Shown here: in pieces, positions 1 to 64,000 of the stretch | Position numbering within the stretch: the first letter of the stretch is position 1 | How the letters are laid out: the number at the start of each line of letters is the position of its first letter | NCBI GenBank assembly: GCA_963801355.1 | Contig: CAWDEM010000008.1 | Location: 992,001 to 1,056,000 of the forward strand | Direction of reading: 5' to 3' | Length of the DNA: 64,000 nucleotides | From: Ignavibacteriota bacterium | Lineage (GTDB): Bacteria > Bacteroidota > Ignavibacteria > UBA10030 > UBA6906 | The notes under the pieces: generated by a model | Seen by the model: the letters and a program-made list of their open reading frames with translations, nothing else | What the model was told of the DNA's origin: nothing | Databases searched by the model: none | Program-made: the position numbers and the translations under genes

Positions 1-1009
1 AAACATGGCGGTGTACTTCACTTTTGTGAAGCCCGGCGACACGCTGATGGGGATGAACCTCTCGCACGGCGGCCACCTCACACACGGCTCACCGGTGAAC
101 TTCTCCGGCCAGTTCTACCGGTTCGTTCCGTACGGCGTGCGCGCCGACACCGGGATGATTGATTTCAACGAAGTGGAGTCGCTTGCGCTGAAAGAACGCC
201 CCAAAATGATCACCGTGGGCGCAAGCGCATACTCGCGGAACATAGACTATAAGGCATTCCGGGAGATTGCTGACAGGGTGGGGGCTTTTCTCTTTGCCGA
301 TATCGCGCATCCGGCCGGACTGATTGCCAAGAAGCTGTTGAACGATCCCCTGCCCCACTGCCATGTCGTAACATCCACGACGCACAAGACGCTGCGCGGA
401 CCGCGTGGCGGGCTCATCCTTCTCGGTCAGGATTTTGACAACCCCTTCGGCCTGGTCTGGCAGAAATCCGGCCGCACCAAGCGTATGGCCGAGCTGATCG
501 ACTCCACGGTCATCCCGGGCATCCAGGGCGGACCGCTGATGCACGTCATTGCGGGGAAAGCGGTTGCCTTTGGCGAGGCGCTCGCCCCGGCGTTCGAAGT
601 CTACGCACGGCAGGTGATCGCGAACGCCAGGACCCTTGCCGCGGAGCTCGTCGCCTCCGGGTACACCGTAGTTTCGGGCGGAACCGACAACCATCTGATG
701 CTGCTCGATCTGCGCAACCGGAATATCACCGGCAAGGAGGCGCAGGAATCGCTCGACCTGTCGGGCATCACCGTGAACAAGAACGCAGTGCCGTTCGACG
801 ACAAGAGCCCGCTCATCACCAGCGGGATCCGCATCGGCACACCAGCTCTCACAACGCGCGGCATGAAGGAACCTGAAATGAAAATGGTGGCGTCCTTCAT
901 CCACCGGGTCTTAACAAACCCCGGCGACACGCGCGTGCATGCCGCGGTGGCTGCCGAGGTGGAACACCTATGTCTGGAATTTCCTCTCTATCCTTTGCTG
1001 CAGGTGTAG
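1..1009 (+). CDS. glyA: Serine hydroxymethyltransferase (5'-truncated by window edge)
   Basis: [28 protein letters not shown] (PLP lysine), [21 protein letters not shown] motifs; frame open from window start. Confidence 0.98.
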
Positions 1010-1036
1010 TGCGCATCCGGCGGAGTCTGTCGGTCT

Positions 1037-1831
1037 ATGGCTGAATCACCCCACACGGAACCGGAAGTCCAGGAAAACCACGAGATGTCGTTCTTCGACC
1101 ATCTCGAAGAACTCCGTTGGCGGCTCATCAAAGCGATGATCGGCATTGTCCTGGGCATGATCTTCTGCTGGATCTTCATTGATTGGATCATGAACCAGGT
1201 GCTGCTCAAACCGGTCCTTGCCGTCAATGCGGCACTGCCGCCCGGGCAGCCGCCGTTCACCTTGCAGAACCTCAAGCCGTTCGGGCAATTGTTCCTGTAC
1301 ATGCAGGTGGCACTGATCGGCGGTGCGATCATCAGCGTCCCGAACATTCTCTATCAGATCTGGGCGTTCATCGCCCCCGGTCTGCTTCCCAATGAACGGA
1401 AGTACATCCGGGCGATTGTTTTCTTCTCGTCCTTCTGCTTCCTGTCCGGCATCGCATTCGCCTACTTCATCATGTTGCCGGCTGCTCTGAGTTTCTTTTC
1501 GACATTCGGAACCACCGCGATCGAGAACAACATCGCCATCAATGAGTACATGAATTTCGTCATCAGCGTGATGCTGTCCGCGGGCGTCGTGTTTGAACTG
1601 CCCATGGTCTCCTGGTTCCTGTCGAAGCTCGGCATCCTGACGCCCAAGTTCATGCGCCATTACCGCCGTCATGCCATCGTGGCGATCTTTATCCTCTCGG
1701 CGTTTCTGACTCCCGGCACTGATCCCGTCAGCCAGGTGCTGTTGGCCGTCCCCCTGATGGGGCTGTACGAGATCAGCATCCTGGTTTCTGCATGGGCATC
1801 GCGGAAGCGTGAACAATCCCTGGCATCCTAA
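1037..1831 (+). CDS. tatC: Twin-arginine translocase subunit TatC
   Basis: MSFFDHLEELRWRL, YQIWAFIAPGL, FELP, LTPGTD..SQ, LYEISI; multiple TM segments. Confidence 0.97.
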   Translation: MAESPHTEPEVQENHEMSFFDHLEELRWRLIKAMIGIVLGMIFCWIFIDWIMNQVLLKPVLAVNAALPPGQPPFTLQNLKPFGQLFLYMQVALIGGAIISVPNILYQIWAFIAPGLLPNERKYIRAIVFFSSFCFLSGIAFAYFIMLPAALSFFSTFGTTAIENNIAINEYMNFVISVMLSAGVVFELPMVSWFLSKLGILTPKFMRHYRRHAIVAIFILSAFLTPGTDPVSQVLLAVPLMGLYEISILVSAWASRKREQSLAS

Positions 1832-1846
1832 CCAACCGACGGACGT

Positions 1847-2830
1847 GTGAGGCCCGGTGTGACACTGCAAGAAATCGTGCAACCTGTTGAGCAGCACCTC
1901 ACGCTATTCGACCGTCATTTCCGCGAGGCCATCCGATCGCGCATCGGGCTTGTGGACCTGGTGACGCGCTACATCGTCCGCCAGAAGGGCAAACGGGTGC
2001 GCCCCATCCTGGTCCTGCTGAGCGCCGACCTCTGCGGCGGGATCAACGAACGGAGCTACCGCGGCGCAACGCTGGTGGAGATCCTGCATACGGCGACACT
2101 GGTCCATGATGACGTCGTGGACAACTCCGACACACGCCGCGGCCTTGCATCCATCAATGCCATCTGGAAAAACAAGATTGCGGTCCTGATGGGAGACTAC
2201 CTGCTCTCGCGGGGACTCCTTCTGTCGCTGGATCACGATGACTTCGGATTCCTGAAGATCACCTCCCAGGCCGTCCGCAGGATGAGCGAGGGAGAATTGA
2301 ATCAGATCGCCCGTGCGCGAAAGCTCGACATGGACGAGGCGGGGTATCTCAAGGTGATCGGTGACAAGACGGCCTCACTCCTCGCCACCTGTTGTGAGAT
2401 TGGTGCGTCGAGCGCCACTGCCGACCCCGGGCGCCATCGCCTGTTGCGCGACTACGGCGAAGCGGTCGGTATGGCATTCCAGATCCGCGATGATATTCTT
2501 GACTATGTCGGGAGGAAGAGCATCACCGGGAAGCCCACCGGCCTCGATCTGAGCGAAAAGAAGCTCACGCTGCCGCTGATTCACAGTCTCACGGTGGCGC
2601 CGCGGGCGGAGGGGAAGGGTGTTCTCGGGATGATCAGAGACGGGGGGAAGAAGCTCAAGGAGCGCGATGTCGCGGCGTTCGTTACCCGCTACGGGGGGAT
2701 CACCTACGCTCTCACATGCGCACGTGGGTATGCCCGGCATGCCCAGGAACTCATCGCGGAGTTCCCGGATTCGCCGGCGAAAACGTCACTTCATGCATTT
2801 GCGGATTTCGTGATCGAGCGGGACAAGTAG
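1847..2830 (+). CDS. Trans-polyprenyl (octaprenyl-type) diphosphate synthase
   Basis: GKRVRP, LVHDDVVDNSDTRRG (FARM), GDYLL, KTASL, AFQIRDDILD (SARM). Confidence 0.93.
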   Translation: MRPGVTLQEIVQPVEQHLTLFDRHFREAIRSRIGLVDLVTRYIVRQKGKRVRPILVLLSADLCGGINERSYRGATLVEILHTATLVHDDVVDNSDTRRGLASINAIWKNKIAVLMGDYLLSRGLLLSLDHDDFGFLKITSQAVRRMSEGELNQIARARKLDMDEAGYLKVIGDKTASLLATCCEIGASSATADPGRHRLLRDYGEAVGMAFQIRDDILDYVGRKSITGKPTGLDLSEKKLTLPLIHSLTVAPRAEGKGVLGMIRDGGKKLKERDVAAFVTRYGGITYALTCARGYARHAQELIAEFPDSPAKTSLHAFADFVIERDK

Positions 2831-2832
2831 GC

Positions 2833-3405
2833 TCAATAGTCCTGCGGACGCACGGTCAGCACCGGGCAGTGGGCATGACGCACAATACGGTCAGCCGTGC
2901 TCCCGAAGAGCATATGCTCCACTCCGCTGTGGCCGTGCGTCGCGACGACGATCAGGTCGACCTTCCGCTCTTCCGCTTCAGTCAGAATTTCGTGATGCGG
3001 ATTTCCCGTACGCACCGTCGTGGTGGCATCCACCCGGCCGGCGATTTCTTTGTCCACGAGCGCCTGCAACTCTTCCGAACCCTTCTGCCGTAGTTCATCC
3101 TCGACCCCAGGCAGCACGACCTGCCCGAAACCCAGATCGGCCGGGTAGATTGTCGGTTCCACCACGTACACCAGATGGAGCCGCGCGCCGAACTGTACCG
3201 CCATCGGGATCGCATACTTCAGCGCATTCTTGGAATGCACCGAGAAGTCGATGGGGACAAGGATAGACTTGAGGTCGAGCTCGGGTACGGGGGCAGGTTG
3301 AGCTGCCGGTGCGGGCCGCGGACGGAGTTTCTTCGTCGAACGCGCTGCAATGCGCACGCGGAGCGGCTTGGATGGACGTGAAGGCTTACGGGCGGACTTC
3401 TTCAT
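2833..3405 (-). CDS. Universal stress protein with basic N-terminal extension
   Basis: ILVPIDFS, DLIVVATHGHSG, LFGSTADRIVRHAHCPVLTVR. Confidence 0.93.
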   Translation of the reverse strand: MKKSARKPSRPSKPLRVRIAARSTKKLRPRPAPAAQPAPVPELDLKSILVPIDFSVHSKNALKYAIPMAVQFGARLHLVYVVEPTIYPADLGFGQVVLPGVEDELRQKGSEELQALVDKEIAGRVDATTTVRTGNPHHEILTEAEERKVDLIVVATHGHSGVEHMLFGSTADRIVRHAHCPVLTVRPQDY

Positions 3406-3459
3406 CGCACACCTCCTGCGTCAGGGAATGAACGTCAGCTGTTGAATGATCTCCAGCTC

Positions 3460-4434
3460 TTAGTGATGCCTGGTTCTTGGAGACCCTTGGCTCTTGGTGA
3501 TCCTTACCTTTTCTTCATAGACGAATGACAGCCATTTGTGCGGATCGTTTGCGTTCTGGACGACGTCAAAGAACGCCGATTGCAGACGTTTCGTGACCGG
3601 ACCGGGCTTGCCCGATCCGACCGGCTGCTTGTCCACGCTGCGGATCGGCGTCACCTCCGCCGCAGTCCCTGTAAAGAACAGCTCGTCGGCCACATACACC
3701 ATTTCCCGGGGAATCGCCATTTCCTTCACCGTGATCCCCAGCTCCTCAGCGAGCTGCATGATGGAGAGACGGGTGATGCCGGGCAGCAACGCCGAGCTGT
3801 ACGGCGGTGTGTGTATGATGCCGTCGCGCACGACGAAAAGGTTTTCCCCGCTCCCCTCACTCAGATACCCGTTCGTGTCCAGAGCGATGGCTTCACTGAA
3901 GCCGGCCTGAAGGGCCTCCACCTTCATGAGCTGTGAGAGCAGATAATTGCCTCCTGCCTTCGCCATTGTGGGGAGGGTGTTGGGGGCCGGGCGCTGCCAG
4001 GTGGAGATGCACACGTCGATGCCATCCGCAAGTGCGGCCTGACCCAGGTACGTGCCCCACTCCCAGACCGCGATGACCGTGTCCACGGGGCAGTTAAGGG
4101 GATTCACGCCGACATCGCCGTACCCCCGGTAGATCACCGGGCGGATGTAACATGCGCGCATCTTGTTCGCCCGGATCGTCTCCATCACCGCATCAGTCAG
4201 CTGCGCTTCGGTGTACTTCGACGGTGTGCGGTAGATTTTTACGGAGTCAAGCAACCGTCGCATGTGCGGCTGCAGCCGAAACACGGCAGGTCCTTTCGCC
4301 GTGTCGTAGCATCGAATGCCCTCAAACCAGCTTGTGCCGTAGTGGACGACGTGGGAGAGCACATGAATCTTTGCGTCGTCCCATTTGACCAGCGAACCAT
4401 TCATCCAGATTGTGTCGACTTTCTTGACCGGCAT
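3460..4434 (-). CDS. ilvE: Branched-chain amino acid aminotransferase
   Basis: HYGTSWFEGIR, YIRP, AKAGGNY, SEGSGENLF, LPGITR, ADELFFTGTAAEVTPI. Confidence 0.96.
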   Translation of the reverse strand: MPVKKVDTIWMNGSLVKWDDAKIHVLSHVVHYGTSWFEGIRCYDTAKGPAVFRLQPHMRRLLDSVKIYRTPSKYTEAQLTDAVMETIRANKMRACYIRPVIYRGYGDVGVNPLNCPVDTVIAVWEWGTYLGQAALADGIDVCISTWQRPAPNTLPTMAKAGGNYLLSQLMKVEALQAGFSEAIALDTNGYLSEGSGENLFVVRDGIIHTPPYSSALLPGITRLSIMQLAEELGITVKEMAIPREMVYVADELFFTGTAAEVTPIRSVDKQPVGSGKPGPVTKRLQSAFFDVVQNANDPHKWLSFVYEEKVRITKSQGSPRTRHH

Positions 4435-4461
4435 GGTATCCTCGTGTTCTCGAAAGAAGTG

Positions 4462-5583
4462 CTACCGGAGCGGCATCTGGTACAGTCGATGCCTCTTGAT
4501 GACCTCTCCGTTCATCATTTGTGCTCCACGATTCATCATCACGTTGTCCTCCAACACCCAGCTGGCCTCGCCGTGGGGCATTCCATTCCTGGTAATGCGC
4601 CTGCCTGTTTCGTAAAAGAGAATCCCGCCGATGCCAGAATTGCGGTACTCCGGCAGGACGCCCAGCATGACTATCCGGGCATACGTGATCCGCTTCTTGA
4701 ACAGCAGGATTCTGACAACAGCGGGAAGCAACCAGCCGTGTTTGTTGTCCTTGAAAATCTGATTGTAATCAGGCAGCGTCAGACCGAACCCCACGGCTTT
4801 CCCCTTGACCTCTGCAATGACGACGAGTTCGGGGTTGACGATCATTTTCAGGTCGGCGGCCATGAAGTCGAATTCTTCGTCGGTGAGGGGCACGTCGCCC
4901 CAGTTCGCTTCCCACCCCCGCGTGTAGAGGATGTGGACCTTTTCGACATCGTTCGCGAAATCCTTCATGTTGAGCGATCGGAAGACCAGCCCCTGGCGTT
5001 GTTTTGCAGCCTCCGACACCCGGACGAACTTCTCCGAAAACACCTTGTCACTATGGAGATACCACGTGAGGAGATCCTTTGCCTTCGCAAAGCCATAGGC
5101 CTCGGTGAACTCCGGATAGTACGGGGGGTTATACGACATCAGGATCGCCGGCGTCCGGTCAAATCCCTCCACGAGCATTCCGTACTCGTCATTGACCGAC
5201 GGACTGGCGGGGCCACGGATGGCATCCACCCCTTGTGCGGCAAGCCATTTCTTTGCCGCGTCGAAAAGTGCGAACGCGACTTTCTGATCACGTATGCATT
5301 CGAAGAAGCCGAAGAACCCGATATTTTCGTTGTGTTGCTTGTTATGATTGTGATTCACGATCGCGGCAATCCGTCCGACCACCTTTCCCTCGCGCTCTGC
5401 CAGGAAAAACTCAGCTTCGGCATGTTTGTAGAAGGGGTTTTTCGAGCGGTCGACCAGCTTGCGCCGGTCCATCAGCAGCGGCGGCACCCAGTTGGGGTTG
5501 TTCTTGTACGGCACCCATTGAAACTTCACGAACCGCCGCATGTCCCGTGGAGAGCGCGCCGGTCTGGTGATCACATCCGCCAT
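4462..5583 (-). CDS. YghO-like GNAT-fold acyltransferase; probable bacterial ceramide synthase (bCerS)
   Basis: WVPPL, NPFY.HAE, GRIAA, GFFGFFEC, YNPPYY, LPDYNQ, LGVLPEYR..GI, EASWVLEDN..M; directly downstream of spt-like gene. Confidence 0.75.
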   Translation of the reverse strand: MADVITRPARSPRDMRRFVKFQWVPYKNNPNWVPPLLMDRRKLVDRSKNPFYKHAEAEFFLAEREGKVVGRIAAIVNHNHNKQHNENIGFFGFFECIRDQKVAFALFDAAKKWLAAQGVDAIRGPASPSVNDEYGMLVEGFDRTPAILMSYNPPYYPEFTEAYGFAKAKDLLTWYLHSDKVFSEKFVRVSEAAKQRQGLVFRSLNMKDFANDVEKVHILYTRGWEANWGDVPLTDEEFDFMAADLKMIVNPELVVIAEVKGKAVGFGLTLPDYNQIFKDNKHGWLLPAVVRILLFKKRITYARIVMLGVLPEYRNSGIGGILFYETGRRITRNGMPHGEASWVLEDNVMMNRGAQMMNGEVIKRHRLYQMPLR

Positions 5584-5592
5584 GCGGACTCC

Positions 5593-6852
5593 TTACGTGA
5601 TGATCCCGAGTTTCTTGCCGATTGTGCCGAAAGCTTCGAGGATCCTGTTCAGGTGCACATCCTCATGTGTGGCCATGTAACTTGTCCGCAGCATTGCCAT
5701 CCCGGGAGGGACGCCGGGGCTCACGAACGCATTGACGAAGACGCCTGCCTCGAAGAGTTCCCGCCAGAAGATGAATGTCTGCGTATCTTCCCCGATAATC
5801 ACCGGCACAATTGCAGTCTGCGAATCGATCACCTTGAATCCCATCGCATGGAAGCCTTTGCGCATTTTGTCGGCATTGGCGATCAGGCGGGTTATCCGCC
5901 CGGGTTCTTGCTGCAGAATTTCCAGCGAGGCCAGAGCCGCTGCCACCGCAGCGGGCGTGGGACTGGCAGAGAAGATGAGCGCGGGTGCGTGGTGCTTCAG
6001 GTAGTTGATCACCGCCCTTTCACCGACCACAAATCCGCCAAGCGAAGAGAACGTCTTGGAGAACGTCCCCATCGTCATATCGACTTCCTTCTCGAGTCCG
6101 AAGTGGCTTGCGGTACCCCTCCCGCCCTTTCCGATCACGCCGGTTGAATGGGCATCATCAATCATTACGCGCGCATTGTGCCGGTGCGCGGCCTCCACGA
6201 GGCGGGGAAGGTCGACGATCGCCCCGGTGGTGCTGAACACACCGTCGGAGACTACGAGTTTCGCGCTCTCCCGGGGAAGTTTCGACAGCACGCGTTCGAG
6301 ATCATCCATATCGTTGTGCTTGTACCGCACGAACTCGGCGAACGCCCCCTTGGCCATGAGATTGCCGGCCACGATACAGGCATGGTTGTCCTTGTCCGAG
6401 ACAACGTATTCCCCCTTCTGCACCAACGTCGGAATGATCCCCTGTGCAGTCTGGTAGCCTGTGCTGAACAGAAGGCACGCCTCTTTGCCGAAGAACTTCG
6501 CCAGGCGATCTTCAAGCTGGATGTGCAGATCCAATGTCCCCGTGAGATAACGGGATCCCGAGCATCCTGTTCCGTACTTGAGCACCGCCTGCACTGCGGC
6601 GTCTTTCACGCGCGGGTCCGCCGTCAGACCGAGGTAGTTGTTACTGCCCGCCATGATGATTTTGCGGCCCTCGATTGTCACGACCGGACCTTCATTTTCT
6701 TCGATCGGGCGGAAATACGGATACAATCCCGCAGCAATTATCTCATCTGCGCGCGTAAAAGACCAGCACTTCTGAAACAGATCCACCGGCTGTTTTTTCG
6801 CCGAATCGGCAGAAGTGCCAGCGTGAGCGGCTGGCGCTGGGTGTGATGGCAT
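5593..6852 (-). CDS. spt: Serine palmitoyltransferase-like alpha-oxoamine synthase
   Basis: [51 protein letters not shown]; N-terminal YPYFR segment and context fit Spt better than BioF/Kbl; start at 6852 (GTG at 6786 also possible). Confidence 0.78.
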
Positions 6853-6903
6853 TGGATATCTCTGGGATCCTGGTACGGAAGATTGATTAGATGAAAGCAT
6901 TTT

Positions 6904-6932
6904 AATATACTTACACTGCCTCGAAAAGTCAA
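6904..6932 (-). promoter_or_regulatory. Sigma70-type promoter for spt-bCerS-ilvE genes
   Basis: Minus strand TTGACT-N17-TATATT in the AT-rich divergent intergenic gap. Confidence 0.65.
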
Positions 6933-6946
6933 TTATAAGGAACAGC

Positions 6947-7933
6947 ATGCACGCACTCGTCACAGGAGCAAGCGGATTCATCGGCAGTCATCTCGTTGAA
7001 CTCCTTCTCAAACGGGGTTACACGGTCCGATGCCTTCTGCGAAGGAGCAGCAGTACGGCCTGGTTGAAGGGCCTCCCCCTTGAAATCGTGTATGGTGATG
7101 TCTTTGATGTGCCGGCACTGGAAAAGGCCGTTACGGGGATGGATTACGTCTACCACTCCGCGGGCCTCACGAAAGCAAAAAAGAAGGAAGAATACTTCAG
7201 GGCCAATGCGGAAGGGACTCGCCTCCTGCTTGACGCCACGATCAACGTGAATCCCGGGTTGAAGCGGTTCGTGTTCCTGAGCAGTCAGACGGCGGCGGGT
7301 CCGAGCCCTACACCGGCACCCATTGCGGAAGTCGCCCCTGCCAATCCCATCACCACGTACGGTCGCTCCAAGCTGGCCGCGGAGAAGATCGTGCTCGCCG
7401 CAAAGGATCGCGTGCCGGTCACCGTTCTGCGCCTGCCGGCGGTGTACGGGCAACGGGACAAAGACATACTCGAATTCTTCCGGACAATGCGGAGCGGCAT
7501 CCAGCCTGTGGCGGGGTTTAACGTGAAATACGTGAGCCTGTTGCACGTCAGCGACGTCGTGCGCGGGGTTGTCATGGCCGGGGAAAGCTCCGTCGCCGCA
7601 GGTCAGCTCTATTTCATATCCAGCAGCCGTGTGTACGGCTGGGATGAGATCGGGAAAATCTCGCGCAAGGTCCTGGGGCGAAAGGCGCTTACCCTCAAGA
7701 TACCGGAATGGGGAATTTACACGGTTTCCGCCTTTGCCGAGTTCCTCGCGCTGTTCAGCTCGAAGCCGGCGCTTATCAACTTTGAAAAAGCCAGGGACAT
7801 GGTGCAGGACTACTGGACGTGCGATTCGTCCAAGGCCAAACGCGACTTCGGGTACGAGCAGCAGATCAGCGCAGAGGAAGGAATCAAGCAGACGATTGCG
7901 TGGTATGTGGAGAAGGGGTGGATTAAGGCATGA
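6947..7933 (+). CDS. NAD-dependent epimerase/dehydratase (extended SDR); CerR-like ceramide reductase candidate
   Basis: [40 protein letters not shown]; divergent from spt. Confidence 0.8.
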
Positions 7934-7937
7934 ACAT

Positions 7938-7983
7938 GGGGTCTGACCCCTGTACACGTGAGGCGTATATGGGGTCTGACCCC
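7938..7983. repeat. Doublet of 13-bp palindrome GGGGTCTGACCCC with 20-bp spacer (REP/STIR-like)
   Basis: Copies at 7938-7950 and 7971-7983 between convergent genes; same geometry at 40969-41014. Confidence 0.85.
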
Positions 7984-7988
7984 GATGA

Positions 7989-9467
7989 CTAGAATGGATT
8001 CTCCGTGGGGTAGTACGCACCCTTTGGCAAATTAAAGAACACCTCGCTCACCCCGAGCATCCGGCTCGCCGCGAACAGAGTCTTCCCCGCATGCTTGAAT
8101 GCAATGGCCGTGTGGTGCGGGAAGCGCTTCTCGATCAGCACGTGGCGGTAAAACCGGCCCATCTCAGGGATGGCAAAAACTCCGATGCATCCGAACGATT
8201 TGGGGTTTATCGCGAGCACTTCGCCGTTGGCAACGTACGCGCGCAGTTCCGCTGTACTCGTCGCCTGCAGCCTGAAAACCGAAATCGGTCCCGCCTTGAT
8301 TTGACCCTCGACCGTCCCGCGTGTAATATTCGGTTCTTTCCCCGGCTCCAGAAGCCGGTGCATGATCATCTGATGCTGCATAACGGGATTGATGATGCAC
8401 CCAGCGGATGTATTTCCGCAGTGGAACCCCATCCAGAGATCCGACAATGCATAACTCCCGATCTCTTCCCTGCTCTCCTCGTACATATCCTTGGGCACGG
8501 TATTGTTGATGTCCAGAATCGCCGGTGGAACTTCGGTCGCGCACACCGCCATGTATTCGCTCAATGCGCCGTAGATGTCCGCCTCACAGGCCACCGGGAC
8601 GCCCCTGGCTGCAAGGCGTGAATTCAGGTAGCATGGCACATGACCGAAGTATTTTTGAAATGCAGGCCAGCACTTGTTGGCGAAGGCGCAGTACTTCGCT
8701 GCACCGAGATGCGCATGCATGTACTGTTCCAGAGCGAATTCATACTGTGCGAGTTTCACAAGGAGCTGCGGATAGGTGTTTCCGTTTTTCAATTCGCCTG
8801 TCATCTCCTGCACGATCTTCCTGACTTCAGGAGAATCTTCCTGCGCCTGCACGACGTCCAGAAGATCCAGTTCGCTGTTCTCCATGATCTCCACCCCGAG
8901 GTCGTGCAACGGCTGGATCGGGGCATGGCAGGTCAGGAAATCGAAGGGCCGCGGGCCGAACGAGATGATCTTGAGATTGCGCACGCCGATGACCACGCGT
9001 GCGACGGGAATAAATTCGCCGATCATCGTCGCAACATCCTCGGGGTCACCGACAGGGTACTCGGGGATGTAGGGATGCAATCGGCGCAGACCGATGCTGT
9101 ACGAGGCGCTGAGCATTCCGCAATAGGCATCACCCCTGCCGTTGATGAGATCGTTTCCGGTGTCCTCGGCCGCCGCCACGAACATGGCCGGCCCTGTGAA
9201 TTTCTGCGCCAGCATCGTGGAAGGGCCTTCGGGGCCGAAATTCCCGAGATAAACAGCGATGGCGTTCACTCCCCTCCCCGACATTTCGTCGAGAGCCTTC
9301 AAGACATCCTGCTCATTTTCGATGATCGTCTCGATTTCGACAATCGGGATCTTCTTCGCCGCACAAGCCGCTGCGACTTTCTTCCGCCGCTGACGCGAGA
9401 GCTCAATCGGAAAACAATCGCGGCTGACCGCCACCAGGCCGAGCGTAACAACGGGAATATTCTGCAT
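7989..9467 (-). CDS. L-fucose/L-arabinose isomerase family protein
   Basis: AVSRDCFP, LGNFGPEGP, RGDAYCG, CWPAFQ, ACEADIYGA, FHCGN, PHHTA; AAGGAG RBS before ATG 9467. Confidence 0.88.
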   Translation of the reverse strand: MQNIPVVTLGLVAVSRDCFPIELSRQRRKKVAAACAAKKIPIVEIETIIENEQDVLKALDEMSGRGVNAIAVYLGNFGPEGPSTMLAQKFTGPAMFVAAAEDTGNDLINGRGDAYCGMLSASYSIGLRRLHPYIPEYPVGDPEDVATMIGEFIPVARVVIGVRNLKIISFGPRPFDFLTCHAPIQPLHDLGVEIMENSELDLLDVVQAQEDSPEVRKIVQEMTGELKNGNTYPQLLVKLAQYEFALEQYMHAHLGAAKYCAFANKCWPAFQKYFGHVPCYLNSRLAARGVPVACEADIYGALSEYMAVCATEVPPAILDINNTVPKDMYEESREEIGSYALSDLWMGFHCGNTSAGCIINPVMQHQMIMHRLLEPGKEPNITRGTVEGQIKAGPISVFRLQATSTAELRAYVANGEVLAINPKSFGCIGVFAIPEMGRFYRHVLIEKRFPHHTAIAFKHAGKTLFAASRMLGVSEVFFNLPKGAYYPTENPF

Positions 9468-9477
9468 TGACTGCTCC

Positions 9478-10176
9478 TTATCGTTTCTTCTGTCCGTACG
9501 ATGCATCCGGGCCGTGCTTCCGGCCGAAGTGCTTCTGTATCATGTAGGCGGGGAGCGGCCGCGCTTCGGGGTTCAAGCGATAGACGCCGAGCGCCATCTC
9601 CGCCACCCGCTCAAGGGCTGCACTGTTGACGACCGACTCCCCGGCATTCCCGCCCCAGCAGAAGGGTCCATGCCCCGCAACGAGCACCGCAGGCATAGAC
9701 ACTGGATTGACCCCGCGCATACGTTCGACGATCACCTTTCCCGTGTTCCGTTCATAGTCATATTCCACCTCCAGCTCGGTGAGCAGCCGCGTCACGGGAA
9801 CTGCGCCTTGGAAATGATCAGCATGCGTCGTGCCGAGACACGGGATCTCCCTCGTCGCCTGGGCGAAGACGGTTGCGCAGGTACTGTGGGTGTGGGTGAC
9901 GCCGCCGATATCGGCAAGGCTGAGGTAGAGCTCGATGTGCGCCAGCGTGTCAGACGATGGCTTGAGCCGTCCTTCGACCACCTTTCCTTGCAGATCCACG
10001 ATGACCATGTCTGCCGGTTTCAGAGTCTCATACGAAACACCGCTGGGCTTGATCACCACCAGTCCGCGCCCCCGGTCGAACCCGCTTACATTTCCCCAGG
10101 TGAGAGTCACCAATCCCAATCGCACAAGGCTTTTATTTGCCTCCGCGACTTCTTTCCGCAGACCGGGGAGCATCAT
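9478..10176 (-). CDS. araD: L-ribulose-5-phosphate 4-epimerase
   Basis: LTWGNVSG, IKPSGV, KPSSDT, THTHS, GTTHADHF, GHGPF.WG, RKHG..ASYGQ. Confidence 0.95.
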   Translation of the reverse strand: MMLPGLRKEVAEANKSLVRLGLVTLTWGNVSGFDRGRGLVVIKPSGVSYETLKPADMVIVDLQGKVVEGRLKPSSDTLAHIELYLSLADIGGVTHTHSTCATVFAQATREIPCLGTTHADHFQGAVPVTRLLTELEVEYDYERNTGKVIVERMRGVNPVSMPAVLVAGHGPFCWGGNAGESVVNSAALERVAEMALGVYRLNPEARPLPAYMIQKHFGRKHGPDASYGQKKR

Positions 10177-10216
10177 TCGGGCCTCCGGATTCCATGTCTC
10201 TTCACGCAGCGGAGCA

Positions 10217-11938
10217 TCATGTGGGCCTCCGGACTTCGTCTCTAAGTGTCAGCAAGTCTTTCATCACATTGTACAAGCCGCTAGACCCACTGGGTCCCTG
10301 CCATCGGGGTGTGCCGAAGGCATCGTGAAGTTCGCGGTAGAGCGTGTACAACCTGGTGTACACTGCATGGGAGTCTTCATCCGGGAGGTACGTGGTGCGT
10401 ACGCCTGTTATCGTGCGCTGGGCATCTTCCACTGTGGCATATCCTCCCGCCTCCTTCCCCGCGGCCACCGCTCCGAAAATCGCGGCACCGAGTGCCGGGG
10501 TTTGCTCGCTGCGCGAGACTTTCATCGGGCGCCCGGTGATGTCGGCGTATATTTGCATCAACAAGGGACTGCGCACAGCCAGTCCGCCGCAGTTGACAAT
10601 TTCTTTGATGGGCACACCGTACTCTTCGATGCGGTCGATAATCACGAGGGCGCCGTATGCCGTCGCTTCCATCAAACTGCGGTAGATCTCGTGAGGGCGG
10701 GTATGCAGTGTCTGTCCGAGAAGCAGTCCCGTGAGCCGCACATCCACGAGTATCGTGCGGTTCCCGTTGTTCCAGTCCAGCGCGAGGAGCCCGCTCTCCC
10801 CCGGTTTCAGCTGACTTGCCGCAAGTTCAAGCTGCCGGAAACGTTCGTCGGGCGTCGATCCGTACGAATCAGGCACCAGACTGTTCACGAACCAGAGAAA
10901 AATATCGCCGACTGCGGATTGCCCTGCCTCGATGCCATAGTAACCGTTGATGACAGATCCGTCCACGATCCCGCACACCCCCGGGATATCCTGCAGCTGC
11001 TGATCATGGGGAGAGATCATCACATCACAGGTACTAGTCCCGATAATTTTCACGAGCGTCCCGGGAGAGATCCCTGCGCCGACTGCACCCATGTGCGCAT
11101 CAAAAGCCCCGACGGCGACGGCGGTTTTTTCCGAAAGTCCGAGGGCATTCGCCCAGGCTGGAGCAAGGGAGCCCGCACGGCAATCAGACGTTGCGGCCTC
11201 ACTGTAGAGCTTCGCCCGCAGCTTCCCGAGTCCGGGAGAGAGCGCTTCGAGGAACTCTTCGTCCGGCAGGCCTCCCCATTCGCGGCTGAACATTGCCTTA
11301 TGTCCGGCAGCACAGACGCTCCGGCGGATTTTGCCGGGCGCGGTCTCACCGGTCAGAAGCGCGGGAATCCAGTCACACACTTCCACCACGCTTGCGGTTG
11401 CTCCAAAGACGTCCGGCGCAGTGTCCTTGAGGCGCAGGGTCTTGCTCCAGAACCATTCTGACGAATAGGTGCCCCCGATTTTCGCCAGGTACCGGAGGCG
11501 CATCTTTGCAGCCAGGCCGGTAATACGGGCGGCTTCTGCGAAACTCGTATGGTCCTTCCAGAGCCAGACCATCGCGGCGGGGTTATCCTTGAAGTGCTCG
11601 TCAAAGCAGAGCGGCATGCCATAGGAGTCGACCGGCATCGGGCTGCTTCCGGTAGTGTCAACGCCGACGCCCACGACCTGGTCGGGTGAGAAATCAGCAA
11701 GAGTGCGCCGCGCTTCGCCAATGACCTGGCGCACGGTGTACTCAATGCCGAGGAGGTAATCCGCGGGGTTCTGACGGGCCAGGTTCGGATCGGCGTGATC
11801 GATGATGACTCCCGCCTCGCCGGATGGATACGCAAAGACCGAGCTTGCCAGCTCGCGTCCGTCGCTCAGATCCACGAGGAGCGCACGGCAGGAGTTGGTA
11901 CCAAAATCCAGGCCCAGGGCGTAGTTGCTCATGGTCAC
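10217..11938 (-). CDS. araB: Ribulokinase
   Basis: GLDFGTNS.RA, DTTGS, WKDHT, YSSEWFWSK, AAGHKA, FDAHMGAVG, GTSTCD, EAGQSAVGD, LDWNNGNR. Confidence 0.93.
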   Translation of the reverse strand: MTMSNYALGLDFGTNSCRALLVDLSDGRELASSVFAYPSGEAGVIIDHADPNLARQNPADYLLGIEYTVRQVIGEARRTLADFSPDQVVGVGVDTTGSSPMPVDSYGMPLCFDEHFKDNPAAMVWLWKDHTSFAEAARITGLAAKMRLRYLAKIGGTYSSEWFWSKTLRLKDTAPDVFGATASVVEVCDWIPALLTGETAPGKIRRSVCAAGHKAMFSREWGGLPDEEFLEALSPGLGKLRAKLYSEAATSDCRAGSLAPAWANALGLSEKTAVAVGAFDAHMGAVGAGISPGTLVKIIGTSTCDVMISPHDQQLQDIPGVCGIVDGSVINGYYGIEAGQSAVGDIFLWFVNSLVPDSYGSTPDERFRQLELAASQLKPGESGLLALDWNNGNRTILVDVRLTGLLLGQTLHTRPHEIYRSLMEATAYGALVIIDRIEEYGVPIKEIVNCGGLAVRSPLLMQIYADITGRPMKVSRSEQTPALGAAIFGAVAAGKEAGGYATVEDAQRTITGVRTTYLPDEDSHAVYTRLYTLYRELHDAFGTPRWQGPSGSSGLYNVMKDLLTLRDEVRRPT

Positions 11939-12060
11939 CGAGTCCCGGCCGGATCAGCCGACGAAGTGTAATTGCTCATGGTCACAGAGTCCCGGCCGGA
12001 TCAGCCGACGAATGTAGTTGCTCATGTTCACCGAGTCCCGGCCGGATCAGCCGACGAAGT
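11921..12060. repeat. Triple tandem repeat (47/46/47 bp) of the symporter-stop/araB-start junction
   Basis: Units 11921-11967, 11968-12013, 12014-12060, consensus GTAGTTGCTCATGGTCACCGAGTCCCGGCCGGATCAGCCGACGAAGT with few substitutions. Confidence 0.92.
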
Positions 12061-13801
12061 AGAGATATGCCACAAGTATCAGTACCAGCACCAGACACGA
12101 CAGCACAACATCGATCGTCGACCAGGAAGCGCGGGTGGCGCGTTTGTCAGCCTCGGTTCTCGTCGCATATGTCAACCCGCTGATCCTGGAATAGGACGGA
12201 GCCTCGGTCATATAGCTCACGATCACCATCACAGCCGCAGAGACGAGCAGAATGATAATACTGTAGTACTGGAAGAAGATGTTGTTCACGATCCAGAGAA
12301 ACGAGCCTTCCGCATACCGGAATCCCGCGATGAGTTTCACAGGCGTATCCACTGCGAGCCGGAGAATGCCGAGGGTGAAACCCACAATCAGAGCCGAGAG
12401 GCACCCCTTGGCATTCAACCGTTTGTGGAAGACACCCAGAAAGAACACCACAAAGATCGGAGGTGCGAGGTACGACTGCATGCCCTGCAGGTAGTCATAC
12501 AGTCCCCGCCCGCCCCGGATGACGGGAATCCAGAGGAGGCCGATGAGCACCATGACACCGGTTGCCACGCGTCCAACCCACACGAGCCGTTCCTGGGAAG
12601 TGTTGGGGCGCAGGCGTCCGTAGAAGTCGATCGTGAAGAGCGTCGCGCAGGCGTTGAACGCGCCGGCAAGTGAACTCATCAGCGCCGCAAGAAGTCCTGC
12701 CACAACGATCCCGCGAATGCCGACGGGAAGAACATTTGCGACCATAAGCGGGAATGCCTGCTGTGCGTTATCTCGAATCACTTTGCCATCGGGACCGATC
12801 AACAACGATTGGAATCCCGGGATCTTTCCGGAGACTGCGAGGGCGTAGCAGATAATGCCGGGGATGATGAAGATGAAGACCGGCAGGAGTTTGAAGAATG
12901 CTGCTGTAATGGTCCCGCGGCGTGCTTGGGTCTCATTCCGCGCGGTCAGAGCGCGTTGTACGATATACTGATCGGTGCACCAGTACCAGAGGCCGATGAT
13001 GGGTGCGCAAAAGAGCATCCCGATCCATGGGTACGCGTCGTTGAAGTACCACGCCATCTGGGTTGAGGTTTTAATGGGCGCCCAGGTGCCTTCCATTCCC
13101 GCCGGCACCAGCGGCTTCCAGAGGTTGAACATCTCCGAAGGAACGATGGCGCGCAATTCGGACCACCCACCCAGTGCCTGCAATCCGAACAGTGTGACCA
13201 ACGCCGAACCGATAATCAGAACGACCGTCTGTATGGCTTCGGTGTACGCGACCGCGGTCATGCCGCCGACAATCGTATAGAGTCCGGTGATCACGACAAC
13301 CAGAATCGAACCGATCCAGAACGCATCCAGGCCGGCGACATTCATTTCAGGCAATAGAACTGAGAACACGACACCGCCGGCAAAGATACCGACCGCGATC
13401 TTTGTCAGAACATACGCAACCAGTGAGATAATCGAAAGAACCGTGCGCGAGGTCGGTGAAAACCGGCGTTCCAGGAATTCGGGCATGGTGAACACCCGCG
13501 AACGCATATAGAACGGCACCATCACCCATCCCAGAACCAGCAGGCACCATGCGTGAAGTTCGTAGTGCGCCATCGCGACGCCGTCCGTGGCCCCCGATCC
13601 CGCCAGTCCAACCAGATGTTCCGATCCGATGTTCGACGCGAAGATGGACGCACCGATGATGAACCACCCCAACTCCCTGCCTGCCAGGAAATATCCGTCA
13701 GATGTGTTTTTCTGCTTCTTCGAAACCCAAACGACAATCCCGATGATGAGGGCGAAGTAGCCGAAAAGAACGATCCAATCGAGGGGCTGAAGGATGCTCA
13801 T
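12047..13801 (-). CDS. Sodium:solute symporter (SGLT-like sugar transporter)
   Basis: YFLAGR, ASNIGSEHLVGLAG, TMPEFLERRF, WYWCTDQYIVQR, LAALMSSL; many TM helices. Confidence 0.95.
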   Translation of the reverse strand: MSILQPLDWIVLFGYFALIIGIVVWVSKKQKNTSDGYFLAGRELGWFIIGASIFASNIGSEHLVGLAGSGATDGVAMAHYELHAWCLLVLGWVMVPFYMRSRVFTMPEFLERRFSPTSRTVLSIISLVAYVLTKIAVGIFAGGVVFSVLLPEMNVAGLDAFWIGSILVVVITGLYTIVGGMTAVAYTEAIQTVVLIIGSALVTLFGLQALGGWSELRAIVPSEMFNLWKPLVPAGMEGTWAPIKTSTQMAWYFNDAYPWIGMLFCAPIIGLWYWCTDQYIVQRALTARNETQARRGTITAAFFKLLPVFIFIIPGIICYALAVSGKIPGFQSLLIGPDGKVIRDNAQQAFPLMVANVLPVGIRGIVVAGLLAALMSSLAGAFNACATLFTIDFYGRLRPNTSQERLVWVGRVATGVMVLIGLLWIPVIRGGRGLYDYLQGMQSYLAPPIFVVFFLGVFHKRLNAKGCLSALIVGFTLGILRLAVDTPVKLIAGFRYAEGSFLWIVNNIFFQYYSIIILLVSAAVMVIVSYMTEAPSYSRISGLTYATRTEADKRATRASWSTIDVVLSCLVLVLILVAYLYFVG

Positions 13802-13848
13802 TGGAGTGCACTCCAGGATAGTGAGAACGAAGGGTTTCTATTTCAGGA

Positions 13849-13913
13849 AGCAGTCAGTCCGGGAAGAAGGTCAGCAGTCAGACCCGAAAGAAGGTCAGCG
13901 TGTCAGACCCAAG
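13849..13913. repeat. ~24-bp tandem repeat (2.7 copies) containing the GTCAGACCC core
   Basis: AGCAGTCAGTCCGGGAAGAAGGTC / AGCAGTCAGACCCGAAAGAAGGTC / AGCGTGTCAGACCCAAG. Confidence 0.75.
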
Positions 13914-13957
13914 CCATAATACAAGCATCTGGCGAAAAACGCAACTTCACCCCCCCC

Positions 13958-16543
13958 TCATTTGAGAAGAAGCATCTTCCCCCGCAACCGGGTTCCTCCC
14001 GATTCAAGGTCACTGAAATACACACCGCTTGACAGCCCCCCGGCATGCCATGCCACCGTGTAGTTTCCCGGCTCCTTTGGCTCGTTTATCAGCACTTCCA
14101 CCTGCCGACCGAGCATATCGTACACGGCGAGTTTCACCCACATCATACCCGGCCCGCGACCTTCCGACCCGGGCCCCCGGCCGCGCAGGGCGAACCCGAT
14201 ATGTGTTGTCGGATTGAAAGGATTTGGAAAGTTCGGATACAGGATCAACGATTCCGGGAGCCGGGACTCATCCTTGACGCCGACCAGAGTGCCGATGAAG
14301 TTCAGATACGCCTCGAGATTCGTGTAGCCGTCCTGACCCACAATGTTGCGATCTGAAGGATCCGCCAGGTTCAGGCCCTGTCCGATTTCCCAGAGATCCG
14401 GCATTCCATCGTGGTCCGAATCGGCCGGGGCCGGCTCCGAGTTGAGCAGGGGCCATCCGCCGACGTCAGTCTGTGAGTCAATAATGCCGGTGATCGGTGC
14501 AGACGCCGGGAATCCCTGCACAGACCTGTACGTCGGTCCTTCATACGTCGCCGTTCCGGTGAACACTTCGTTCAGCACACGCAGGTCTACCGAATCCCTT
14601 CGCGGAAGGATCGCTCCTGCACCTGCAAGCACTGAGGCGTACGCTGCTTCGGCTGTTTGCTGGTTGATAGGGCTGGATGGGAATGGGACGTCGGAGCGCA
14701 TCGCTGTCTTTTCCGCCACGGTTGGCCCCTGAACCCCGTACGTCCAGTTGTCCGCAGTGGCGGTTGGATATCCCTCCACGACATTGCCGCTCACGTGCCA
14801 GTATCCGTAGTCCGCCAGACCGTTTCTGGTGGATGGGTTGATGATTCTGTAGCGCACGCCGGATTTTGTTGCCGGACCCGGTTTGTAGTAGTTCGCCACG
14901 ATGTTGATGGTTGAGAGCGGACTGGCCCATGATGTGTCGTATGCTTCACCGCCATAGGCACTGTTGAAGCCCCAGTTGTAGATCACATTGTTCCGGTGAT
15001 CGGTATTGCCGCTCCCGGATGCGAACCGGGGATTTCGGCTGGAGTGGTGAGCAAGAAGATTGTGGTGATAGGTCGAGTTCGTTCCTCCCCAGATCCCGCC
15101 ATAGCCATGGGCGCCTTTGGGATGGTTGGAGTTGTAAAGGCTTTCGGTGATGAGGCACCATTGGACGGTGAGGCTGTCGCACCAGTACATCGAGAGCGTT
15201 TCGTCCTGGCTCCAGCTAGCAGAACAGTGATCGACGATAATGTTCTTGTACCAGCGGGCGCTCATCGCGTCGGATTCTCCCCCGCTCTCGTCACCCAGCC
15301 TCACTCTGAGGTAGCGAATGATCACCTGGTTCGCATTGACTACAAGGGGATATTTTCTGATGCAGATGCCGTCGCCCGGCGCGGTTTGCCCCGCAATGGT
15401 GATGTAAGGTTTGCTGATCGTGAGATTTGAATTCAACACGATCGTTCCCGACACGCGGAACACCACTGTGCGCGGTCCGCTTGCCTGTACCGCCGCGCGG
15501 AGACTGCCTGGTCCGCTGTCGTCCAGGTTCGTCACTTCATACACCGCACCGCCGCGTCCGCCGACGGTGAATTTGCCATACCCTTCTGCGCCCGGGAATG
15601 CAAGCTGTTGTTGTGCAGAAGATGTAGCGGTGAATGTTCGCTCGTTGCCATAACCGGCGCCTATGCTATTCATTGCATAGGCGCGAACGAAGTACAGAGT
15701 CCCTTCTGTGAGTCCGGTCAGCGTGCTGGTGAATATTCCGGTGCCGGTACCATCCGATGTTGTGTCGTTCTGGATTGTCGGGAGCGGTGAAGTGCTCCAG
15801 CAAACCCCACGTGACGCTACGGGCAGTCCGCCGTCCCATTGCACGTTGCCGCCGCTGGTGGCTGACGTCGGATTGATGTCCGAAATTGCCGCGGTCGTCA
15901 CGATCGGAACGCCCGTCGTATCCTCGGTGGTTGTCACTCCAGTGATGACGACGTTGCGAAGATACAGGTACTTCGAGGTGGATGCATTCGTGCTGTTGTA
16001 CCAGGGAGAGACCCGCACATAGAACGATTGCGTGCTGTGCACTTCAACGTTCAGCTCAAAGGCCGGTGAGGGGGCCAACCAGGCATTGTTCGGGAGGTTT
16101 TCGGCGCGCTGCAAAACCGCGCGAAACAGAAAGGTTGAATCGATGGCGCAGGAGATCGATGCACCCATTGTACTGGTGCCGCCCCCGCCGATGTCGAGTG
16201 TGAGCGAGGTAATCCGGAGAAACTTGCCTGGGGCGGGGGCGACAGCAAACTGCACGAACCTGGCGGAATTTTCGCCGGTTTCGTACGGCCAGGTTTTCTG
16301 GCCGAGATTCAGCCGTTGGCCGCCGCCGCTGGCTGCATAGTCCCTGACCTGGAGATTCACGGAGGAATCGGAGGCCGAATACGAGAATTGTTCCGGCAGA
16401 CCCGTGATCGCGCCCACGGTCCGGGACACACTGGTATTGGCGGTGATGTCCCAGGCCACGGAGGCGGTATCCTGAGCGCGGAGCATCCCATGGGTTGCGG
16501 TCGCCAGGCCTACAATAAGTCCAATTTGAAAGAAATTCTGCAC
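13958..16543 (-). CDS. Multidomain pectate lyase (PL1-like) with N-terminal unknown beta domain, Fn3-like domain and T9SS CTD
   Basis: AFPGAEGYG, GGRGG.VYEVTNLDDSGPGSLR, TIAGQTAPGDG, DHCSASW..DE, RNPRF, DSDHDGMPD.WE, NFPNPFNPTT CTD; signal peptide. Confidence 0.9.
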   Translation of the reverse strand: MQNFFQIGLIVGLATATHGMLRAQDTASVAWDITANTSVSRTVGAITGLPEQFSYSASDSSVNLQVRDYAASGGGQRLNLGQKTWPYETGENSARFVQFAVAPAPGKFLRITSLTLDIGGGGTSTMGASISCAIDSTFLFRAVLQRAENLPNNAWLAPSPAFELNVEVHSTQSFYVRVSPWYNSTNASTSKYLYLRNVVITGVTTTEDTTGVPIVTTAAISDINPTSATSGGNVQWDGGLPVASRGVCWSTSPLPTIQNDTTSDGTGTGIFTSTLTGLTEGTLYFVRAYAMNSIGAGYGNERTFTATSSAQQQLAFPGAEGYGKFTVGGRGGAVYEVTNLDDSGPGSLRAAVQASGPRTVVFRVSGTIVLNSNLTISKPYITIAGQTAPGDGICIRKYPLVVNANQVIIRYLRVRLGDESGGESDAMSARWYKNIIVDHCSASWSQDETLSMYWCDSLTVQWCLITESLYNSNHPKGAHGYGGIWGGTNSTYHHNLLAHHSSRNPRFASGSGNTDHRNNVIYNWGFNSAYGGEAYDTSWASPLSTINIVANYYKPGPATKSGVRYRIINPSTRNGLADYGYWHVSGNVVEGYPTATADNWTYGVQGPTVAEKTAMRSDVPFPSSPINQQTAEAAYASVLAGAGAILPRRDSVDLRVLNEVFTGTATYEGPTYRSVQGFPASAPITGIIDSQTDVGGWPLLNSEPAPADSDHDGMPDLWEIGQGLNLADPSDRNIVGQDGYTNLEAYLNFIGTLVGVKDESRLPESLILYPNFPNPFNPTTHIGFALRGRGPGSEGRGPGMMWVKLAVYDMLGRQVEVLINEPKEPGNYTVAWHAGGLSSGVYFSDLESGGTRLRGKMLLLK

Positions 16544-16552
16544 TATTCTATG

Positions 16553-16722
16553 TCAGGGACAAAACTCAGGCTTTTTTGTCTGGCTTTTAAGTCTGCGAAA
16601 AACCTCAGGCTTTTTTGTCTGGCTTTTATGTCAGGCTCTTTTGCCTGGGTTTTATGTCAGGGTTTTATGTCAAACTTCTACGTCAGGCTTAACTTCTACG
16701 TCAGGCTTTCGTATCAGACGTT
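16553..16722. repeat. Degenerate ~13-bp tandem repeat array (~13 units, consensus TCAGGCTTTTATG)
   Basis: CTCAGGCTTTTTTGTCTGGCTTTTA at 16565 and 16604 (39-bp period); AACTTCTACGTCAGGCTT at 16673 and 16691. Confidence 0.8.
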
Positions 16723-16736
16723 GAGCAAGGCTCCAG

Positions 16737-18257
16737 CTACCACGGCAGATCGTACGAAACGCCGGCCGCGACATTGCCGCGCAGCTCGCGGTTAACGCTT
16801 GCAGCGTTGGACCATGTGTCGACGTACTTCATATCGGCATATTCATATGCCAGATTGAAATTCACATCGGCATATCCGATTCCCAGGCCTAGTGAATACA
16901 CTGCGTACTTCACCGCCTCACCGCGGATGGCATTCGACAGCGGTTCGTACACCTCATGATCCTCGCGTACCCCGCCACGGAGTGTCAGCCAGTCGTTGGC
17001 TTTGAATTCCGCCCCCACCTGCCACAACGAAGCGGACAGCCACGGGTTCGATCCCACTCCATCAGCCCCTGTATAGACGGCCAGTGCATACGAACGGATC
17101 TCATACCCGAGTCCGACCGTGAGACGGTCGCTCACCTTCACCGAAAGGCCGACAGTTCCCCGCCAGGGCAGTTTCACGTTATCTTCGCCGGCAAGCGTTG
17201 AAGTCCAGGCGGTATGCAGAGAATCCACCCGGTGATTCAGCGTGCTGACCGCCGTCACCGAGTCAGTGCGCATTTCGCTTGAGTACTTCCTCGTGATGGT
17301 GGTCGGCGGCTTGATGGCGACTCCGAATTCGTAGAACCGGCCGCTGTATTTGGCCGAGAGTGTGAATTCCGTGCCGCTGAATTCTGACGTTCCCGTTTTG
17401 GTGTAGCCGGTGACCGCATTCTTCGAGAGTCGCAGATAATTGTTGTAGAATGTCATGAGTCCACGGCCCACGCGCGCCTCCAGGTCATCCACCGTACCCT
17501 TCAGGAGCATCCCGCTGACGCCGACAGTCAGATTCTCAAGGATGCCGGCGGATGCCGCACCCCCATAGCCGTAGATCGAGCCGTCGCGCTTCTGATAATA
17601 TTGAAACCACTGGGTGCGGTACGGATTTGCAGCCAGCGTCGTCGTTGAAATGGTCCCGTTCAACACCGACAGCACCGACGGCGAGAAGCAGTTGTTGTTC
17701 TGGTAGAACCTATTGAGATTCGCGTACTCGACAACACCGAGTCCGGCAACGATCTTGATGTTGTCGACGGTGAACGGCACGGCGACAAACACCTGCATGG
17801 GAGCTGTTCGGGTCGTGGAGCGAGTCCAATTCGGGCCGATGTCGTCGAACGGCCGTTGCACGCTGTCGCTTGCATTGGCATTTGTCGGAATCGAATCCGG
17901 ATCGCTGATGTTGCCCGTGACGGCCTGCGTCAACAGATTGAAGGCCGAATGCGTCTGCAGTCCTCCATAGAGCTGATCCTGTTTCGTGTAGGACGTCTGG
18001 TACAGAACGCCGACGGACACCTGGATCTTCTCCAGGCTCTGGAGCATGGCAGGATTGGCGAACATCAACGAGACGTCGTTGTGCAGGCCGACGGAGATTC
18101 CGCCGGCTCCGCGTGATGCGGCTGACTGGAGCGTGGTGCGGTGCACACCCTGGATGGTGAGGGGGGTATCATAGCCCTGCGCAAAGAGCATATGCACCCC
18201 GGACACGCAGAGGATCAGGAGCGCGGCAATTGCGTATGCATTCAATGAGTGTCTCAT
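16737..18257 (-). CDS. Outer-membrane beta-barrel protein (FadL/OmpP1- or PorV-like)
   Basis: Signal peptide; SRGAGG..NPA N-terminal motif; amphipathic strands, GAEF...WLTLRGG, C-terminal aromatic; ATG overlaps upstream TAA. Confidence 0.7.
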   Translation of the reverse strand: MRHSLNAYAIAALLILCVSGVHMLFAQGYDTPLTIQGVHRTTLQSAASRGAGGISVGLHNDVSLMFANPAMLQSLEKIQVSVGVLYQTSYTKQDQLYGGLQTHSAFNLLTQAVTGNISDPDSIPTNANASDSVQRPFDDIGPNWTRSTTRTAPMQVFVAVPFTVDNIKIVAGLGVVEYANLNRFYQNNNCFSPSVLSVLNGTISTTTLAANPYRTQWFQYYQKRDGSIYGYGGAASAGILENLTVGVSGMLLKGTVDDLEARVGRGLMTFYNNYLRLSKNAVTGYTKTGTSEFSGTEFTLSAKYSGRFYEFGVAIKPPTTITRKYSSEMRTDSVTAVSTLNHRVDSLHTAWTSTLAGEDNVKLPWRGTVGLSVKVSDRLTVGLGYEIRSYALAVYTGADGVGSNPWLSASLWQVGAEFKANDWLTLRGGVREDHEVYEPLSNAIRGEAVKYAVYSLGLGIGYADVNFNLAYEYADMKYVDTWSNAASVNRELRGNVAAGVSYDLPW

Positions 18258-19339
18258 TAGAATCCCGCTCCTATGCTAATGCGGTGGACACTCCCAAGTT
18301 GGAATTCGAGGGCGCCGTAGCTGTAGTCGACGGAGAGCAGTGCCCCGGCGATGTTTTGTTTGACTCCTACGCCCGCCGTAAATCCATCCGCATCATAGTT
18401 GAACTTGTATCCGCCGCGGAATGCCACGATGCCGGCGAACTCATATTCAACGCCCATGTGCGCCTGCTGTTCATAGTCGTTCGGCTGGAAGAGATCGAAG
18501 GCCACGCCGAACCGGTGCTCAGTACTTTCTAGAAGTAGCGGATTCGATCCCACGATATCGGCGGCGATCCCAACCCGCAGCGCAAGGGGAATCGCATTGG
18601 TCTCGGGTTCATAATCCACGGGGGACTCATCCGCCTTCTTGGTATAGGTGACATTGGGGCCGAAATTCTGCACCGATGCCGCAAGCCTGATGGACCGGTA
18701 GCCCGTGTTGTACTGCAGACCGAAGTCGAACATGATCCCGTTCGCCCAGGTATTCACGTTCACGGCATCTCCTTGACTGGTGTACGCGGCCACGGTGCTC
18801 CCGTTATAGAGGGACTCGTGAGCGAATTTTGCCGTTACACCTGTGGAGAATTTGTCGGTGAGCTGATAGGCATAGGTCAGGCCCACCATGTAGGCAAACG
18901 GCCGGAACGTCCTGCCGGTCAGCCCCGGATATTCGGTGTTATCCTTATAGGGAGAATCCCAGACCGCCTCGTCGATGCTGCCGAAATCGATGTATTGCAG
19001 CTGCAGGCCCACCGACCCCCAATCGCCGAGCGACGTCGCGAACCCGAGTGCGCCCTGCTGTGTGTCGAATATCCATCTCACATACGAGAGCGATGCCTCG
19101 CTGGTGCGTGTAATGCGGTTCTGGAGATCTGCGATGCCCGCGGGGTTCCAGAACACCGCCTCGGCCCCCGTCGCAAGCACGCTGTAGGCTTCGCCCATCG
19201 CGGTTGCCCGGGCGCAGGGCATGACTTTCAGAAACTGCATTGAGGTGCTGCCGACTTTTTGTGCGAGCACAGGAAGTGAGAATACGCTGAGCAGAATGAG
19301 CGGCAGGAGAGACCATATGACCTTTTTCATTGCTGTCAT
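18257..19339 (-). CDS. PorV/PorQ family (UPF0164) outer-membrane barrel
   Basis: FLKV.P.ARA.AMGEAY, AVFWNPAG, DFGL.Y, ASVQNFG, GVEY....AFRGGY, G.GV, DYSY, HRISI..GF. Confidence 0.85.
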   Translation of the reverse strand: MTAMKKVIWSLLPLILLSVFSLPVLAQKVGSTSMQFLKVMPCARATAMGEAYSVLATGAEAVFWNPAGIADLQNRITRTSEASLSYVRWIFDTQQGALGFATSLGDWGSVGLQLQYIDFGSIDEAVWDSPYKDNTEYPGLTGRTFRPFAYMVGLTYAYQLTDKFSTGVTAKFAHESLYNGSTVAAYTSQGDAVNVNTWANGIMFDFGLQYNTGYRSIRLAASVQNFGPNVTYTKKADESPVDYEPETNAIPLALRVGIAADIVGSNPLLLESTEHRFGVAFDLFQPNDYEQQAHMGVEYEFAGIVAFRGGYKFNYDADGFTAGVGVKQNIAGALLSVDYSYGALEFQLGSVHRISIGAGF

Positions 19340-19347
19340 ATCCTTTG

Positions 19348-21765
19348 TCAATGAATGATGACAAACTTGCCAGTCGCCGTTGTCCCCTTGTCGAGGTCTT
19401 CAACGACGTAGAAATAGACACCTGCCGCTATTCTCTGGCTGTTGCGTGAAATCTGGAACCACTCATGCGAATAGACGTTGGCCGAATGGTCGATCTCTCC
19501 GATAAGCTGACCGCTGTACGAGAAGACCCGGATCTTCGCCCGTTTTGGCAGTCCGTAGAAACCGATCTTGTCTTTGATATCGCCTTCCCTGGTCGATCCG
19601 CCGAAGTTGCTGCTGATGACCAGCGGATTCGGGGCCACGTACAGTTTGCCTCCGAGTTCGCTCACGGCACCCTTCTGCGTCGCGTGGTAGATCATGTTCG
19701 TCATCCCGCTCTTTCCGCCGAGCGAATCGACCGAAATGACGCAGTAGTAGTAATTCTCGCTCAGGATGCTTGCGCCGTCGCGGTAAACGTATTTGTTGGG
19801 ATAGGCAGGATCCACATTGAAAAACTTTGCGTCTCTGATCCTGACGCTGTCGAGCACGGTCCAGGGGCCAAGCCCGTCGGGCGATTTCATCACCAGATAG
19901 TGTTTCAGGCCCGCGCGTATCCGTCCGGTTGCCACGGCAGCCTGCACCGCCGGGAGGGTCCTGAAGTCTTCCACCTGCGGCCCCCATACCACTCTGTTCT
20001 TCGTGTCAACCCCATCCAGCACCTCGGCGAGGGGAGCCGGAAACGGGATGTAGCTGGTGCGGTACGATCCACTGGCGGCCGTGCTTTCCGGCTTGAACTG
20101 GACTCCATCGTACTTTGTCAGCGGCCTCCCGGTGTACATTTGGATTGCGCGGTCGGCGGCATCGCGCAGGGAGATGACCTTCGCCGCATCGGCCGACGAA
20201 ATCCCCTTTCCTGCCGACACGTACCAGGGCAGCTCGTGTGTCTGCAGATACTTGCTCCCCATCGTGGTGATCCCCGAGATGGCGGAGAGCCCCGGATAGG
20301 TCAGCTCATCGTACCAGCTCGGCACGGGATTGAAGAAGCCATTTGTCGAGGAGTTGGATCCGCCGCCATCTCTCCAGACACTGTCTTCGGCAACGCCCGG
20401 ACCATATCCCACGGCGTGCGCGATCGCGAACTTGAGGTGTTCGCCTTTCTTGAAGATGTACGGGCCGAATGACATGTAATGGAAAAAGGCGCCGGTGTAT
20501 CCGCTGGCGGAAGACGCGCGCGGCTTCATGCGCCCGTGCCAGTACTCGCGGAACGCGGTGTTGGCTGCCACGTCCACCATTGCACCGGGAAAGGGCTCGA
20601 TAGCGTACGGGGCATAGGCCTTCGACCAGTTGGCAGAATCAGGGGCGGAAGACCCCGTACTCACGCTGTTGATTGCCCCGGGATTGTGCACGGTAATGTC
20701 CAACCCGAGAGCGATCGTCCTGGCCATTTCCTGGTTGCGGTTGCCGTTTGTCTCGGTCGTGTAAGGTTGCTTAAATTTCCCGTTGGCATCCCACACGCGC
20801 GCGCTGTCATTGACGGTATACGTTGTCTGACTTCTTGGCTGGAGATGTTCGTAGTCATAGTGGAGCGGCAACACGCCGATGGCCTGCGGAGAATTCAGGC
20901 CTCCGCGGTTTCCCGGTGTTGACCATTCGTTGAAATACGATGTCCCGGCGCTGTTCGACGGATCCTCCGGGAATCCGTCGCGGGGATGCACATAGGTCAT
21001 CAGGCGGGAGTAGTTGTACCGCGCATACTCCTCCCGGCTGCGGCTGGTCGTGGAGGATTCATTCCACACGCCGTACTTTCGCATGAGTCCAAACGCCGAC
21101 GGGGAGAAAGCGTTCTGCGACATGACAAACCCGTCGGTATAGTCCATGGCGTCGTTGTTGACGATGTCGTACTCGTAGATGATGAACGCGTCGTATCCCG
21201 GATAGCTCCAGGCACGGCTCGTTTGTGTGACCTCAATGTTCATGGGAGGGGTGGTCCGGTACTTCGACACAATGATCTCCTCCGCTTCATCGGGATTCCA
21301 GGCGGGATTGAGCGAGCCGTCTGCACGCACCGGGTAGTTCTCCGTGCGCGTGATTTCTCCGGGGAGCACATACACCCCGGCGATAGCGGTGGCATTGCCC
21401 GAGCCGTCGGTGACACCGCCGCATGCCCGGAACTGGTAGGTGTCACCAACTTTGGCTCTCAGGACGAGGCCGGATCCCTGGCCGTTATGCTGGCCGAAAT
21501 AGATCTTCCCGTCGAGGGTCATCCTTGAGTTTGGCGGCCACTCCAGAGCGGAGGTCTGCTCGGCGATACCGACGGTGGAAGAGTTCGACCCTTCGAGGGC
21601 CCTTCCCAGTTCGCCGGTATTATAAATCGTCTGGCGGAGCATGCTGCGCGTATGTGTTTCGAACGCGCGCTGCTGTTGCGACAGCACCACAGTAGAGATC
21701 AGGACCGCCGCGAGACTGACATGTGCGATGAGTTTCATCGTGAGATTCCTGCGATGCGTGTACAT
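19348..21765 (-). CDS. Large exported protein with atypical T9SS-like C-terminal domain
   Basis: Signal peptide; C-terminus VAPNP...IGFYGLP...IRVFSYSGQLI...AAGVYFYVVED...GKFVIIH; no recognisable catalytic motif (start could be 21738). Confidence 0.75.
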   Translation of the reverse strand: MYTHRRNLTMKLIAHVSLAAVLISTVVLSQQQRAFETHTRSMLRQTIYNTGELGRALEGSNSSTVGIAEQTSALEWPPNSRMTLDGKIYFGQHNGQGSGLVLRAKVGDTYQFRACGGVTDGSGNATAIAGVYVLPGEITRTENYPVRADGSLNPAWNPDEAEEIIVSKYRTTPPMNIEVTQTSRAWSYPGYDAFIIYEYDIVNNDAMDYTDGFVMSQNAFSPSAFGLMRKYGVWNESSTTSRSREEYARYNYSRLMTYVHPRDGFPEDPSNSAGTSYFNEWSTPGNRGGLNSPQAIGVLPLHYDYEHLQPRSQTTYTVNDSARVWDANGKFKQPYTTETNGNRNQEMARTIALGLDITVHNPGAINSVSTGSSAPDSANWSKAYAPYAIEPFPGAMVDVAANTAFREYWHGRMKPRASSASGYTGAFFHYMSFGPYIFKKGEHLKFAIAHAVGYGPGVAEDSVWRDGGGSNSSTNGFFNPVPSWYDELTYPGLSAISGITTMGSKYLQTHELPWYVSAGKGISSADAAKVISLRDAADRAIQMYTGRPLTKYDGVQFKPESTAASGSYRTSYIPFPAPLAEVLDGVDTKNRVVWGPQVEDFRTLPAVQAAVATGRIRAGLKHYLVMKSPDGLGPWTVLDSVRIRDAKFFNVDPAYPNKYVYRDGASILSENYYYCVISVDSLGGKSGMTNMIYHATQKGAVSELGGKLYVAPNPLVISSNFGGSTREGDIKDKIGFYGLPKRAKIRVFSYSGQLIGEIDHSANVYSHEWFQISRNSQRIAAGVYFYVVEDLDKGTTATGKFVIIH

Positions 21766-21768
21766 AGG

Positions 21769-24690
21769 TTAGAAATCGATGGCGATCCCGAAATAGTATG
21801 ACCGCGGCGCGTTCTCATACAGTACGAACTCATGATTCACACCGTATGCACTGCCAATATTCTGGTCATCCCAGTAGAGCACACCGTGCGCCGGATCATC
21901 CCACGCGAAGTTCTCGTAATTCGCCAGATTTGCGTTCTGATCGATCTTGTTCGCGGTGTTGAACAGATAGTTGTAGTTGTAGATTCTGTCGTTAAAGAGA
22001 TTGAAGACCTCCATGTAGACCGTCGCTGTTGTGCCGAAGAACTTGGGGATCTGCTTGGAGATTCTCAGATTCGTATTCCACTCCGACGGAGTGCGGCGGC
22101 CGTTCACGTCGTTGGCGTTGCTGCTCGGGGTGTATGGGCGACCGCTCCGGATGAACGAGTTCACCGATGCGGTCATCCGTTCGAAGGGGTAGATGCCGAG
22201 CACTTCCGGACCGAATTCCTCCGGCGACATGTACGCCAGATTGATGATGAGATTGTGCGTCCGGTCGAAATTCAGGAGAACGTCCTTGATCGGCACTTTG
22301 GTCACGATATCCGTCGACACGGCGCCGGTGAGGTCTTTGGTGATTGCTACGGGGGCATTGGATGCCGAAGCGCTCTTTCCGGTGGCGACACTGAACTGGT
22401 AATTGACCGAGCCCGTGAAGGCGCCCCGCCGTTTCGCCAGCGCTATCCGGAATCCGCGTACGTCGGCATAGTCCCTGTTGAAATAGGAGAAATAGCTCGT
22501 TCCGGTCGACAGGTTTGTGAAGACCGCCTGCTCGATCAGGTCCTTGATGTCCTTATAGTAGCCGCTCACATCCAGCGTAACCCCTTCGGTGATCCCCTGC
22601 ATGACACCGACATCGTAGCTGTTGGTCACCTGCGGATGGAGGCGCGGATTCCCGAGGCTGTACACCGTGGCGGACGTCGGAGGGGGAGGATATTTTTCCG
22701 TCGAGCCGATTACATACTGGAACGAAGGCCGCTGCATGAATGAGCCGTAATTCAGATGGAACACCGTCGATGTCGACACCGGGAAAGACACACCGACGCG
22801 GGGCTGCAGGCGGCCGATCGGCTTACTCTTCTCCCGGGGGGCGCTGCCCGCATCAAACTGCAGTGTGGGGTTTCCGGCCTCGTCGCGCAGCAGGAAGGGG
22901 TCGAACTGGTCGATGTAGTATTCATTGTTCGAGTGCCAGAGATCCCAGCGCAGCCCGACGTTGGCAATCATCCCCTCGAACTCCATCTTGTCCTGTATGT
23001 ACGCTCCCAGCTCCATGGGGTACGCAGTGAACTGCTTCTGGGTGATACTGCCTTTGGAAGCGATGTTGCCGATATTATTCACGTCCAGGGAGTACAGGCT
23101 CCCCTGCAACCCGCCGTTGATCAGATGCGAGCGGGTGACCTGGCTCGTGAAGTTGGCATCCAGGGAGAGGGTTGTGGTCTTCTCGTCCGTGAAGTTGCTC
23201 AGGTTGTTGGCAAGGTAGAAATAGGTCTTGCCCGTCATGGCCTGATAGTACATGAAGTTCATCGTGCGGGTGATGATCGCCGTGCCCGTCTCCATGTTCC
23301 GCACCTGATCGGTGATGGTGTTGTACCACGGCGATGTCCCGACCCGGTTGTTGGTACGCAGGGCATTGAGCTTGACCTCGTAGAAGCTTTGCTGGCTCAG
23401 CATCTTGGTGAATCGCGCGCCGAGCTGAAGATTGGTGTTCTTCCGGTACGAAATGCCCAGGATCCGGTCCCAGATCCACTGGTAGAATCCCGTGCCCGTG
23501 CCGAGGATATTCCTGCCCTCGTACTGGTAGCCGGAGCTCAGTCGCAGGGCGCTGCTTGCACCCATGTCAAACACCACGTTCCCCATCACCTGTAACTTTT
23601 TGTCCGGCTCTTCCGTGGGGACGAGCGAATTCGTGATCTCCGACCGCCCCGCGAGGAACATCGTCACTCCTTCTTCCAGCGGACCGCCCAGGGCGCCTTC
23701 GACAGAGTAGTCGATCTGATTTTTCCAGTACTTCTTGTTCATGTCCTTCTGGGTCGCCAGCCCATAAATCGTCTGTGCCACCTGAATTGCCACGGCCGTG
23801 TCGCCTCCGAAGTCGGAATAGGTCCATCCCATGATGGGCTGGTTTCCGGTGGAAGCATCGCCGGTGAACCACCAGGCCGGATCGGCGAGTTTCTGCATGT
23901 ACGGGTTGGCGCTCTGGTCGTACACGCTCGGGCCGAAGTATTTCAGGCCGGGGGCCCGGATTCGTGATTCGAGGCGTCCCCGCCATTTGTCGGCCTTCCC
24001 CTCCTTCATGCTGATATTCACAACTCCCGATTGGGCATTGCCGTATTGCGCACCGAACCCGCTCGTGACCACCTCCACCTCTTCCACGGCACTCATGATC
24101 GGCCGGAATGCGGCACTGGCATCCAGGGGATTCACGATGCCCATGCCCTGCAGGGTGTAGTACTCCTCGTTCTCGCGGCCGCCGCGGAAGTGTCCGTCCG
24201 TGATGTCGGCCGCCAGCCCGATCACGTCGTTCACATCGCGCATGCCTGCCAGCCCCGCGACGTCATCCGAGCGCAGGATGACACTGGTGGAGGTTTTCTC
24301 TCGCTCCACATCCGGGCGGACAGCCTCTACGATGACGGCATCCTGCTCGATTGCAGTCGCCCTCAGCTGGAAATCCACAGCGGTCGTTCGGCCCGAGTTC
24401 ACGATCGTGCCCCGTTCGATCACCCGCTGGTAGCCGACCATCGAGGCCTGAACATCATAGCGTCCTACGGGGATGTTCAGGATGAAGTACGAGCCTTCGA
24501 TGTCGGTGGTCCCGCCCAGTTTGGTCCCGATGACCGAAATGTTTGCGCCCACCAGGGGTTCTCCGGTTTGCTGATCCTTGATGACGCCGGATATCTTCCC
24601 CGGTGTCTGTGCTGACGCAACAGACATGGCCAGCACCAGCACGGCAAGGGCGCACAGGGCGAGGCCGGACATGGAGAGTCCATTTTTCAT
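21769..24690 (-). CDS. TonB-dependent receptor with N-terminal carboxypeptidase-regulatory-like domain
   Basis: GKISG.IKD..TGEPL.GANI, HFRGGR.NE, SGF.AQYGNAQSGVVN plug, AYIQDKMEF, QPRVGVSFPV, GNP.L.P, C-terminal F; AGGAG RBS. Confidence 0.93.
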   Translation of the reverse strand: MKNGLSMSGLALCALAVLVLAMSVASAQTPGKISGVIKDQQTGEPLVGANISVIGTKLGGTTDIEGSYFILNIPVGRYDVQASMVGYQRVIERGTIVNSGRTTAVDFQLRATAIEQDAVIVEAVRPDVEREKTSTSVILRSDDVAGLAGMRDVNDVIGLAADITDGHFRGGRENEEYYTLQGMGIVNPLDASAAFRPIMSAVEEVEVVTSGFGAQYGNAQSGVVNISMKEGKADKWRGRLESRIRAPGLKYFGPSVYDQSANPYMQKLADPAWWFTGDASTGNQPIMGWTYSDFGGDTAVAIQVAQTIYGLATQKDMNKKYWKNQIDYSVEGALGGPLEEGVTMFLAGRSEITNSLVPTEEPDKKLQVMGNVVFDMGASSALRLSSGYQYEGRNILGTGTGFYQWIWDRILGISYRKNTNLQLGARFTKMLSQQSFYEVKLNALRTNNRVGTSPWYNTITDQVRNMETGTAIITRTMNFMYYQAMTGKTYFYLANNLSNFTDEKTTTLSLDANFTSQVTRSHLINGGLQGSLYSLDVNNIGNIASKGSITQKQFTAYPMELGAYIQDKMEFEGMIANVGLRWDLWHSNNEYYIDQFDPFLLRDEAGNPTLQFDAGSAPREKSKPIGRLQPRVGVSFPVSTSTVFHLNYGSFMQRPSFQYVIGSTEKYPPPPTSATVYSLGNPRLHPQVTNSYDVGVMQGITEGVTLDVSGYYKDIKDLIEQAVFTNLSTGTSYFSYFNRDYADVRGFRIALAKRRGAFTGSVNYQFSVATGKSASASNAPVAITKDLTGAVSTDIVTKVPIKDVLLNFDRTHNLIINLAYMSPEEFGPEVLGIYPFERMTASVNSFIRSGRPYTPSSNANDVNGRRTPSEWNTNLRISKQIPKFFGTTATVYMEVFNLFNDRIYNYNYLFNTANKIDQNANLANYENFAWDDPAHGVLYWDDQNIGSAYGVNHEFVLYENAPRSYYFGIAIDF

Positions 24691-24758
24691 TTGAGCTCCT
24701 TGGCACATAGGACAGATAACGATTCCTTCATGGCAACAGAGACAGAGAACGGCGGAGG

Positions 24759-26175
24759 TTACTTCTTCTGTGACGCATAGGTCAACTTCACATTGATCAA
24801 ACTCAAGTCTTTGACGTTGTCGAGTACATTAGGCTCTTCGACGTTGTTCGAATGTACAGTTGCGCACAGAGATGTTCGTCGCGGGAGAACGTTCGTACGC
24901 TTTGATCCAGATGCCGAACTTGCTCTTGTTGCAGGTGACATCCTGCACATCGATATTCCGCACGATCGGCGTGAACGCTCCGGTATCCCCCTCTTCGTAA
25001 TAGAAGTCAACCTTGATGACCGCCTCGGCGACCTGTCCGACCTGTACATTCCGCATGAAGATGTTTTCCAGCACTCCTCCGCGAAGGGCGTTGGTCTTGA
25101 TGCGCAGGGCACGGTCCAGGCGCGGGCTGTCCATAGTACACCGTTCTGCAAACACGTTGCGCACTCCGCCGCTGATTTCGCTCCCCAGCACCACCCCGCC
25201 ATGACCCTCGATCATGCGGCAATCGCGGATGACCACGTTTTGTGTCGGCACGTTGACACGCCTGCCATCGGCATTCCGGCCTGACTTGATGGCGATGCAA
25301 TCGTCTCCGGTATTGAACGTGCAGTTTTCTATCAGGACATCGGTGCAGGATTCGGGGTCGCAGCCGTCGTTGTTGGGTCCGAGTCCCTCCGCGGTGACGC
25401 CGACGATCGAGACGTTACGGGAGAGCACGGGATGGAGGAACCACATGGGGGAGTCCTTGAAGGTCACCCCCTGTACCAGGACATTTTTGCACCGGTAGAC
25501 CTGGAAGAAATTCGGCCGGAGATAGGCGCCTTCCCCCATGAGGCGCTCGCGCACGGGCACATTTCTGTCAGCCATGTCGAGGAGTTTTTTCCGTGCCGCG
25601 TTCTGGTTCTCCACCGCTTTCTGGTTGCCCCCCGCTTTCTTCCCGTCACGGGTTGTATTCCCCTTCCAGAACCACCAGTTCTCCGGGCTTCCCTGTCCGT
25701 CCAGAATTCCGTCGCCGGTGACGGCAATATTCTCCTGCTCGAATGCGTAGATGAGGGCCGAGTAGTTCATGCATTCCACCCCCTCCCACCGTGTGTAGAC
25801 CAGGGGGAGGTATTTCCGGGGATCCGTGCTGAAACGAAGTACGGCGCCTTTCAACAGATGGAAATTCACGTTGCTTTTGAGATGGATGGCACCGGTGAGG
25901 TACACGCCTGCAGGGACAACGACGCGACCGCCCCCGGCTGCATGGCAGGCATCGATTGCGCGCGCAAAGGCCCCCGTGCAATCAGTGTTGCCATCTCCCA
26001 CGGCATTGTAGTCGCCCACAAGGAAATCCGTGCCCGGAAACGAGGGTGGGACGATCTGTTTCAGGATTTCGGGCAACTGATCCCAACCGATTGGGGTCGT
26101 GGAGGGGGGCTGGGCGCAGGAGGCCTGTACGAAAATAGCGATGCACGGCAGCAGGTAGCGAAGTTTCATGGTCAA
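24759..26175 (-). CDS. Glycoside hydrolase family 28 (polygalacturonase-like); apparent single-base frameshift near 24850
   Basis: GGGRVVVP.G.YLTGAI.LKS, PNNDG.DPES, GDDCIAIKSG, GHGG...GSE, RIKT; natural C-terminus continues in another frame to 24759. Confidence 0.92.
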
Positions 26176-26352
26176 CGGTGCCGGTTGAAGTTGATAGAAG
26201 AGTGATGAAAAAGAACAGGGCGAGATGAATCAGTATCGCGGACGCCGATGACTGCGTCCAGGACTATGCTTTTCTAATAACTACCTCGGGGCGGGAGTAT
26301 TGAGGGACCTCCCTTTAAGCGTGTCCTTTAGCGATTACTTTGGGGTATTTTC

Positions 26353-26381
26353 AAGATATTGAATACTTGCAGACTTGTCAA
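26353..26381 (-). promoter_or_regulatory. Sigma70-type promoter upstream of GH28-TBDR operon
   Basis: Minus strand TTGACA-N17-TATCTT. Confidence 0.65.
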
Positions 26382-26535
26382 GGACTTTTTCTCCTGAGAG
26401 CTTTCCCTTGTCAAGTCTATCCTTTACCAAGGGCTTTCCCTTCCGAGGGCTCTCCTTCTCACGCAGTTTTCCTTCCGCCGCCTGAACGAACGATTCCCGG
26501 CCCTTTGCAGACCACCGGCAGGAGTTATAGCTTTT

Positions 26536-27537
26536 TCACTGCGAAGGATGGAGGTTCGTCACGAAACCCATCTCTCCAAGCCACGCTTCACAGATCAAAG
26601 TCCAGAGACCGGCCGAGCCTGGGTTGTTTCGCAGAGCAATTTTGTGCTCCCCATAGGGGAATACGTGCAAACTTGCAGAGACACCCTTTTCCACGAGTGC
26701 CTGCTGGAAGAGCAGGCTGTTTTGTAGCGGAACGACATTGTCGTTCACCGCGTGCACGAGAAACGCCGGCGGGGTCGTGCTGGTCACCTGCGTCTCGTTC
26801 GAATACTTTTCGACAAGAGCGGGTGAAGCTTCCGGGCCGAGGAGGTTGCTGCGAGAACCAACGTGCGCAAAAGATCCCAGATTGATGACCGGAGAGATGA
26901 GTATCATGAAATCAGGCCGGAAGGAGACCCTATCGAGGGAATCGCCTATGGAGGCAACATCTTCTCCGTGTGTCCCGACTGTCGATGCAAGATGCCCTCC
27001 CGCGGAAGTTCCCATCACACCGATCCTGTCGTGCCTGATCCCCCACTGCGCGCTGTGCGCCCGTACGATTCGAATCGCCCGCTGCGCGTCCTGAAGAGGG
27101 GCAATCTGCCGCTCCACGAGGTCGGGGGACGTAGGGAGACGGTAGATCAACACAAACGCCGTCACGCCGAAGGTATTGAACCACTTCGCAAGTTGCAGTC
27201 CGGCACTCTCGTAGGCAAGTCGCTCGTATCCTCCGCCGGGGCAGATGACAACCGCGGCTCCTTTGTTTTCCGCGGCAGGCGGGAAGAACGCCAGCAGCCG
27301 TGGCACGCCAACCTGCGTGATACGATGATCGACGATCACTTCTTCAACAATGATTCCCCTGGAGTTCGGCATTTTCTTTTCCGGCCAGAGGCGGATAGTT
27401 TCTTGGGCGCCTGCAGTCTGGATAAGGCTCAACCCGATGACAATCAGCAAGCTGATGTGGAGGATCCCGGGGCGAGCAGCGAGAAGAACCGATAGTATCC
27501 GTGCGCACAGTGGGTGGGCGAATGTTCGCATGGTCAT
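26536..27537 (-). CDS. Alpha/beta hydrolase (carbohydrate esterase-like)
   Basis: VICPGGGY, YRLP, LQDAQRAIR, GTSAGGHL nucleophile elbow, TPPAFL..A.ND..V, HKI; start trimmed from the overlong ORF. Confidence 0.88.
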   Translation of the reverse strand: MTMRTFAHPLCARILSVLLAARPGILHISLLIVIGLSLIQTAGAQETIRLWPEKKMPNSRGIIVEEVIVDHRITQVGVPRLLAFFPPAAENKGAAVVICPGGGYERLAYESAGLQLAKWFNTFGVTAFVLIYRLPTSPDLVERQIAPLQDAQRAIRIVRAHSAQWGIRHDRIGVMGTSAGGHLASTVGTHGEDVASIGDSLDRVSFRPDFMILISPVINLGSFAHVGSRSNLLGPEASPALVEKYSNETQVTSTTPPAFLVHAVNDNVVPLQNSLLFQQALVEKGVSASLHVFPYGEHKIALRNNPGSAGLWTLICEAWLGEMGFVTNLHPSQ

Positions 27538-27686
27538 GTGCGTGTTTGTTTGAAAGAGGTGTTCATTATGTGGTGTTGCCGGTGACCGGGAGCCTTCCAT
27601 CAATTTCCCGCTTCGAAGTTTAGGAGGAGATGCTATGCCGTAACCGGCGTCATCCTTATGTACATTCAGAATCCAGATGGCAGCGT

Positions 27687-28652
27687 TCACTTTGCTGGCC
27701 GGACTGGTTTCCATCCATCCGAACCTGCAAGCACAGTCTGTGGAGTGATCTTCTCTGCTTCTTCCTTGCTCAGCTGGCGTGACCAGGGCACGCGCGTTGA
27801 CGGGCTGGCTCCCGGACCGTAGTTCTTGTACTCCAGGTACCGGGCGGTCAATTCGGCTTCGGGCTTGCTCCAGTTGTGCCATCCCTCCGGCAGGATATGC
27901 TTGCCCAGATCGCAGCGGATGAATGCAGTATATGCATAGAGCCGCCACGGACGGCCAAGGTAGACTTTCGTGGTCTCCGAGTCGGCCAAAAGTTTACAGT
28001 CCAGGAAAACAAACCCGAACTTCTGGGCTGCCGGTGTTGAGGCGGCCGTGATGTACGAATTCTTCTTGCACATGATCGTACAGCGCTCGAACACCGCTGT
28101 GCTCGGGCCGAAGATGAAATCGGTTGTTCCTTCGATATAGCAGTCAGTAAAATACTGCCGGCAGTATTCTCCGGCACCCAGGAGCGTGTCCTGGTTGCCA
28201 ATGAACCTGCAGTTCCGGAATACGCACCGGTCCCCTTCCACATGCATCGCCACCGCCTGTCCAACGCGGCCCGCGGAGTTGATGAACGTAATGTTCTCGA
28301 CGGTGATGTCGGTTCCTGAGATGCGGCAGGTATGCGAAGTAAATGTGCCGTGCTTCCGCCCGCTGGTGTCGAGCTTGCCCGAATAGTCGTTGTATGTTAC
28401 AATCGTGCTGTCCACAGACTCGCCCATCAGGGTGATGCGTCGTTTCCAGGAAGGGATTATCAGCTTCTCCTCGTAGATGCCATTCTTCACGAATATCGTG
28501 TAGTCCCGTTCGGAATAATCGCGGCAGGCGGTTACAGCATCCTGAATTGTTGTGAAATTCCCGCTGCCATCCTTCGCAACCACGAAATCGTACGCGGGAT
28601 CAGTGACTCCGCCTGATGCGCTCGCACAGGTCAGGACAAGAAGTCCAATCAC
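27687..28652 (-). CDS. Pectin methylesterase (CE8)
   Basis: VAKDGSGNF.TIQ, G.YEEK, GQAVA, GNQDTL, IEGTTDFIFG, YLGRPWR; true ATG probably ~28676 behind a frameshift. Confidence 0.93.
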   Translation of the reverse strand: MIGLLVLTCASASGGVTDPAYDFVVAKDGSGNFTTIQDAVTACRDYSERDYTIFVKNGIYEEKLIIPSWKRRITLMGESVDSTIVTYNDYSGKLDTSGRKHGTFTSHTCRISGTDITVENITFINSAGRVGQAVAMHVEGDRCVFRNCRFIGNQDTLLGAGEYCRQYFTDCYIEGTTDFIFGPSTAVFERCTIMCKKNSYITAASTPAAQKFGFVFLDCKLLADSETTKVYLGRPWRLYAYTAFIRCDLGKHILPEGWHNWSKPEAELTARYLEYKNYGPGASPSTRVPWSRQLSKEEAEKITPQTVLAGSDGWKPVRPAK

Positions 28653-30393
28653 GTGAACGGCTCTGATGCATACATGAGATTCCTTCCTTCATTTCAGACA
28701 GGAGCAAAGCTTTTTTCTCTTTGAGACAGGAAGCCTTCTGCTCATTTCCTGGGGGAATTGCGCGGACATGGAACCAGTCCACATCGGCATATCCCGCAGC
28801 TGCAGCCCGGGCAGGTGCCGAACTAAAGAGGCCTACTTTGGCGCCCACCCATACCCCTTCCCTGGCAACAAAGACTTCTCCAATCCGGGCGTAGCTGGCC
28901 CCGTCCAGGCTATAACTGAAGCTACAACGCACTTTGGGGATGATTTCTTCAGGGTTCTCCGGCTTCACATCAACGCGAAACGTCACTGTGGGGCCCTTCA
29001 CGTCCACCGAATCAATAGTCTGCTCGGGGCTCCCCTTGTCGGCTTTCCGGCAGACATTCTGAATCAGCCGGAAGCCATGCCTCGTCTTCTGGATGCCGAC
29101 ATAGGCATAGTCCATCCCGAAGATGATGAGTCCTGCGACCTCCCCCGCTTTCTTTGCGTGGAGGTCCAGGCGGCTGGTTGCGCTGAATGCGGGGGCAGGC
29201 AGTTTTTGGAGCATCAGGGCCGCAACATCCCAGAGATTCCGAGTCGAGTCTGTAAACAGCTGCGAGCGCAAACGCATGCGCCCCTTTTCCAGCGAGTACC
29301 AGTCGCTGTCCGGATTCCCGTTCCATTGCCATTGCATCCCGATAGCGGGGAAATCAAATTCATCGGATGTCTGCGGTTCGTCGCGCGGACCCTTGTAGTC
29401 GACTTTCGGTTTTCCAAACGACTTCACCGGCTCCCCGATGCCGTTCTTATCATAGTCGATTCCGATTACAGGCCAGTCGTCTACCCATCGCATCGGTTCA
29501 AGGTGGATTACCCGTCCATAGGCATAGCGGTCCTGAAAATGCACGAACCAGTCTTCGCCTCCGCGTGTATCCACCCAGGCTCCCTGGTGCGGACCGTTGA
29601 CGTTTGTGCTCCCCTGCTCGAGGACCTTCCTGTCTTCGTACGGCCCGAAGACAGACTTCGACCGCAAGACGGTTTGCCAACCCGGCTTCACTCCCCCTGC
29701 GGGCGCGAATATGTAGTAGTAGCCGTTCCGCTTGTAGAGTTTCGGACCCTCGATTGTGGGATGATTGGCGTGGCCGACGAAGACGACAATCCCGTCGTCG
29801 AGGATGGCAGTCCCTTCCGGGTTCATTTTGTTGATAGCCAGAATGCTCTTGATACCTGCTCTGCTGTTTGCCCAGGCGTGGACAAGATAGGCGGTGCCGT
29901 CGTCATCCCAGAACGGACAGGTATCGATCCACCCCGTGACCTTACGGATGAGCGTGAGAGGTTCCCAGGGTCCGGCGGGGTTCTTTGATTTCGTCATGAA
30001 CACACCGCGGTCGGGATCCCCGAAGTAGATGTAGAACTCCCCATTGTGGAACCGGATTGCCGGTGCCCAGACGCCCATGCCATGTTGCGGTGCATTGAAC
30101 AGCTCGGAGGGATACCGCTGGATGGCATGACCGATGATGCGCCAGTTCACGAGATCGCGTGAATGGAGCACTGGCAGACCCGGGAAGTGCGCAAAGCTCG
30201 AAGCGGTCAGATAGAAATCATCGCCAACGCGGATCGCATCGGGGTCGGAATAATCGGCATACAGCACAGGGTTAGAGTAGGTACCGTCTCCGTTGTCAGC
30301 GTGCCACACCAGACTGTCCGGCGGCGTTGTATCCGGCAGCCCGCCGGCGGCACCGCAAACAGCAATGGCGGCCGCGCTGACTGCGACCGCCAT
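28600..30393 (-). CDS. Glycoside hydrolase family 43
   Basis: NPVL.ADYSDPD, WAPAIR, IDTCPFWDDDG, IEGPK, PHQG, WQW.GNP C-terminal beta-sandwich; both ends possibly affected by indels. Confidence 0.92.
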   Translation of the reverse strand: MAVAVSAAAIAVCGAAGGLPDTTPPDSLVWHADNGDGTYSNPVLYADYSDPDAIRVGDDFYLTASSFAHFPGLPVLHSRDLVNWRIIGHAIQRYPSELFNAPQHGMGVWAPAIRFHNGEFYIYFGDPDRGVFMTKSKNPAGPWEPLTLIRKVTGWIDTCPFWDDDGTAYLVHAWANSRAGIKSILAINKMNPEGTAILDDGIVVFVGHANHPTIEGPKLYKRNGYYYIFAPAGGVKPGWQTVLRSKSVFGPYEDRKVLEQGSTNVNGPHQGAWVDTRGGEDWFVHFQDRYAYGRVIHLEPMRWVDDWPVIGIDYDKNGIGEPVKSFGKPKVDYKGPRDEPQTSDEFDFPAIGMQWQWNGNPDSDWYSLEKGRMRLRSQLFTDSTRNLWDVAALMLQKLPAPAFSATSRLDLHAKKAGEVAGLIIFGMDYAYVGIQKTRHGFRLIQNVCRKADKGSPEQTIDSVDVKGPTVTFRVDVKPENPEEIIPKVRCSFSYSLDGASYARIGEVFVAREGVWVGAKVGLFSSAPARAAAAGYADVDWFHVRAIPPGNEQKASCLKEKKALLLSEMKEGISCMHQSRSRDWTSCPDLCERIRRSH

Positions 30394-30435
30394 GACAGAA
30401 ATGGATGAACCGGTGCATGATGATACACCAGCTCG

Positions 30436-31370
30436 CTATTTCTGCAAAACCATTTTCAGTGTTCGCGAGAAGTTTCCGGCTTCGATCTTGTAGAAGTAGA
30501 CGCCCGACGGCATGCCGGTGGCGTTCCACGTTGCACTATGTATGCCTGCTTCCCGGAACCCGTTCACGAGCGTTGCGACTTCCATTCCGAGCAGATTGTA
30601 CACACCAAGTTTCACATTGCCGGCCTGCGGCAGTTGATAGCTGATCCCGGTCGTCGGGTTAAACGGGTTGGGATAGTTTTGCCCGAGTGCATACGTCGAG
30701 GGGATATGGTGGACCTGGTCGTCCACGGCGGTGGATGACGTTGTCGTTCCGCTGATTACAGCAAGCTGAGAGTAGACATACTTCGAAGTTGACGCCGCGC
30801 CGTTGTACCACGGGTAGATGCGGAAATACAGGGTCTCTGCCGGCGTTCACGGTCTTCTTGCATGGCATATGCGTACCGTTTCGCCCCGACGTTTGTCGCA
30901 TGGGGGAGGTTGATTGCCGTATCGGAGTTCAGAATGGTCTTCGCGACAAATGTCGGATCGGTTGAGAAGTAGAAATTCGATCCACATGTTGCCAGTGCCG
31001 CCGCCGGCTGACCAGAAACTGATTGAATCGGAAGTAAATGTGTTTCCCGGTTTGGGCGATGACAGCAAGCTGAATGTAGCGATCGGCGACTTCGGTGGTT
31101 TCCGGTCCCCAGGAGACGCCGGTTCCCGGCCACCACCTCATAAATGTACCGAGTGGACCGGCATTCGCCCCCGGTGTAATCACGGATGAAGAATGTCGAA
31201 CCTGAAATCGTGTCGGCCGTCAGCTGGCCGACGATCGTGGATGGCCTGACGCTGTCGGGGGCGACAAGATTCCATGTGACCGATGCTGGCTGCTGCCCGA
31301 ACGCGATGACCGGGAATATGCCCACGAGAATTGCGAGTGCTAAGAGAAGACGGGGTAATCGGGTTTTCAT
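30436..31370 (-). pseudogene. Exported single-domain protein + T9SS CTD, broken by several frameshifts (errors or decay)
   Basis: Signal peptide at 31370; fragments in successive frames reassemble into a homolog of the PL1 N-terminal domain (AGGGT, RIYPWYN..STSKY); QNYPNPFNPTT CTD ends 30436. Confidence 0.7.
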
Positions 31371-31507
31371 GGTCGCTCCTTACATGTGAATATGACGATC
31401 TGATGTGTCTTTTTGATTAACGTTGACTTTACCGTTGACTTCGAAGACGCTATTCCCGCGCAAGCCGGGGGCTCCGTTGTCAAGGGCAAGGCCAGGAGGA
31501 ATGATAA

Positions 31508-31536
31508 ATAATAAAGGTTTGCCCGGAAAGAGTCAA
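31508..31536 (-). promoter_or_regulatory. Sigma70-type promoter at head of the pectin locus
   Basis: Minus strand TTGACT-N17-TATTAT. Confidence 0.6.
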
Positions 31537-31564
31537 GAAAAACGACGAGCAGGGGGGCATTTGG

Positions 31565-31646
31565 TGAGGCGAAGCCTGACTTTTTCCATGGCAACGAGTG
31601 GGTCACCCCCCATCCCCGCAGGGCTGGGGCCAAGGGGTCTAACCCT
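31565..31646. repeat. TGAGGCGAAGCCTG-headed repeat plus degenerate GGGGTC..ACCC doublet
   Basis: TGAGGCGAAGCCTGACTTTTTCC identical to 34017; GGGTCACCCCC and GGGGTCTAACCC nearby. Confidence 0.6.
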
Positions 31647-31669
31647 TATCCTTGAACCTCCTGCATATC

Positions 31670-33301
31670 TTACCGCAGGATCATGAGGCGCTTTGTTTCC
31701 ACACAGCCATCCACCTGCAACCGGTAGATGTACGAACCACTGGAGAGTCCGGTCCCGTCAAACGTGACCGCATAATCCCCAGGCGGTCTCCGATCATCCA
31801 CCAGGACCGCCACCTCCCGGCCGAGCATGTCGTAGACGCAGATCCGCACCCACCTATTGCCTATTGCCTCGTGCCTACTGCCTGTTCCCGGTACTGTGTA
31901 GCCTATCGTCGTACCCGGATTGAAAGGGTTCGGATAGTTCTGGGCAAGGCTGAACGCGACCGGCATCTCCGTGACGGGGTTGTGTTCGACACCGGTCACG
32001 GTGCACGGCAGACTCAACTCAGAGGTGTTTCCCAATGAATCGGTGGCTGTGGCAGTCACATATTTTCTGACGATAGGTTTCGTCAGCGGAAAGACAAACG
32101 CACCTGAGGCATTTGCTTTTGTGCTGCCGCACACGTCTCTCCCCTGCGAAGAGTCATCGGCAAAAATCTCCACGGTATTCCCGGGCCCAGCCGTGCCTGT
32201 TATCGTACCTGAGTTCACAGATTGGATCGCGGGTGGTGGCAGCCCACCGTTACCGCCGAAGGCATTTTCGATCCCTTTTTGGCTGATGCGGGAAATCATG
32301 TTCATGGTCAGCGTATTTTGAACGCACCCGCTGCCGAGCACAAGTATCCCGGCGCGATCGCAGTTGCCGATGGAATTCCAGGCCACGGTATTCTGCCGCG
32401 CATAGTAGTCAAAGAGAATTCCGTTGTTGAAGATCCCCAGATTGTGGTTCCACGCCGTATCCGTTCCGATGCCGTTCTTGCCGATGTACACATGCGTAGA
32501 GTTTTCGATGTATATTCCCGTTCTCCTGCCGCCAACCAGATTCTCAGAAATTTCCACGCTGTCGCACCCAGTCTGAATGGCGATGCCGGAAGTGAAGTTG
32601 CTGAGCGTGTCTGTACCGGCGCGATTCACGCCGATCCGGTTTCCACTAATCGAAATTCTTCTGCACGAGTCCACTGCAAACACGCCGCATTGGTTTCCTG
32701 AGATGAGGTTGCCGAACCGCGGGTCGCCCGACTGGCCTACAACGATGTTGCGCGAGTTCAGTTGAATCCAGACCCCATAATGGTTCCCTGCGACGGCGAG
32801 CCCGTCACTTGTTGTCCCGAGATAGCAGCCGAGAACTTTTCCTCCGCTGGCGCCCTGGAACATGATTGCCGACGACTTACATTTGTTGATAGTAAGACCA
32901 TGCACGACCACTTCCGAACCCATGATAGTCAGACAAGGATTGTCCGGCAAGTCTTCTCCGTCTATTAAGATCTCGGGTCCTTCCGGATTCGGGTCGCCGC
33001 CAATGAACATTCTTTGTGAAGTCCCGTCAATCACCAGGCCGGCATCCGTAATGACATCGAATTCTGTTTGGGGACGGATTCTCCACGTCCCTTGTGATGC
33101 GTCATAACCGGGATCGCCGGTAGGAATCGCGAAGCGGATGGAATCAGGACCCGGACCGTTGGCCCGGGAAATCATTGCTCTCAACGACGCAGCGCCGGTG
33201 TCCGCTGTGGTGGTAACAACGAGGACGTTGCTGCGGGATACAGTGACAATGCAGGCGCATAGGATGGGTGCGAGAGATAGACATTGTCGCAAGATTTTCA
33301 T
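31670..33301 (-). CDS. Right-handed parallel beta-helix protein with Ig-like domain and T9SS CTD
   Basis: VVTTTADTGAASLR, N.ISGN..G repeats, GNRIG, ATATD..GNTSELS, QNYPNPFNP; AAGGAG RBS. Confidence 0.85.
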   Translation of the reverse strand: MKILRQCLSLAPILCACIVTVSRSNVLVVTTTADTGAASLRAMISRANGPGPDSIRFAIPTGDPGYDASQGTWRIRPQTEFDVITDAGLVIDGTSQRMFIGGDPNPEGPEILIDGEDLPDNPCLTIMGSEVVVHGLTINKCKSSAIMFQGASGGKVLGCYLGTTSDGLAVAGNHYGVWIQLNSRNIVVGQSGDPRFGNLISGNQCGVFAVDSCRRISISGNRIGVNRAGTDTLSNFTSGIAIQTGCDSVEISENLVGGRRTGIYIENSTHVYIGKNGIGTDTAWNHNLGIFNNGILFDYYARQNTVAWNSIGNCDRAGILVLGSGCVQNTLTMNMISRISQKGIENAFGGNGGLPPPAIQSVNSGTITGTAGPGNTVEIFADDSSQGRDVCGSTKANASGAFVFPLTKPIVRKYVTATATDSLGNTSELSLPCTVTGVEHNPVTEMPVAFSLAQNYPNPFNPGTTIGYTVPGTGSRHEAIGNRWVRICVYDMLGREVAVLVDDRRPPGDYAVTFDGTGLSSGSYIYRLQVDGCVETKRLMILR

Positions 33302-33318
33302 GGCCCACTCCTTCACAT

Positions 33319-33383
33319 GAGGCGAAGCCTGGCTTTTCCCCCAGGCTTTTTTTCCAGACTCTATTCTCAGGCTTCGTTCCCGA
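33319..33383. repeat. TGAGGCGAAGCCTG head + 13-bp degenerate tandem units
   Basis: CCTGGCTTTTCCC/CCAGGCTTTTTTT/CCAGACTCTATTC/TCAGGCTTCGTTC. Confidence 0.7.
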
Positions 33384-33392
33384 CGACCTTGT

Positions 33393-33458
33393 GGGGTCAG
33401 ACCCGTACCAATTGTCAATGGACTATTGACAATCATCAACCGGTGGGGGTCTGACCCC
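33393..33458. repeat. 66-bp palindromic element, copy 1
   Basis: GGGGTCAGACCC-GTACCAATTGTCAATGGACTATTGACAATCATCAACCGGTG-GGGGTCTGACCCC. Confidence 0.9.
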
Positions 33459-33495
33459 TTTACCTCTACGCCCAGGAGAAATGGGGTTGTTCACC

Positions 33496-33969
33496 CTACT
33501 TTGACGTCTGTCCGCCGTGATCGCCGATCATCACCCACTTGTTCCCCTGTTTCTTCAGGATGTCAGTCCACCGACCGGACGAAGATTTCTCTTTGCCGTC
33601 AAGATCTTTGGTCACACTGGTGTAATAATAGTCGACAAAGGCGACCTCCCCGTGGATCTTGATTGCGACAGGTTTTAGGTCAAAATACACTACTGGCCGG
33701 GTTTTCCAGCCGCTCTGCTCGAGATACTTCTTGGTGTCAGCTTTGTCCTGCGGCATGGGTGAGTCATACTCCCAACCGCAATAATCGCTGTGGAAGTACT
33801 CCAGGAATCCTTCGACATTCCTTGCGACGGCTAATGCGTTATACGCTTCGACGTTCTTCCACACCTCCTTCTGCGCTGCGGACCACTCTTGCGCGTAAAG
33901 CTGCGTTGAGACAAGCAGACAGGCGCACAGCACCACCAACGGGACAGCAACAGCTGCAATTCGTTTCAT
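33496..33969 (-). CDS. Exported NTF2-like (DUF4440/SnoaL-like) protein
   Basis: Signal peptide; GRWTDIL.KQG.KW..IGDHG C-terminal motif; AGGAGG RBS. Confidence 0.85.
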   Translation of the reverse strand: MKRIAAVAVPLVVLCACLLVSTQLYAQEWSAAQKEVWKNVEAYNALAVARNVEGFLEYFHSDYCGWEYDSPMPQDKADTKKYLEQSGWKTRPVVYFDLKPVAIKIHGEVAFVDYYYTSVTKDLDGKEKSSSGRWTDILKKQGNKWVMIGDHGGQTSK

Positions 33970-34016
33970 GGTGTTCCTCCTTGTTGTGTGATTTGTGGAT
34001 TTGAAGGTCTACCGCC

Positions 34017-34072
34017 TGAGGCGAAGCCTGACTTTTTCCCCAGACTTTGTTCTCAGGCTTTGTTCCTAGACC
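34017..34072. repeat. TGAGGCGAAGCCTG head + 13-bp degenerate tandem units
   Basis: CCTGACTTTTTCC/CCAGACTTTGTTC/TCAGGCTTTGTTC, abutting stop codon at 34073. Confidence 0.75.
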
Positions 34073-37000
34073 TCACCGCAAAAGCAAAAGCTTTTTCGTT
34101 TCCACACGGCCATTCGCCTGCAGACGGTAGAAATACGAGCCACTGGAGAGCTTGGAGCCGTCAAACGTGACCGTGTATTCCCCTGCCGGCCGCAGGTCGT
34201 TCACCAGCACCGCCACCTCCCGACCGAGCAGGTCGTACACGACGAGGCTTGCTGTCCTGGATCGCACCCCCCCACCACCAGACGCTGTCCTGTCGCCCCC
34301 AATGCTGAACCTAATAGTGGTGACCGGATTGAACGGGTTCGGGTAGTTTTGGCCGAGCCCGAACTCAGCCGGCAGAGGTTCCCCATTCTCTTCACCAATC
34401 CCTGTGACGACATACGGAGTGCTGAACGGCGAGGTATTGTTCGTCGTCTCACCCGCCGTTGTGTCGACCGCCACTGCTGTGACATGGGGACCCTTCACCG
34501 TCCCGCTCCAGGAAAACTTGCCCAGGGCGTCCGCAAAGGCCAGGCCACAATACTCCTCTCCTTCGTTACCGGGGTCATTATAGATGAACAGAACGCTCTT
34601 TGGCGCCGCAGTTCCCTTCACTTCGGTCGCACTTACCTCGGTAATGACCGGTGCCGACTTGCCGTGATTGCCGCCGTTTTCAAGGATGATTCCCCCTTCG
34701 GCATTGTGGGCAATACTCCCTGCTGCTATAAGATTCCTCACCGTTCCTTCCCCGCTCACACGGACGCCGGCCATGCCGTTGTTCCGTATGACGACGTACG
34801 ACGGATAGGCGAACCCGGAGATCGAGTTGTCCCTCGATCCGCCAACGATCCGAACGCCATCCGCGGCGTTACCCAGCTTTAGTTTGTGCGAAAAATCTGT
34901 GCCGATGCAGTTCACACTGACCACGTTGAACCCGGAGGTATCAGAGATCAGAATCCCCGAAGCACCGTTTCCGCCAATGATGTTCGCAGAAGCAGTATCC
35001 AGAAATCCGATGAAGTTCAGCGAGGAGCCTGAAATCCTGATGCCAGCCAGCTGGTTTCCTTTACTTGTCCTGGCATCGGGAGTGACACCTATGTAGCAAC
35101 CGGCAATCAGGTTCGCGCCAATGGGGATTTCGGAAATAAGGATTCCATTGCCGCCAAACCCGTCGATCGTCAGTCCATTCACCGTGTTCCAGGCTGATTT
35201 GATGGTGAATCCATTGGACCTGGATCCGGCAGTCCCTCCGTCGATTTCAACTTCCGGTCCAAATGGATTGGTATCGCCCGCAAAAAGCTGTTGGCTGGGA
35301 CCATCGAGATACGTCCCGCCATCGGTGATGTCGGGAAGAGCAGAGGTCGGCTTGATTGACCAGACGCCTGTGCTGGTCTTGTACCCTGGATCGGTTTTCG
35401 GGATGGCAAAAGAGATGCCATCCTGTCCGATGTGGGAGTTTGCGTCGAGAATCGCCTGCCGGAGCGAACCGGGACCGCTGTCGTTGGTGTTCGTGACAAC
35501 GAGACCCACCACCGCCGGAGTCATCACGGCGAAGATCGAGAGGTGTGTGGTGATGCCATACACACGATTCGTGCTCGTGTCACGCGAGCTCGTAATGTCA
35601 GACCAGGAAGAAGTCCCTGTATCGAATACCCGCAGGGTTGTTTGCACCTCCTCTTCGGGAGAAAGTCCGCTCCCATCGTATTGCAGGGAGACCTCCACGT
35701 TGCCTGTAAATGATGCCGTCGTCGTGATCTCCACAGAACTCCCTCCGAGGGAAAGCGCAAGCGCGGTCATACCGTTGGGAGCGGTGGGGACCGTGTTGGA
35801 AGGGTTGAAGGTCGTCATACCGGTAGCCGTGACCTTGTCGAATTTCAGCTTGGCGTTGCCGCTGTAGTCAACCTGGACGCCGGTTCCTATGGTTGTAGTG
35901 AATGACTCCAGAGCCGAGTAGTACGCGCCGTAGATATCGCGATCCGTGCTCGCGCTGTCGCGTGAATCGCTCCAGACAACGAGTGACGTCGGGTCTTTGG
36001 TGCTAGCTGCGATGGCGGGTTCATGCGGGTTCTCCTTCCCGGTGGTAGAGGAAAGGACGATGTTGGTGGGATTTGTCGAATAGGAGACGCCAGTGTAGCC
36101 CCGGATGTGGTTGACCGTGGCGTCATTGCCGGGAGCAGTACCCGGCGTCTCGCGCCAGACGACCTGAAACTTCTTCGCGACAGCATTGAACGTCGCGGCC
36201 GGTTTCCACGTCGGAACTGTGGAGGCAACCACCCAGTGATCGAAGTAGCGGCTGAGAACCGGGAAGGTCTTGTCTTGGACCTGCTCACTCTTGGAGTAGT
36301 GAAGGTTATCCGCATCGACATATCCCCCCCACACAGCCCCTTTCCAGCTGTTTTTCTCCGCGGTTTTGATGTCGTCGGACCAAACGATCAGGAACCTCCT
36401 TTGCGCCACCGGGGGCGGAGATACTTCGCCATACGCAACATCCATGTTATATCTCGTACCGCTGCCATTCATGTAGAAGTGAATCTCTGGCCAGGGGAGC
36501 TCAGTCGGGCCGCCATACATCGTGTTGATAGCTTTCCCATCACTGTCGAGCATGATGGGGGCGATACCCCACGTAAGCCATTTGACGACAAGGTAGCGTC
36601 CGAGTGGAGTCTCTGCCGTCGCGATGGGTGCATAGGCTGCCACAAAACCGCCGTAGGCGTGGAGAGATGCTTTCGTGAGATTCTCTTTTGGCGCGAGCGG
36701 CTGCCCGTCGGTGCCGATTTTGCGGGAGTACAAATCATTGCCCGCACCGAGCAAGAGGTAGTTGCCGGCAAGGGAGTTGTATAAAATCTTCGGCTGTGCT
36801 GCCATCGTCATGAGAAGAATCGGATCTCCAATTGTGGCGCCTGCTGCACTCACCCTCCGTCCGTAGATCGAAGAGTCGGGAAGAATGCCGGTCGCGTAGA
36901 CCACGAGGAACTCGTTTTGTGCCGCGTTGTATGCCACTGAAACACGAGAGTCGGTGAAAGCATACTTGACGATTTCGATGGCTCCGGCGACAGCAGCACC

Positions 37001-37225
37001 AGTTGCGTTGACGCGCCGGGCCATCACCGCGGTGAGTCCTACTCCGGTCCCTTGGTGCCATACAACAAGGTACTGGTCGGTCTGAGCGTTGTAGGCGACA
37101 GCGGGAGTGTGGTCGGGTTTGGCGGCGCTATATATCTGGAAATCGGCCGCGGCAGCAGGTGATGCGACAAACCACAGGAACAGCACTAGGCACAGTGCCC
37201 GACGGAGTATAGTAAGCATGTTCAT
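34073..37225 (-). CDS. Large exported protein: beta-propeller-like N-terminus, beta-helix domain, T9SS CTD
   Basis: P.VAYN....YLVVW repeats; VVTNTNDSGPGSLRQAI; paralogous to 31670-33301; QNYPNPFNP; GGAGG RBS. Confidence 0.85.
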   Translation of the reverse strand: MNMLTILRRALCLVLFLWFVASPAAAADFQIYSAAKPDHTPAVAYNAQTDQYLVVWHQGTGVGLTAVMARRVNATGAAVAGAIEIVKYAFTDSRVSVAYNAAQNEFLVVYATGILPDSSIYGRRVSAAGATIGDPILLMTMAAQPKILYNSLAGNYLLLGAGNDLYSRKIGTDGQPLAPKENLTKASLHAYGGFVAAYAPIATAETPLGRYLVVKWLTWGIAPIMLDSDGKAINTMYGGPTELPWPEIHFYMNGSGTRYNMDVAYGEVSPPPVAQRRFLIVWSDDIKTAEKNSWKGAVWGGYVDADNLHYSKSEQVQDKTFPVLSRYFDHWVVASTVPTWKPAATFNAVAKKFQVVWRETPGTAPGNDATVNHIRGYTGVSYSTNPTNIVLSSTTGKENPHEPAIAASTKDPTSLVVWSDSRDSASTDRDIYGAYYSALESFTTTIGTGVQVDYSGNAKLKFDKVTATGMTTFNPSNTVPTAPNGMTALALSLGGSSVEITTTASFTGNVEVSLQYDGSGLSPEEEVQTTLRVFDTGTSSWSDITSSRDTSTNRVYGITTHLSIFAVMTPAVVGLVVTNTNDSGPGSLRQAILDANSHIGQDGISFAIPKTDPGYKTSTGVWSIKPTSALPDITDGGTYLDGPSQQLFAGDTNPFGPEVEIDGGTAGSRSNGFTIKSAWNTVNGLTIDGFGGNGILISEIPIGANLIAGCYIGVTPDARTSKGNQLAGIRISGSSLNFIGFLDTASANIIGGNGASGILISDTSGFNVVSVNCIGTDFSHKLKLGNAADGVRIVGGSRDNSISGFAYPSYVVIRNNGMAGVRVSGEGTVRNLIAAGSIAHNAEGGIILENGGNHGKSAPVITEVSATEVKGTAAPKSVLFIYNDPGNEGEEYCGLAFADALGKFSWSGTVKGPHVTAVAVDTTAGETTNNTSPFSTPYVVTGIGEENGEPLPAEFGLGQNYPNPFNPVTTIRFSIGGDRTASGGGGVRSRTASLVVYDLLGREVAVLVNDLRPAGEYTVTFDGSKLSSGSYFYRLQANGRVETKKLLLLR

Positions 37226-37456
37226 TGGACCTCCCCGCGTGTGATTATTTCCTGATATGATATCCATGATGAGCCTTCAGAACCTTTTCAAGACGAGCGA
37301 CTCAGTGGAGTTTCTTGCGTTCCGGCGGTTTTGGAGACCATGCAACTTCGATTCGCATGCAACTTCGCCTCGTTGCTTCTCGTTGATGCATTCTGTACCA
37401 TTGGGCATTCAGCGGCATTGGGAGTTTTAGCCGGGAGCCCGACTGCGAGCGTGTAT

Positions 37457-37738
37457 TCATTCAAGCTCTCTGAGATGCGATAGCCGGCACCTGTACAGGC
37501 AGTCCAGACACACCAGCGTCCCCGGTTGAAACGAGTCACCGGGGCAACCGCTCAAGCATGCGAACCACTCGCGCAGTCTCAGTTGATTGACTCTCCCAAT
37601 TCGTGCTGCAGCTGCCATGGAAATGAGTTCTTTTTCTCCTTGACAGACGGCACAGAGACGCCCCGTTAGCCGGTAGTGCCGTTTCGTCATGGTGCGATGG
37701 GCGTGAATCAGCAGTATTTCTTCAATAACAGGCGACAT
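37457..37738 (-). CDS. Small Cys-rich protein with putative HTH (CxxC...AAA....LREW...CxxC)
   Basis: GGAAGG RBS before ATG 37738; CAVC and CLDC motifs around a helix-turn-helix-like segment; divergent from wHTH-TPR gene. Confidence 0.55.
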   Translation of the reverse strand: MSPVIEEILLIHAHRTMTKRHYRLTGRLCAVCQGEKELISMAAAARIGRVNQLRLREWFACLSGCPGDSFQPGTLVCLDCLYRCRLSHLRELE

Positions 37739-37824
37739 TTGGGGGCCTTCCATGGGACACGGCAAAGGAAGGCAAAACATGCGGGAAACCCCTGACAAAA
37801 CCGTGAAATTGTTGTGAAAAGACA

Positions 37825-39780
37825 ATGATACCGGCGGGTGAATTCTTGGGGAGGCACCTGTACCAATTTGATGATTTCTCTCTCGACATCCGTGAGCATT
37901 CTCTCCAACACGGGGACCGGGTCATTTCACTGCGCCCCAAATCCTTCGACACGCTTGCCTTTCTCGTAGAACGCCACGGCCGCCTGGTCACGAAAGATGA
38001 GCTGCTTACTACCCTGTGGGCAGATGTCGTTGTGACTGAGGGGAGTCTCACGCACTGCATCGAGGAGATCCGGGAGGCGCTTGGAGATGATCCGCATCAG
38101 CCCCGGTTCATTCAGACCGTTCCGCGTGTCGGCTATCGATTCATCGCCAAAATGCGCGTACTGCCGGACGAAACGATAGTTGAGGAGGTCCTGGAGGAAA
38201 GTGAATACACTGCACTGAAGGTGAAATTCCGCAACGGCAGTCTGGCTGACACCGAGACGACACCCCTCACGCCCGTAGTGGCTTTGCCGGGGCCTCATGC
38301 TCAGCGTTGGCAACAGACTGCATTCGCAGTTGGGATTTCGGGACTTCTCCTTGCGACTGCGGCAGGGGTATTCTGGTATCTTCAGCGTGACCGGAGTGAA
38401 ATCATCAGGTCGGTTGCGGTCTTGCCCTTCGACAACCTGAGCGGCAATGCAGAGGAGGAGTACTTTGCCGACGGGCTCACGGATGCCTTGATCTCCGACC
38501 TCGCAGGAATTCGCACACTGCGCGTGATTTCGCGTACTTCAGTGATGCAGTACAGGACCAATCGCAAACCACTTCGGGAGATCGGCAAGGAACTGCAGGT
38601 TGATGCCGTGGTCGAGGGATCGGTATTCCGATCGGGAGAACGGGTTCGCACTACTGCCGCGCTTATCACAACAGCAAGCGAACACCGGATCTGGGGAGAG
38701 ATATACGAGCGGGATCAACGCGACATGCTCGGCCTCATTCGCGATATGGCCCGGACCATCGCAGGCGAGATCAATATCGAGTTGAGCTCGGCGGAACAGG
38801 CCCACCTTGCATCGGCCTACCCGGTAGTAATGCCTGCTTACGAGTTGTATCTCAAAGGCCGCTATCACTGGAACAAAAGGACTTCAGAAGGCTTCAGGAA
38901 AGGCCTCGACTGTTTTCAGCGCGCCCTTGATGCTGATTCGCAATATGCACCAGCGCTTGTGGGCCTGGCTGACTGCTACAACATGCTGGGAGACTACGAC
39001 CTGCTTCCGCCGAATGTGGCTTTCCCCAGGGGCCGTACCGCCTCCTTGCGGGCCATCACCTTAGACAGCTCTCTCGCCGATGCGCATGCGTCGCTGGCTT
39101 TCGCGGTAATGCGCTTCGATTGGAATTGGCCTGAAGTCGAGAAAGAATACACACGCGCTATCAATCTGAATCCAAGCTGCTCCAACGCCCATCATTGGTA
39201 TGCCCTCTATCTGGCAACGCGCGAGCGATTTGCAGACGCAAAGGAGGAAATCCGAAGAGCCCAGGTTCTCGATCCACTCTCCACAATAGTCCTGGCGAAT
39301 CTCGCGTGGGTGCACTACTTCGCACGCGAGAATGATCAGGCGATCGCAATCTGCCGGGAGGCCCTGCAGAAGGATTCAACTTTCGTCTCCGCGCACATCA
39401 AGCTCGGATGGTCGTATGAGCAGCAAGGACTCTACAGAGAAGCACAAATGGAGTTCGAAAAGGCGATCGCTTCGGGAGGAGAAGATCCCGCCCTGCTCTC
39501 TATGCTCGCACGTTCGTATGCTCTTCAAAACGAGCGCGGCAAAGCGATCGGCCTCATTAATCGTGTGATCGACCAGTCGAGTCGCCGCTACGTTTCGGGT
39601 TACCATGTCGCATCTGCGTACGCCGGACTTGGGGAAAAGACCCGGGCACTGGAGTGGCTGGAAAAGTCGTACGACGAGCGAAGCGGCTGGCTGGCCTGGT
39701 TGAATGTGGATCCCAAGTTTGATGAGCTTCGCGAAGATCCACGATTTGTTGCGTTGGTCGACAGTCTTAAGCTCAGGTAG
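37825..39780 (+). CDS. CadC-like transmembrane regulator: OmpR-type wHTH, TM, TolB-like domain, TPR repeats
   Basis: LVTKDELL..LW, IREALGD....PRFIQTVPR.GYRF; TM; SVAVLPF.NLS, YFADG.TD.LI, RVISRTS; AYELYLKGRY.WN TPRs. Confidence 0.92.
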   Translation: MIPAGEFLGRHLYQFDDFSLDIREHSLQHGDRVISLRPKSFDTLAFLVERHGRLVTKDELLTTLWADVVVTEGSLTHCIEEIREALGDDPHQPRFIQTVPRVGYRFIAKMRVLPDETIVEEVLEESEYTALKVKFRNGSLADTETTPLTPVVALPGPHAQRWQQTAFAVGISGLLLATAAGVFWYLQRDRSEIIRSVAVLPFDNLSGNAEEEYFADGLTDALISDLAGIRTLRVISRTSVMQYRTNRKPLREIGKELQVDAVVEGSVFRSGERVRTTAALITTASEHRIWGEIYERDQRDMLGLIRDMARTIAGEINIELSSAEQAHLASAYPVVMPAYELYLKGRYHWNKRTSEGFRKGLDCFQRALDADSQYAPALVGLADCYNMLGDYDLLPPNVAFPRGRTASLRAITLDSSLADAHASLAFAVMRFDWNWPEVEKEYTRAINLNPSCSNAHHWYALYLATRERFADAKEEIRRAQVLDPLSTIVLANLAWVHYFARENDQAIAICREALQKDSTFVSAHIKLGWSYEQQGLYREAQMEFEKAIASGGEDPALLSMLARSYALQNERGKAIGLINRVIDQSSRRYVSGYHVASAYAGLGEKTRALEWLEKSYDERSGWLAWLNVDPKFDELREDPRFVALVDSLKLR

Positions 39781-39867
39781 GCCCCGAGACCCGCACACTG
39801 TACTTCCCTCCAGGAGCAGTACACCGCCTACCGTCCTCTGGAGCACTCCGCCGGATCCGTCTCCAGA

Positions 39868-40938
39868 TCATTCCCCTTCTTTATAGAACCCCTCCGTGAA
39901 CCATCCGCACCAGTGTTCGTATGAAAACACCGTCGTCAACCCCATGCTCGTGTTCTTGACCGGGAGAACTTTCTCTGTGAAGGTATCGGAATACCTGAAG
40001 AGAGAGCCGGACATAGTGCCAAGTTCGAGTTGCTGAAGGACCTTGGTCGTCGTGAGTAGACCGAGAGTGATAGAGTAGCGGCCACACCAGACGGGGATCG
40101 ATTTCTTCGTCGTCGAATCGGGCCAGATCTCGCCCGTAAGACCTTGGATTTTTGTCCGGGTGATCTCTCCAGTGAGATGGGTATTGATGATCTTCCGGTC
40201 ATTCTCCGTGGCCAGAGCATGTGCCCGTGCATCGGTGCCATAGGGGGAGTTGTTAAAATCCGGTCCGTAGTGGTTTGCGTCGTTGGACATCAGGAAGAAG
40301 ATATCTTTCCCGGGTTCAAGCCGGTTCGCTGTGATGTATTCGGCGAAGATGCGCGCAAGACGGGTTGAGAGATCCTCCATCTTCTCGAAAGGCATACGTG
40401 TCACCATGATCGGAGTGATCTTCACATCCCGGTTATAGTATTGCAGGAAAGGGATAAGTGCCTCGATCGAGTGTTCGAGCGCATGAGCTTTGTTGCTGGT
40501 CAGGAGGTATTTCGGGGGGAGTTGCTTCCTGATGATCGCTCGCAGCGGCGAGATCTCCACATCGTTGTATGGTCCCCGCCACTTGCGATATTCGTCAAGG
40601 ATCACAACATTCGACAGCGGCCCGAGTTCCTTTGTGACGCTTCCATGTGTCACTCCGAAGATCACCACCTCTTTGGCGTGGATCATCTTATAGAGTGGAT
40701 AATAGACTCTACCTGCGTAGAGATAGTCATCGTGCACGGAGATGCCGGCTATCAGATCCCCTGCCGGATAGGCAATGGAATCAGCATGCGATTCCAGGTA
40801 CTTCATGAATGTTGTCATCTCATCTGCATTCCAGCAGAAGCCCACAGAGTCACGGACCGGCCTGCAATCCTGGGCCTGCAGGGATACGGCGTGAATGACA
40901 GGGACCAGCCACATGAGGGGAAGCCATCGAGCGTTCAT
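39868..40938 (-). CDS. Memo/AmmeMemoRadiSam protein B family, with signal peptide
   Basis: ISVHDDYLYAG, IFGVTH, EHSIEA..PFLQ, SND.NHYG, WCG. Confidence 0.8.
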   Translation of the reverse strand: MNARWLPLMWLVPVIHAVSLQAQDCRPVRDSVGFCWNADEMTTFMKYLESHADSIAYPAGDLIAGISVHDDYLYAGRVYYPLYKMIHAKEVVIFGVTHGSVTKELGPLSNVVILDEYRKWRGPYNDVEISPLRAIIRKQLPPKYLLTSNKAHALEHSIEALIPFLQYYNRDVKITPIMVTRMPFEKMEDLSTRLARIFAEYITANRLEPGKDIFFLMSNDANHYGPDFNNSPYGTDARAHALATENDRKIINTHLTGEITRTKIQGLTGEIWPDSTTKKSIPVWCGRYSITLGLLTTTKVLQQLELGTMSGSLFRYSDTFTEKVLPVKNTSMGLTTVFSYEHWCGWFTEGFYKEGE

Positions 40939-40968
40939 TGCGCTTGTCTTTCGGGAAGTGAAGCTTCA

Positions 40969-41014
40969 GGGGTGAGACCCCTTGCACACACGCATGCACA
41001 TGGGGTCAGACCCC
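40969..41014. repeat. Doublet of 13-bp palindrome GGGGT(G/C)AGACCCC with 20-bp spacer
   Basis: Copies 40969-40981 and 41002-41014; same 33-bp period as 7938/7971. Confidence 0.8.
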
Positions 41015-41118
41015 CACATTCTGAGCCAGCTGGCAGGGGTCAGGGACTCCAGAAATTACATAAACCTGCTGTTTTTTGCTATATTGGCTCTTACCCTCAC
41101 CAGCTGAAGGTTCCGGAC

Positions 41119-43492
41119 ATGCTTCGCGTTCACGTTACAACGACTAGATTTCTCTGCCTCATAGGCATGGCCTGTCAGATCGTCCTTGCGCAGTCATACG
41201 TTCCTGTCCGGGGAGATCCCCGCGTGGCCGTTCAGCCGACGGTGCATTTGGGGGCATATGGATTTGACCTGCGCGACGTGTCCCTTCTGGATGGCAGTCC
41301 ATTCAAAAATGCAATGGAGAAAGACGCAGCCTATCTGCTGCTGATTCAACCTGACCGGCTCCTGCACCGGTTCCATTCGAACGCAGGTCTGCCCACCAAA
41401 GGGGAAGTCTACGGGGGATGGGAGAGCGAAGGGCTCTCGGGACACACCCTGGGCCACTACCTGTCCGCTTGTGCAATGGTGTACGCCGGCACAGGCAATT
41501 CCGAATTCAAGGCCCGCGTTGAATATATCACAAATGAACTTGCCCGATGTCAGGCCGCACGTAAGACCGGCTACGTAGGAGCCATCCCGAATGAAGACAG
41601 CATATTCAGTAAAGTCGCCCGCGGAGAGATTCAGTCATCCGGGTTTGACTTGAACGGCGGATGGTCCCCCTGGTACACCGTGCACAAAATGATGGCGGGA
41701 TTGGTCGACGCCTATCTGTATTGTGGCAATGCGAAAGCACTGACGGTCGTGAAGGGCATGGCGGACTGGACCGGGCATGTCGTTGGTCATCTGACGGATG
41801 AACAGCGGCTCCGCATGCTCAACTGCGAATACGGAGGCATGAATGATGTGCTGGCGAATGTCTATGCCATCACGGGGAACAGGAAATATCTCGCACTATC
41901 GCAGAAGTTCCATGATGAGTTTGTCATGGGCAAACTTGCGCAGCGCATTGATCCCTTGCCGGGGAAGCACTCCAACACGAACGTTCCCAAAGCCATCGGT
42001 GCGGCCCGCCGTTACGAGTTGACGGGGGCTGAGTCGGACAACACCATCGCGTCGTTCTTCTGGGAGGTCATGGTGCACGATCACTAGCTACGTGATTGGA
42101 GGGAACAGCAATTACGAGTATTGTGGCGACCCGAAGAAATTGAACGACAGGCTCAGTGACAATACGTGTGAGACATGCAATACGTACAACATGCTGAAAC
42201 TCACACGTCATTTGTTCTGCTGGAATCCCACGCGCATGTATGCTGACTATTACGAGCGGGCCCTGTATAATCATATACTTGCATCGCAAAATCCCACCGA
42301 CGGCATGATGTGCTATTTCGTGCCTTTGCGCATGGGAGCGCGCAAGACCTTCAGTGATCAGTTCAACACGTTCACCTGCTGCGTCGGCAGCGGGATGGAG
42401 AACCACAGCAAGTATGCCGAAGCCATCTACTACGAAAGTCGGGACAGAGGTCTGTACGTCAATCTGTTCATTCCTTCCGAGCTCCGCTGGAGAAAACGCG
42501 GAGTGACCATTCGGATGGAAACCCGCTTCCCGGATTCCGATACAGTCACGATTTCCATACGCACGAAGAAATCCGTTCGCTTCCCTCTCTACGTCCGGGA
42601 GCCGGAATGGACCGGGAGCAAGATGCGGATTCTCGTCAACGGACACCTCATCGCATCCGCGCCGGATGCGGCAGGCTACCATCGGCTGTCGCCCGCGTGG
42701 CATGACGGCGACCGGATCACGGTTGTACTCCCGATGACAGTGCACACCGAGGGCATGCCCGACAATCCGGATCGCATCGCATTTCTCTCTGGTCCTATCG
42801 TGCTGGCGGCACAACTTGGCACGACAATGCCTGACCCTATTTACGGCACGCCCGTACTAGTCACTGAAGACCGGAGCCCGGCAAACTGGGTGCGGGCGGA
42901 GGCCGGTGCGCCGTTGACGTTTGTGGTGCACGGTGTGGGGAGGCCGTTTGACCCCGTGCTGAAGCCATTCTTCAGAACATACGATCAATACTACAGCGTC
43001 TATTTCGATTTCTTCACCGAACCAGGCTGGCAGGGACGACAGGCGGACTTCGAGGCGGAAAAGAAGAGAGTAGAGGAAATCACGGAGGCAACGATCGACG
43101 AGTTCCGCATAGGTGAAATGCAGCCGGAACGAGACCACAATCTTCAGGCGAACGAGAAGTCGTATGTCGACGCCGCGCTCGGCCGGCCAGGACGCGAGGC
43201 ACGCAGAGACAACCATTTCTCGTTCGATATGAAAGTGCAGCCGGGAGCGCGAAATTCTCTTCTTCTGACGTACATTGGCGACGACAATGACAGGAAGTTC
43301 GACATTTGCATTGACGGAGAGCTGCTTGCCACAGTTGAATGGACGGGTGGTAAGCCGGGGAGGTTTTACGATGTAGAGTATCCGCTTCCCGACTCCCTCA
43401 TTGCAGGCAAAACAAAGACAAGAGTACGGATTGAAGCGAACCATGGTAAGACGGCCGGGCGAATCTTCGGGTGCCGAACGTTGAGGAGGTAG
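41119..43492 (+). CDS. GH127/GH146 beta-L-arabinofuranosidase family; one frameshift at ~42085
   Basis: [36 protein letters not shown] | [37 protein letters not shown]. Confidence 0.9.
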
Positions 43493-43572
43493 AAAGGATT
43501 CAGGTCCCGGACAATCGTGGTCCGTCAACACACGAGGCACTCCCGCTTCCACACAAATCCGGAGAACCACTC

Positions 43573-44563
<991 letters not shown>

Positions 44564-44588
44564 GATTTCTTGCAGTCTTCTTCAGGTT

Positions 44589-45368
44589 CTATACTTCTTC
44601 TTCCGACGGCTCCTTGCCGTGCCGAAGAGTCTCCAGCTCGCGACGCAGGGGCGCCCAGTATACGCGGTCGACTTCCCGCTCCCGATGCTCTTCCTGTTCC
44701 AGGCCTGCTTGAATCCCCTGCTCATCCTGATTCCGTGCGGCCGCGAGCAAAGGCCGCACTCTGACGACCGATTCCAGCTTTTCGGGATGGGAACGCGCCA
44801 TGTCGATGAGCATGGAAGGCGTGCGCGACTCACGGAGCCAGAATTCCAGATCCGCATCCGACGTCGTCTCGTGTGCCACGTAATCAGCCTCTACGAGCCG
44901 GCGGATCATCGGCCAGTCCTTGTCACGCTGTGTCTTCTTTGAGCGGATGAGGTCCTGCAGTGAAATCAACTCATACTGCTGTCCGTCATCGTCAGCAAAT
45001 TGAGTCCGGCGCTCCCAGAGCATGTCAAATCGATCAACGCCTCTCATGACCGACATGATGTCGATTCGCATGTTCAACGCATCGGGGTGATGGCACCGGA
45101 AATGAATTGCGTGCCCGCGGAGGAGAAACTGCCGATCAAAGGGAGGCATGGCGATCCTGCGTGCCTGGAGTTCGCGAAGTGCGGCGCGCAGAAGTGCGAG
45201 GTTGTCGTCCGTAGCAAGAATGGTGAGGTCGGTATCGCGGCTGAATTCAGCGGCCCCGTAGAACACGCAGGCCTGGCCGCCTATGAGCAGGGCGCGTACC
45301 TTGTGCGCGGACAGCGTCGAAAGGACTTTCTGAATCGGGTTCCGGATCGAGGGAGCCTCCCACGGCAA
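44589..45368 (-). CDS. Pol-beta-superfamily nucleotidyltransferase (toxin-antitoxin-like)
   Basis: LLIGGQA...YG..EFSRD.DL, R.DIM, DLI.SKKTQR.KD; start codon uncertain (TTG 45368). Confidence 0.75.
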   Translation of the reverse strand: MPWEAPSIRNPIQKVLSTLSAHKVRALLIGGQACVFYGAAEFSRDTDLTILATDDNLALLRAALRELQARRIAMPPFDRQFLLRGHAIHFRCHHPDALNMRIDIMSVMRGVDRFDMLWERRTQFADDDGQQYELISLQDLIRSKKTQRDKDWPMIRRLVEADYVAHETTSDADLEFWLRESRTPSMLIDMARSHPEKLESVVRVRPLLAAARNQDEQGIQAGLEQEEHREREVDRVYWAPLRRELETLRHGKEPSEEEV

Positions 45369-45468
45369 GATAGAAGGACCAGAGTTTGCCGGTTTCCCGC
45401 CAGCGCTGCGCCGGCGTCATCCGGTACCAATCCATCCATTCGTCATCGGGTATGGATGCTGTATACAT
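45247..45468 (-). CDS. Small partner protein overlapping the nucleotidyltransferase
   Basis: W..WY.MTP..RW.E..KLW..YL..GGSLDPEPDS.SPF; promoter directly upstream. Confidence 0.65.
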   Translation of the reverse strand: MYTASIPDDEWMDWYRMTPAQRWRETGKLWSFYLAVGGSLDPEPDSESPFDAVRAQGTRPAHRRPGLRVLRGR

Positions 45469-45474
45469 GTGCCA

Positions 45475-45503
45475 AATATATCAACTCCCAGCGACGGAAG
45501 CAA
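45475..45503 (-). promoter_or_regulatory. Sigma70-type promoter giving a probably leaderless transcript
   Basis: TTGCTT-N17-TATATT with only 6 nt before ATG 45468. Confidence 0.6.
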
Positions 45504-45552
45504 ATGAGGGCAATTTGTTGCTCTTTCATGGGGAAACAGGCGGCTGCCAATT

Positions 45553-46167
45553 TCACACTATGCGGTGGGAAGAAAACGCCTTGAGCAGCGTGGATTTGGT
45601 TTTTCTTACCGCCGCCACATCGGACAGCAGCACGACTTCGACTTTGCAGCTTTTGGCAAAATGGATGGCTGGTATGAAATCCGCATCGGAGGTCGCGAGC
45701 AAAATGCGTTCGATCCTTTGCCCAATCGAAAGCTTGGCCACGTCGAGACCTATCTTCATATCCACCTGTTTCTGGGACAGGACCGGTTCAAAGTCTTCGT
45801 CTGAAAGACGACCTGGTGTTTTCATGAGTCTCTTCACCGACGATTCTTTCAGGCTCCATCCGTCGAACGAGAGATGCCCGCGGCGGTAGACAAAGAATGG
45901 GTTCTCCATGAGGGATTGCTGAAACTCGATTGCCCGGGCATGAACGCTTGTGGTTGTGAAGTCCTGTAGCTTTCGTGAGACTGGCAGCGTCTTCTTTTCA
46001 GCGAATGGAGGGCAGTCGTAGAAATGGGTCTTGAGCAGAATCTCGCCGGGTTTCAGAACTGATGTGCAGAACTTCTCAATCTCCGGGACTGAAGGGAAGT
46101 GACCTATCCTACGCTGCAGGAGCCGTCGCGTGAAATCACCGTCCAGCAGAATCGCGGTATCCATCAA
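45553..46167 (-). CDS. NYN domain (LabA/DUF88, PIN-like) nuclease
   Basis: AILLDGDF, FYDCPP, QKQVDMKIGLD, SDADF.PA; AGGAGG RBS (TTG 46167 or ATG 46164). Confidence 0.9.
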   Translation of the reverse strand: MMDTAILLDGDFTRRLLQRRIGHFPSVPEIEKFCTSVLKPGEILLKTHFYDCPPFAEKKTLPVSRKLQDFTTTSVHARAIEFQQSLMENPFFVYRRGHLSFDGWSLKESSVKRLMKTPGRLSDEDFEPVLSQKQVDMKIGLDVAKLSIGQRIERILLATSDADFIPAIHFAKSCKVEVVLLSDVAAVRKTKSTLLKAFSSHRIV

Positions 46168-46175
46168 GCCTCCTC

Positions 46176-46217
46176 AAAAAAAAGTGAACCCCCTGCACGA
46201 AGGGGTACAAGGGGTTC
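46176..46217 (-). terminator. Intrinsic terminator immediately upstream of the NYN gene RBS
   Basis: 13-bp stem GAACCCCTTGTAC/GTGCAGGGGGTTC (2 G-U pairs), 6-nt loop, then AC-T8. Confidence 0.85.
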
Positions 46218-46250
46218 TATGCCGGCCTACCGGCGTTGCGGATTTGAAGC
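46176..46250 (-). ncRNA. Candidate ~75-nt leader/antitoxin RNA
   Basis: Bounded by promoter and terminator; contains GCCGG-TAGG-CCGGC hairpin then terminator hairpin; function inferred only. Confidence 0.45.
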
Positions 46251-46256
46251 ATCAAT

Positions 46257-46285
46257 AAGATACGGCAGACGGCGGCTATTGTCAA
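46257..46285 (-). promoter_or_regulatory. Sigma70-type promoter for leader RNA/NYN
   Basis: TTGACA-N17-TATCTT. Confidence 0.75.
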
Positions 46286-46397
46286 GCGGAATTCAAGGCC
46301 GAATGGGCTAAGCCGAGTGGGCTGAGGCCGACTGGGCAGAGTCCTAAGCGGTGACATTTCTATCGAGTCAGAACAGGGCCTCCTGGGCACAATATCG

Positions 46398-46462
46398 AGG
46401 ATCAGACCCGCACCAATAGTCAATAGACTATTCACAATCACCAATGGGTTGGGTCTGACCCC
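46398..46462. repeat. Palindromic element, copy 2
   Basis: AGGATCAGACCCGCACCAATAGTCAATAGACTATTCACAATCACCAATGGGTTGGGTCTGACCCC; 6 bp from stop at 46469. Confidence 0.88.
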
Positions 46463-46468
46463 AACCGA

Positions 46469-49315
46469 TCATCTCAAAAGCAAGAGTCTACGCGTCTGCA
46501 CAAAACCGTCTCGCGAGCCTCCCGAAGGACTCCCGACGGTCATCCTGTAGAAGTACACACCGGTAGAAAGTCCAGCAGCATTGAACACCACCTCGTAGCT
46601 CCCCGGTGCTTTCGGTTCGTCCACAAGCACGGTCACTTCCCGACCCAACAGATCGTAGACGGCCAGCCTGATCCAGCTAGACGACGGCCCCCTGGGGCCA
46701 GACCCCGTATTCGCACCCGGTTCCCCACCCGCCGCACCCGAGACCCGATACCCTATTCTTGTACTCGGATTGAATGGGTTTGGATAGTTCTGCTCGAGAA
46801 CGTATTCTTTGGGCAGCTGCAGGGATTGGTCAGAGGATACCTCCGTTGTCAATTCCAAATAGAAGTCGATGTTCGGCGTCGTTCCTCCGGCGACCACCAC
46901 CGCCTGGGCACTCGCGGGCACAAGAGGCATCGGCACCTGCATGACACTGTCCGGATGGACATCCAGCCCCGAATACCACTGGGTGACATACCGGTTCGAG
47001 TTCGCACGCAGCGACACTGCGAGCACATGGTACGTGCCCGGCCAAAGGCCCTTCAGACGGTAAGCACCGGAGAAAGACCCGGCAGAACTCGTGTACGCTC
47101 CCACGGCAGCGGGATGCCCTTGCTCATTGAAGGCATAGATCATAAACACCCCTGAGGTCATCGGTTTTCCCGTTCCGCGATCGAACACTGTCCCCGATAC
47201 TGCACCTGTCGTCCGTTCCATCACGAGATCGTTCAATTTGAGAGAGGTGCTCCCGGTCAGCGGCACACTCTTTGCCCCGGAGTCGGCGAAACTCCGTCCG
47301 TGTTCATAGTAGCAGATAGCGAGACTGTCGTCCAACACTGTGGAATTCGTCTGGGCGCTAAACGCCGCGATCTTGTAGGTCCGTGGAAGGACCGTTGTCT
47401 GATATCCACCGACAAAGGAAGTGTTCCGATAGGCGGCGTACTCCCCGTTCTCCGTATACAACATCACATCGATGATGTGGTCGGATTCGGTCAGGCGTCC
47501 GCCATTCTTGTCCGTCACAAAACCACCCACAGTGGCACTATACTCCAGGGTGAAATCGACGCCCAACACCGCTGCAGGCGCGGTTACGCTGACTATTGCC
47601 GCGCTCTGAACCGAAGGTTTTCCATTGTACCATTCAGAAGCATAGTCCGTGCCGGAATAGGAACAGAAAACTATATACGGAGCTGTGGGCAGCCCTCCCA
47701 GTGTATACGTCCCACCACTGACCCCCTTTCCCATAATCCTCTTCCCTTGCGCATCGCAGGCATACACCGTTGCACCACTGCTCAGTGGAGCGCCGGTTGG
47801 CGTCAGCACATTGCCAGTAATTGTTCCTCCCCGAGCGAGCGTGATATTGACATTCTTCGTCGTATCGGGAGGGCGAACCTCCACGAATGTCGCATGGTCA
47901 AAATCATCCGCACCATTGTACCACTTGTCGATTGCATGCGGACCGGAATATGAGTATGACTTGACAGAAGAGGCGATGACCTTATATCGACCGGCCGGAA
48001 GCCGGCCGATGCAATAGTCACCGTTTCCTGCGGTCAGGGCCCCCATGATGGAATTCTGCCACTCATCGTACACAGCAACGGTAATCCCAGCCGGCCAAAG
48101 TGGGTAGACTATCCTACCCGCTATGGCGCCGGCGCGGTGGAGCGTGACGGTAATCTTTGTTGTCTCAGGTGCCACGACGTCAATAGGCGTAGCATTCGCT
48201 TCTGTGTTGGTTCCATCGTACCATCCATCGGCGTAGTTGAGGGCGCCATGGTATGAATACGACACGTAGTATCTACCAGTCGCCAGCTTCGGGACGAAGA
48301 AAGTGCCGTCCGGACTATTCATCACGAAACCCAGTCCACTTCCCTCGGCATCACTCACTTCGATCTGGCACGCCTGTTCGGTAAGAATCCCTCCCCCCTC
48401 AGCAATCACCGTCCCACTGATCCCGCCGCCCGGCAGGAGATAGAAATCTTTTGTCTTCGAAGTCTCCGGTTCGACTACATGGATGAGGTCGGCCGCATCA
48501 AAACTTCCTGCCCCGGAGTACCATTGCGTCGTGAAGTTGACGCTGTCGTCGCTCGATGCCTCCAGCTTGTAATCTCCGGTCGGGAGGCCGATAATGGCGT
48601 ATTTCCCGGAGGAATCAGTGACATCCATGTTCAATGAGTTGTTCTGGCTGTCGTAGGCAATCACGTAGCATTCCGCAAGCGGCACAGTGTCCACGGAAAA
48701 CACCCTTCCGGAAATCGCCCCGCCATATTGATGGAGGATGAAATTGACGCCTGTGGTTTGTTGTCCATCCGTTACATGCACGAGCGCAGCATTATGCCAG
48801 TCGATCACGCCGTTGTAGTACTCCTCGAGGTAGGGAGACCGCGGAAGCAGCCTCAAATAGTAATCGCCGGTCGCCAGGGCCTTGACCTCATACGCTCCGG
48901 TCCCGTCGTAAGCCACTGACCCGTAGCCACAGTACTTCCCGAACTCGTTATATGCCCAGACCGAGGCGAATCCCGTTGTCGGCGTCACGCCGTCACTCTC
49001 GAGAACCTTCCCTGCAATTGAGCCGGTTCCGGCGACGGCTTGAAAGGATCGCAGGTAAATATCGATTTCGCTGTCGGTCTTTCCTTGCGCCTGGAGCCGT
49101 GCAATCGCTTCGGAGCATGCGTTGATCCTGTGCAGCGGGTCCTGGCTCGCGGACCTGGTCTTCTGGCTTTCCTGAACAGATCCGCCCGGGCAGGGAGGAA
49201 CCATCATTCTGACAAATGGTACCATTCCCTGCTCATCCTGCGCCTTCGTGTAGCGAAGGGGACAGAACGCGAGTGCGACGATGATAGGGAGAACGAGGAT
49301 CGAGTACTTGTGCAT
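46469..49315 (-). CDS. Surface protein with tandem carboxypeptidase-regulatory-like (Cna-B/SdrD-like) repeats and T9SS CTD
   Basis: ~7 repeats of G.ISG.V...G.Y....L..G.Y...WY.G; QNYPNPFNPST; GGAGG RBS. Confidence 0.87.
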   Translation of the reverse strand: MHKYSILVLPIIVALAFCPLRYTKAQDEQGMVPFVRMMVPPCPGGSVQESQKTRSASQDPLHRINACSEAIARLQAQGKTDSEIDIYLRSFQAVAGTGSIAGKVLESDGVTPTTGFASVWAYNEFGKYCGYGSVAYDGTGAYEVKALATGDYYLRLLPRSPYLEEYYNGVIDWHNAALVHVTDGQQTTGVNFILHQYGGAISGRVFSVDTVPLAECYVIAYDSQNNSLNMDVTDSSGKYAIIGLPTGDYKLEASSDDSVNFTTQWYSGAGSFDAADLIHVVEPETSKTKDFYLLPGGGISGTVIAEGGGILTEQACQIEVSDAEGSGLGFVMNSPDGTFFVPKLATGRYYVSYSYHGALNYADGWYDGTNTEANATPIDVVAPETTKITVTLHRAGAIAGRIVYPLWPAGITVAVYDEWQNSIMGALTAGNGDYCIGRLPAGRYKVIASSVKSYSYSGPHAIDKWYNGADDFDHATFVEVRPPDTTKNVNITLARGGTITGNVLTPTGAPLSSGATVYACDAQGKRIMGKGVSGGTYTLGGLPTAPYIVFCSYSGTDYASEWYNGKPSVQSAAIVSVTAPAAVLGVDFTLEYSATVGGFVTDKNGGRLTESDHIIDVMLYTENGEYAAYRNTSFVGGYQTTVLPRTYKIAAFSAQTNSTVLDDSLAICYYEHGRSFADSGAKSVPLTGSTSLKLNDLVMERTTGAVSGTVFDRGTGKPMTSGVFMIYAFNEQGHPAAVGAYTSSAGSFSGAYRLKGLWPGTYHVLAVSLRANSNRYVTQWYSGLDVHPDSVMQVPMPLVPASAQAVVVAGGTTPNIDFYLELTTEVSSDQSLQLPKEYVLEQNYPNPFNPSTRIGYRVSGAAGGEPGANTGSGPRGPSSSWIRLAVYDLLGREVTVLVDEPKAPGSYEVVFNAAGLSTGVYFYRMTVGSPSGGSRDGFVQTRRLLLLR

Positions 49316-49387
49316 GGCCTCCTCCGTTCACTGTGCGCTTCTCACACCGGTCCAGCGGGCATTGTGTGTGCATTGTCCCCCGGCCAC

Positions 49388-49460
49388 GGGTCAGACCCGA
49401 ACCAATTGAGAATTGTCAATCGACTATCGACGATCGATCAATCGGTCGGGGTCTGACCCC
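49388..49460. repeat. Palindromic element, copy 3 (one extra heptamer)
   Basis: GGGTCAGACCCGAACCAATTGAGAATTGTCAATCGACTATCGACGATCGATCAATCGGTCGGGGTCTGACCCC. Confidence 0.88.
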
Positions 49461-49515
49461 AATTCGCATATGAGTGTCCACAACCGAGGCAAAAAAGTCG
49501 GAACTCACTCTTGCT

Positions 49516-49959
49516 CTATTTGAGAGTGATTTCTCGAACCAGCTTGTCGCCCAGAATTTCCCGCATCTCGCTGCGCTTGTTGACACCGACCTTCTGCTGT
49601 TCCGGCGAACCGGCAATCTTCACATCAATGGCATTGTATTTTTCGGCGATGCCATCCAGAGCCGCCATGTTCTTGTATTCGATCATCAACATAAGATCCC
49701 AGTCGTCCTCGGTTGCTGCTAAGCCGGAGAGGATCTTGTATGACAATATCAAGCCTTGCTTCTTGGCTTCCTCGTTTTCGGTTCGCCAAACGGCAGCAAG
49801 GTTCCTGAGGTAGTCATCCTCCATGCCAGGCTTCGTCCTGACGAATGTCAATTCCCAGACAGTTCCCTCCTTATAGGGAAGTTCCTGGGCCGCGCTTTGT
49901 GCCGGAAGAGACAGAAGTACCAGCAGTGCAATGAGACAAAAACGGCTCGTGTATTTCAT
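49516..49959 (-). CDS. Exported hypothetical protein (possible dimeric alpha/beta-barrel fold)
   Basis: Signal peptide, AAGGAG RBS; W....VRTKPG..DDYL, WDL.L.IEY.N.AALD. Confidence 0.8.
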   Translation of the reverse strand: MKYTSRFCLIALLVLLSLPAQSAAQELPYKEGTVWELTFVRTKPGMEDDYLRNLAAVWRTENEEAKKQGLILSYKILSGLAATEDDWDLMLMIEYKNMAALDGIAEKYNAIDVKIAGSPEQQKVGVNKRSEMREILGDKLVREITLK

Positions 49960-50003
49960 GGTGATCTCCTTTGACCTTGATTGTGGGCTCTCATGTGTGA
50001 AGG

Positions 50004-51842
50004 CTACTTCGCAAGAAGGATCTTACGCACTTGAACGGTATTACCTGCTCTGCTCTTGGAGTCACGCCCGATGGTGGACTCCAGAGGGTGGGCCTGCATC
50101 CTGCACAAATACGCGCCGCTCGACAATTTAGCTGCGTCAAACTCAACTTCATAGATTCCCGCTTCCCTCTTCTCATTTACAAGCACAGACACCTCACAAC
50201 CGAGCATGTCATAAACACTCAACCGGACGTAAGAAGCCTCAGGCAGCTCGTACTTGATGGTCGTGCTCGGGTTGAACGGATTCGGATAGTTCTGCATGAG
50301 CGCGTAGCCACCCGCAACGGCCCTGTTGCCCACACTCGTCACAGAAGGCATGACAACATTGACTACTGGCGAGTAATTCACTGAACCGTCCAGATCGATC
50401 TGCTTCAGACGGTAACTCCAGTTTCCCTGGCCTGCGGTTCTGTCCGTGTAGGTGTACGTCTGGGGCGCCACAGTGGTCCCATGGCCGGCAACAAATGCAC
50501 CGTCGAGTGTTCGGAACTCAGCGTCAGCGCTTCCCTTCCGTTGAATTTCGAACCCATAGTTGTTTGTTTCGGACAACGTTTTCCATTCAAGTGTCACAGA
50601 AGCTGAATTAGAAACCCGCGCATCGAAAGCGGCCAGCTGAACCGGCACGGGTGGCTCATAGATAGGCGTGACTGCATCAAGAGCCACGCCTCCTTCGTAT
50701 GTGCCGGCCAATGTACCCCAGATGTCCACGAAGACCTCGGCGATCGTATAGTGTGTCGGAAACGTAGGAATCGCAGACCAATCGAAGGCGAGAAAATTCC
50801 AGACAGCCGTACCGTCGCCATACACATCGTGGAGAAGCACTTGCGCATCGCCGTTGTAGAACCACCGATATCTGGACTGATCAATATCCCACGCCTTGAC
50901 GTAGAGGTTGGCGTGGACCGCGGAGGGTCCCATGCAATTCGCGATCTGAACCGTATACCCTATGGCGCTCTGCCATGCCGACAGGGAACTCAGATCCGGA
51001 GAGTGCATTTGCATGATCCACCAGGTTCCAGCCGAGCCCGTGACCCCGTGACCACTTGTGCATCCCATGTAGTACGAGCCGCAGTTGTCACCTCCGACTG
51101 CCTGTCCGGGGGGCGACGGACAATCAATCTCGTCTTTCCACAACGAGACGAAATTCGAGGAGAACGGACCAGCCCCGTTGTTGTCGAAGGCCCCCTGGAG
51201 CGTCCATCCCTGCGTTGTACCGTCGCTGAAGGAATACGATGTTCCCAGCTGAACGAACTCAAGATTGTCCAGGTTGTTTTCCGCATACATCGAGGTCACC
51301 ACGATCGATCTGATGCCTGTGGAATGGTCTTCATATGAAACTTGGGCGTAGCTACCACTATTCCAGGGAATTGCTTCAAAATAGAGAAGGTTCGTGCTCG
51401 CCAGGTCGCTGTAGTACGCCACCTTCATGTAGTCAGGCGTGTGCACAGGGATCATGTCGTGACTCAATTCGAGTTGGACGCGTTCTTTCGCCGACGTGAA
51501 ACGGATCACCACCTGCCCGCTTGCGTCAGTGGTGCTGTTCGAGGTGATCAGTGGCGAGAAAAACAGGGATCGCAGACCCACGCCCATGCTGGTTACATTC
51601 ATCTCGCCATAGGTGATGATGAAACTGACCCCGTAGTCCGTATCAGTAAGCGTGTTCGCGGGGCCGCCATGGTAGAGCTTGTATCCCACCGCTGAATTCC
51701 ATTTGCTCTGTTCAAATGTGATAATCCCGCTCTGGGCTGTGGCAAGGCTGGAAAGCAACATCACGCAGAGCAGAAGACCGAGTCCGCGGAGAAGCCAGAA
51801 TGTGGCGAGACGGGGTCGGCGAGAGGAAAGACATTTGTCCAT
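50004..51842 (-). CDS. Exported protein of unknown function with PVEL-type Fn3-like linker and T9SS CTD
   Basis: Signal peptide; VPVQLAAF, L.W.T.SE.NN.GFEIQR, YRLKQIDLDG, QNYPNPFNPST. Confidence 0.85.
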   Translation of the reverse strand: MDKCLSSRRPRLATFWLLRGLGLLLCVMLLSSLATAQSGIITFEQSKWNSAVGYKLYHGGPANTLTDTDYGVSFIITYGEMNVTSMGVGLRSLFFSPLITSNSTTDASGQVVIRFTSAKERVQLELSHDMIPVHTPDYMKVAYYSDLASTNLLYFEAIPWNSGSYAQVSYEDHSTGIRSIVVTSMYAENNLDNLEFVQLGTSYSFSDGTTQGWTLQGAFDNNGAGPFSSNFVSLWKDEIDCPSPPGQAVGGDNCGSYYMGCTSGHGVTGSAGTWWIMQMHSPDLSSLSAWQSAIGYTVQIANCMGPSAVHANLYVKAWDIDQSRYRWFYNGDAQVLLHDVYGDGTAVWNFLAFDWSAIPTFPTHYTIAEVFVDIWGTLAGTYEGGVALDAVTPIYEPPVPVQLAAFDARVSNSASVTLEWKTLSETNNYGFEIQRKGSADAEFRTLDGAFVAGHGTTVAPQTYTYTDRTAGQGNWSYRLKQIDLDGSVNYSPVVNVVMPSVTSVGNRAVAGGYALMQNYPNPFNPSTTIKYELPEASYVRLSVYDMLGCEVSVLVNEKREAGIYEVEFDAAKLSSGAYLCRMQAHPLESTIGRDSKSRAGNTVQVRKILLAK

Positions 51843-52127
51843 ATCGCCCTCCTTCGAAAGTCCGAAGATGTAAGAAACGGGCCGGCAGCTCTTGCCGGGG
51901 GCTGGAGCACAAATCAAGGGAATCGCTGTAGCATCAGCCGGAGGGTCGTCGGGTGGGCTCTAAAACGGAGGAACTAGAACAGGGTCCAGAGCGGCTGCCC
52001 TCAAGCCGGAGAGACCGTTGGGCACACCATTGTTTGCCGGAATCTACACTAGAGAAACCTGGAAAGCAAGTCCTTCAGCTTCGGCTAATGTGCTTCGGGA
52101 AATGTGGCAAATCCAATGGGTGCACAT

Positions 52128-52193
52128 GGGCTCAGACCCGAACCAATTGTCAATAGTCAATTGACAATCGTCAATTGGTTGGGTTCAGACTCC
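52128..52193. repeat. Palindromic element, copy 4
   Basis: GGGCTCAGACCCGAACCAATTGTCAATAGTCAATTGACAATCGTCAATTGGTTGGGTTCAGACTCC; 11 bp from stop at 52205. Confidence 0.88.
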
Positions 52194-52204
52194 TGTGCGC
52201 AGCT

Positions 52205-54310
52205 TCAGAGCAACCCGCGCTTCTTCAATAACGGTTCAATCGTGGGCTTCTTTCCCCTGAATCGCTCATACAAAACCATCGGGTCTTCCGTACCTCCCAT
52301 TTCGAGGATATTCTTCCGGAAAGCCGTGGCTGTGGCAGGGTCAAACAGACCTTTCTCTTTGAATGCCTCGAAAGCATCCGCATCCAGCACCTCGGCCCAG
52401 ATGTAGCTGTAGTATCCTGCGCTGTACCCACCCGAAAAAACGTGGGCAAAGTACGGACTCCGGTAGCGGGAAACGATTTCCGGAATCAGACGGATGCGTG
52501 CCATCGACGAGTCTTCGAAGGCCGATGCATCTACCAGTGTTGTATCCGTAAGCGTGTGCCAGTCCAGATCCAGAAGCGACGCGGCGAGGTACTCCACCGA
52601 TGTGAAGCCCTGGTTGAATGTCTCACTCTTGACGATCTTCTGGATCAGCGCATCGGGTATCGGTGCATCCGTGGCATAGTGCCGTGCATACGATCTCAGC
52701 ACATCCGGATGACGGGCCCAGTTCTCCATGATCTGGGATGGCAGTTCGATGCCATCACGCGGAAGTCCAGTATTGTGGTAGCTCCTCTGCGACAGCAGGC
52801 CTGACAGAGCATGACCGAATTCATGAAACAGTGTCTCTACTTCCTCGAGACTGAGAAGCGCGGGTTTCCCGGCTGTCGGACCGGAAAAATTGCCAACGTT
52901 GTACACAACGGGTGTTACTACGCTGTCCCCGATTCGCCCGTACGAGCGGAATGAACCCATCCATGCGCCCGGTCTCTTCCCACCGCGAAGGAAGTAGTCA
53001 GTATATAGCACGCCGATATGAGACCCATCTTGGTCTTTCACTTCGAACACCTGCACATCGTCGGCGTATCCGGGAATGTCCTTTCGCTCGATGAACCGAA
53101 TGCCATACAGTTTCGACGCCACGTCAAACGCACCTTGCCGGACGTTTTCCATTTTGAAGTACGGACGAAGGGCTTCCTCGTCCAGATCATACTCGGCCAT
53201 CTTGATCTTCTCGGCATAGTACCACCAATCCCACGATGCCAGGGTGAACGTACCGCCTTCCTTCCTGATCATGTTCTGCATCGCGTCGCGTTCCTTTTGC
53301 GCGACAACGAGTGCCGGCTCCCAGAGCTTGTACAGAAACTCAAACACGGTCTTGGGATTTTTCGCCATGTTCTCTTCCAGCACATAGTCTGCATGTGTCC
53401 GGTACCCCAGCAGCTGTGCCCTCGCAACACGCAACGCTGCGATGCGTTCGACGAGTCGTTTGTTGTCAAAGCTGTTGTTGTTGTCCCCGCGGCTGCAATA
53501 CGCACGGTACAGCTTCTCACGTAAGGCCCTGTTCGTCGCATATTGCATGAACGGAATCCAACTTGGCTTTTGAAGGGTAAACACCCATTTCCCCTCGAGA
53601 GAGGCCTTCGTGGCTGCAGCCGCCGCCGCATCTACAACGGCCGGCGGCAGACCGTTCAGGTCTTCCTTTTTATCGACGACCATCTTGTATGTATTGGTTT
53701 CCTTCAGAAGATTCTGATTGAACTTGAGCGAGAGCATGGAGAGTTCATCGTTGATCTTCCGGAGACGCTGCTTGTCCGGCGCCAAGAGGTTGGCTCCCCC
53801 GCGCACAAAGTCCTTGTACGTGTTATCCAGCAACATTGATTGCTCTGGAGTAAGAGACAACGCTTTCCTGTTTTCATGGACGGTTTTTATCCGCAGGAAG
53901 AGCTGTTCATCCAGTGCAATATCGTTCCTGTGGCTCGTCAACAGAGGGGTGGTGATATTGGCTATGCTATCAAGCTGGTCATTGGTAATTGCTCCCCGGA
54001 GGGCGCCGAACACTCCGCTGACCCGGCTTAACAGGTCGCCGCTGCGGTCAAGAGCAACGATCGTATTTTCAAATGACGGGGCAGAGCGGACAGTAGTGAT
54101 CACCCGAATCTCACGTTTTTGTTCGTCCATCCCCTTCTGCAATGCGGGAAGGAAATGCGCCGGGAGAATACCCTGGAAAGGGGGCGTTTCAAACGGCGTC
54201 CCGTATGGTGCGAGGAATGGGTTGCCGTCAGATGGGGATGCAACGGACGGACAGGCAATCATGGCTGCGAGCATCAACAGGGACAGGGCGGTGACCAGCA
54301 GGTGTTTCAT
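52205..54310 (-). CDS. M3 family metallopeptidase (peptidyl-dipeptidase Dcp-like)
   Basis: NPFL, TPPF, WDW.YYAEK, GAWM, TLFHEFGHAL, ELPSQIMENW, GYSAGYYSY.WAEVLDAD. Confidence 0.95.
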   Translation of the reverse strand: MKHLLVTALSLLMLAAMIACPSVASPSDGNPFLAPYGTPFETPPFQGILPAHFLPALQKGMDEQKREIRVITTVRSAPSFENTIVALDRSGDLLSRVSGVFGALRGAITNDQLDSIANITTPLLTSHRNDIALDEQLFLRIKTVHENRKALSLTPEQSMLLDNTYKDFVRGGANLLAPDKQRLRKINDELSMLSLKFNQNLLKETNTYKMVVDKKEDLNGLPPAVVDAAAAAATKASLEGKWVFTLQKPSWIPFMQYATNRALREKLYRAYCSRGDNNNSFDNKRLVERIAALRVARAQLLGYRTHADYVLEENMAKNPKTVFEFLYKLWEPALVVAQKERDAMQNMIRKEGGTFTLASWDWWYYAEKIKMAEYDLDEEALRPYFKMENVRQGAFDVASKLYGIRFIERKDIPGYADDVQVFEVKDQDGSHIGVLYTDYFLRGGKRPGAWMGSFRSYGRIGDSVVTPVVYNVGNFSGPTAGKPALLSLEEVETLFHEFGHALSGLLSQRSYHNTGLPRDGIELPSQIMENWARHPDVLRSYARHYATDAPIPDALIQKIVKSETFNQGFTSVEYLAASLLDLDWHTLTDTTLVDASAFEDSSMARIRLIPEIVSRYRSPYFAHVFSGGYSAGYYSYIWAEVLDADAFEAFKEKGLFDPATATAFRKNILEMGGTEDPMVLYERFRGKKPTIEPLLKKRGLL

Positions 54311-54527
54311 TACTTGCTCCGGATTGTATACGATCTTGACGTGAGATTAACGGACTGTAATATACGTCATTCCCTTCACATCCTCACCAAAGAAATACTG
54401 ATTGGGCTCTTGCGCGGGAAGCTCTGGAATGTTGGGGCCGGATTGCTTTGATCAGAATTGACGGAGATGTGTGGGACAGCAATGATTCCCACGATGTCAC
54501 TCGAAGTGTGAGAGACGCAGAGGAGTT

Positions 54528-55781
54528 TCAGTACTTACGTTTCACCTTCTTTCGTAGCGTGGCAAGGTACGCAAGCTGAAACGGCATGTGTCCTTCCAGA
54601 ACAATCAAGAACTCTTTACTGAAGTGCCGATTGTACCGTGCCGCCGCCTCCATGATGAGCAGATCGCAGCTCTGAACGATGAGGGGGATGAGCCCGGATT
54701 GACCCGGGGATTCTCCGCCATTCATCTCTCGGGCAATTCGCTCGACAAAATCAAACAGCCGCATTGTTATGCCATCGAGATTGCCTTCCCGCGACGCTCG
54801 CAAGAAGCACGTTGAGTGCTCCACGCCGCCGTCTTCTTCCATATCCTGGAGGTCATCGATGAGCTGAAGCATCACACCATACTTGAATAGGACCCGGCAA
54901 TTGTGTTCGCTGAGACGCCCTTCCACAAGGAACGCATCGGCCAGGACCGAGGTCCCTCCCTTTTCGATTGAGAGTGCAAGCAGCGCCTCTTCCCTTTCGT
55001 GCCCGGGCTTCGCCTGGAGACGAATACTCCGTTCTTGGGCAGCGTGGATCGCACAAAGGGCCGAGGCCACGTCGGGGTATACTGAACGAGGGTACTCCTG
55101 ATCGATCATGGACAGGAGCCGATCCACCGTCACGCAAATCCTGCTGCCCCTGTCATTAGGCTCGCCCGCAAGCCGCCGTGTGAGCCAGTGCAGAAACGCC
55201 TGCTTCTCTTCCGGTGTCCGGAGCGGGTCATCCAGCCAATTATCTGTATAGGGATAGAGCAGACTGTATGCGAATGAGGAAGGAGTCATGCAGACCCGCC
55301 GTCCGAGGAAGCATTGCAGGCTGTTGAAGACCCACAAATTGCGCAGCGCCTGACGGATGTCATGCGGTGTAATCCGGGGGTCAAATCTCTCCGCCTCTTT
55401 GATGAATTCTTCCGCGGCGCGTTCACAATCGTCAAAGAATTGCTTCGTGGAGGCAGACCCATCGCGGGAGAACAACTTCAGGATTGCTGTTCTGACGGGC
55501 GACCAGACCTCAGAGCGTCGTTCCTCCGGGAAGCTCCTGTAGTCTCTGGGCACGTCGGGGGCTTTCAAGAGAAACCGCTCCAGCTCTTTTTCCTTTTCGA
55601 TCTGCTCCTGCCGCGTGAATCGTTTCATCGACCCGGGGATGTGTCCGATCGTGCGGTTCCAGGTATCCGCGCACTCCAGCGTAAGGCGCGGGACCGTGCG
55701 GGAAAACGCCTTGGTGTCCGGCGGCTCAATTGGCGCGTCGGCTTGCGGCATACCTTTCATCTCAACACCTGCAATCCCCAT
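54528..55781 (-). CDS. Class I isoprenoid synthase-fold (terpene synthase/prenyltransferase-like) protein
   Basis: QALRN.W, YSLLYPYTDN.LDD, EKGGTSVLAD, LQLIDDLQD..ED; start uncertain. Confidence 0.65.
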   Translation of the reverse strand: MGIAGVEMKGMPQADAPIEPPDTKAFSRTVPRLTLECADTWNRTIGHIPGSMKRFTRQEQIEKEKELERFLLKAPDVPRDYRSFPEERRSEVWSPVRTAILKLFSRDGSASTKQFFDDCERAAEEFIKEAERFDPRITPHDIRQALRNLWVFNSLQCFLGRRVCMTPSSFAYSLLYPYTDNWLDDPLRTPEEKQAFLHWLTRRLAGEPNDRGSRICVTVDRLLSMIDQEYPRSVYPDVASALCAIHAAQERSIRLQAKPGHEREEALLALSIEKGGTSVLADAFLVEGRLSEHNCRVLFKYGVMLQLIDDLQDMEEDGGVEHSTCFLRASREGNLDGITMRLFDFVERIAREMNGGESPGQSGLIPLIVQSCDLLIMEAAARYNRHFSKEFLIVLEGHMPFQLAYLATLRKKVKRKY

Positions 55782-56035
55782 TCGTGTCACTCCGTTATCC
55801 TGCAATTGAGTCTGGGAGCAGATCCCCCGCACGCAGTTTGCTCATGATTACTTGTACGAGTGTTTGAGCAAATCGTGTCATTTGTCCGGGCAGGCCAATG
55901 GAATCTCAATGAAGAGATGGAGCTGCTGGATGTTCCAATGTGAATATATGCTCCCCTCCCCCGAGAATCAAGCAGCAGCCACTCTTGACTTCCGCACACT
56001 TGATTTCCGCAGCTGTAATGGCGTTCTTTTGGCAG

Positions 56036-56815
56036 ATGACCGCCCAATCGAAAACAACCCTGCTCATTCCTGTCCTGGCGCTCGCAATCACTTGCAGCAC
56101 GGCACAGACATCGGTAACCAGCGCAGGGATCCTGTCACCGGACTCCGCCATCACAAGCGAAGATGTGAGGTTTTCCACATGGAAGCATCCTCACATGACG
56201 GTTGTTGAGGTGCCTGATACCCTGACCTTTCTCTATCTCCCGCGGAACGATGTACCTCTGGATTCAATCGCCCGGCGGGAGAAATTCCGGGCGGTGATTA
56301 ACGGCTCATTCTTTGATGGAACCCGGGGAAATGCGAGTCACGCGGGCTGGTTGTCAATGTACGGCATGAATGTGACCCCCATGATGGATGACAGACAGTT
56401 GACACACGTCGTTCGGATTGATGGATCAAAGCGCAGGGTCAACTTCTTGCCCGTTGTTTCGTTCGTGCCTTCGAAAGATCGGCATCTGCTTGAGTTCCAG
56501 ACCGGCCCGCTCATTATCGAGAATGGCAGAATTCGGGAAGACTTAATTCGTTCATCGATCAACGGGTCATCCAGACACACCCGATCCCTTCTGGCCACAC
56601 TCAATCATCGCCGTTGCTTCTTCATCACCGTGACTGACCGGGTGACCCTGACCGATCTCGCTGCCACACTTCTTCATCTCAGCGTCTTCATCCGAGGCAG
56701 GCTTGACGTTGTCGACCTTGACGGTGGTTCATCCGTCGCCCTCTACCTCAAGGGTGCTCCCGGCTTCAATTTTAACGTCCGCGATCGGCTTCCGATTCTG
56801 ATCGGATTCCGTTAG
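56036..56815 (+). CDS. Phosphodiester glycosidase (NAGPA/DUF2233) family protein
   Basis: INGSFF, GPL....G, R.LLA, DLDGGSS; signal peptide. Confidence 0.8.
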   Translation: MTAQSKTTLLIPVLALAITCSTAQTSVTSAGILSPDSAITSEDVRFSTWKHPHMTVVEVPDTLTFLYLPRNDVPLDSIARREKFRAVINGSFFDGTRGNASHAGWLSMYGMNVTPMMDDRQLTHVVRIDGSKRRVNFLPVVSFVPSKDRHLLEFQTGPLIIENGRIREDLIRSSINGSSRHTRSLLATLNHRRCFFITVTDRVTLTDLAATLLHLSVFIRGRLDVVDLDGGSSVALYLKGAPGFNFNVRDRLPILIGFR

Positions 56816-56956
56816 ATTTTCCTCTATTTCAGCCCGAAAAGTCCAACTCTCCGCTTGCTACGCCCCAAAGCAGAAATTCATTTCTGAGGGCACACAGTGA
56901 ACAAAAGTTTATTATCTTTGACCGAGAGGTTCCACACCCCCTGAAAGGAGGCATTC

Positions 56957-57586
56957 ATGAAGACTCCTTCTTCTGCAGTGCTGATCCTGCTTCTTCTGTT
57001 ATCTGGATGTACAGCGTCCCATCGGGCCGTTGTCCCTGACCCCCAGAGTGAACTTATTCGCCTCACACCACTTCCCCCCTTGACCGGTTATGCGATAGCG
57101 CTCGGTGCGAAGTTGAGTGCTCTCTTTCATATCCTGCCTGATGGAAGCGTCAAGGAAGTTACGCTGGGACGATCCAGCGGGGATTCGGAGTGGGACGGCC
57201 TTGCCCTCGATTCGCTGAAACTGTGGCGCTTCGCGCCGTTGAAGGGCGGTGAACAGCCCGCGGATCGCTGGGTCCGATACGCTATTGTCGTGCAGGTCCA
57301 GGAACCGGTGGTGATGCACTTGGCGGAAATGGTTATTCCTACTCAACGCAAGGCGGACTCACTGTATGCGCTGCTGGTGGGCGGGACGGATTTTGAATCG
57401 CTCGCTCGGTCTGCGTTGTCTGGCGGAGGAGAAGGATCATGGAAGCCGGTGGAAGCAGCGAACCTCGCACAGTACCCCGATCATGTGCGAGAGCCAGTCA
57501 GCAAGTTGCGCGCCGGCAAGGTTACCGAACCGATACGTCTCGGGCTGAACTACGTGATCTTCAAACGGTATCGTTCGCCTGAGTAG
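56957..57586 (+). CDS. Lipoprotein with TonB C-terminal-like domain fused to a parvulin (PpiC)-like domain
   Basis: LLSG-C lipobox; DGSV.....RSSG...D..A......WRF.P; ADS.Y..L..G.DFESLAR...G.VTEPI....YVIFK. Confidence 0.7.
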   Translation: MKTPSSAVLILLLLLSGCTASHRAVVPDPQSELIRLTPLPPLTGYAIALGAKLSALFHILPDGSVKEVTLGRSSGDSEWDGLALDSLKLWRFAPLKGGEQPADRWVRYAIVVQVQEPVVMHLAEMVIPTQRKADSLYALLVGGTDFESLARSALSGGGEGSWKPVEAANLAQYPDHVREPVSKLRAGKVTEPIRLGLNYVIFKRYRSPE

Positions 57587-57658
57587 CCACTGCAGGCAAC
57601 CGAGCGCCCTGGCTTTCCACGAGAGGATATTTCGGGACGGCACTGAGACAAAACCACA

Positions 57659-57690
57659 AAGGCCCGGCGCACATTCCGGGCCTTGTGTTT
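57659..57690. terminator. Probable (bidirectional) intrinsic terminator
   Basis: AAGGCCCGG-loop-CCGGGCCTT flanked by A-rich and T-rich runs between convergent genes. Confidence 0.6.
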
Positions 57691-57761
57691 GCCTCCCATG
57701 ACCAGGTTGAATCTCGATTACACGGAAACGGCTGGGCGCCCCTTTATTCGTCGGATATTGG

Positions 57762-59466
57762 CTACTTCACAAGAGACACGCTGCGCGTCTGCACAAACGG
57801 TCCCGCTCCGCTCTTGGAGTCACGCCCGAGGGAGAAGTCCAGAGGGCGGACTTGTAACCTGTAGAAGTATACTCCGCTTGACAGCCCCGAAGCATCGAAT
57901 GCCACGGCATGATACCCCGCATCCATCTCGTTGCGCACGAGCGACGCCACTTGTTGGCCCAGTGTATTGAACACGGTGAGCGTCACATGTGCACGAACGG
58001 GCAGACCGTAGCGGATCGTTGTACTCGGATTGAAAGGGTTCGGGTAGTTCTGGTTGAGCACGAACGTGGGGGGAATCTCATACTGATCGCTTACCGTCGT
58101 GTACGACACGGTGAAACTGCGCCGCTCGCTGAACGGTCCCCAACCCGCAAGATTCCCTCCGCGCACACGCCAGTAGTACGGCGTGTTATTGCGAAGGTTG
58201 TGGACCACTTTCGAAGTGTCCGTTAGCGCGGAGTCGATGAACGTCGAAGCCACGAATAAGGAATCCGTTGAGATTTCAAACCAATCCCACCATGATGGGG
58301 AGATTCGCCAAACGCACTTGACGCTGTCACTTGAGACGCTTGCATTGTTCAAAGGCGCTATCAACGTGATCGCGGGGGGAACGGGCGCCATCGTCGTGAA
58401 GGACCAGGTGGGGGAGAACTCCCCGGCACCGCTGGCGTTCTTGGCCCGGACGTGCCAGTAGTATTTCGTGCTATACGCGAGGCTATTCAAGACTGCGAAA
58501 TTGTCGATAAGAGTGGAATCGGAAAAAACAACGCCGGACGCAAAGCTGCTGCTGGTACCGGCCTGGAGCCAGTAGGATGTTGCACCGGCAGTGCGAAACC
58601 AGCCCAATGTGGATGTGACTGCCAGATTTGTTGCGTTGTCCGACGGAGCTTCCAGCGTTACTGTCCCGGGACGTGTCGGAGAGACGGACGATTCGTATGC
58701 CAGCGCAGCGTTCAGCATTTGCTGAACCAATTGTGGCGCTACCAATGTTGTCGCAGCGGCATTGGGGTGGCTGTCCGTGGATCCGGCGGCAAGCGAGAGC
58801 GGCAGCATCCCGTCAGCGCCGGCGAGGTGATGGAAGAAATCGAATACGAAGATATTGCTCCGGAAATGTTCCGACGAGAGGATCCAGGCCGGCCGCAAGA
58901 GTGTCCTTGGCCCAGCGGCAGAAGGAGTTCGAGAGCGCTGCCTCAGAGGCATTTGTGTTGCCTGCCACCAGAGGAGCGTTTGTCCAGATGACGAAGAAAT
59001 TCTGAGGTCGTCGTTTCATTACGGAGACCAGAGAACGCCAATGCCACTTGTAATTCGCGGTGCTCTTTATCGTTGGACTCAGCGTGTCCGCGTTCGAACC
59101 GGGACCGGACATGTTGGACGAAGGGAAACAGGACTTGATCATGATTACGGGATAGGCGGCCAGGAACGAGTTGATGTCGTTCGAAGCGTCCTTGTTGTCG
59201 AAGATGTTGTGCCAGGTAACCCATTCGTTATCATCGGAAGGCCACCAGGTTTCGATCATCTTCATGGAATCGGATCCCACCAGACTATGCGACCTGTTGT
59301 ATTTTGCGATCTCTCCCGGCACCGAGATCTGTCCGCCATTCGGTCCCCAGATGCAGCCGCCCGTTGAATGGTGGAGGAACACGCCCGACCGGAAGCGCGT
59401 CTGACCGAATGAAGTGACTGCTATCAAAACCAGAACAACACACAGGTAACATCTCCGGAGAATCAT
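57762..59466 (-). CDS. Exported SGNH-like domain + two Fn3-like domains + T9SS CTD; one frameshift at ~58862
   Basis: FLHHSTG, IKSCFP, WTNAPL | VFDFF..LA, DSHPN; YYW.VRA.N..G; QNYPNPFNPST. Confidence 0.78.
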
Positions 59467-59507
59467 AAGTCAGTCCTTTTTCGACATTTCTATCCGCCGC
59501 ATAGAAA

Positions 59508-59523
59508 AGCAAACCTCGTGCCA
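59508..59523 (-). promoter_or_regulatory. Sigma54 (-24/-12) promoter
   Basis: Minus strand TGGCACGAGGTTTGCT matches TGGCACG-N4-TTGCW, ~40 bp upstream of ATG 59466. Confidence 0.75.
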
Positions 59524-59663
59524 CAAATCTTCGACGTTGGAACAGCTTGCGGGGGGGGGTAATGTCCAAGTGTGACTCTGGCGGAAGCACCTGGAGGCAG
59601 AAGAGCCGGCCAGATCTATAGGGTTTTCAATCCGAACGATTGCATTGTAATGAACTGATCTCG

Positions 59664-60008
59664 TTAAAGACTGAGGATACTCCTCAGTCCTCTGTCGATC
59701 TTCTGCATGGTCTCCGATCTCATGTTACCACGCTTCTCAATTAGCCTGGCCTGGTCTACAGCTTTTACCTGATCGCACAACACGATGCAGTCTTTGCTCG
59801 TGCCTCCCTCACCCCTCTTTACTGCAATGTGGATAATGTCTGCGGGGAGATTCACGCCTTCCGTGATTGGGCAAACAATCACAAGAGAAGAATATTGGTT
59901 GAAGGTGTTTGACGAGACGATCACACATGGCCTGGTTTTTCGGATTTCCACTCCGACAGATGGATCGGGCTTCACCTCATAGGTTTCACCGCGTTGGGCA
60001 TAGTTCAT
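59664..60008 (-). CDS. mazF: PemK/MazF family toxin
   Basis: RGE.Y....DP..G.E..KTRPC.IVS...N, V.PIT, CDQVKAVD..RL. Confidence 0.95.
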   Translation of the reverse strand: MNYAQRGETYEVKPDPSVGVEIRKTRPCVIVSSNTFNQYSSLVIVCPITEGVNLPADIIHIAVKRGEGGTSKDCIVLCDQVKAVDQARLIEKRGNMRSETMQKIDRGLRSILSL

Positions 60009-60265
60009 TCGGTCCTCGTTTCAAACCCTGCCCATTCAGGAGAAAACTTCTTGTTGAATTCACGGTAATTCACACACGCTTCTGCGAGTTCCTTTTCCAG
60101 CAATTCCCTCTCTTTGTTCTCGACGAATTGCCGAATGGCCTCGCGCATGAGTTGACTTAGATCGACTCCCAGATCCTTGGCAACGATTTCTGCCCGTCCG
60201 GCAAGATCGGCAGGCAAAAGAAAATTCTTACGCAACTTATGTTCACTAGCGGCAAGGGTTCGCAA
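60005..60265 (-). CDS. Ribbon-helix-helix antitoxin (MazE/CopG-like)
   Basis: N..LP..L.......A...G...SQL.REAI; ATGA overlap with toxin; GGAGG RBS before TTG 60265. Confidence 0.85.
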   Translation of the reverse strand: MRTLAASEHKLRKNFLLPADLAGRAEIVAKDLGVDLSQLMREAIRQFVENKERELLEKELAEACVNYREFNKKFSPEWAGFETRTE

Positions 60266-60323
60266 AGCATCCTCCATCCACATGAAATACACACATCAAA
60301 TATACATATATAATTGTGCACTA

Positions 60324-60352
60324 AATATACGCCGAACAAGGTGTATTGTCAA
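60324..60352 (-). promoter_or_regulatory. Sigma70-type promoter of the TA operon
   Basis: TTGACA-N17-TATATT in AT-rich region. Confidence 0.75.
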
Positions 60353-60422
60353 CTGTTATATCCTACACCCTTTATTGTTCCTTTAAGATATTATATGTCA
60401 ATTAGTTATGCACACAGTAGCC

Positions 60423-60487
60423 GGGGTAAGACCCGGACCAATTGTCAGTAGTCTATCGACAATCGTCAATCGGTGCGGTCGCACCTC
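60423..60487. repeat. Palindromic element, copy 5 (degenerate right end)
   Basis: GGGGTAAGACCCGGACCAATTGTCAGTAGTCTATCGACAATCGTCAATCGGTGCGGTCGCACCTC. Confidence 0.82.
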
Positions 60488-60514
60488 TATTTCAGGAATA
60501 GTGAATCGTGGCGC

Positions 60515-63478
60515 TCATTTCAAAACCAGGAGCCTCCGGGTCTGCACAAAACTCTGCCCCGACTCCGCTGAAAGCCCATGTCCGTCGCTCTGTGACGGCC
60601 CGCCTGCGTTCATACGGTAGAAATACACCCCGCTGGAGAGTCCGGTAGCGTCAAACTTCACCTCGTAGATACCCGGCGATTTGTTCTCGTCCACAAGCAA
60701 GGCCACCTCGCGACCCAGTAGATCATATACAGCGAGCCGTACCCAGCTACTGCCTGTTGCCTCGTGCCTATTGCCTGTTCCCGCTACTGTGTAGCCTATC
60801 GTCGTGCTCGGGTTGAACGGGTTCGGATAGTTCTGTTCAAGTGCGTAGGTGAGCGGCACCTGGTCATCTTGATCCACTCCCGATGCCGGGGAGATCGTGA
60901 ACACACCGCTCACTGAAAACAGCGTAGTGTCATTCAACAGCCGCACGCGGACCGTGTACGTGGAGTCGGTGGCGAGACTCGCCCCCAACTTCCACTGGTA
61001 CCGTCCGGTATTCGCCGTGCTGTCATTGATTTTGGACGCGAAGACACTGTTCCTGTATAAACGGATGGAAACGATGGTGCCTACGTCCTTGAGGTTCGAA
61101 TCCCATCGTATAGATGCCGTGGCACCGGGTGCAAATTTGTCCCCCGGTTGAGGATTCGTTAAGGTGATGTATGGAGCGGCAGTGCTGAACCTGCCGACTG
61201 ACGACCAACCGCTTGTCCCCTGCTCGTTTCTCACACTCGCGCGCCAGAAGTACGATCCCCCCAGAACCGAGCCACCCCACAGGATAGCCGATGAACGCAT
61301 AGTCGAATCATCGATAAGAGGCGCACCGAACAGCGAATCGGTTGCGAGCTGAAGATGCGACCCGGTGAGGTGACCCGCCGGCAGCCAGCGGAGCAGTATC
61401 GGGAGTGACTGATTGACCTTCGTATCCTGCGCCGGCAGCGAGAGCACGGGGATGGGGGGAGCACTCACGCTCTCAGGCACGCCGATAATGTACTCCCCGA
61501 ACTTGCTCACCGTCACCGTGAGAGTCTGTTGCAGCGAATCATAAGTTGACGCAAGGGGCGCGAACGTGCCGGTTCCCTCGGCATCACGGGCATAGACCAC
61601 AGCATTCTTCCTGTTCGCGTAGGACGCCAGGGCAGTACTGTCAAAGGTCACATCGACCACAAACCCCGTGAACTGGATGTCGCTGATCACCCATTTGCGC
61701 GGCTCAACAAACGGCGGCAAACCGGCAAATGCAGGGCGCACGGGAGCCGAACCGTAGCGTTTGACCGACACCCTGTTGTACCCAGAACTCCCCTGCAGCA
61801 CGTACATCGACACTCCTGTCACGACCGAATCGCCGCGGTTGAAGGCATAAGTGTTTCCGGGTTGAACATCAAATGCATTCACCGAAGCGAGAGCTGTCGC
61901 GGGGGCAGCGGGCACGTATTTCGGGGTACGGTAACTTATCGTGCCGTCGAGAAATCTCATTTCAAACGCTATAGATTTGTCGGGCCTGACTTCAGTGAAG
62001 GCTTGTGCGCCGACACCCAAACCCGCTGCATTCCCCCATCCTATGACCGTATTCCCGTTGGGAAGCCGCTGCGCCGAACCCATCTGCGGCCCGAAGATAT
62101 CCGGTGTGTGCCTGTACTCCCAGACCAGAGTCGCAGTCTTGTTCACCTGATCGACGGCATATTCCACGGCGCGGGAGACCGGCGTCGGGTGGAGATTGCC
62201 GTTGTCGAAGAGAAGGAAGTTTCCGTTGGCCAGTCTCCGCAGATAGTGTGGGAACGTGAAGTAGTTCCCCGCATTGGCTGGATTCTCTCCGATGAACGTA
62301 AACTGGTTTCGCCTTCCTCCCATCCGCCACATCACCTCGCCGGTCATCCGGTTGATCTTGAGGATCTGGCAGGTGACTCTGAAGCATGCCAGGATGTTCC
62401 CATCGCTGTCAAGGTCGTACGCATTCACATGGATATAGTCAAACCCGGCGGAGGCAACATTGTTGTAGGTGTCCGATATCGGCACATAATCCCAGCTGCG
62501 CCACTGGAACACGACGTTCTTGGTGAGATCGAGCTCCTGGAGTATCGAGCCCACGACAATCGCGTTGGGATTTCCTCCCGTCACCACGCCGCTCAGATCC
62601 AGATACTGGATGTCGTATGCGTGGAGAAGTACATGGCCGTTGGGGAGCATCAGGAATTCATGCCCGTCGGCTTCATAGCCGTTGCCGCACCTGAAACTAT
62701 CCACCGGCACCAGTGTCGTATCCACAACATGGTGCACTACCCTCTCCCCACCCGCGTACACCCAGGGACTGTAGCCCTCAGCGTAGGAAAAGTATCCGTT
62801 TGATTGCTGTTTGAAATCCGTCGCGACATCCGGTGTCCGTTTGTACCTCACGACCTTCCCGTTGTTGTCCAGCAGGAATATGAAGTTCCCCTTCCCCGCA
62901 GCGGCAGTTTGTGTCGCCAGGAAGTAGTACCCGGGTGCCGGGTTGTTCGTCGTATCGACCTTGAACGTGGGGAAATCAGCAGGCAACGAATCAAGGACTG
63001 AGGATGTCTCGACCGGTAGCGGGACGCGGGGGATTGCCTGCCTGTTGATGTACTGCAGTTCGCCCTGCTCGTCCACATAGTAGGTCTCTGTAAGCGGCAC
63101 CCGAAGCTTCGTTGTTGTGAATGAGAATTCGCCCGGTTCCACCGGAGTGCCATCTGTAGTGATAACTCCTTCATGAAGAGCGACGCGCACTTCTTCACCC
63201 GGTTCCAGCGGCCGATCGGGAGTGAACAGCATTGTCTGTTCATCATCGGAGAGGGTGAACACCCCTTGGTGACGGCCGCTGGATGTTCCATTGACTTCCA
63301 GGAGCGAAGTCCGGACCGTGCCGCGATCGATGTCCGCATTGCACCGGAGGATGATGTTGGTGTGGAGGGAGACCATCGTTGATTGCGGCGCAGGCGACCT
63401 GTAGACGATGTGCTGCCCGTAGGACGGGAGTACGATGCCTACGGCAGCGAGACACAACAGCAAAGATGTACGAGTCAT
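60515..63478 (-). CDS. Aryl-sulfate sulfotransferase (ASST) family protein with Ig-like domains and T9SS CTD
   Basis: Big_5-like N-terminus; D.HEF, DYIHVNA, LLFDNG, SRAVEY, MGSAQRLPNGN..IGWG; QNYPNPFNPST. Confidence 0.85.
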   Translation of the reverse strand: MTRTSLLLCLAAVGIVLPSYGQHIVYRSPAPQSTMVSLHTNIILRCNADIDRGTVRTSLLEVNGTSSGRHQGVFTLSDDEQTMLFTPDRPLEPGEEVRVALHEGVITTDGTPVEPGEFSFTTTKLRVPLTETYYVDEQGELQYINRQAIPRVPLPVETSSVLDSLPADFPTFKVDTTNNPAPGYYFLATQTAAAGKGNFIFLLDNNGKVVRYKRTPDVATDFKQQSNGYFSYAEGYSPWVYAGGERVVHHVVDTTLVPVDSFRCGNGYEADGHEFLMLPNGHVLLHAYDIQYLDLSGVVTGGNPNAIVVGSILQELDLTKNVVFQWRSWDYVPISDTYNNVASAGFDYIHVNAYDLDSDGNILACFRVTCQILKINRMTGEVMWRMGGRRNQFTFIGENPANAGNYFTFPHYLRRLANGNFLLFDNGNLHPTPVSRAVEYAVDQVNKTATLVWEYRHTPDIFGPQMGSAQRLPNGNTVIGWGNAAGLGVGAQAFTEVRPDKSIAFEMRFLDGTISYRTPKYVPAAPATALASVNAFDVQPGNTYAFNRGDSVVTGVSMYVLQGSSGYNRVSVKRYGSAPVRPAFAGLPPFVEPRKWVISDIQFTGFVVDVTFDSTALASYANRKNAVVYARDAEGTGTFAPLASTYDSLQQTLTVTVSKFGEYIIGVPESVSAPPIPVLSLPAQDTKVNQSLPILLRWLPAGHLTGSHLQLATDSLFGAPLIDDSTMRSSAILWGGSVLGGSYFWRASVRNEQGTSGWSSVGRFSTAAPYITLTNPQPGDKFAPGATASIRWDSNLKDVGTIVSIRLYRNSVFASKINDSTANTGRYQWKLGASLATDSTYTVRVRLLNDTTLFSVSGVFTISPASGVDQDDQVPLTYALEQNYPNPFNPSTTIGYTVAGTGNRHEATGSSWVRLAVYDLLGREVALLVDENKSPGIYEVKFDATGLSSGVYFYRMNAGGPSQSDGHGLSAESGQSFVQTRRLLVLK

Positions 63479-63501
63479 ATGTTCCCCTTTCGCAGGCCGG
63501 C

Positions 63502-64000
63502 TCAACGAACCAGCACGATTTTCCGCACTTGAACAAACTGAGGCTTCCGACCGTCGCCGAGCGGACGGGCAATCATACGGCAGAAATAGAGGCCGCTGGC
63601 AAGATTCTCCGGATTCCATCTTAATGAATGCGTTCCCGCATCTCTGTTCTCATCCACGAGCAGCGCAATTTCTCGCCCCAGCTGATCGTACACGGCAATG
63701 CGCACATCACTCGCCTCCGGAAGCTGGTACTGCACGACTGTCGTTGGATTGAACGGATTGGGATAGTTCTGTTTCAGTGCAAAGTGTGTCGGAAGAGCAG
63801 CGACGTCATCATTCACAGAGTTGGCAGGATCCGGACAGGTACCGCGGAGGGCGATCTCCGCGGTGACGCCGACATAGGCCAGCCTTAGCGTGTCAACAGA
63901 GAGGCCGAAGGCGGTCGGCTTGAACCACACCGGAAGGCTTACGCTGTCGTTTGCGCCAAGAACTTTCGGCGTGATCGTCTGGACGCTGAACGGCGATCGC
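63502..64000 (-). CDS. T9SS cargo protein, C-terminal part (5' end outside window)
   Basis: Ig-like V.F.P...G...DTL segment followed by QNYPNPFNPTT CTD. Confidence 0.85.
   Translation of the reverse strand, partial: RSPFSVQTITPKVLGANDSVSLPVWFKPTAFGLSVDTLRLAYVGVTAEIALRGTCPDPANSVNDDVAALPTHFALKQNYPNPFNPTTVVQYQLPEASDVRIAVYDQLGREIALLVDENRDAGTHSLRWNPENLASGLYFCRMIARPLGDGRKPQFVQVRKIVLVR

Follow-up and report, generated by a model that had tools for sequence, protein, structure and literature searches.

The window, by which we mean the whole 64,000-nucleotide stretch of DNA analysed here, carries five palindromic composite elements, each of which lies 6, 11, 27, 37 or 55 bp past the stop codon of a minus-strand open reading frame (ORF), and the intervals between them contain one, two or four genes (Table 1). 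The five copies align with a mean column identity of 71% and 38 invariant columns, and the junction motif AGACCCGNACCAATWG, allowing at most one mismatch, occurs five times in the window, always on the + strand, against 0.02 occurrences expected from 100 shuffles, which bears out the sequence-only reading in which both the elements and their position behind minus-strand stops were described. Their clustering, with five copies in 27 kb, was matched by 1 of 20,000 random placements of the 19 composite copies of the genome. The same reading placed none of them in the first 31 kb, which holds for composites but not for the GC-rich end motif, which is paired there at 7938 and 7971 and, further along the window, at 40969 and 41002.

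Table 1. Composite elements and pairs of the 13-bp end motif in the window.
Feature	Position	Strand	Form	Score (bits)	Surroundings
c1, composite	33393..33458	+	66 bp, six heptamers	73.1	37 bp past the stop of the DUF4440 ORF 33496-33969(-)
c2, composite	46398..46462	+	65 bp, six heptamers	57.3	6 bp past the stop of a 948-aa T9SS-tailed ORF; ~230 bp upstream of an NYN-domain ORF
c3, composite	49387..49460	+	74 bp, canonical seven-heptamer form	81.7	55 bp past the stop of a 147-aa ORF
c4, composite	52128..52193	+	66 bp; palindrome reaches 52120-52201 via outer TGYGCA arms	69.5	palindrome ends 3 bp before the stop of an M3 peptidase ORF; right edge of a 5.9-kb segment without counterpart in congener G002
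c5, composite	60423..60487	+	65 bp, degenerate right GC end	58.4	27 bp past the stop of a 1034-aa arylsulfotransferase-like ORF; ~130 bp upstream of a mazE-like ORF
13-mer pair	7938..7983	.	two exact GGGGTCTGACCCC, 20 bp apart		directly behind a stop codon
13-mer pair	40969..41014	.	20 bp apart, one of the two with 1 mismatch		a 4.6-kb segment absent from G002 (40963-45552) has its left breakpoint 7 bp away

Each composite consists of a 13-bp palindrome, GGGGTCWGACCCC, followed by six or seven phased heptamers that together form an AT-rich palindrome, and a second 13-mer, the full unit being a hairpin of about 66-90 nt. The 13-mer is itself an inverted pair of the heptamer GGGGTCW, and the core heptamers are of the TTGWCAA type and carry TTGACA-like hexamers. 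Genome-wide, the canonical form is the 73-bp one with seven heptamers, represented by c3, in which an "extra" heptamer had been read; it is the other four window copies that are shortened: c1 and c2 miss one heptamer and c4 and c5 another, in keeping with alignments in which heptamer-sized indels separate the copies. All five window copies fold into a single long hairpin, with + strand energies of -25.7 to -40.8 kcal/mol and z-scores of -2.9 to -6.8, and terminal inverted repeats, as in MITEs, are present, with 11-18 of 22 positions matching between the terminal arms. Across 21 copies, 80.3% of the cells are paired, compared with 22-48% when the partners are slid, and two-sided changes affect 19 cells, compared with 10.0 +/- 2.6 in shuffles. 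Tandem units have the middle 13-mer in common, and both 13-mer arrays that repeat every 33 bp and 13-core-13(-core-13) units were seen, the orientation of a self-palindrome being unscorable.

A profile search, in which hits above 50 bits (E 1e-14 to 1e-25) were taken as composites and those of 20-50 bits as core-only copies, recovered 19 composites on both strands of the 4.8 Mb, Ignavibacteria-type genome and 18 core-only copies, alongside 34 solitary GC ends, numbers below the REP norm, since REP families usually exceed 100 copies per genome (PMC2817692). The exact 13-mer is present 21 times, whereas each of 29 composition-matched palindromes occurs 0-1 times, and allowing up to one mismatch raises the count to 51, mostly intergenic. 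One end of a REP is also described as carrying a conserved tag, GTAG or CGTC (PMC3733652); the flanks of the 51 oriented 13-mers yield no consensus tag.

The family sits behind genes. Within 60 bp of a gene 3' end lie 15 of the 19 composites, as against 1006 of 5000 random intergenic sites, and a single composite is near a 5' end, as against 1221 of 5000. The core-only copies are within 15 bp of a 3' end in 14 of 18 cases, seven of these involving tRNA genes, and core-only palindromes occupy spacers within the conserved tRNA cluster (Thr-Tyr-Gly-Thr-Trp) as well as the rRNA spacer; these, with a 10-nt operon junction, are the places where copies occur in core operons. Relative to the upstream gene, copies genome-wide are oriented oppositely in nine cases and alike in five, and relative to replication the ratio is 13:6; the common orientation noted earlier stands within the window, but copies elsewhere occupy both strands, so it is a local trait.

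An intrinsic (Rho-independent) terminator of canonical form was rejected because no U-tract follows the stem: there is no T-run after the window elements on either strand, and a terminator consensus scan flags, among the elements, only the small inner hairpin of c5, the canonical hairpin and T-run sites of the window lying elsewhere, at 57684-57659 and 46217-46186. RNA folding favours the sense strand in 7 of 14 copies, and because this amounts to no preference, no RNA-level role is supported here. A nucleoid or regulatory protein might instead bind the elements, either a dimer on the 13-mer or a reader of the 7-bp phased units, with such sites being selected at gene ends; the strong over-representation and perfect symmetry of the 13-mer, the 7-bp phase and the TTGACA-like hexamers would suit such a protein, and IHF/HU-type binding has been suggested for paired repeat sites of Geobacter metallireducens (PMC2700814). 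Yet the copies lie at 3' ends and not at promoters, the two-sided changes preserve pairing while altering sequence, and the unit sequence varies between species at one site, which makes a binding-site role highly improbable.

The family is present in all four congeners. Among 20 further genomes of the same taxonomic family, 7 carry it in weaker form, and it was found in 0 of 16 genomes from other taxonomic families of the order. Sixteen loci of the nearest congener, G002, were compared with the present genome, G000: eight have a common copy, three hold a copy in G002 but are empty in G000, one holds a different module and four are complex. One 13-mer is kept at all three empty sites, a pattern whose polarity the outgroups do not fix, and filled/empty pairs show, in place of a host target-site duplication, the 13-mer itself or none. 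Conversely, the G000 copy at C8:902438 lies in what is, in G001 and G004, a 10-12 nt operon spacer with no 13-mer, and whole-unit presence or absence, this insertion included, shows clean edges. The G002 copies are near one consensus, even at sites common with G000, and near-consensus copies also occupy G002-specific sites.

The unit is copied to new sites, as shown by near-identical copies at non-orthologous loci of a congener and by the copy that entered an operon spacer of 10 nt. Some observations nevertheless count against a dispersed REPIN-like repeat: the 13-mer at all three G000 empty sites fits site-specific integration as well as deletion, and the core swap of G001 at C8:2759628, an orthologous site at which three species hold a 13-mer and core and the G001 core is a different heptamer, looks, together with unit changes in the tRNA spacers, more like in-place turnover than transposition. 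Turnover of this kind is what would be expected if the elements were inherited heptamer-microsatellite hairpins and not mobile DNA, their arms expanding, contracting and changing unit by slippage and intra-palindrome conversion, with gene conversion or common constraints making loci alike. That reading also draws on the core-only palindromes in the conserved tRNA cluster and rRNA spacer, and on 30 relatives that show palindromes of other 6-8-nt units, or nothing, in the same spacers. It is nevertheless unlikely, given that 19 loci have one identical order of non-identical heptamers with identical termini, that units come and go with clean edges, as at C8:902438, and that near-consensus copies occur at G002-specific sites.

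Enzymes that might move the unit were sought throughout the genome. No transposase, recombinase or RAYT adjoins any copy, and no parent insertion sequence with the same ends was found, the material covered being a list of 13-mer pairs 0.3-6 kb apart and the annotated ORFs of the window. A REPIN consists of two inverted REPs and a spacer that form one hairpin, the doublet being the replicative unit in Pseudomonas fluorescens SBW25 (PMC3116915), and the doublet-hairpin layout here fits that definition, as would be expected of classical REPINs mobilised by the genome's own RAYT (HUH Y1) transposase. The genome does encode one Y1_Tnp protein (39.3 bits against a Pfam cut-off of 23) whose best NCBIfam match is the REP-associated tyrosine transposase, but it scores 67.8 there, short of the cut-off of 80, its gene is flanked by T-rich 12-mer repeats and not by the 13-mer or core, and the nearest copy is 40 kb off. 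The protein was found in 0 of 4 congeners, all of which bear the element, and in 1 of 11 element-bearing relatives, compared with 15 of 29 relatives without the family, and the GTAG or CGTC tag is missing, so the HUH/RAYT link drawn in the sequence-only reading is not supported and mobilisation by this enzyme is so improbable as to be largely refuted.

Site-specific recombination, the non-integron cassette idea of the sequence-only reading, keeps some probability because empty sites often retain one 13-mer and some gene-sized indels do terminate at 13-mers. The 13-mer would then be the crossover site of a putative system that installs, swaps and removes whatever lies between 13-mers, usually the heptamer core and sometimes genes. 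This would account for sites that read 13-core-13 when filled and a single 13-mer when empty (3/3 of the G000 empty sites), for the site at 7938..7983, which is 13-20-13 in G000 and 13-mer plus heptamer core in G002, for a solitary 13-mer of G002 exactly where G000 has c2 through c4 and three genes, for the breakpoint of segment 40963-45552 7 bp from a 13-mer pair, and for five copies clustering in a variable region. Direct-repeat deletion around a palindrome, however, yields the same filled/empty pattern; the insertions at C8:902438 and L041, the latter a gene insertion in G004/G001, have no 13-mer in outgroups; and polarity relative to genes is variable. None of the eight tyrosine recombinase genes of the genome is within 3 kb of a 13-mer or copy or in the window, no serine recombinase was found in the genome, and the best integron integrase (TIGR02249) score is 88 bits against a cut-off of 265. 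A 13-bp palindrome with a 1-bp centre is also shorter than the usual sites of tyrosine or serine recombinases. We regard recombination at the 13-mer as quite improbable.

The window indels point the same way: of eight relative to G002, three break no more than 10 bp from an element, whereas five have no element at either edge. At the c5 locus, the syntenic G002 contig terminates in a copy and lacks the MazEF pair. The proposal that the elements bound cassettes of a non-integron system is thus largely refuted by the 9:5 orientation, the core-operon copies, the lack of a nearby recombinase and the 3/8 indels. As had been noted from the sequence, attC-type end pairs are lacking: none of the five window copies has paired RYYYAAC...GTTRRRY ends, three having no match and two a single internal GTTGGGT. 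In its broadest form, the idea has putative machinery acting at the 13-mer, by recombination or templated synthesis, to put in, swap or take out heptamer-hairpin modules, and now and then entire genes, immediately downstream of genes; the machinery would also underlie the heptamer-repeat hairpins of several phyla. This is improbable, and if true it would make the window a cassette-like system without an integron.

We consider it probable that the elements are a lineage-specific, non-autonomous dispersed repeat of phased 7-nt units, REPIN/BIME/MITE-like in behaviour, and they seem, on balance, to act as ordinary REP/MITE-type selfish repeats and not as gene-cassette boundaries. The REPIN-like mobile repeat of the sequence-only reading survives in architecture and behaviour (dispersed extragenic hairpin doublets, solitary ends, tandem arrays, filled and empty sites), but not in its RAYT link. 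The unit lands or persists nearly exclusively just downstream of protein-coding and tRNA genes. Under this dispersed-repeat model, a putative enzyme acting in trans would copy it; gene conversion may homogenise the copies, and solitary 13-mers would arise where the two identical 13-mers slip or recombine and the palindromic core is lost. If transcribed, the unit would extend the upstream transcript at its 3' end by a highly stable hairpin lacking a U-tract, and this hairpin may serve as a 3' barrier or processing stem and not as a canonical terminator. The clustering and common orientation in the window would stem from the unit spreading locally, in a variable region with many T9SS cargo genes, and not from cassette machinery.

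Heptamer-repeat hairpins between bacterial genes are widespread and poorly understood, and in this family one of them gained GC clamps and became a recognisable multi-copy unit, so that gain, loss and replacement can be traced site by site between congeners. How heptamer hairpins spread, and whether they act at transcript 3' ends, become testable questions. The repeats mark variable regions without defining them, and since several G002 contigs end inside copies, they break short-read assemblies.

Among known systems, integron attC sites and cassettes likewise feature imperfect palindromes 3' of ORFs, clustered near toxin-antitoxin and secreted-protein genes, but here there is no IntI and there are no RYYYAAC/GTTRRRY core pairs, polarity varies, copies occur genome-wide, core operons included, and one, two or four genes separate them. 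MITEs, such as the Correia elements of Neisseria, are short, non-coding, dispersed and intergenic, with terminal inverted repeats; the present elements answer to this description, with terminal inverted repeats of ~22 bp, but have no variable target-site duplication and are shorter than most MITEs. With REPINs and REPs they have in common an extragenic position mostly behind genes, two inverted GC-rich palindromic ends in one hairpin, remnant-like solitary ends, clustering in tandem, families confined to a lineage, and some sites from which the element was excised or is absent. They differ in having no repeat-flanked cognate RAYT, no GTAG/CGTC tag, tens and not hundreds of copies, and a spacer that is a conserved palindrome of phased heptamers; because each end is a perfect 13-bp self-palindrome, the ends are, unlike those of REPINs, both direct and inverted repeats.

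The BIME-1/RIP form of BIME contains an IHF site, and the cyanobacterial STRRs are a further heptanucleotide-repeat system. Like the present elements, enterobacterial BIMEs (PMC2817692) are modular mosaics that join a GC-rich palindromic unit to further motifs, an AT-rich central module among them, have regular spacing (a 33-bp period here) and vary in composition at one site between related genomes. The present family is unrelated in sequence and phylum, and alternating orientation is undefinable for a self-palindromic unit. Intergenic heptamer repeats have been reported in Beggiatoaceae, cyanobacteria and Bacteroidetes (PMC4679880) and in Xanthomonas/Nostoc (PMC4692102), and the 'class 3' paired sites of Geobacter metallireducens contain five MTYCTGA repeats (PMC2700814). 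The single ordered array, GC-palindrome clamps, multi-copy dispersal and whole-unit presence or absence set the present family apart from what the available portions of those reports describe. Like those heptanucleotide-repeat hairpins, it has arms of phased 7-nt units in opposite orientation and lies in gene spacers, including those of tRNA and rRNA operons, where the unit turns over fast and the arms stay paired.

The best-supported reading of the five window elements (c1-c5) is a non-autonomous dispersed hairpin repeat. All five were confirmed on the sequence at the positions claimed in the sequence-only reading, and each does follow the stop codon of a minus-strand ORF at a distance of 6-55 bp. 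Aligned, they measure ~66-74 bp with a mean column identity of 71%, and the window has five occurrences of their junction motif AGACCCGNACCAATWG, always on the + strand, against an expectation of 0.02. The window corresponds to C8:992001-1056000 of the source genome (G000; 4.8 Mb, 57% GC), and its T9SS sorting domains are consistent with an Ignavibacteriota genome. From alignments of copies across G000, the canonical composite is 73 bp long and places an AT-rich palindromic core of phased heptamers between two GC-rich palindromic 13-mers, in the order GGGGTCWGACCC(G), AACCAAT-TGTCAAT-AGTCAAT-GGACTAT-TGACAAT-CATCAAT-CGGTT, GGGGTCWGACCCC. Among the window copies, c3 has the canonical length; c1 and c2 lack the same heptamer, and c4 and c5 lack another one. 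Two inverted GGGGTCW heptamers make up the 13-mer, and in some copies the palindrome is prolonged outward by TGYGCA-like arms.

Each window copy folds into one long hairpin on either strand (-25 to -45 kcal/mol, z -2.6 to -6.8). RNAalifold returned only 3 pairs on a 21-copy alignment because heptamer register shifts spoil the alignment columns, and a hand-drawn structure was therefore scored instead: 80.3% of its cells are paired, versus 22-48% with slid partners, and two-sided changes such as TGTCAAT...ATTGACA to TGTGGAT...ATCCACA occupy 19 cells, versus 10.0 +/- 2.6 in shuffles. The window has no Rfam match at the gathering threshold, and no Rfam family corresponds to the element.

Coordinates of the elements, associated repeats and differences from the congener G002
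Feature	Location	Detail
c1	window 33393-33458, +	follows minus-strand ORF, DUF4440 protein
c2	window 46398-46462, +	follows minus-strand ORF, 948-aa CarboxypepD_reg/T9SS-tail protein
c3	window 49387-49460, +	follows minus-strand 147-aa ORF
c4	window 52128-52193, +	follows minus-strand ORF, M3 peptidase
c5	window 60423-60487, +	follows minus-strand ORF, 1034-aa arylsulfotransferase-like T9SS-tail protein
13-mer pair	window 7938/7971	33-bp period
13-mer pair	window 40969/41002	33-bp period
YCWGRCTTTTTT-type 12-mer arrays	window 16567-16642, 33330-33385, 34028-34064
RAYT-like Y1_Tnp gene, single in G000	G000:C8:1730682-1731266 (L001 1459-2046)	195 aa
YCWGRCTTTTTT-type clusters on both sides of RAYT-like gene	G000:C8:1730536-1730585 and 1731324-1731405
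Indel vs G002	window 26395-27652
Indel vs G002	window 31542-31916
Indel vs G002	window 33231-37600
Indel vs G002	window 39817-40818
Indel vs G002	window 40963-45552	breakpoint 40963 is 7 bp from 13-mer pair
Indel vs G002	window 46293-52204	breakpoint 52204 is 3 bp from end of c4 palindrome; solitary 13-mer there in G002
Indel vs G002	window 55790-56934
Indel vs G002	MazEF segment after window 59533	breakpoint is left edge of c5; G002 contig ends in copy
tRNA cluster spacers with other units	L082 (G024), L093 (G010), L094 (G040), L095 (G031)	e.g. ATTATCC, TTTTAAG/ATTTTAG-type, GGAAAAG-type

The ends and cores of the family are modular. An nhmmer profile search of G000 (one iteration, classes assigned by bits) found 50 loci at E<1, comprising 19 composites (>50 bits), 18 core-only copies (20-50 bits) and 13 weaker matches. 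Exact matches to the 13-mer number 21, and 18 of these are not part of composites, while each of 29 composition-matched palindromes occurs 0-1 times; with one mismatch allowed the count rises to 51, including 34 solitary ones. The latter frequently form arrays whose 33-bp period is one 13-mer plus a 20-bp TGYGCA-rich spacer. Core-only palindromes adjoin tRNA genes, and 8 of 47 tRNA genes have an element at -4 to +10 nt from the 3' end. Heptamer palindromes also flank tRNA-Ile and tRNA-Ala in the 16S-23S spacer (C4:956505-956795; L064 3006-3296) and fill the spacers of a conserved Thr-Tyr-Gly-Thr-(rpmG)-Trp cluster, a few nt from the tRNA ends (C4:1031934-1032575; L065 2435-3076).

The elements sit at gene 3' ends. 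With gene ends taken from our approximate codon-model ORF calls and ARAGORN tRNAs, a 3' end is at most 60 bp away for 15/19 composites (at most 15 bp for 10 of them), compared with 1006 of 5000 random 73-bp intergenic placements, and a 5' end is at most 60 bp away for 1/19, compared with 1221 of 5000; three composites are hosted by divergent promoter regions. The same position is taken by 14/18 core-only copies (within 15 bp) and by 18/34 solitary 13-mers (within 60 bp). A 3' hairpin at such sites may affect the transcripts that carry it. No T-run follows any of c1-c5, canonical hairpin-plus-T-run sites being present elsewhere in the window, and the sense-strand RNA has no stability advantage over the antisense strand (7/14). 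One such site, a strong terminator-like hairpin of canonical form followed by a T-run, is located between c2 and the start of the NYN-domain ORF (46186-46217, minus), with a sigma-70-like promoter match just upstream (46285-46257).

The shared orientation noted for the elements holds for the five window copies, all on the + strand, and does not extend to the genome, where composites are found on both strands. Neither orientation relative to the gene followed (9 opposite, 5 same) nor orientation relative to GC-skew replichores (13:6) is significantly biased, and the co-orientation in the window is therefore local. The clustering of five copies in the window is real; five of 19 copies fell within 27.1 kb in 1 of 20,000 random placements.

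Comparison with the congeners (G001-G004) reveals copying to new sites and rapid turnover, with the reservation that the assemblies of G001-G003 are fragmented and their contig ends often fall in the repeats. When 16 G002 loci were compared against the whole G000 genome, eight had a same-site copy, three had an element in G002 where the G000 site is empty, four differed in more complex ways, and one had 13-mer and core in G002 versus two 13-mers around the 20-bp spacer in G000 (window 7938-7983). At all three empty sites G000 retains one 13-mer, exact or degenerate, which at one of them runs on from the gene's own end (GAAGTCTGA). In outgroups, two of these sites have neither 13-mer nor core and the third lacks a usable match. 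Direct repeats flanking palindromes are known for loss of this kind, and on that model cores may be lost by slippage between the two 13-mers. At C8:902438 the entire unit has been inserted into an operon junction of G000: the two co-oriented genes are separated by 10-12 nt in G001 and G004, and no 13-mer is present there. At C8:2759628, 13-mer and core are present in G000, G001 and G004, the G001 core being built from an ATTATCC-type heptamer. A convergent-gene junction (G000:C8:2241496; G001 C89, G002 C208, G003 C253, G004 C10) carries a different insert in each species, namely a solitary 13-mer in G000, a composite in G002, an unrelated 107-bp spacer in G003, and inserts of ~1.7-1.8 kb in G001 and G004, with a T9SS-tailed gene read in G004. 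Two genes separated only by a composite in G002 lie ~28 kb apart in G000 (C8:2274737-2302855), with no 13-mer at either edge. G002 copies stay near one consensus, even at sites held in common with diverged G000 copies, which suggests that copying or gene conversion took place recently in G002; conversion would homogenise the copies. From four DNA sequencing runs, the contigs obtained were short, came from relatives and did not span any element; they contained no informative joint.

The family is specific to the lineage. Among 41 genomes searched with a covariance model, G000 included, the family is present in 12: besides G000, all four congeners (most strongly G002) and 7/20 other genomes of the same family, where matches are mostly weak or core-only. 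It was found in none of the 16 genomes from other families in the order. Two other genera have a match immediately 3' of tRNA-Arg(TCG). The Thr-Tyr-Gly-Thr-Trp cluster itself is kept across 30 relatives and its spacers vary. They hold heptamer palindromes in 4/5 genomes of this genus and a different GC-rich hairpin in G002; in some other genera of the order they hold 6-8-nt units of other kinds, arranged as long palindromes or in tandem, and in many genera they measure 2-30 nt with no hairpin. It follows that tRNA maturation does not require the hairpins and that they turn over fast. A DNA pattern run against the whole collection proved too degenerate, its 116 stretches being mostly chance or unrelated (e.g., a repeated archaeal gene start); where a heptamer core follows the match, the record is labelled Ignavibacteria. 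Phage and plasmid collections gave no match, and a literature search on repetitive extragenic palindromic sequences in Ignavibacteria returned, judged by its listing, nothing on such repeats.

Copying would call for a trans-acting enzyme. The link to a RAYT (REP-associated tyrosine transposase) or other HUH enzyme that the sequence-only reading had raised fails for the one candidate in G000. Its best NCBIfam match is indeed the REP-associated tyrosine transposase, at 67.8 bits below the cut-off of 80, and the gene is flanked by tandem arrays of T-rich 12-mers of type YCWGRCTTTTTT, with neither 13-mer nor core. The protein was not found in any of the four congeners, and its distribution does not follow the family (1/11 element-bearing relatives versus 15/29 without the family; 16/40 searched). 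We rejected it as mobiliser on these grounds. The YCWGRCTTTTTT-type 12-mers are a second repeat family, forming at least 11 intergenic clusters in G000 with a minimum of three units each, and may be the real partner repeats of the RAYT-like gene. One array lies directly left of c1 and another adjoins a solitary 13-mer at C8:1362016.

The elements had also been read as cassette boundaries, possibly the recombination site of a non-integron gene-cassette system. The window is collinear with G002 over 1-30 kb (86-90% identity) and variable over 30-64 kb. We counted eight indels or replacements against G002 from BLAST coordinates, located inside contigs or at their ends; in three of them a breakpoint falls no more than 10 bp from an element, and in the other five none does. 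A MazF-like and antitoxin-like pair (59664-60292) is missing from the syntenic G002 contig, which has an element copy ~90 bp after the shared gene. G003 has homologues of the 948-aa and 147-aa genes without any element, and at the L041 site G001 and G004 have a 1.7-kb T9SS-cargo gene with no 13-mers. All eight tyrosine recombinase genes in G000 are more than 3 kb away from any 13-mer or copy, the search found no serine recombinase, and no integron integrase passes (best 88 bits versus a 265-bit cut-off). As claimed, the elements lack the attC core pair. Together, these results imply that the elements accompany some structural variation, as repeats in general often do, and that local gene gain and loss does not depend on them. 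The cassette-type reading is improbable; what little credence it keeps comes from the filled/solitary pattern and from the three breakpoints that coincide with elements.

Two other features were observed in this variable part. A GH127 beta-L-arabinofuranosidase gene is split between ORFs in different frames (40441-42087 and 42092-43492; window 40441-43492), with positions 1-262 of the Pfam catalytic domain in the first and 266-376 in the second, which reflects either a frameshift in the gene or an error in the sequence. A 65-bp segment upstream of a 637-aa ORF (51936-52000) is 86-88% identical to a stretch by an aldo-keto-reductase gene in G001 and G004, and what they share may be a regulatory element or a repeat.

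The REPIN-like repeat reading, which had been put forward alongside the cassette one, fits in architecture and dynamics. The core belongs to a little-studied class of heptanucleotide-repeat hairpins, of which the cyanobacterial STRR sequences are a further case. The elements differ from REPINs and BIMEs in being without their RAYT and GTAG tag (PMC3733652). They resemble them, as portrayed in PMC3116915 and PMC2817692, in the doublet hairpin, the solitary ends, the tandem clusters and the lineage specificity. For the core, published examples are paired sites of five MTYCTGA repeats in Geobacter metallireducens (PMC2700814) and heptamer repeats in Beggiatoaceae, cyanobacteria and Bacteroidetes (PMC4679880) and in Xanthomonas/Nostoc (PMC4692102).

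Follow-up and report, generated by a model that had tools for sequence, protein, structure and literature searches.

A stretch of DNA of 64,000 nucleotides from an Ignavibacteriota bacterium (the window) contains a real, apparently undescribed module in which a small structured RNA is coupled to the gene of a NYN-type nuclease. We tentatively propose, with somewhat less than even confidence, that the RNA is the candidate antitoxin of a putative NYN toxin and that the two constitute a type III-like toxin-antitoxin (TA) or abortive-infection module.

All elements of the module lie on the minus strand of the window. A sigma-70-type promoter (46257..46285) combines a TTGACA box at 46285-46280 and a TATCTT box at 46262-46257 across a 17-nt spacer; 10 of its 12 positions match, and it is the sole promoter-like site in 44000-47000, where shuffled sequences contain 1.5 such sites on average. 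Downstream lies a predicted small RNA of about 75 nt (46176..46250), delineated by its sequence, its fold and the consensus structure of 21 clade members; we placed its start about 7 nt past the -10 box and its end at the last U of the U-run. This RNA contains a single-stranded AAAUCCG element (46239..46245), in which AUCC is invariant and the next G nearly so, followed by the spacer CAAC (46238-46235) and by hairpin 1 (46221..46234), made of GCCGG (46234-46230), the loop UAGG (46229-46226) and CCGGC (46225-46221). Hairpin 2 (46176..46217) is an intrinsic terminator with a 13-bp stem, a 6-nt loop and a tail of AC and U8: GAACCCCTTGTAC (46217-46205) pairs with GTGCAGGGGGTTC (46198-46186) around the loop CCCTTC, seven of the 13 pairs being G-C, and the stem is followed by AC and then by eight T residues at 46183-46176. 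The ribosome-binding site (RBS) GAGGAGG (46169..46175) abuts the U-run and stands 4 nt before the ATG at 46164, where the intact 203-aa gene of the NYN (LabA/DUF88-like) nuclease begins (45553..46164; Pfam PF01936). A preliminary description of this DNA had read the same promoter, the same unit of about 75 nt with its GCCGG-TAGG-CCGGC hairpin, the same terminator ending right at the RBS and the same uninterrupted gene, and all four were confirmed. When the 97-nt leader was folded, exactly these two hairpins were obtained at -39.1 kcal/mol (z = -3.06), and none of 200 shuffles folded as well. TRF detected no repeat within the window's leader, the only arrays being located at 46296-46341, upstream of the promoter.

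The assignment of the protein is based on both sequence and predicted structure. The ORF matches PF01936 with 25.9 bits for a cut-off of 24.2 (E = 1.6e-5), and a precomputed match to this family exists for most of its homologs. Four aspartates, D8, D135, D160 and D162, are invariant among 29 homologs and, going by the known NYN motifs, are probably the active-site residues. The AlphaFold model (pLDDT 93.6) retrieved as top PDB fold matches the LabA-like structure 2qip (E = 2.8e-6) and the NYN domains of MARF1 (6fdl and 5yaa). The protein thus resembles LabA/DUF88-type NYN proteins (PF01936, 2qip, MARF1) in fold and conserved acidic residues, but its sequence identity to the solved structures is only 7-11%, and a sequence search of the PDB returned no meaningful match. 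PADLOC weakly matched it to its 'NYN' model (E = 0.0015, 15.9 bits). NYN/LabA-like proteins are very widespread and their bacterial members are largely uncharacterised; in the literature that we searched, no partner RNA was found for the LabA/DUF88-type NYN family.

The RNA unit is not a chance feature of the window, because a regex search recovered it from 48 further distinct sequences, spread over at least six phyla, in which it neighbours NYN homologs of about 25-91% identity. The carriers belong to the Ignavibacteriota/Bacteroidota, Planctomycetota, Actinomycetota, Deinococcota (Meiothermus taiwanensis and Deinococcus phoenicis), Pseudomonadota and Melainabacteria. Among close homologs (NYN identity 49-91%) the RNA is present in 24 of 24 loci, and in each of these 24 the equivalent place has CTTGACA as its -35 box and TAnnnT as its -10 box. 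Purine-rich RBS-like sites are likewise found at the equivalent place in homologs. In the alignment of all 49 sequences (A2), neither columns A10, T11, C12 and C13 nor the UAGG loop vary, and the conservation of G14 is at least 90%; variation is found 5' of AUCCG and in the linker, whereas the handle itself does not change.

A covarying structure upstream of NYN homologs, which the preliminary description had proposed to look for, was found. Compensatory changes affect four of the five stem pairs of hairpin 1 (AU, CG, UA and GU variants), a level that 0 of 500 shuffles reached; one locus (L141) has a G-U pair in this stem, which fits an RNA and not a DNA palindrome. With 21 members of the window's clade, RNAalifold recovered both hairpins and compensatory changes in 8 of 18 pairs, seven of them in the terminator hairpin. 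The covariance model R1 scores the window hairpin at 44.4 bits; it sets members clearly apart, since its 50 matches at or above 34.4 bits all fall on known members and the scores then drop to 19.2, 18.7 and 16.7 bits. Searching Rfam 15 with the region 44000-48000 at E values up to 10 gave three chance-level matches to eukaryotic families and nothing else. A terminator between promoter and ORF is characteristic of the family: at 74 of 131 loci the 100 nt preceding NYN contain a terminator-like hairpin with a T-run, as against 14 of 393 control windows, and among motif loci the figure is 36 of 41. Hairpin 1 is carried by only 43 of 136 scorable family members, the leaders of other clades being different. 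AUCCG was considered as a universal mark of NYN leaders and rejected, since among the 90 loci that lack hairpin 1, ATCCG is found upstream in 19, on the antisense strand in 13 and inside the ORF in 18; only the longer ATCCGA is somewhat enriched (10, 2 and 3, respectively). Two additional pairings were also discarded: a pseudoknot between AUCC and the UAGG loop, which are complementary only in parallel orientation, and an antiterminator between AAUCC and the 3' half of the terminator, which has five pairs in the window and, by eye, is not conserved in other clades.

The RNA-NYN pair is accessory and mobile in character, and its two parts occur together in the genomes searched. NYN is present in 5 of 61 genomes of relatives; strong R1 matches (at least 40 bits) were obtained in six, namely these five and a sixth (G031) that holds a decayed remnant. 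In a sample of Thermaceae, the RNA was found in 2 of 68 genomes and NYN in the same two, and five of five genomes from other phyla hold exactly one RNA copy each; a single copy per genome is found wherever the RNA is strongly detected. Among the seven NYN-matched genomes (relatives and Thermaceae), no NYN of the window's subfamily was found without the RNA. The reverse situation occurs in two genomes where the RNA unit looks intact: NYN is truncated after about 22 aa in one (G001), and it bears frameshifts and a TAG in the other (G077). Where the genome is a MAG, such a broken NYN gene may reflect an error of assembly.

In about 47 of 49 distinct examples the RNA unit forms part of the 5' leader and its terminator runs up to the RBS; the other arrangements are informative. 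In L116, a complete unit, in which a TTGACA-17-TATATT promoter precedes the motif and its terminator, lies downstream of NYN and converges with it, while NYN itself is leaderless, starting 2 nt after another ORF. In L015, the RNA unit has its own promoter and diverges from NYN, and its variable 5' segment is almost absent. At both loci the unit is on the strand opposite NYN and no ORF lies downstream of it; these independent units amount to just 2 of about 50 loci, one being on a metagenome contig of 1.2 kb and one on a MAG contig of 5.9 kb. A further locus (L178) holds the motif and terminator with no gene behind. Tandem units are found in phages or prophages: 9 of 10 IMG/VR loci (GCCAG variant), together with L181, carry two successive AAUCCG-NN-stem-UAGG-stem units, then a terminator and a NYN homolog. 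The stems differ between the two units, so that the second ones went unscored by R1 and were read from the sequence. Taken together, the divergent and convergent units and the phage tandem units favour a dedicated partner RNA over a leader that acts in cis alone.

Viral contigs also provide copies of the motif that stand apart from NYN. Eight of the nine contigs with the GCCGG pattern have no NYN gene at all, although some of the nine may be chance matches given that a reversed-pattern control yielded three; something besides a cis-encoded NYN may thus read the motif there. On three phage contigs, a DUF3800-VII RNA precedes the NYN-type motif by 27-402 nt on the same strand, and on several Firmicutes-type phage contigs the NYN-type hairpin lies just downstream of a DUF3800-VII RNA and neither nuclease is encoded. 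Searches of the viral loci against Rfam returned only tRNAs and DUF3800-VII, located beside the motif, and no match on the motif itself.

How the module might work can be suggested from its architecture. The strong promoter would drive the small RNA of about 75 nt, most transcripts would stop at the terminator and release free RNA, and read-through transcripts would carry the RBS and the gene of a NYN-fold, metal-dependent RNase with intact catalytic aspartates. The NYN protein may recognise the AAUCCG element and the UAGG hairpin, the RNA being its dedicated partner, and the RNA would keep the nuclease inactive, as in ToxIN or AbiF/RCd22, from which the module would differ in the fold of the toxin and in its mostly single-copy RNA. 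Here we infer the efficiency of termination, the binding of RNA to protein, the inhibition, the toxicity and any anti-phage role.

Classical type III TA systems (ToxIN, AbiQ/antiQ, CptIN, TenpIN) consist of a promoter, an antitoxin RNA, a terminator and an endoribonuclease gene; they are compact, horizontally mobile and found on prophages, and their antitoxins are tandem arrays, cut into units by the toxin, of repeats of about 34-45 nt. The NYN module has the same order of promoter, RNA, terminator and nuclease, conserved in homologs, and it is also compact and mobile and also occurs on prophages. In contrast, the window RNA is a single unit with no repeat array, and the protein is a NYN by Pfam and fold search, a fold unrelated to that of the ToxN/AbiQ-type proteins of the classical systems. 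Since the window RNA lacks tandem repeats and NYN is not of the ToxN/AbiQ type, the locus falls outside the classical type III families. The succession of promoter, RNA, terminator and RNase noted in the preliminary description is real and conserved with NYN across phyla.

The same layout is found in the experimentally studied, type III-like AbiFCd/RCd22 system of the Clostridioides difficile phi027 prophage. [quoted passage not shown] RCd22 holds two motif copies (PMC12373285), like the phage-borne NYN loci, and the NYN locus has this same succession of promoter, predicted non-coding RNA, terminator, RBS and gene. The components are different: AbiF/RCd22 associates an Abi_2/HEPN-like toxin with the abiF motif RNA (RF03085), whereas the module described here associates a NYN fold with an RNA unmatched in Rfam. 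A membership in the AbiF/RCd22 type was not supported, as RF03085 had no match in 44000-48000 and Pfam gave NYN and no Abi_2.

The orphan RNAs of Weinberg et al. 2017 are another point of comparison. In that article (PMC5737381), RNAs with 3' terminators are tied to DUF3800 in either orientation, with unknown function, and the DUF3800-I to -XI, drum and skipping-rope motifs are described as highly conserved and ending in Rho-independent terminators; DUF3800 has been described as RNase H2-like (PMC7736814). The NYN RNA has the features of this kind as worded in PMC5737381 (a conserved structured RNA, a 3' terminator, one protein family, either orientation); the class is defined by description, not by homology, and the NYN module differs from its members in both partner protein and RNA structure. 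NYN, DUF88 and LabA are not mentioned in the main text of PMC5737381.

Other explanations of the same observations were weighed against the antitoxin reading. The inverted repeat might act at the DNA level, as the operator of a repressor or as some other site, with a hairpin that is not a functional RNA. The GCCGG-N4-CCGGC near-palindrome indeed lies just downstream of the promoter, but its invariant nucleotides break the symmetry (AUCCG flanks a single side, and the loop is UAGG), its stem arms co-vary to four other pair types, and L141 would present a G:T mismatch as DNA; moreover, the orientation between its own promoter and terminator is always kept, rearranged loci included, and no regulator gene is conserved nearby. 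We consider this explanation very improbable. A purely cis-acting leader, which we regard as unlikely, would be either an attenuator relieved by a factor bound to the AUCCG/UAGG hairpin (candidates would be a host protein, a small ligand or, through autoregulation, NYN itself) or a site where NYN cleaves its own mRNA. The usual position of the unit in front of the RBS is what such a leader predicts, its invariant single-stranded and loop nucleotides look like a binding site, and RCd22 acts in cis as well (PMC12373285, sections cited above). Against it stand the intact promoter-to-terminator units of L116 and L015, the geneless unit of L178 and the tandem units of the phage loci, and no conserved antiterminator pairing was seen upon inspection by eye.

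The third explanation accepts a dedicated partner RNA and differs as to its effect. The RNA could be a cofactor of NYN, forming with it a stable ribonucleoprotein and being needed for activity or targeting, in which case the terminator would set the stoichiometry only; for example, substrates would be chosen by a short variable segment 5' of an RNA handle. The co-occurrence of RNA and NYN in the genomes searched, the independent RNA units and the tandem units also fit a cofactor, as does a variable segment 5' of AUCCG, with a variable linker, attached to an invariant handle; the terminator-ended orphan RNAs tied to DUF3800 (PMC5737381) would be analogous. Yet the variable segment is short (about 5-20 nt) and nearly missing in L015, the persistence of the RNA where NYN is broken fits an antitoxin better, and the RNA-only copies of phages have no obvious use as cofactors. 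We regard a role as cofactor as unlikely.

A conserved partner RNA would offer the first concrete handle on the role of one large NYN subfamily. If the RNA is an antitoxin, as we favour, type III-like systems would come to include another nuclease fold, new to them, as well as RNAs made of one non-repetitive unit, which the repeat-based searches now in use cannot detect. It would also suggest a function for long-standing orphan terminator-ended RNAs near nuclease genes (DUF3800, drum, skipping-rope) and point to phage RNA decoys. Because the motif is short and sharply defined and is carried by the cultivated Meiothermus taiwanensis DSM 14542 and Deinococcus phoenicis, the hypothesis is directly testable. 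A broader and quite doubtful speculation is that a hidden class of non-repeat type III-like modules includes both NYN and DUF3800: each nuclease (NYN, or the RNase H-like DUF3800 with its eleven orphan RNA motifs) may be checked by a dedicated terminator-ended RNA, and phages may fight back with RNA-only decoys. Phage PhiTE, which carries a pseudo-ToxI, provides a comparison for such decoys. If they are decoys, the phage contigs that have a DUF3800-VII RNA and a NYN-type hairpin but neither nuclease may represent RNA anti-defence islands.

The surroundings of the module are unremarkable with respect to defence. A defence islet had been suggested from a neighbouring TA-like pair and a palindromic element, and this suggestion was not upheld: PADLOC returned nothing for the two ORFs downstream, the palindromic element recurs across the genome as a dispersed repeat (12 matches), and the flanking genes of the window encode a T9SS-tailed surface protein and an aldo/keto reductase (AKR). 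These neighbours are not conserved beside homologs, where scattered matches only were found (T9SS tail in L089 and L098, AKR in L096 and L044). Most homolog neighbourhoods consist of housekeeping genes; R-M domains are next door in 6 of the 30 loci scanned, and the other 24 have no adjacent R-M domain. A 73-aa ORF was examined as the frameshifted N-terminus of the 259-aa gene and rejected, as it has no similarity to the N-terminal part of a longer homolog; homologs of the 259-aa gene are typically 247-259 aa long.

The preliminary description had placed a promoter, a hairpin, a terminator, a ribosome-binding site and an NYN nuclease gene in a single leader-gene unit, and all of these were recovered where it had put them, on the minus strand of the window, by reading of the sequence, a promoter scan, folding and a Pfam search. 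The promoter (TTGACA-17-TATCTT, 46285-46257) matches 10 of 12 positions and is the only promoter-like site between 44000 and 47000. AAAUCCG (46245-46239), a CAAC spacer and the 5-bp hairpin GCCGG/UAGG/CCGGC (hairpin 1, 46234-46221) can be read directly downstream, followed by a 13-bp terminator (46217-46186) with AC and eight T (46183-46176). A GAGGAGG sequence (46175-46169) precedes the ATG (46164) of a 203-aa ORF (46164-45553) that matches Pfam NYN above the cut-off. When folded, the 97-nt leader formed hairpin 1 and the terminator hairpin and nothing else (-39.1 kcal/mol, z = -3.06), and the 136-nt leader occurs once in the window's genome. Immediately 5' of the -35 box, about three tandem copies of a 14-15-nt unit (plus-strand consensus AGGCCGAATGGGCTG) span 46296-46341; a 91%-identical locus (L007) has another 12-nt duplication at the same place, GCTCGGGGGTCT twice. 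An operator, a UP-like element and the scar of an insertion are all possible readings of the tandem repeat.

A word-seeded search returned 65 homologs of the window NYN, mostly about 203 aa long, those with a name being called LabA/DUF88 or NYN. In an alignment restricted to 29 homologs, D8, D135, D160 and D162 do not vary. No PDB relative was found by sequence alone; the AlphaFold model built from this alignment (pLDDT 93.6) has as its closest PDB folds the LabA-like protein 2qip (E = 2.8e-6) and the MARF1 NYN domains 6fdl and 5yaa. We conclude that the ORF encodes an intact NYN-fold nuclease, which, to judge from the conserved aspartates, is probably catalytically active.

Upstream of NYN homologs, in loci from genome and metagenome collections and from genomes related to that of the window, we found both a conserved leader and the covarying structure for which the preliminary description had suggested a test. 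Where NYN is 49-91% identical (24 loci), the leader is in every case the same: CTTGACA at -35, a -10 box, AAUCCG, the hairpin with its UAGG loop, the terminator and the RBS. With a looser pattern, the hairpin was also found upstream of homologs of only 35-42% identity, in Planctomycetota, Actinomycetota, Deinococcota, Pseudomonadota and one Melainabacteria MAG. We aligned 48 distinct sequences with the window, leaving out three regex hits judged false (L041/L132 and L151): AUCC and the UAGG loop are invariant, and four of the five stem pairs show compensatory changes (GC to AU, CG or UA, plus one G-U), the 100% pairing of the stem being built in by a regex that demanded it. The observed covariation was reached by none of 500 column shuffles, and slid registers gave no such signal. 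In the window's clade, RNAalifold predicted both hairpins, with compensatory changes in 8 of 18 pairs. When a covariance model made from the alignment was run over 84 and 70 sources, all matches of at least 34.4 bits were known members and there was no intermediate class; the next best scores were 19.2, 18.7 and 16.7 bits, two of these belonging to correctly placed UGGG-loop variants (L103 and L114). No family of Rfam 15 matches the AUCC/UAGG RNA.

The terminator is a hallmark of the NYN family. A strict test for a hairpin with a T-run in the 100 nt before the NYN start was positive in 74 of the 131 distinct loci and in 36 of the 41 with hairpin 1, versus 14 of 393 control windows drawn at random from these loci; the median distance from the end of the terminator stem to the start codon is 21 nt. 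Clades without hairpin 1 have different leaders, likewise ending in a hairpin and T-run. A FastTree phylogeny of 138 NYN proteins has 43 rows with the motif, 93 without it and 2 not scorable; the window's clade carries it in 19 of 19 rows, and its distribution takes at least 10 changes across the tree. Among more distant homologs, two Aquificota leaders (L058, L059) contain three copies of CAAUCCGA(A/G), and two Planctomycetota leaders (L074, L081) have two tandem hairpins of about 37 nt with the T-run after the second.

The RNA and NYN form a rare mobile pair. NYN is present in 5 of 61 relatives, the window's genome included, one of the five retaining only a 24-aa remnant, and the covariance model reached at least 40 bits in six of the same 61 genomes: those five and G031. 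Of 68 genomes in a Thermaceae sample, two carry the RNA and the same two carry NYN; five genomes of other phyla each have a single RNA copy, adjoining NYN. None of the seven NYN-matching genomes among the relatives and the Thermaceae sample lacks the RNA. In G001, NYN diverges after about 22 residues and the RNA unit looks intact; in G077, a TAG and no fewer than two frameshifts interrupt NYN, with the promoter and both hairpins intact; G031 keeps a remnant of the RNA unit, with a mutated promoter and no T-run, and no NYN of the window's subfamily. This asymmetry of decay, seen in small numbers of genomes that are all MAGs, is in keeping with loss being tolerated for a toxin but not for its antitoxin. 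The decayed unit on G031 contig C3 (L167) has, about 330 nt downstream, an NYN-type gene of another kind (about 507-1190, minus strand). This gene contains a CxxC segment, and its RBS directly follows a hairpin and eight T.

The evidence bearing most on mechanism is from loci where the RNA is an independent or duplicated unit. In L116, NYN (138-755, plus strand) is leaderless and begins 2 nt past another ORF; just beyond its 3' end, the other strand carries a TTGACA-17-TATATT promoter, AAAUCCG-UUAA-GCCUG-UAGG-CAGGC, whose stem contains a U-A pair found nowhere else in the alignment, and a terminator abutting the NYN stop codon. In L015, an RNA unit with its own promoter is divergent from NYN and extends into a convergent gene at that gene's 3' end. 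Two tandem units followed by a terminator and an NYN homolog (25-33% identical) occur in 9 of 10 phage or prophage loci of the GCCAG stem variant, several of them with identical flanks, and in L181. The second units were read from the sequence because the covariance model does not score them, and have differing stems (GCAGA/UCUGC, GCCGA/UCGGC, ACCCA/UGGGU). Units without a downstream gene and duplicated units are predicted by an RNA that binds a partner protein, not by a cis-only leader.

Rather than being a generic leader, the RNA is in our view probably dedicated to the NYN protein as its partner. The narrower proposal, that it is the antitoxin of an NYN toxin, is the one we tentatively favour, by analogy with AbiFCd/RCd22, whose layout is equal, and from the pairing of RNA and NYN. 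Two alternatives, an RNA that serves as a cofactor or guide for NYN and a purely cis-acting attenuator or autoregulatory site, are equally unlikely, and a DNA operator formed by the inverted repeat seems very improbable. The locus falls outside the classical type III families: the fold of its protein, when tested, differs from that of their toxins in being NYN, and the window's leader has no repeat array. Nor is its RNA the abiF motif, as searched in Rfam 15. Descriptively, the unit can be grouped with the orphan RNAs that end in a terminator and are tied to nuclease genes, reported by Weinberg et al. (PMC5737381); NYN, DUF88 and LabA are absent from that main text and from those of the later motif surveys PMC11109978 and PMC8632094. 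A full-text search found no literature joining the NYN domain with type III toxin-antitoxin systems, and nothing relevant was found that joins NYN with an RNA motif, antitoxin RNA or phage defence.

The proposed defence islet was not supported. Upstream of the locus is a 948-aa CarboxypepD_reg protein with a T9SS sorting tail, and two genes downstream of NYN an aldo/keto reductase (43471-44415, plus strand). The 259-aa downstream gene has no PADLOC match and belongs to a very large uncharacterised family (>7000 matches, a few with PF19502, typical length 247-259 aa). The palindromic, hairpin-forming element right after the upstream gene (46385-46480), also taken as a sign of an islet, recurs at about 49388-49462 and 33394-33458 and has 12 matches in the genome (75-100% identity), including one cluster of four overlapping; it is a dispersed repeat, REP- or MITE-like in appearance and not locus-specific. 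The tail of the reductase ORF is odd; what resembles the usual AKR C-terminus is encoded in a different frame by an overlapping ORF of 63 aa (44372-44563), which may reflect a frameshift or sequencing error. In the minus-strand region 44589-45468, a 73-aa ORF (45247-45468), a possible toxin-antitoxin partner of the 259-aa gene, overlaps the start of that gene by about 120 nt; that the ORF forms the N-terminus of a longer homolog was rejected on comparison.

The window's neighbour genes do not recur beside NYN homologs. A scan of 71 of 139 flanking ORFs, those closest to NYN, in 30 of the 31 sufficiently long motif loci found mostly unrelated housekeeping genes. Restriction-modification domains (HsdS-type specificity subunits, an N6/N4 methylase with an Mrr-like domain, a ResIII helicase, an RE endonuclease domain) directly adjoin the cassette in 6 of 30 loci, several being close kin (L019, L102 and L118 from Actinomycetota; also L104, L032 and L131), and an IS1 transposase adjoins it in L130. 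In two Deinococcota loci (L024, L033) the upstream gene is a ribonucleotide reductase with HNH or LAGLIDADG homing-endonuclease domains, perhaps inteins, and DUF433 or XisI genes lie downstream of the cassette.

The exact GCCGG pattern was also found in nine IMG/VR contigs, some of which may be chance matches because a reversed-pattern control gave three; the covariance model scored only about 22 bits in L180 and L182. Just one of the nine records encodes any NYN domain, and two records without one are rated about 100% complete. The Rfam DUF3800-VII RNA (62-64 bits) lies upstream of the motif on the same strand, by 238 (L178), 402 (L182) and 27 nt (L184), and all five related records lack a gene for a DUF3800 protein. 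L178 has a terminator after the motif and, beyond it, a convergent HTH gene. One possibility is that the NYN-less phage copies are decoy RNAs against host NYN systems. In another contig (L183), a TROVE (Ro60-like) gene (2510-3022) lies about 1 kb downstream of the motif, and in a 200-kb provirus (L177) the motif comes after an array of at least seven tRNA genes.
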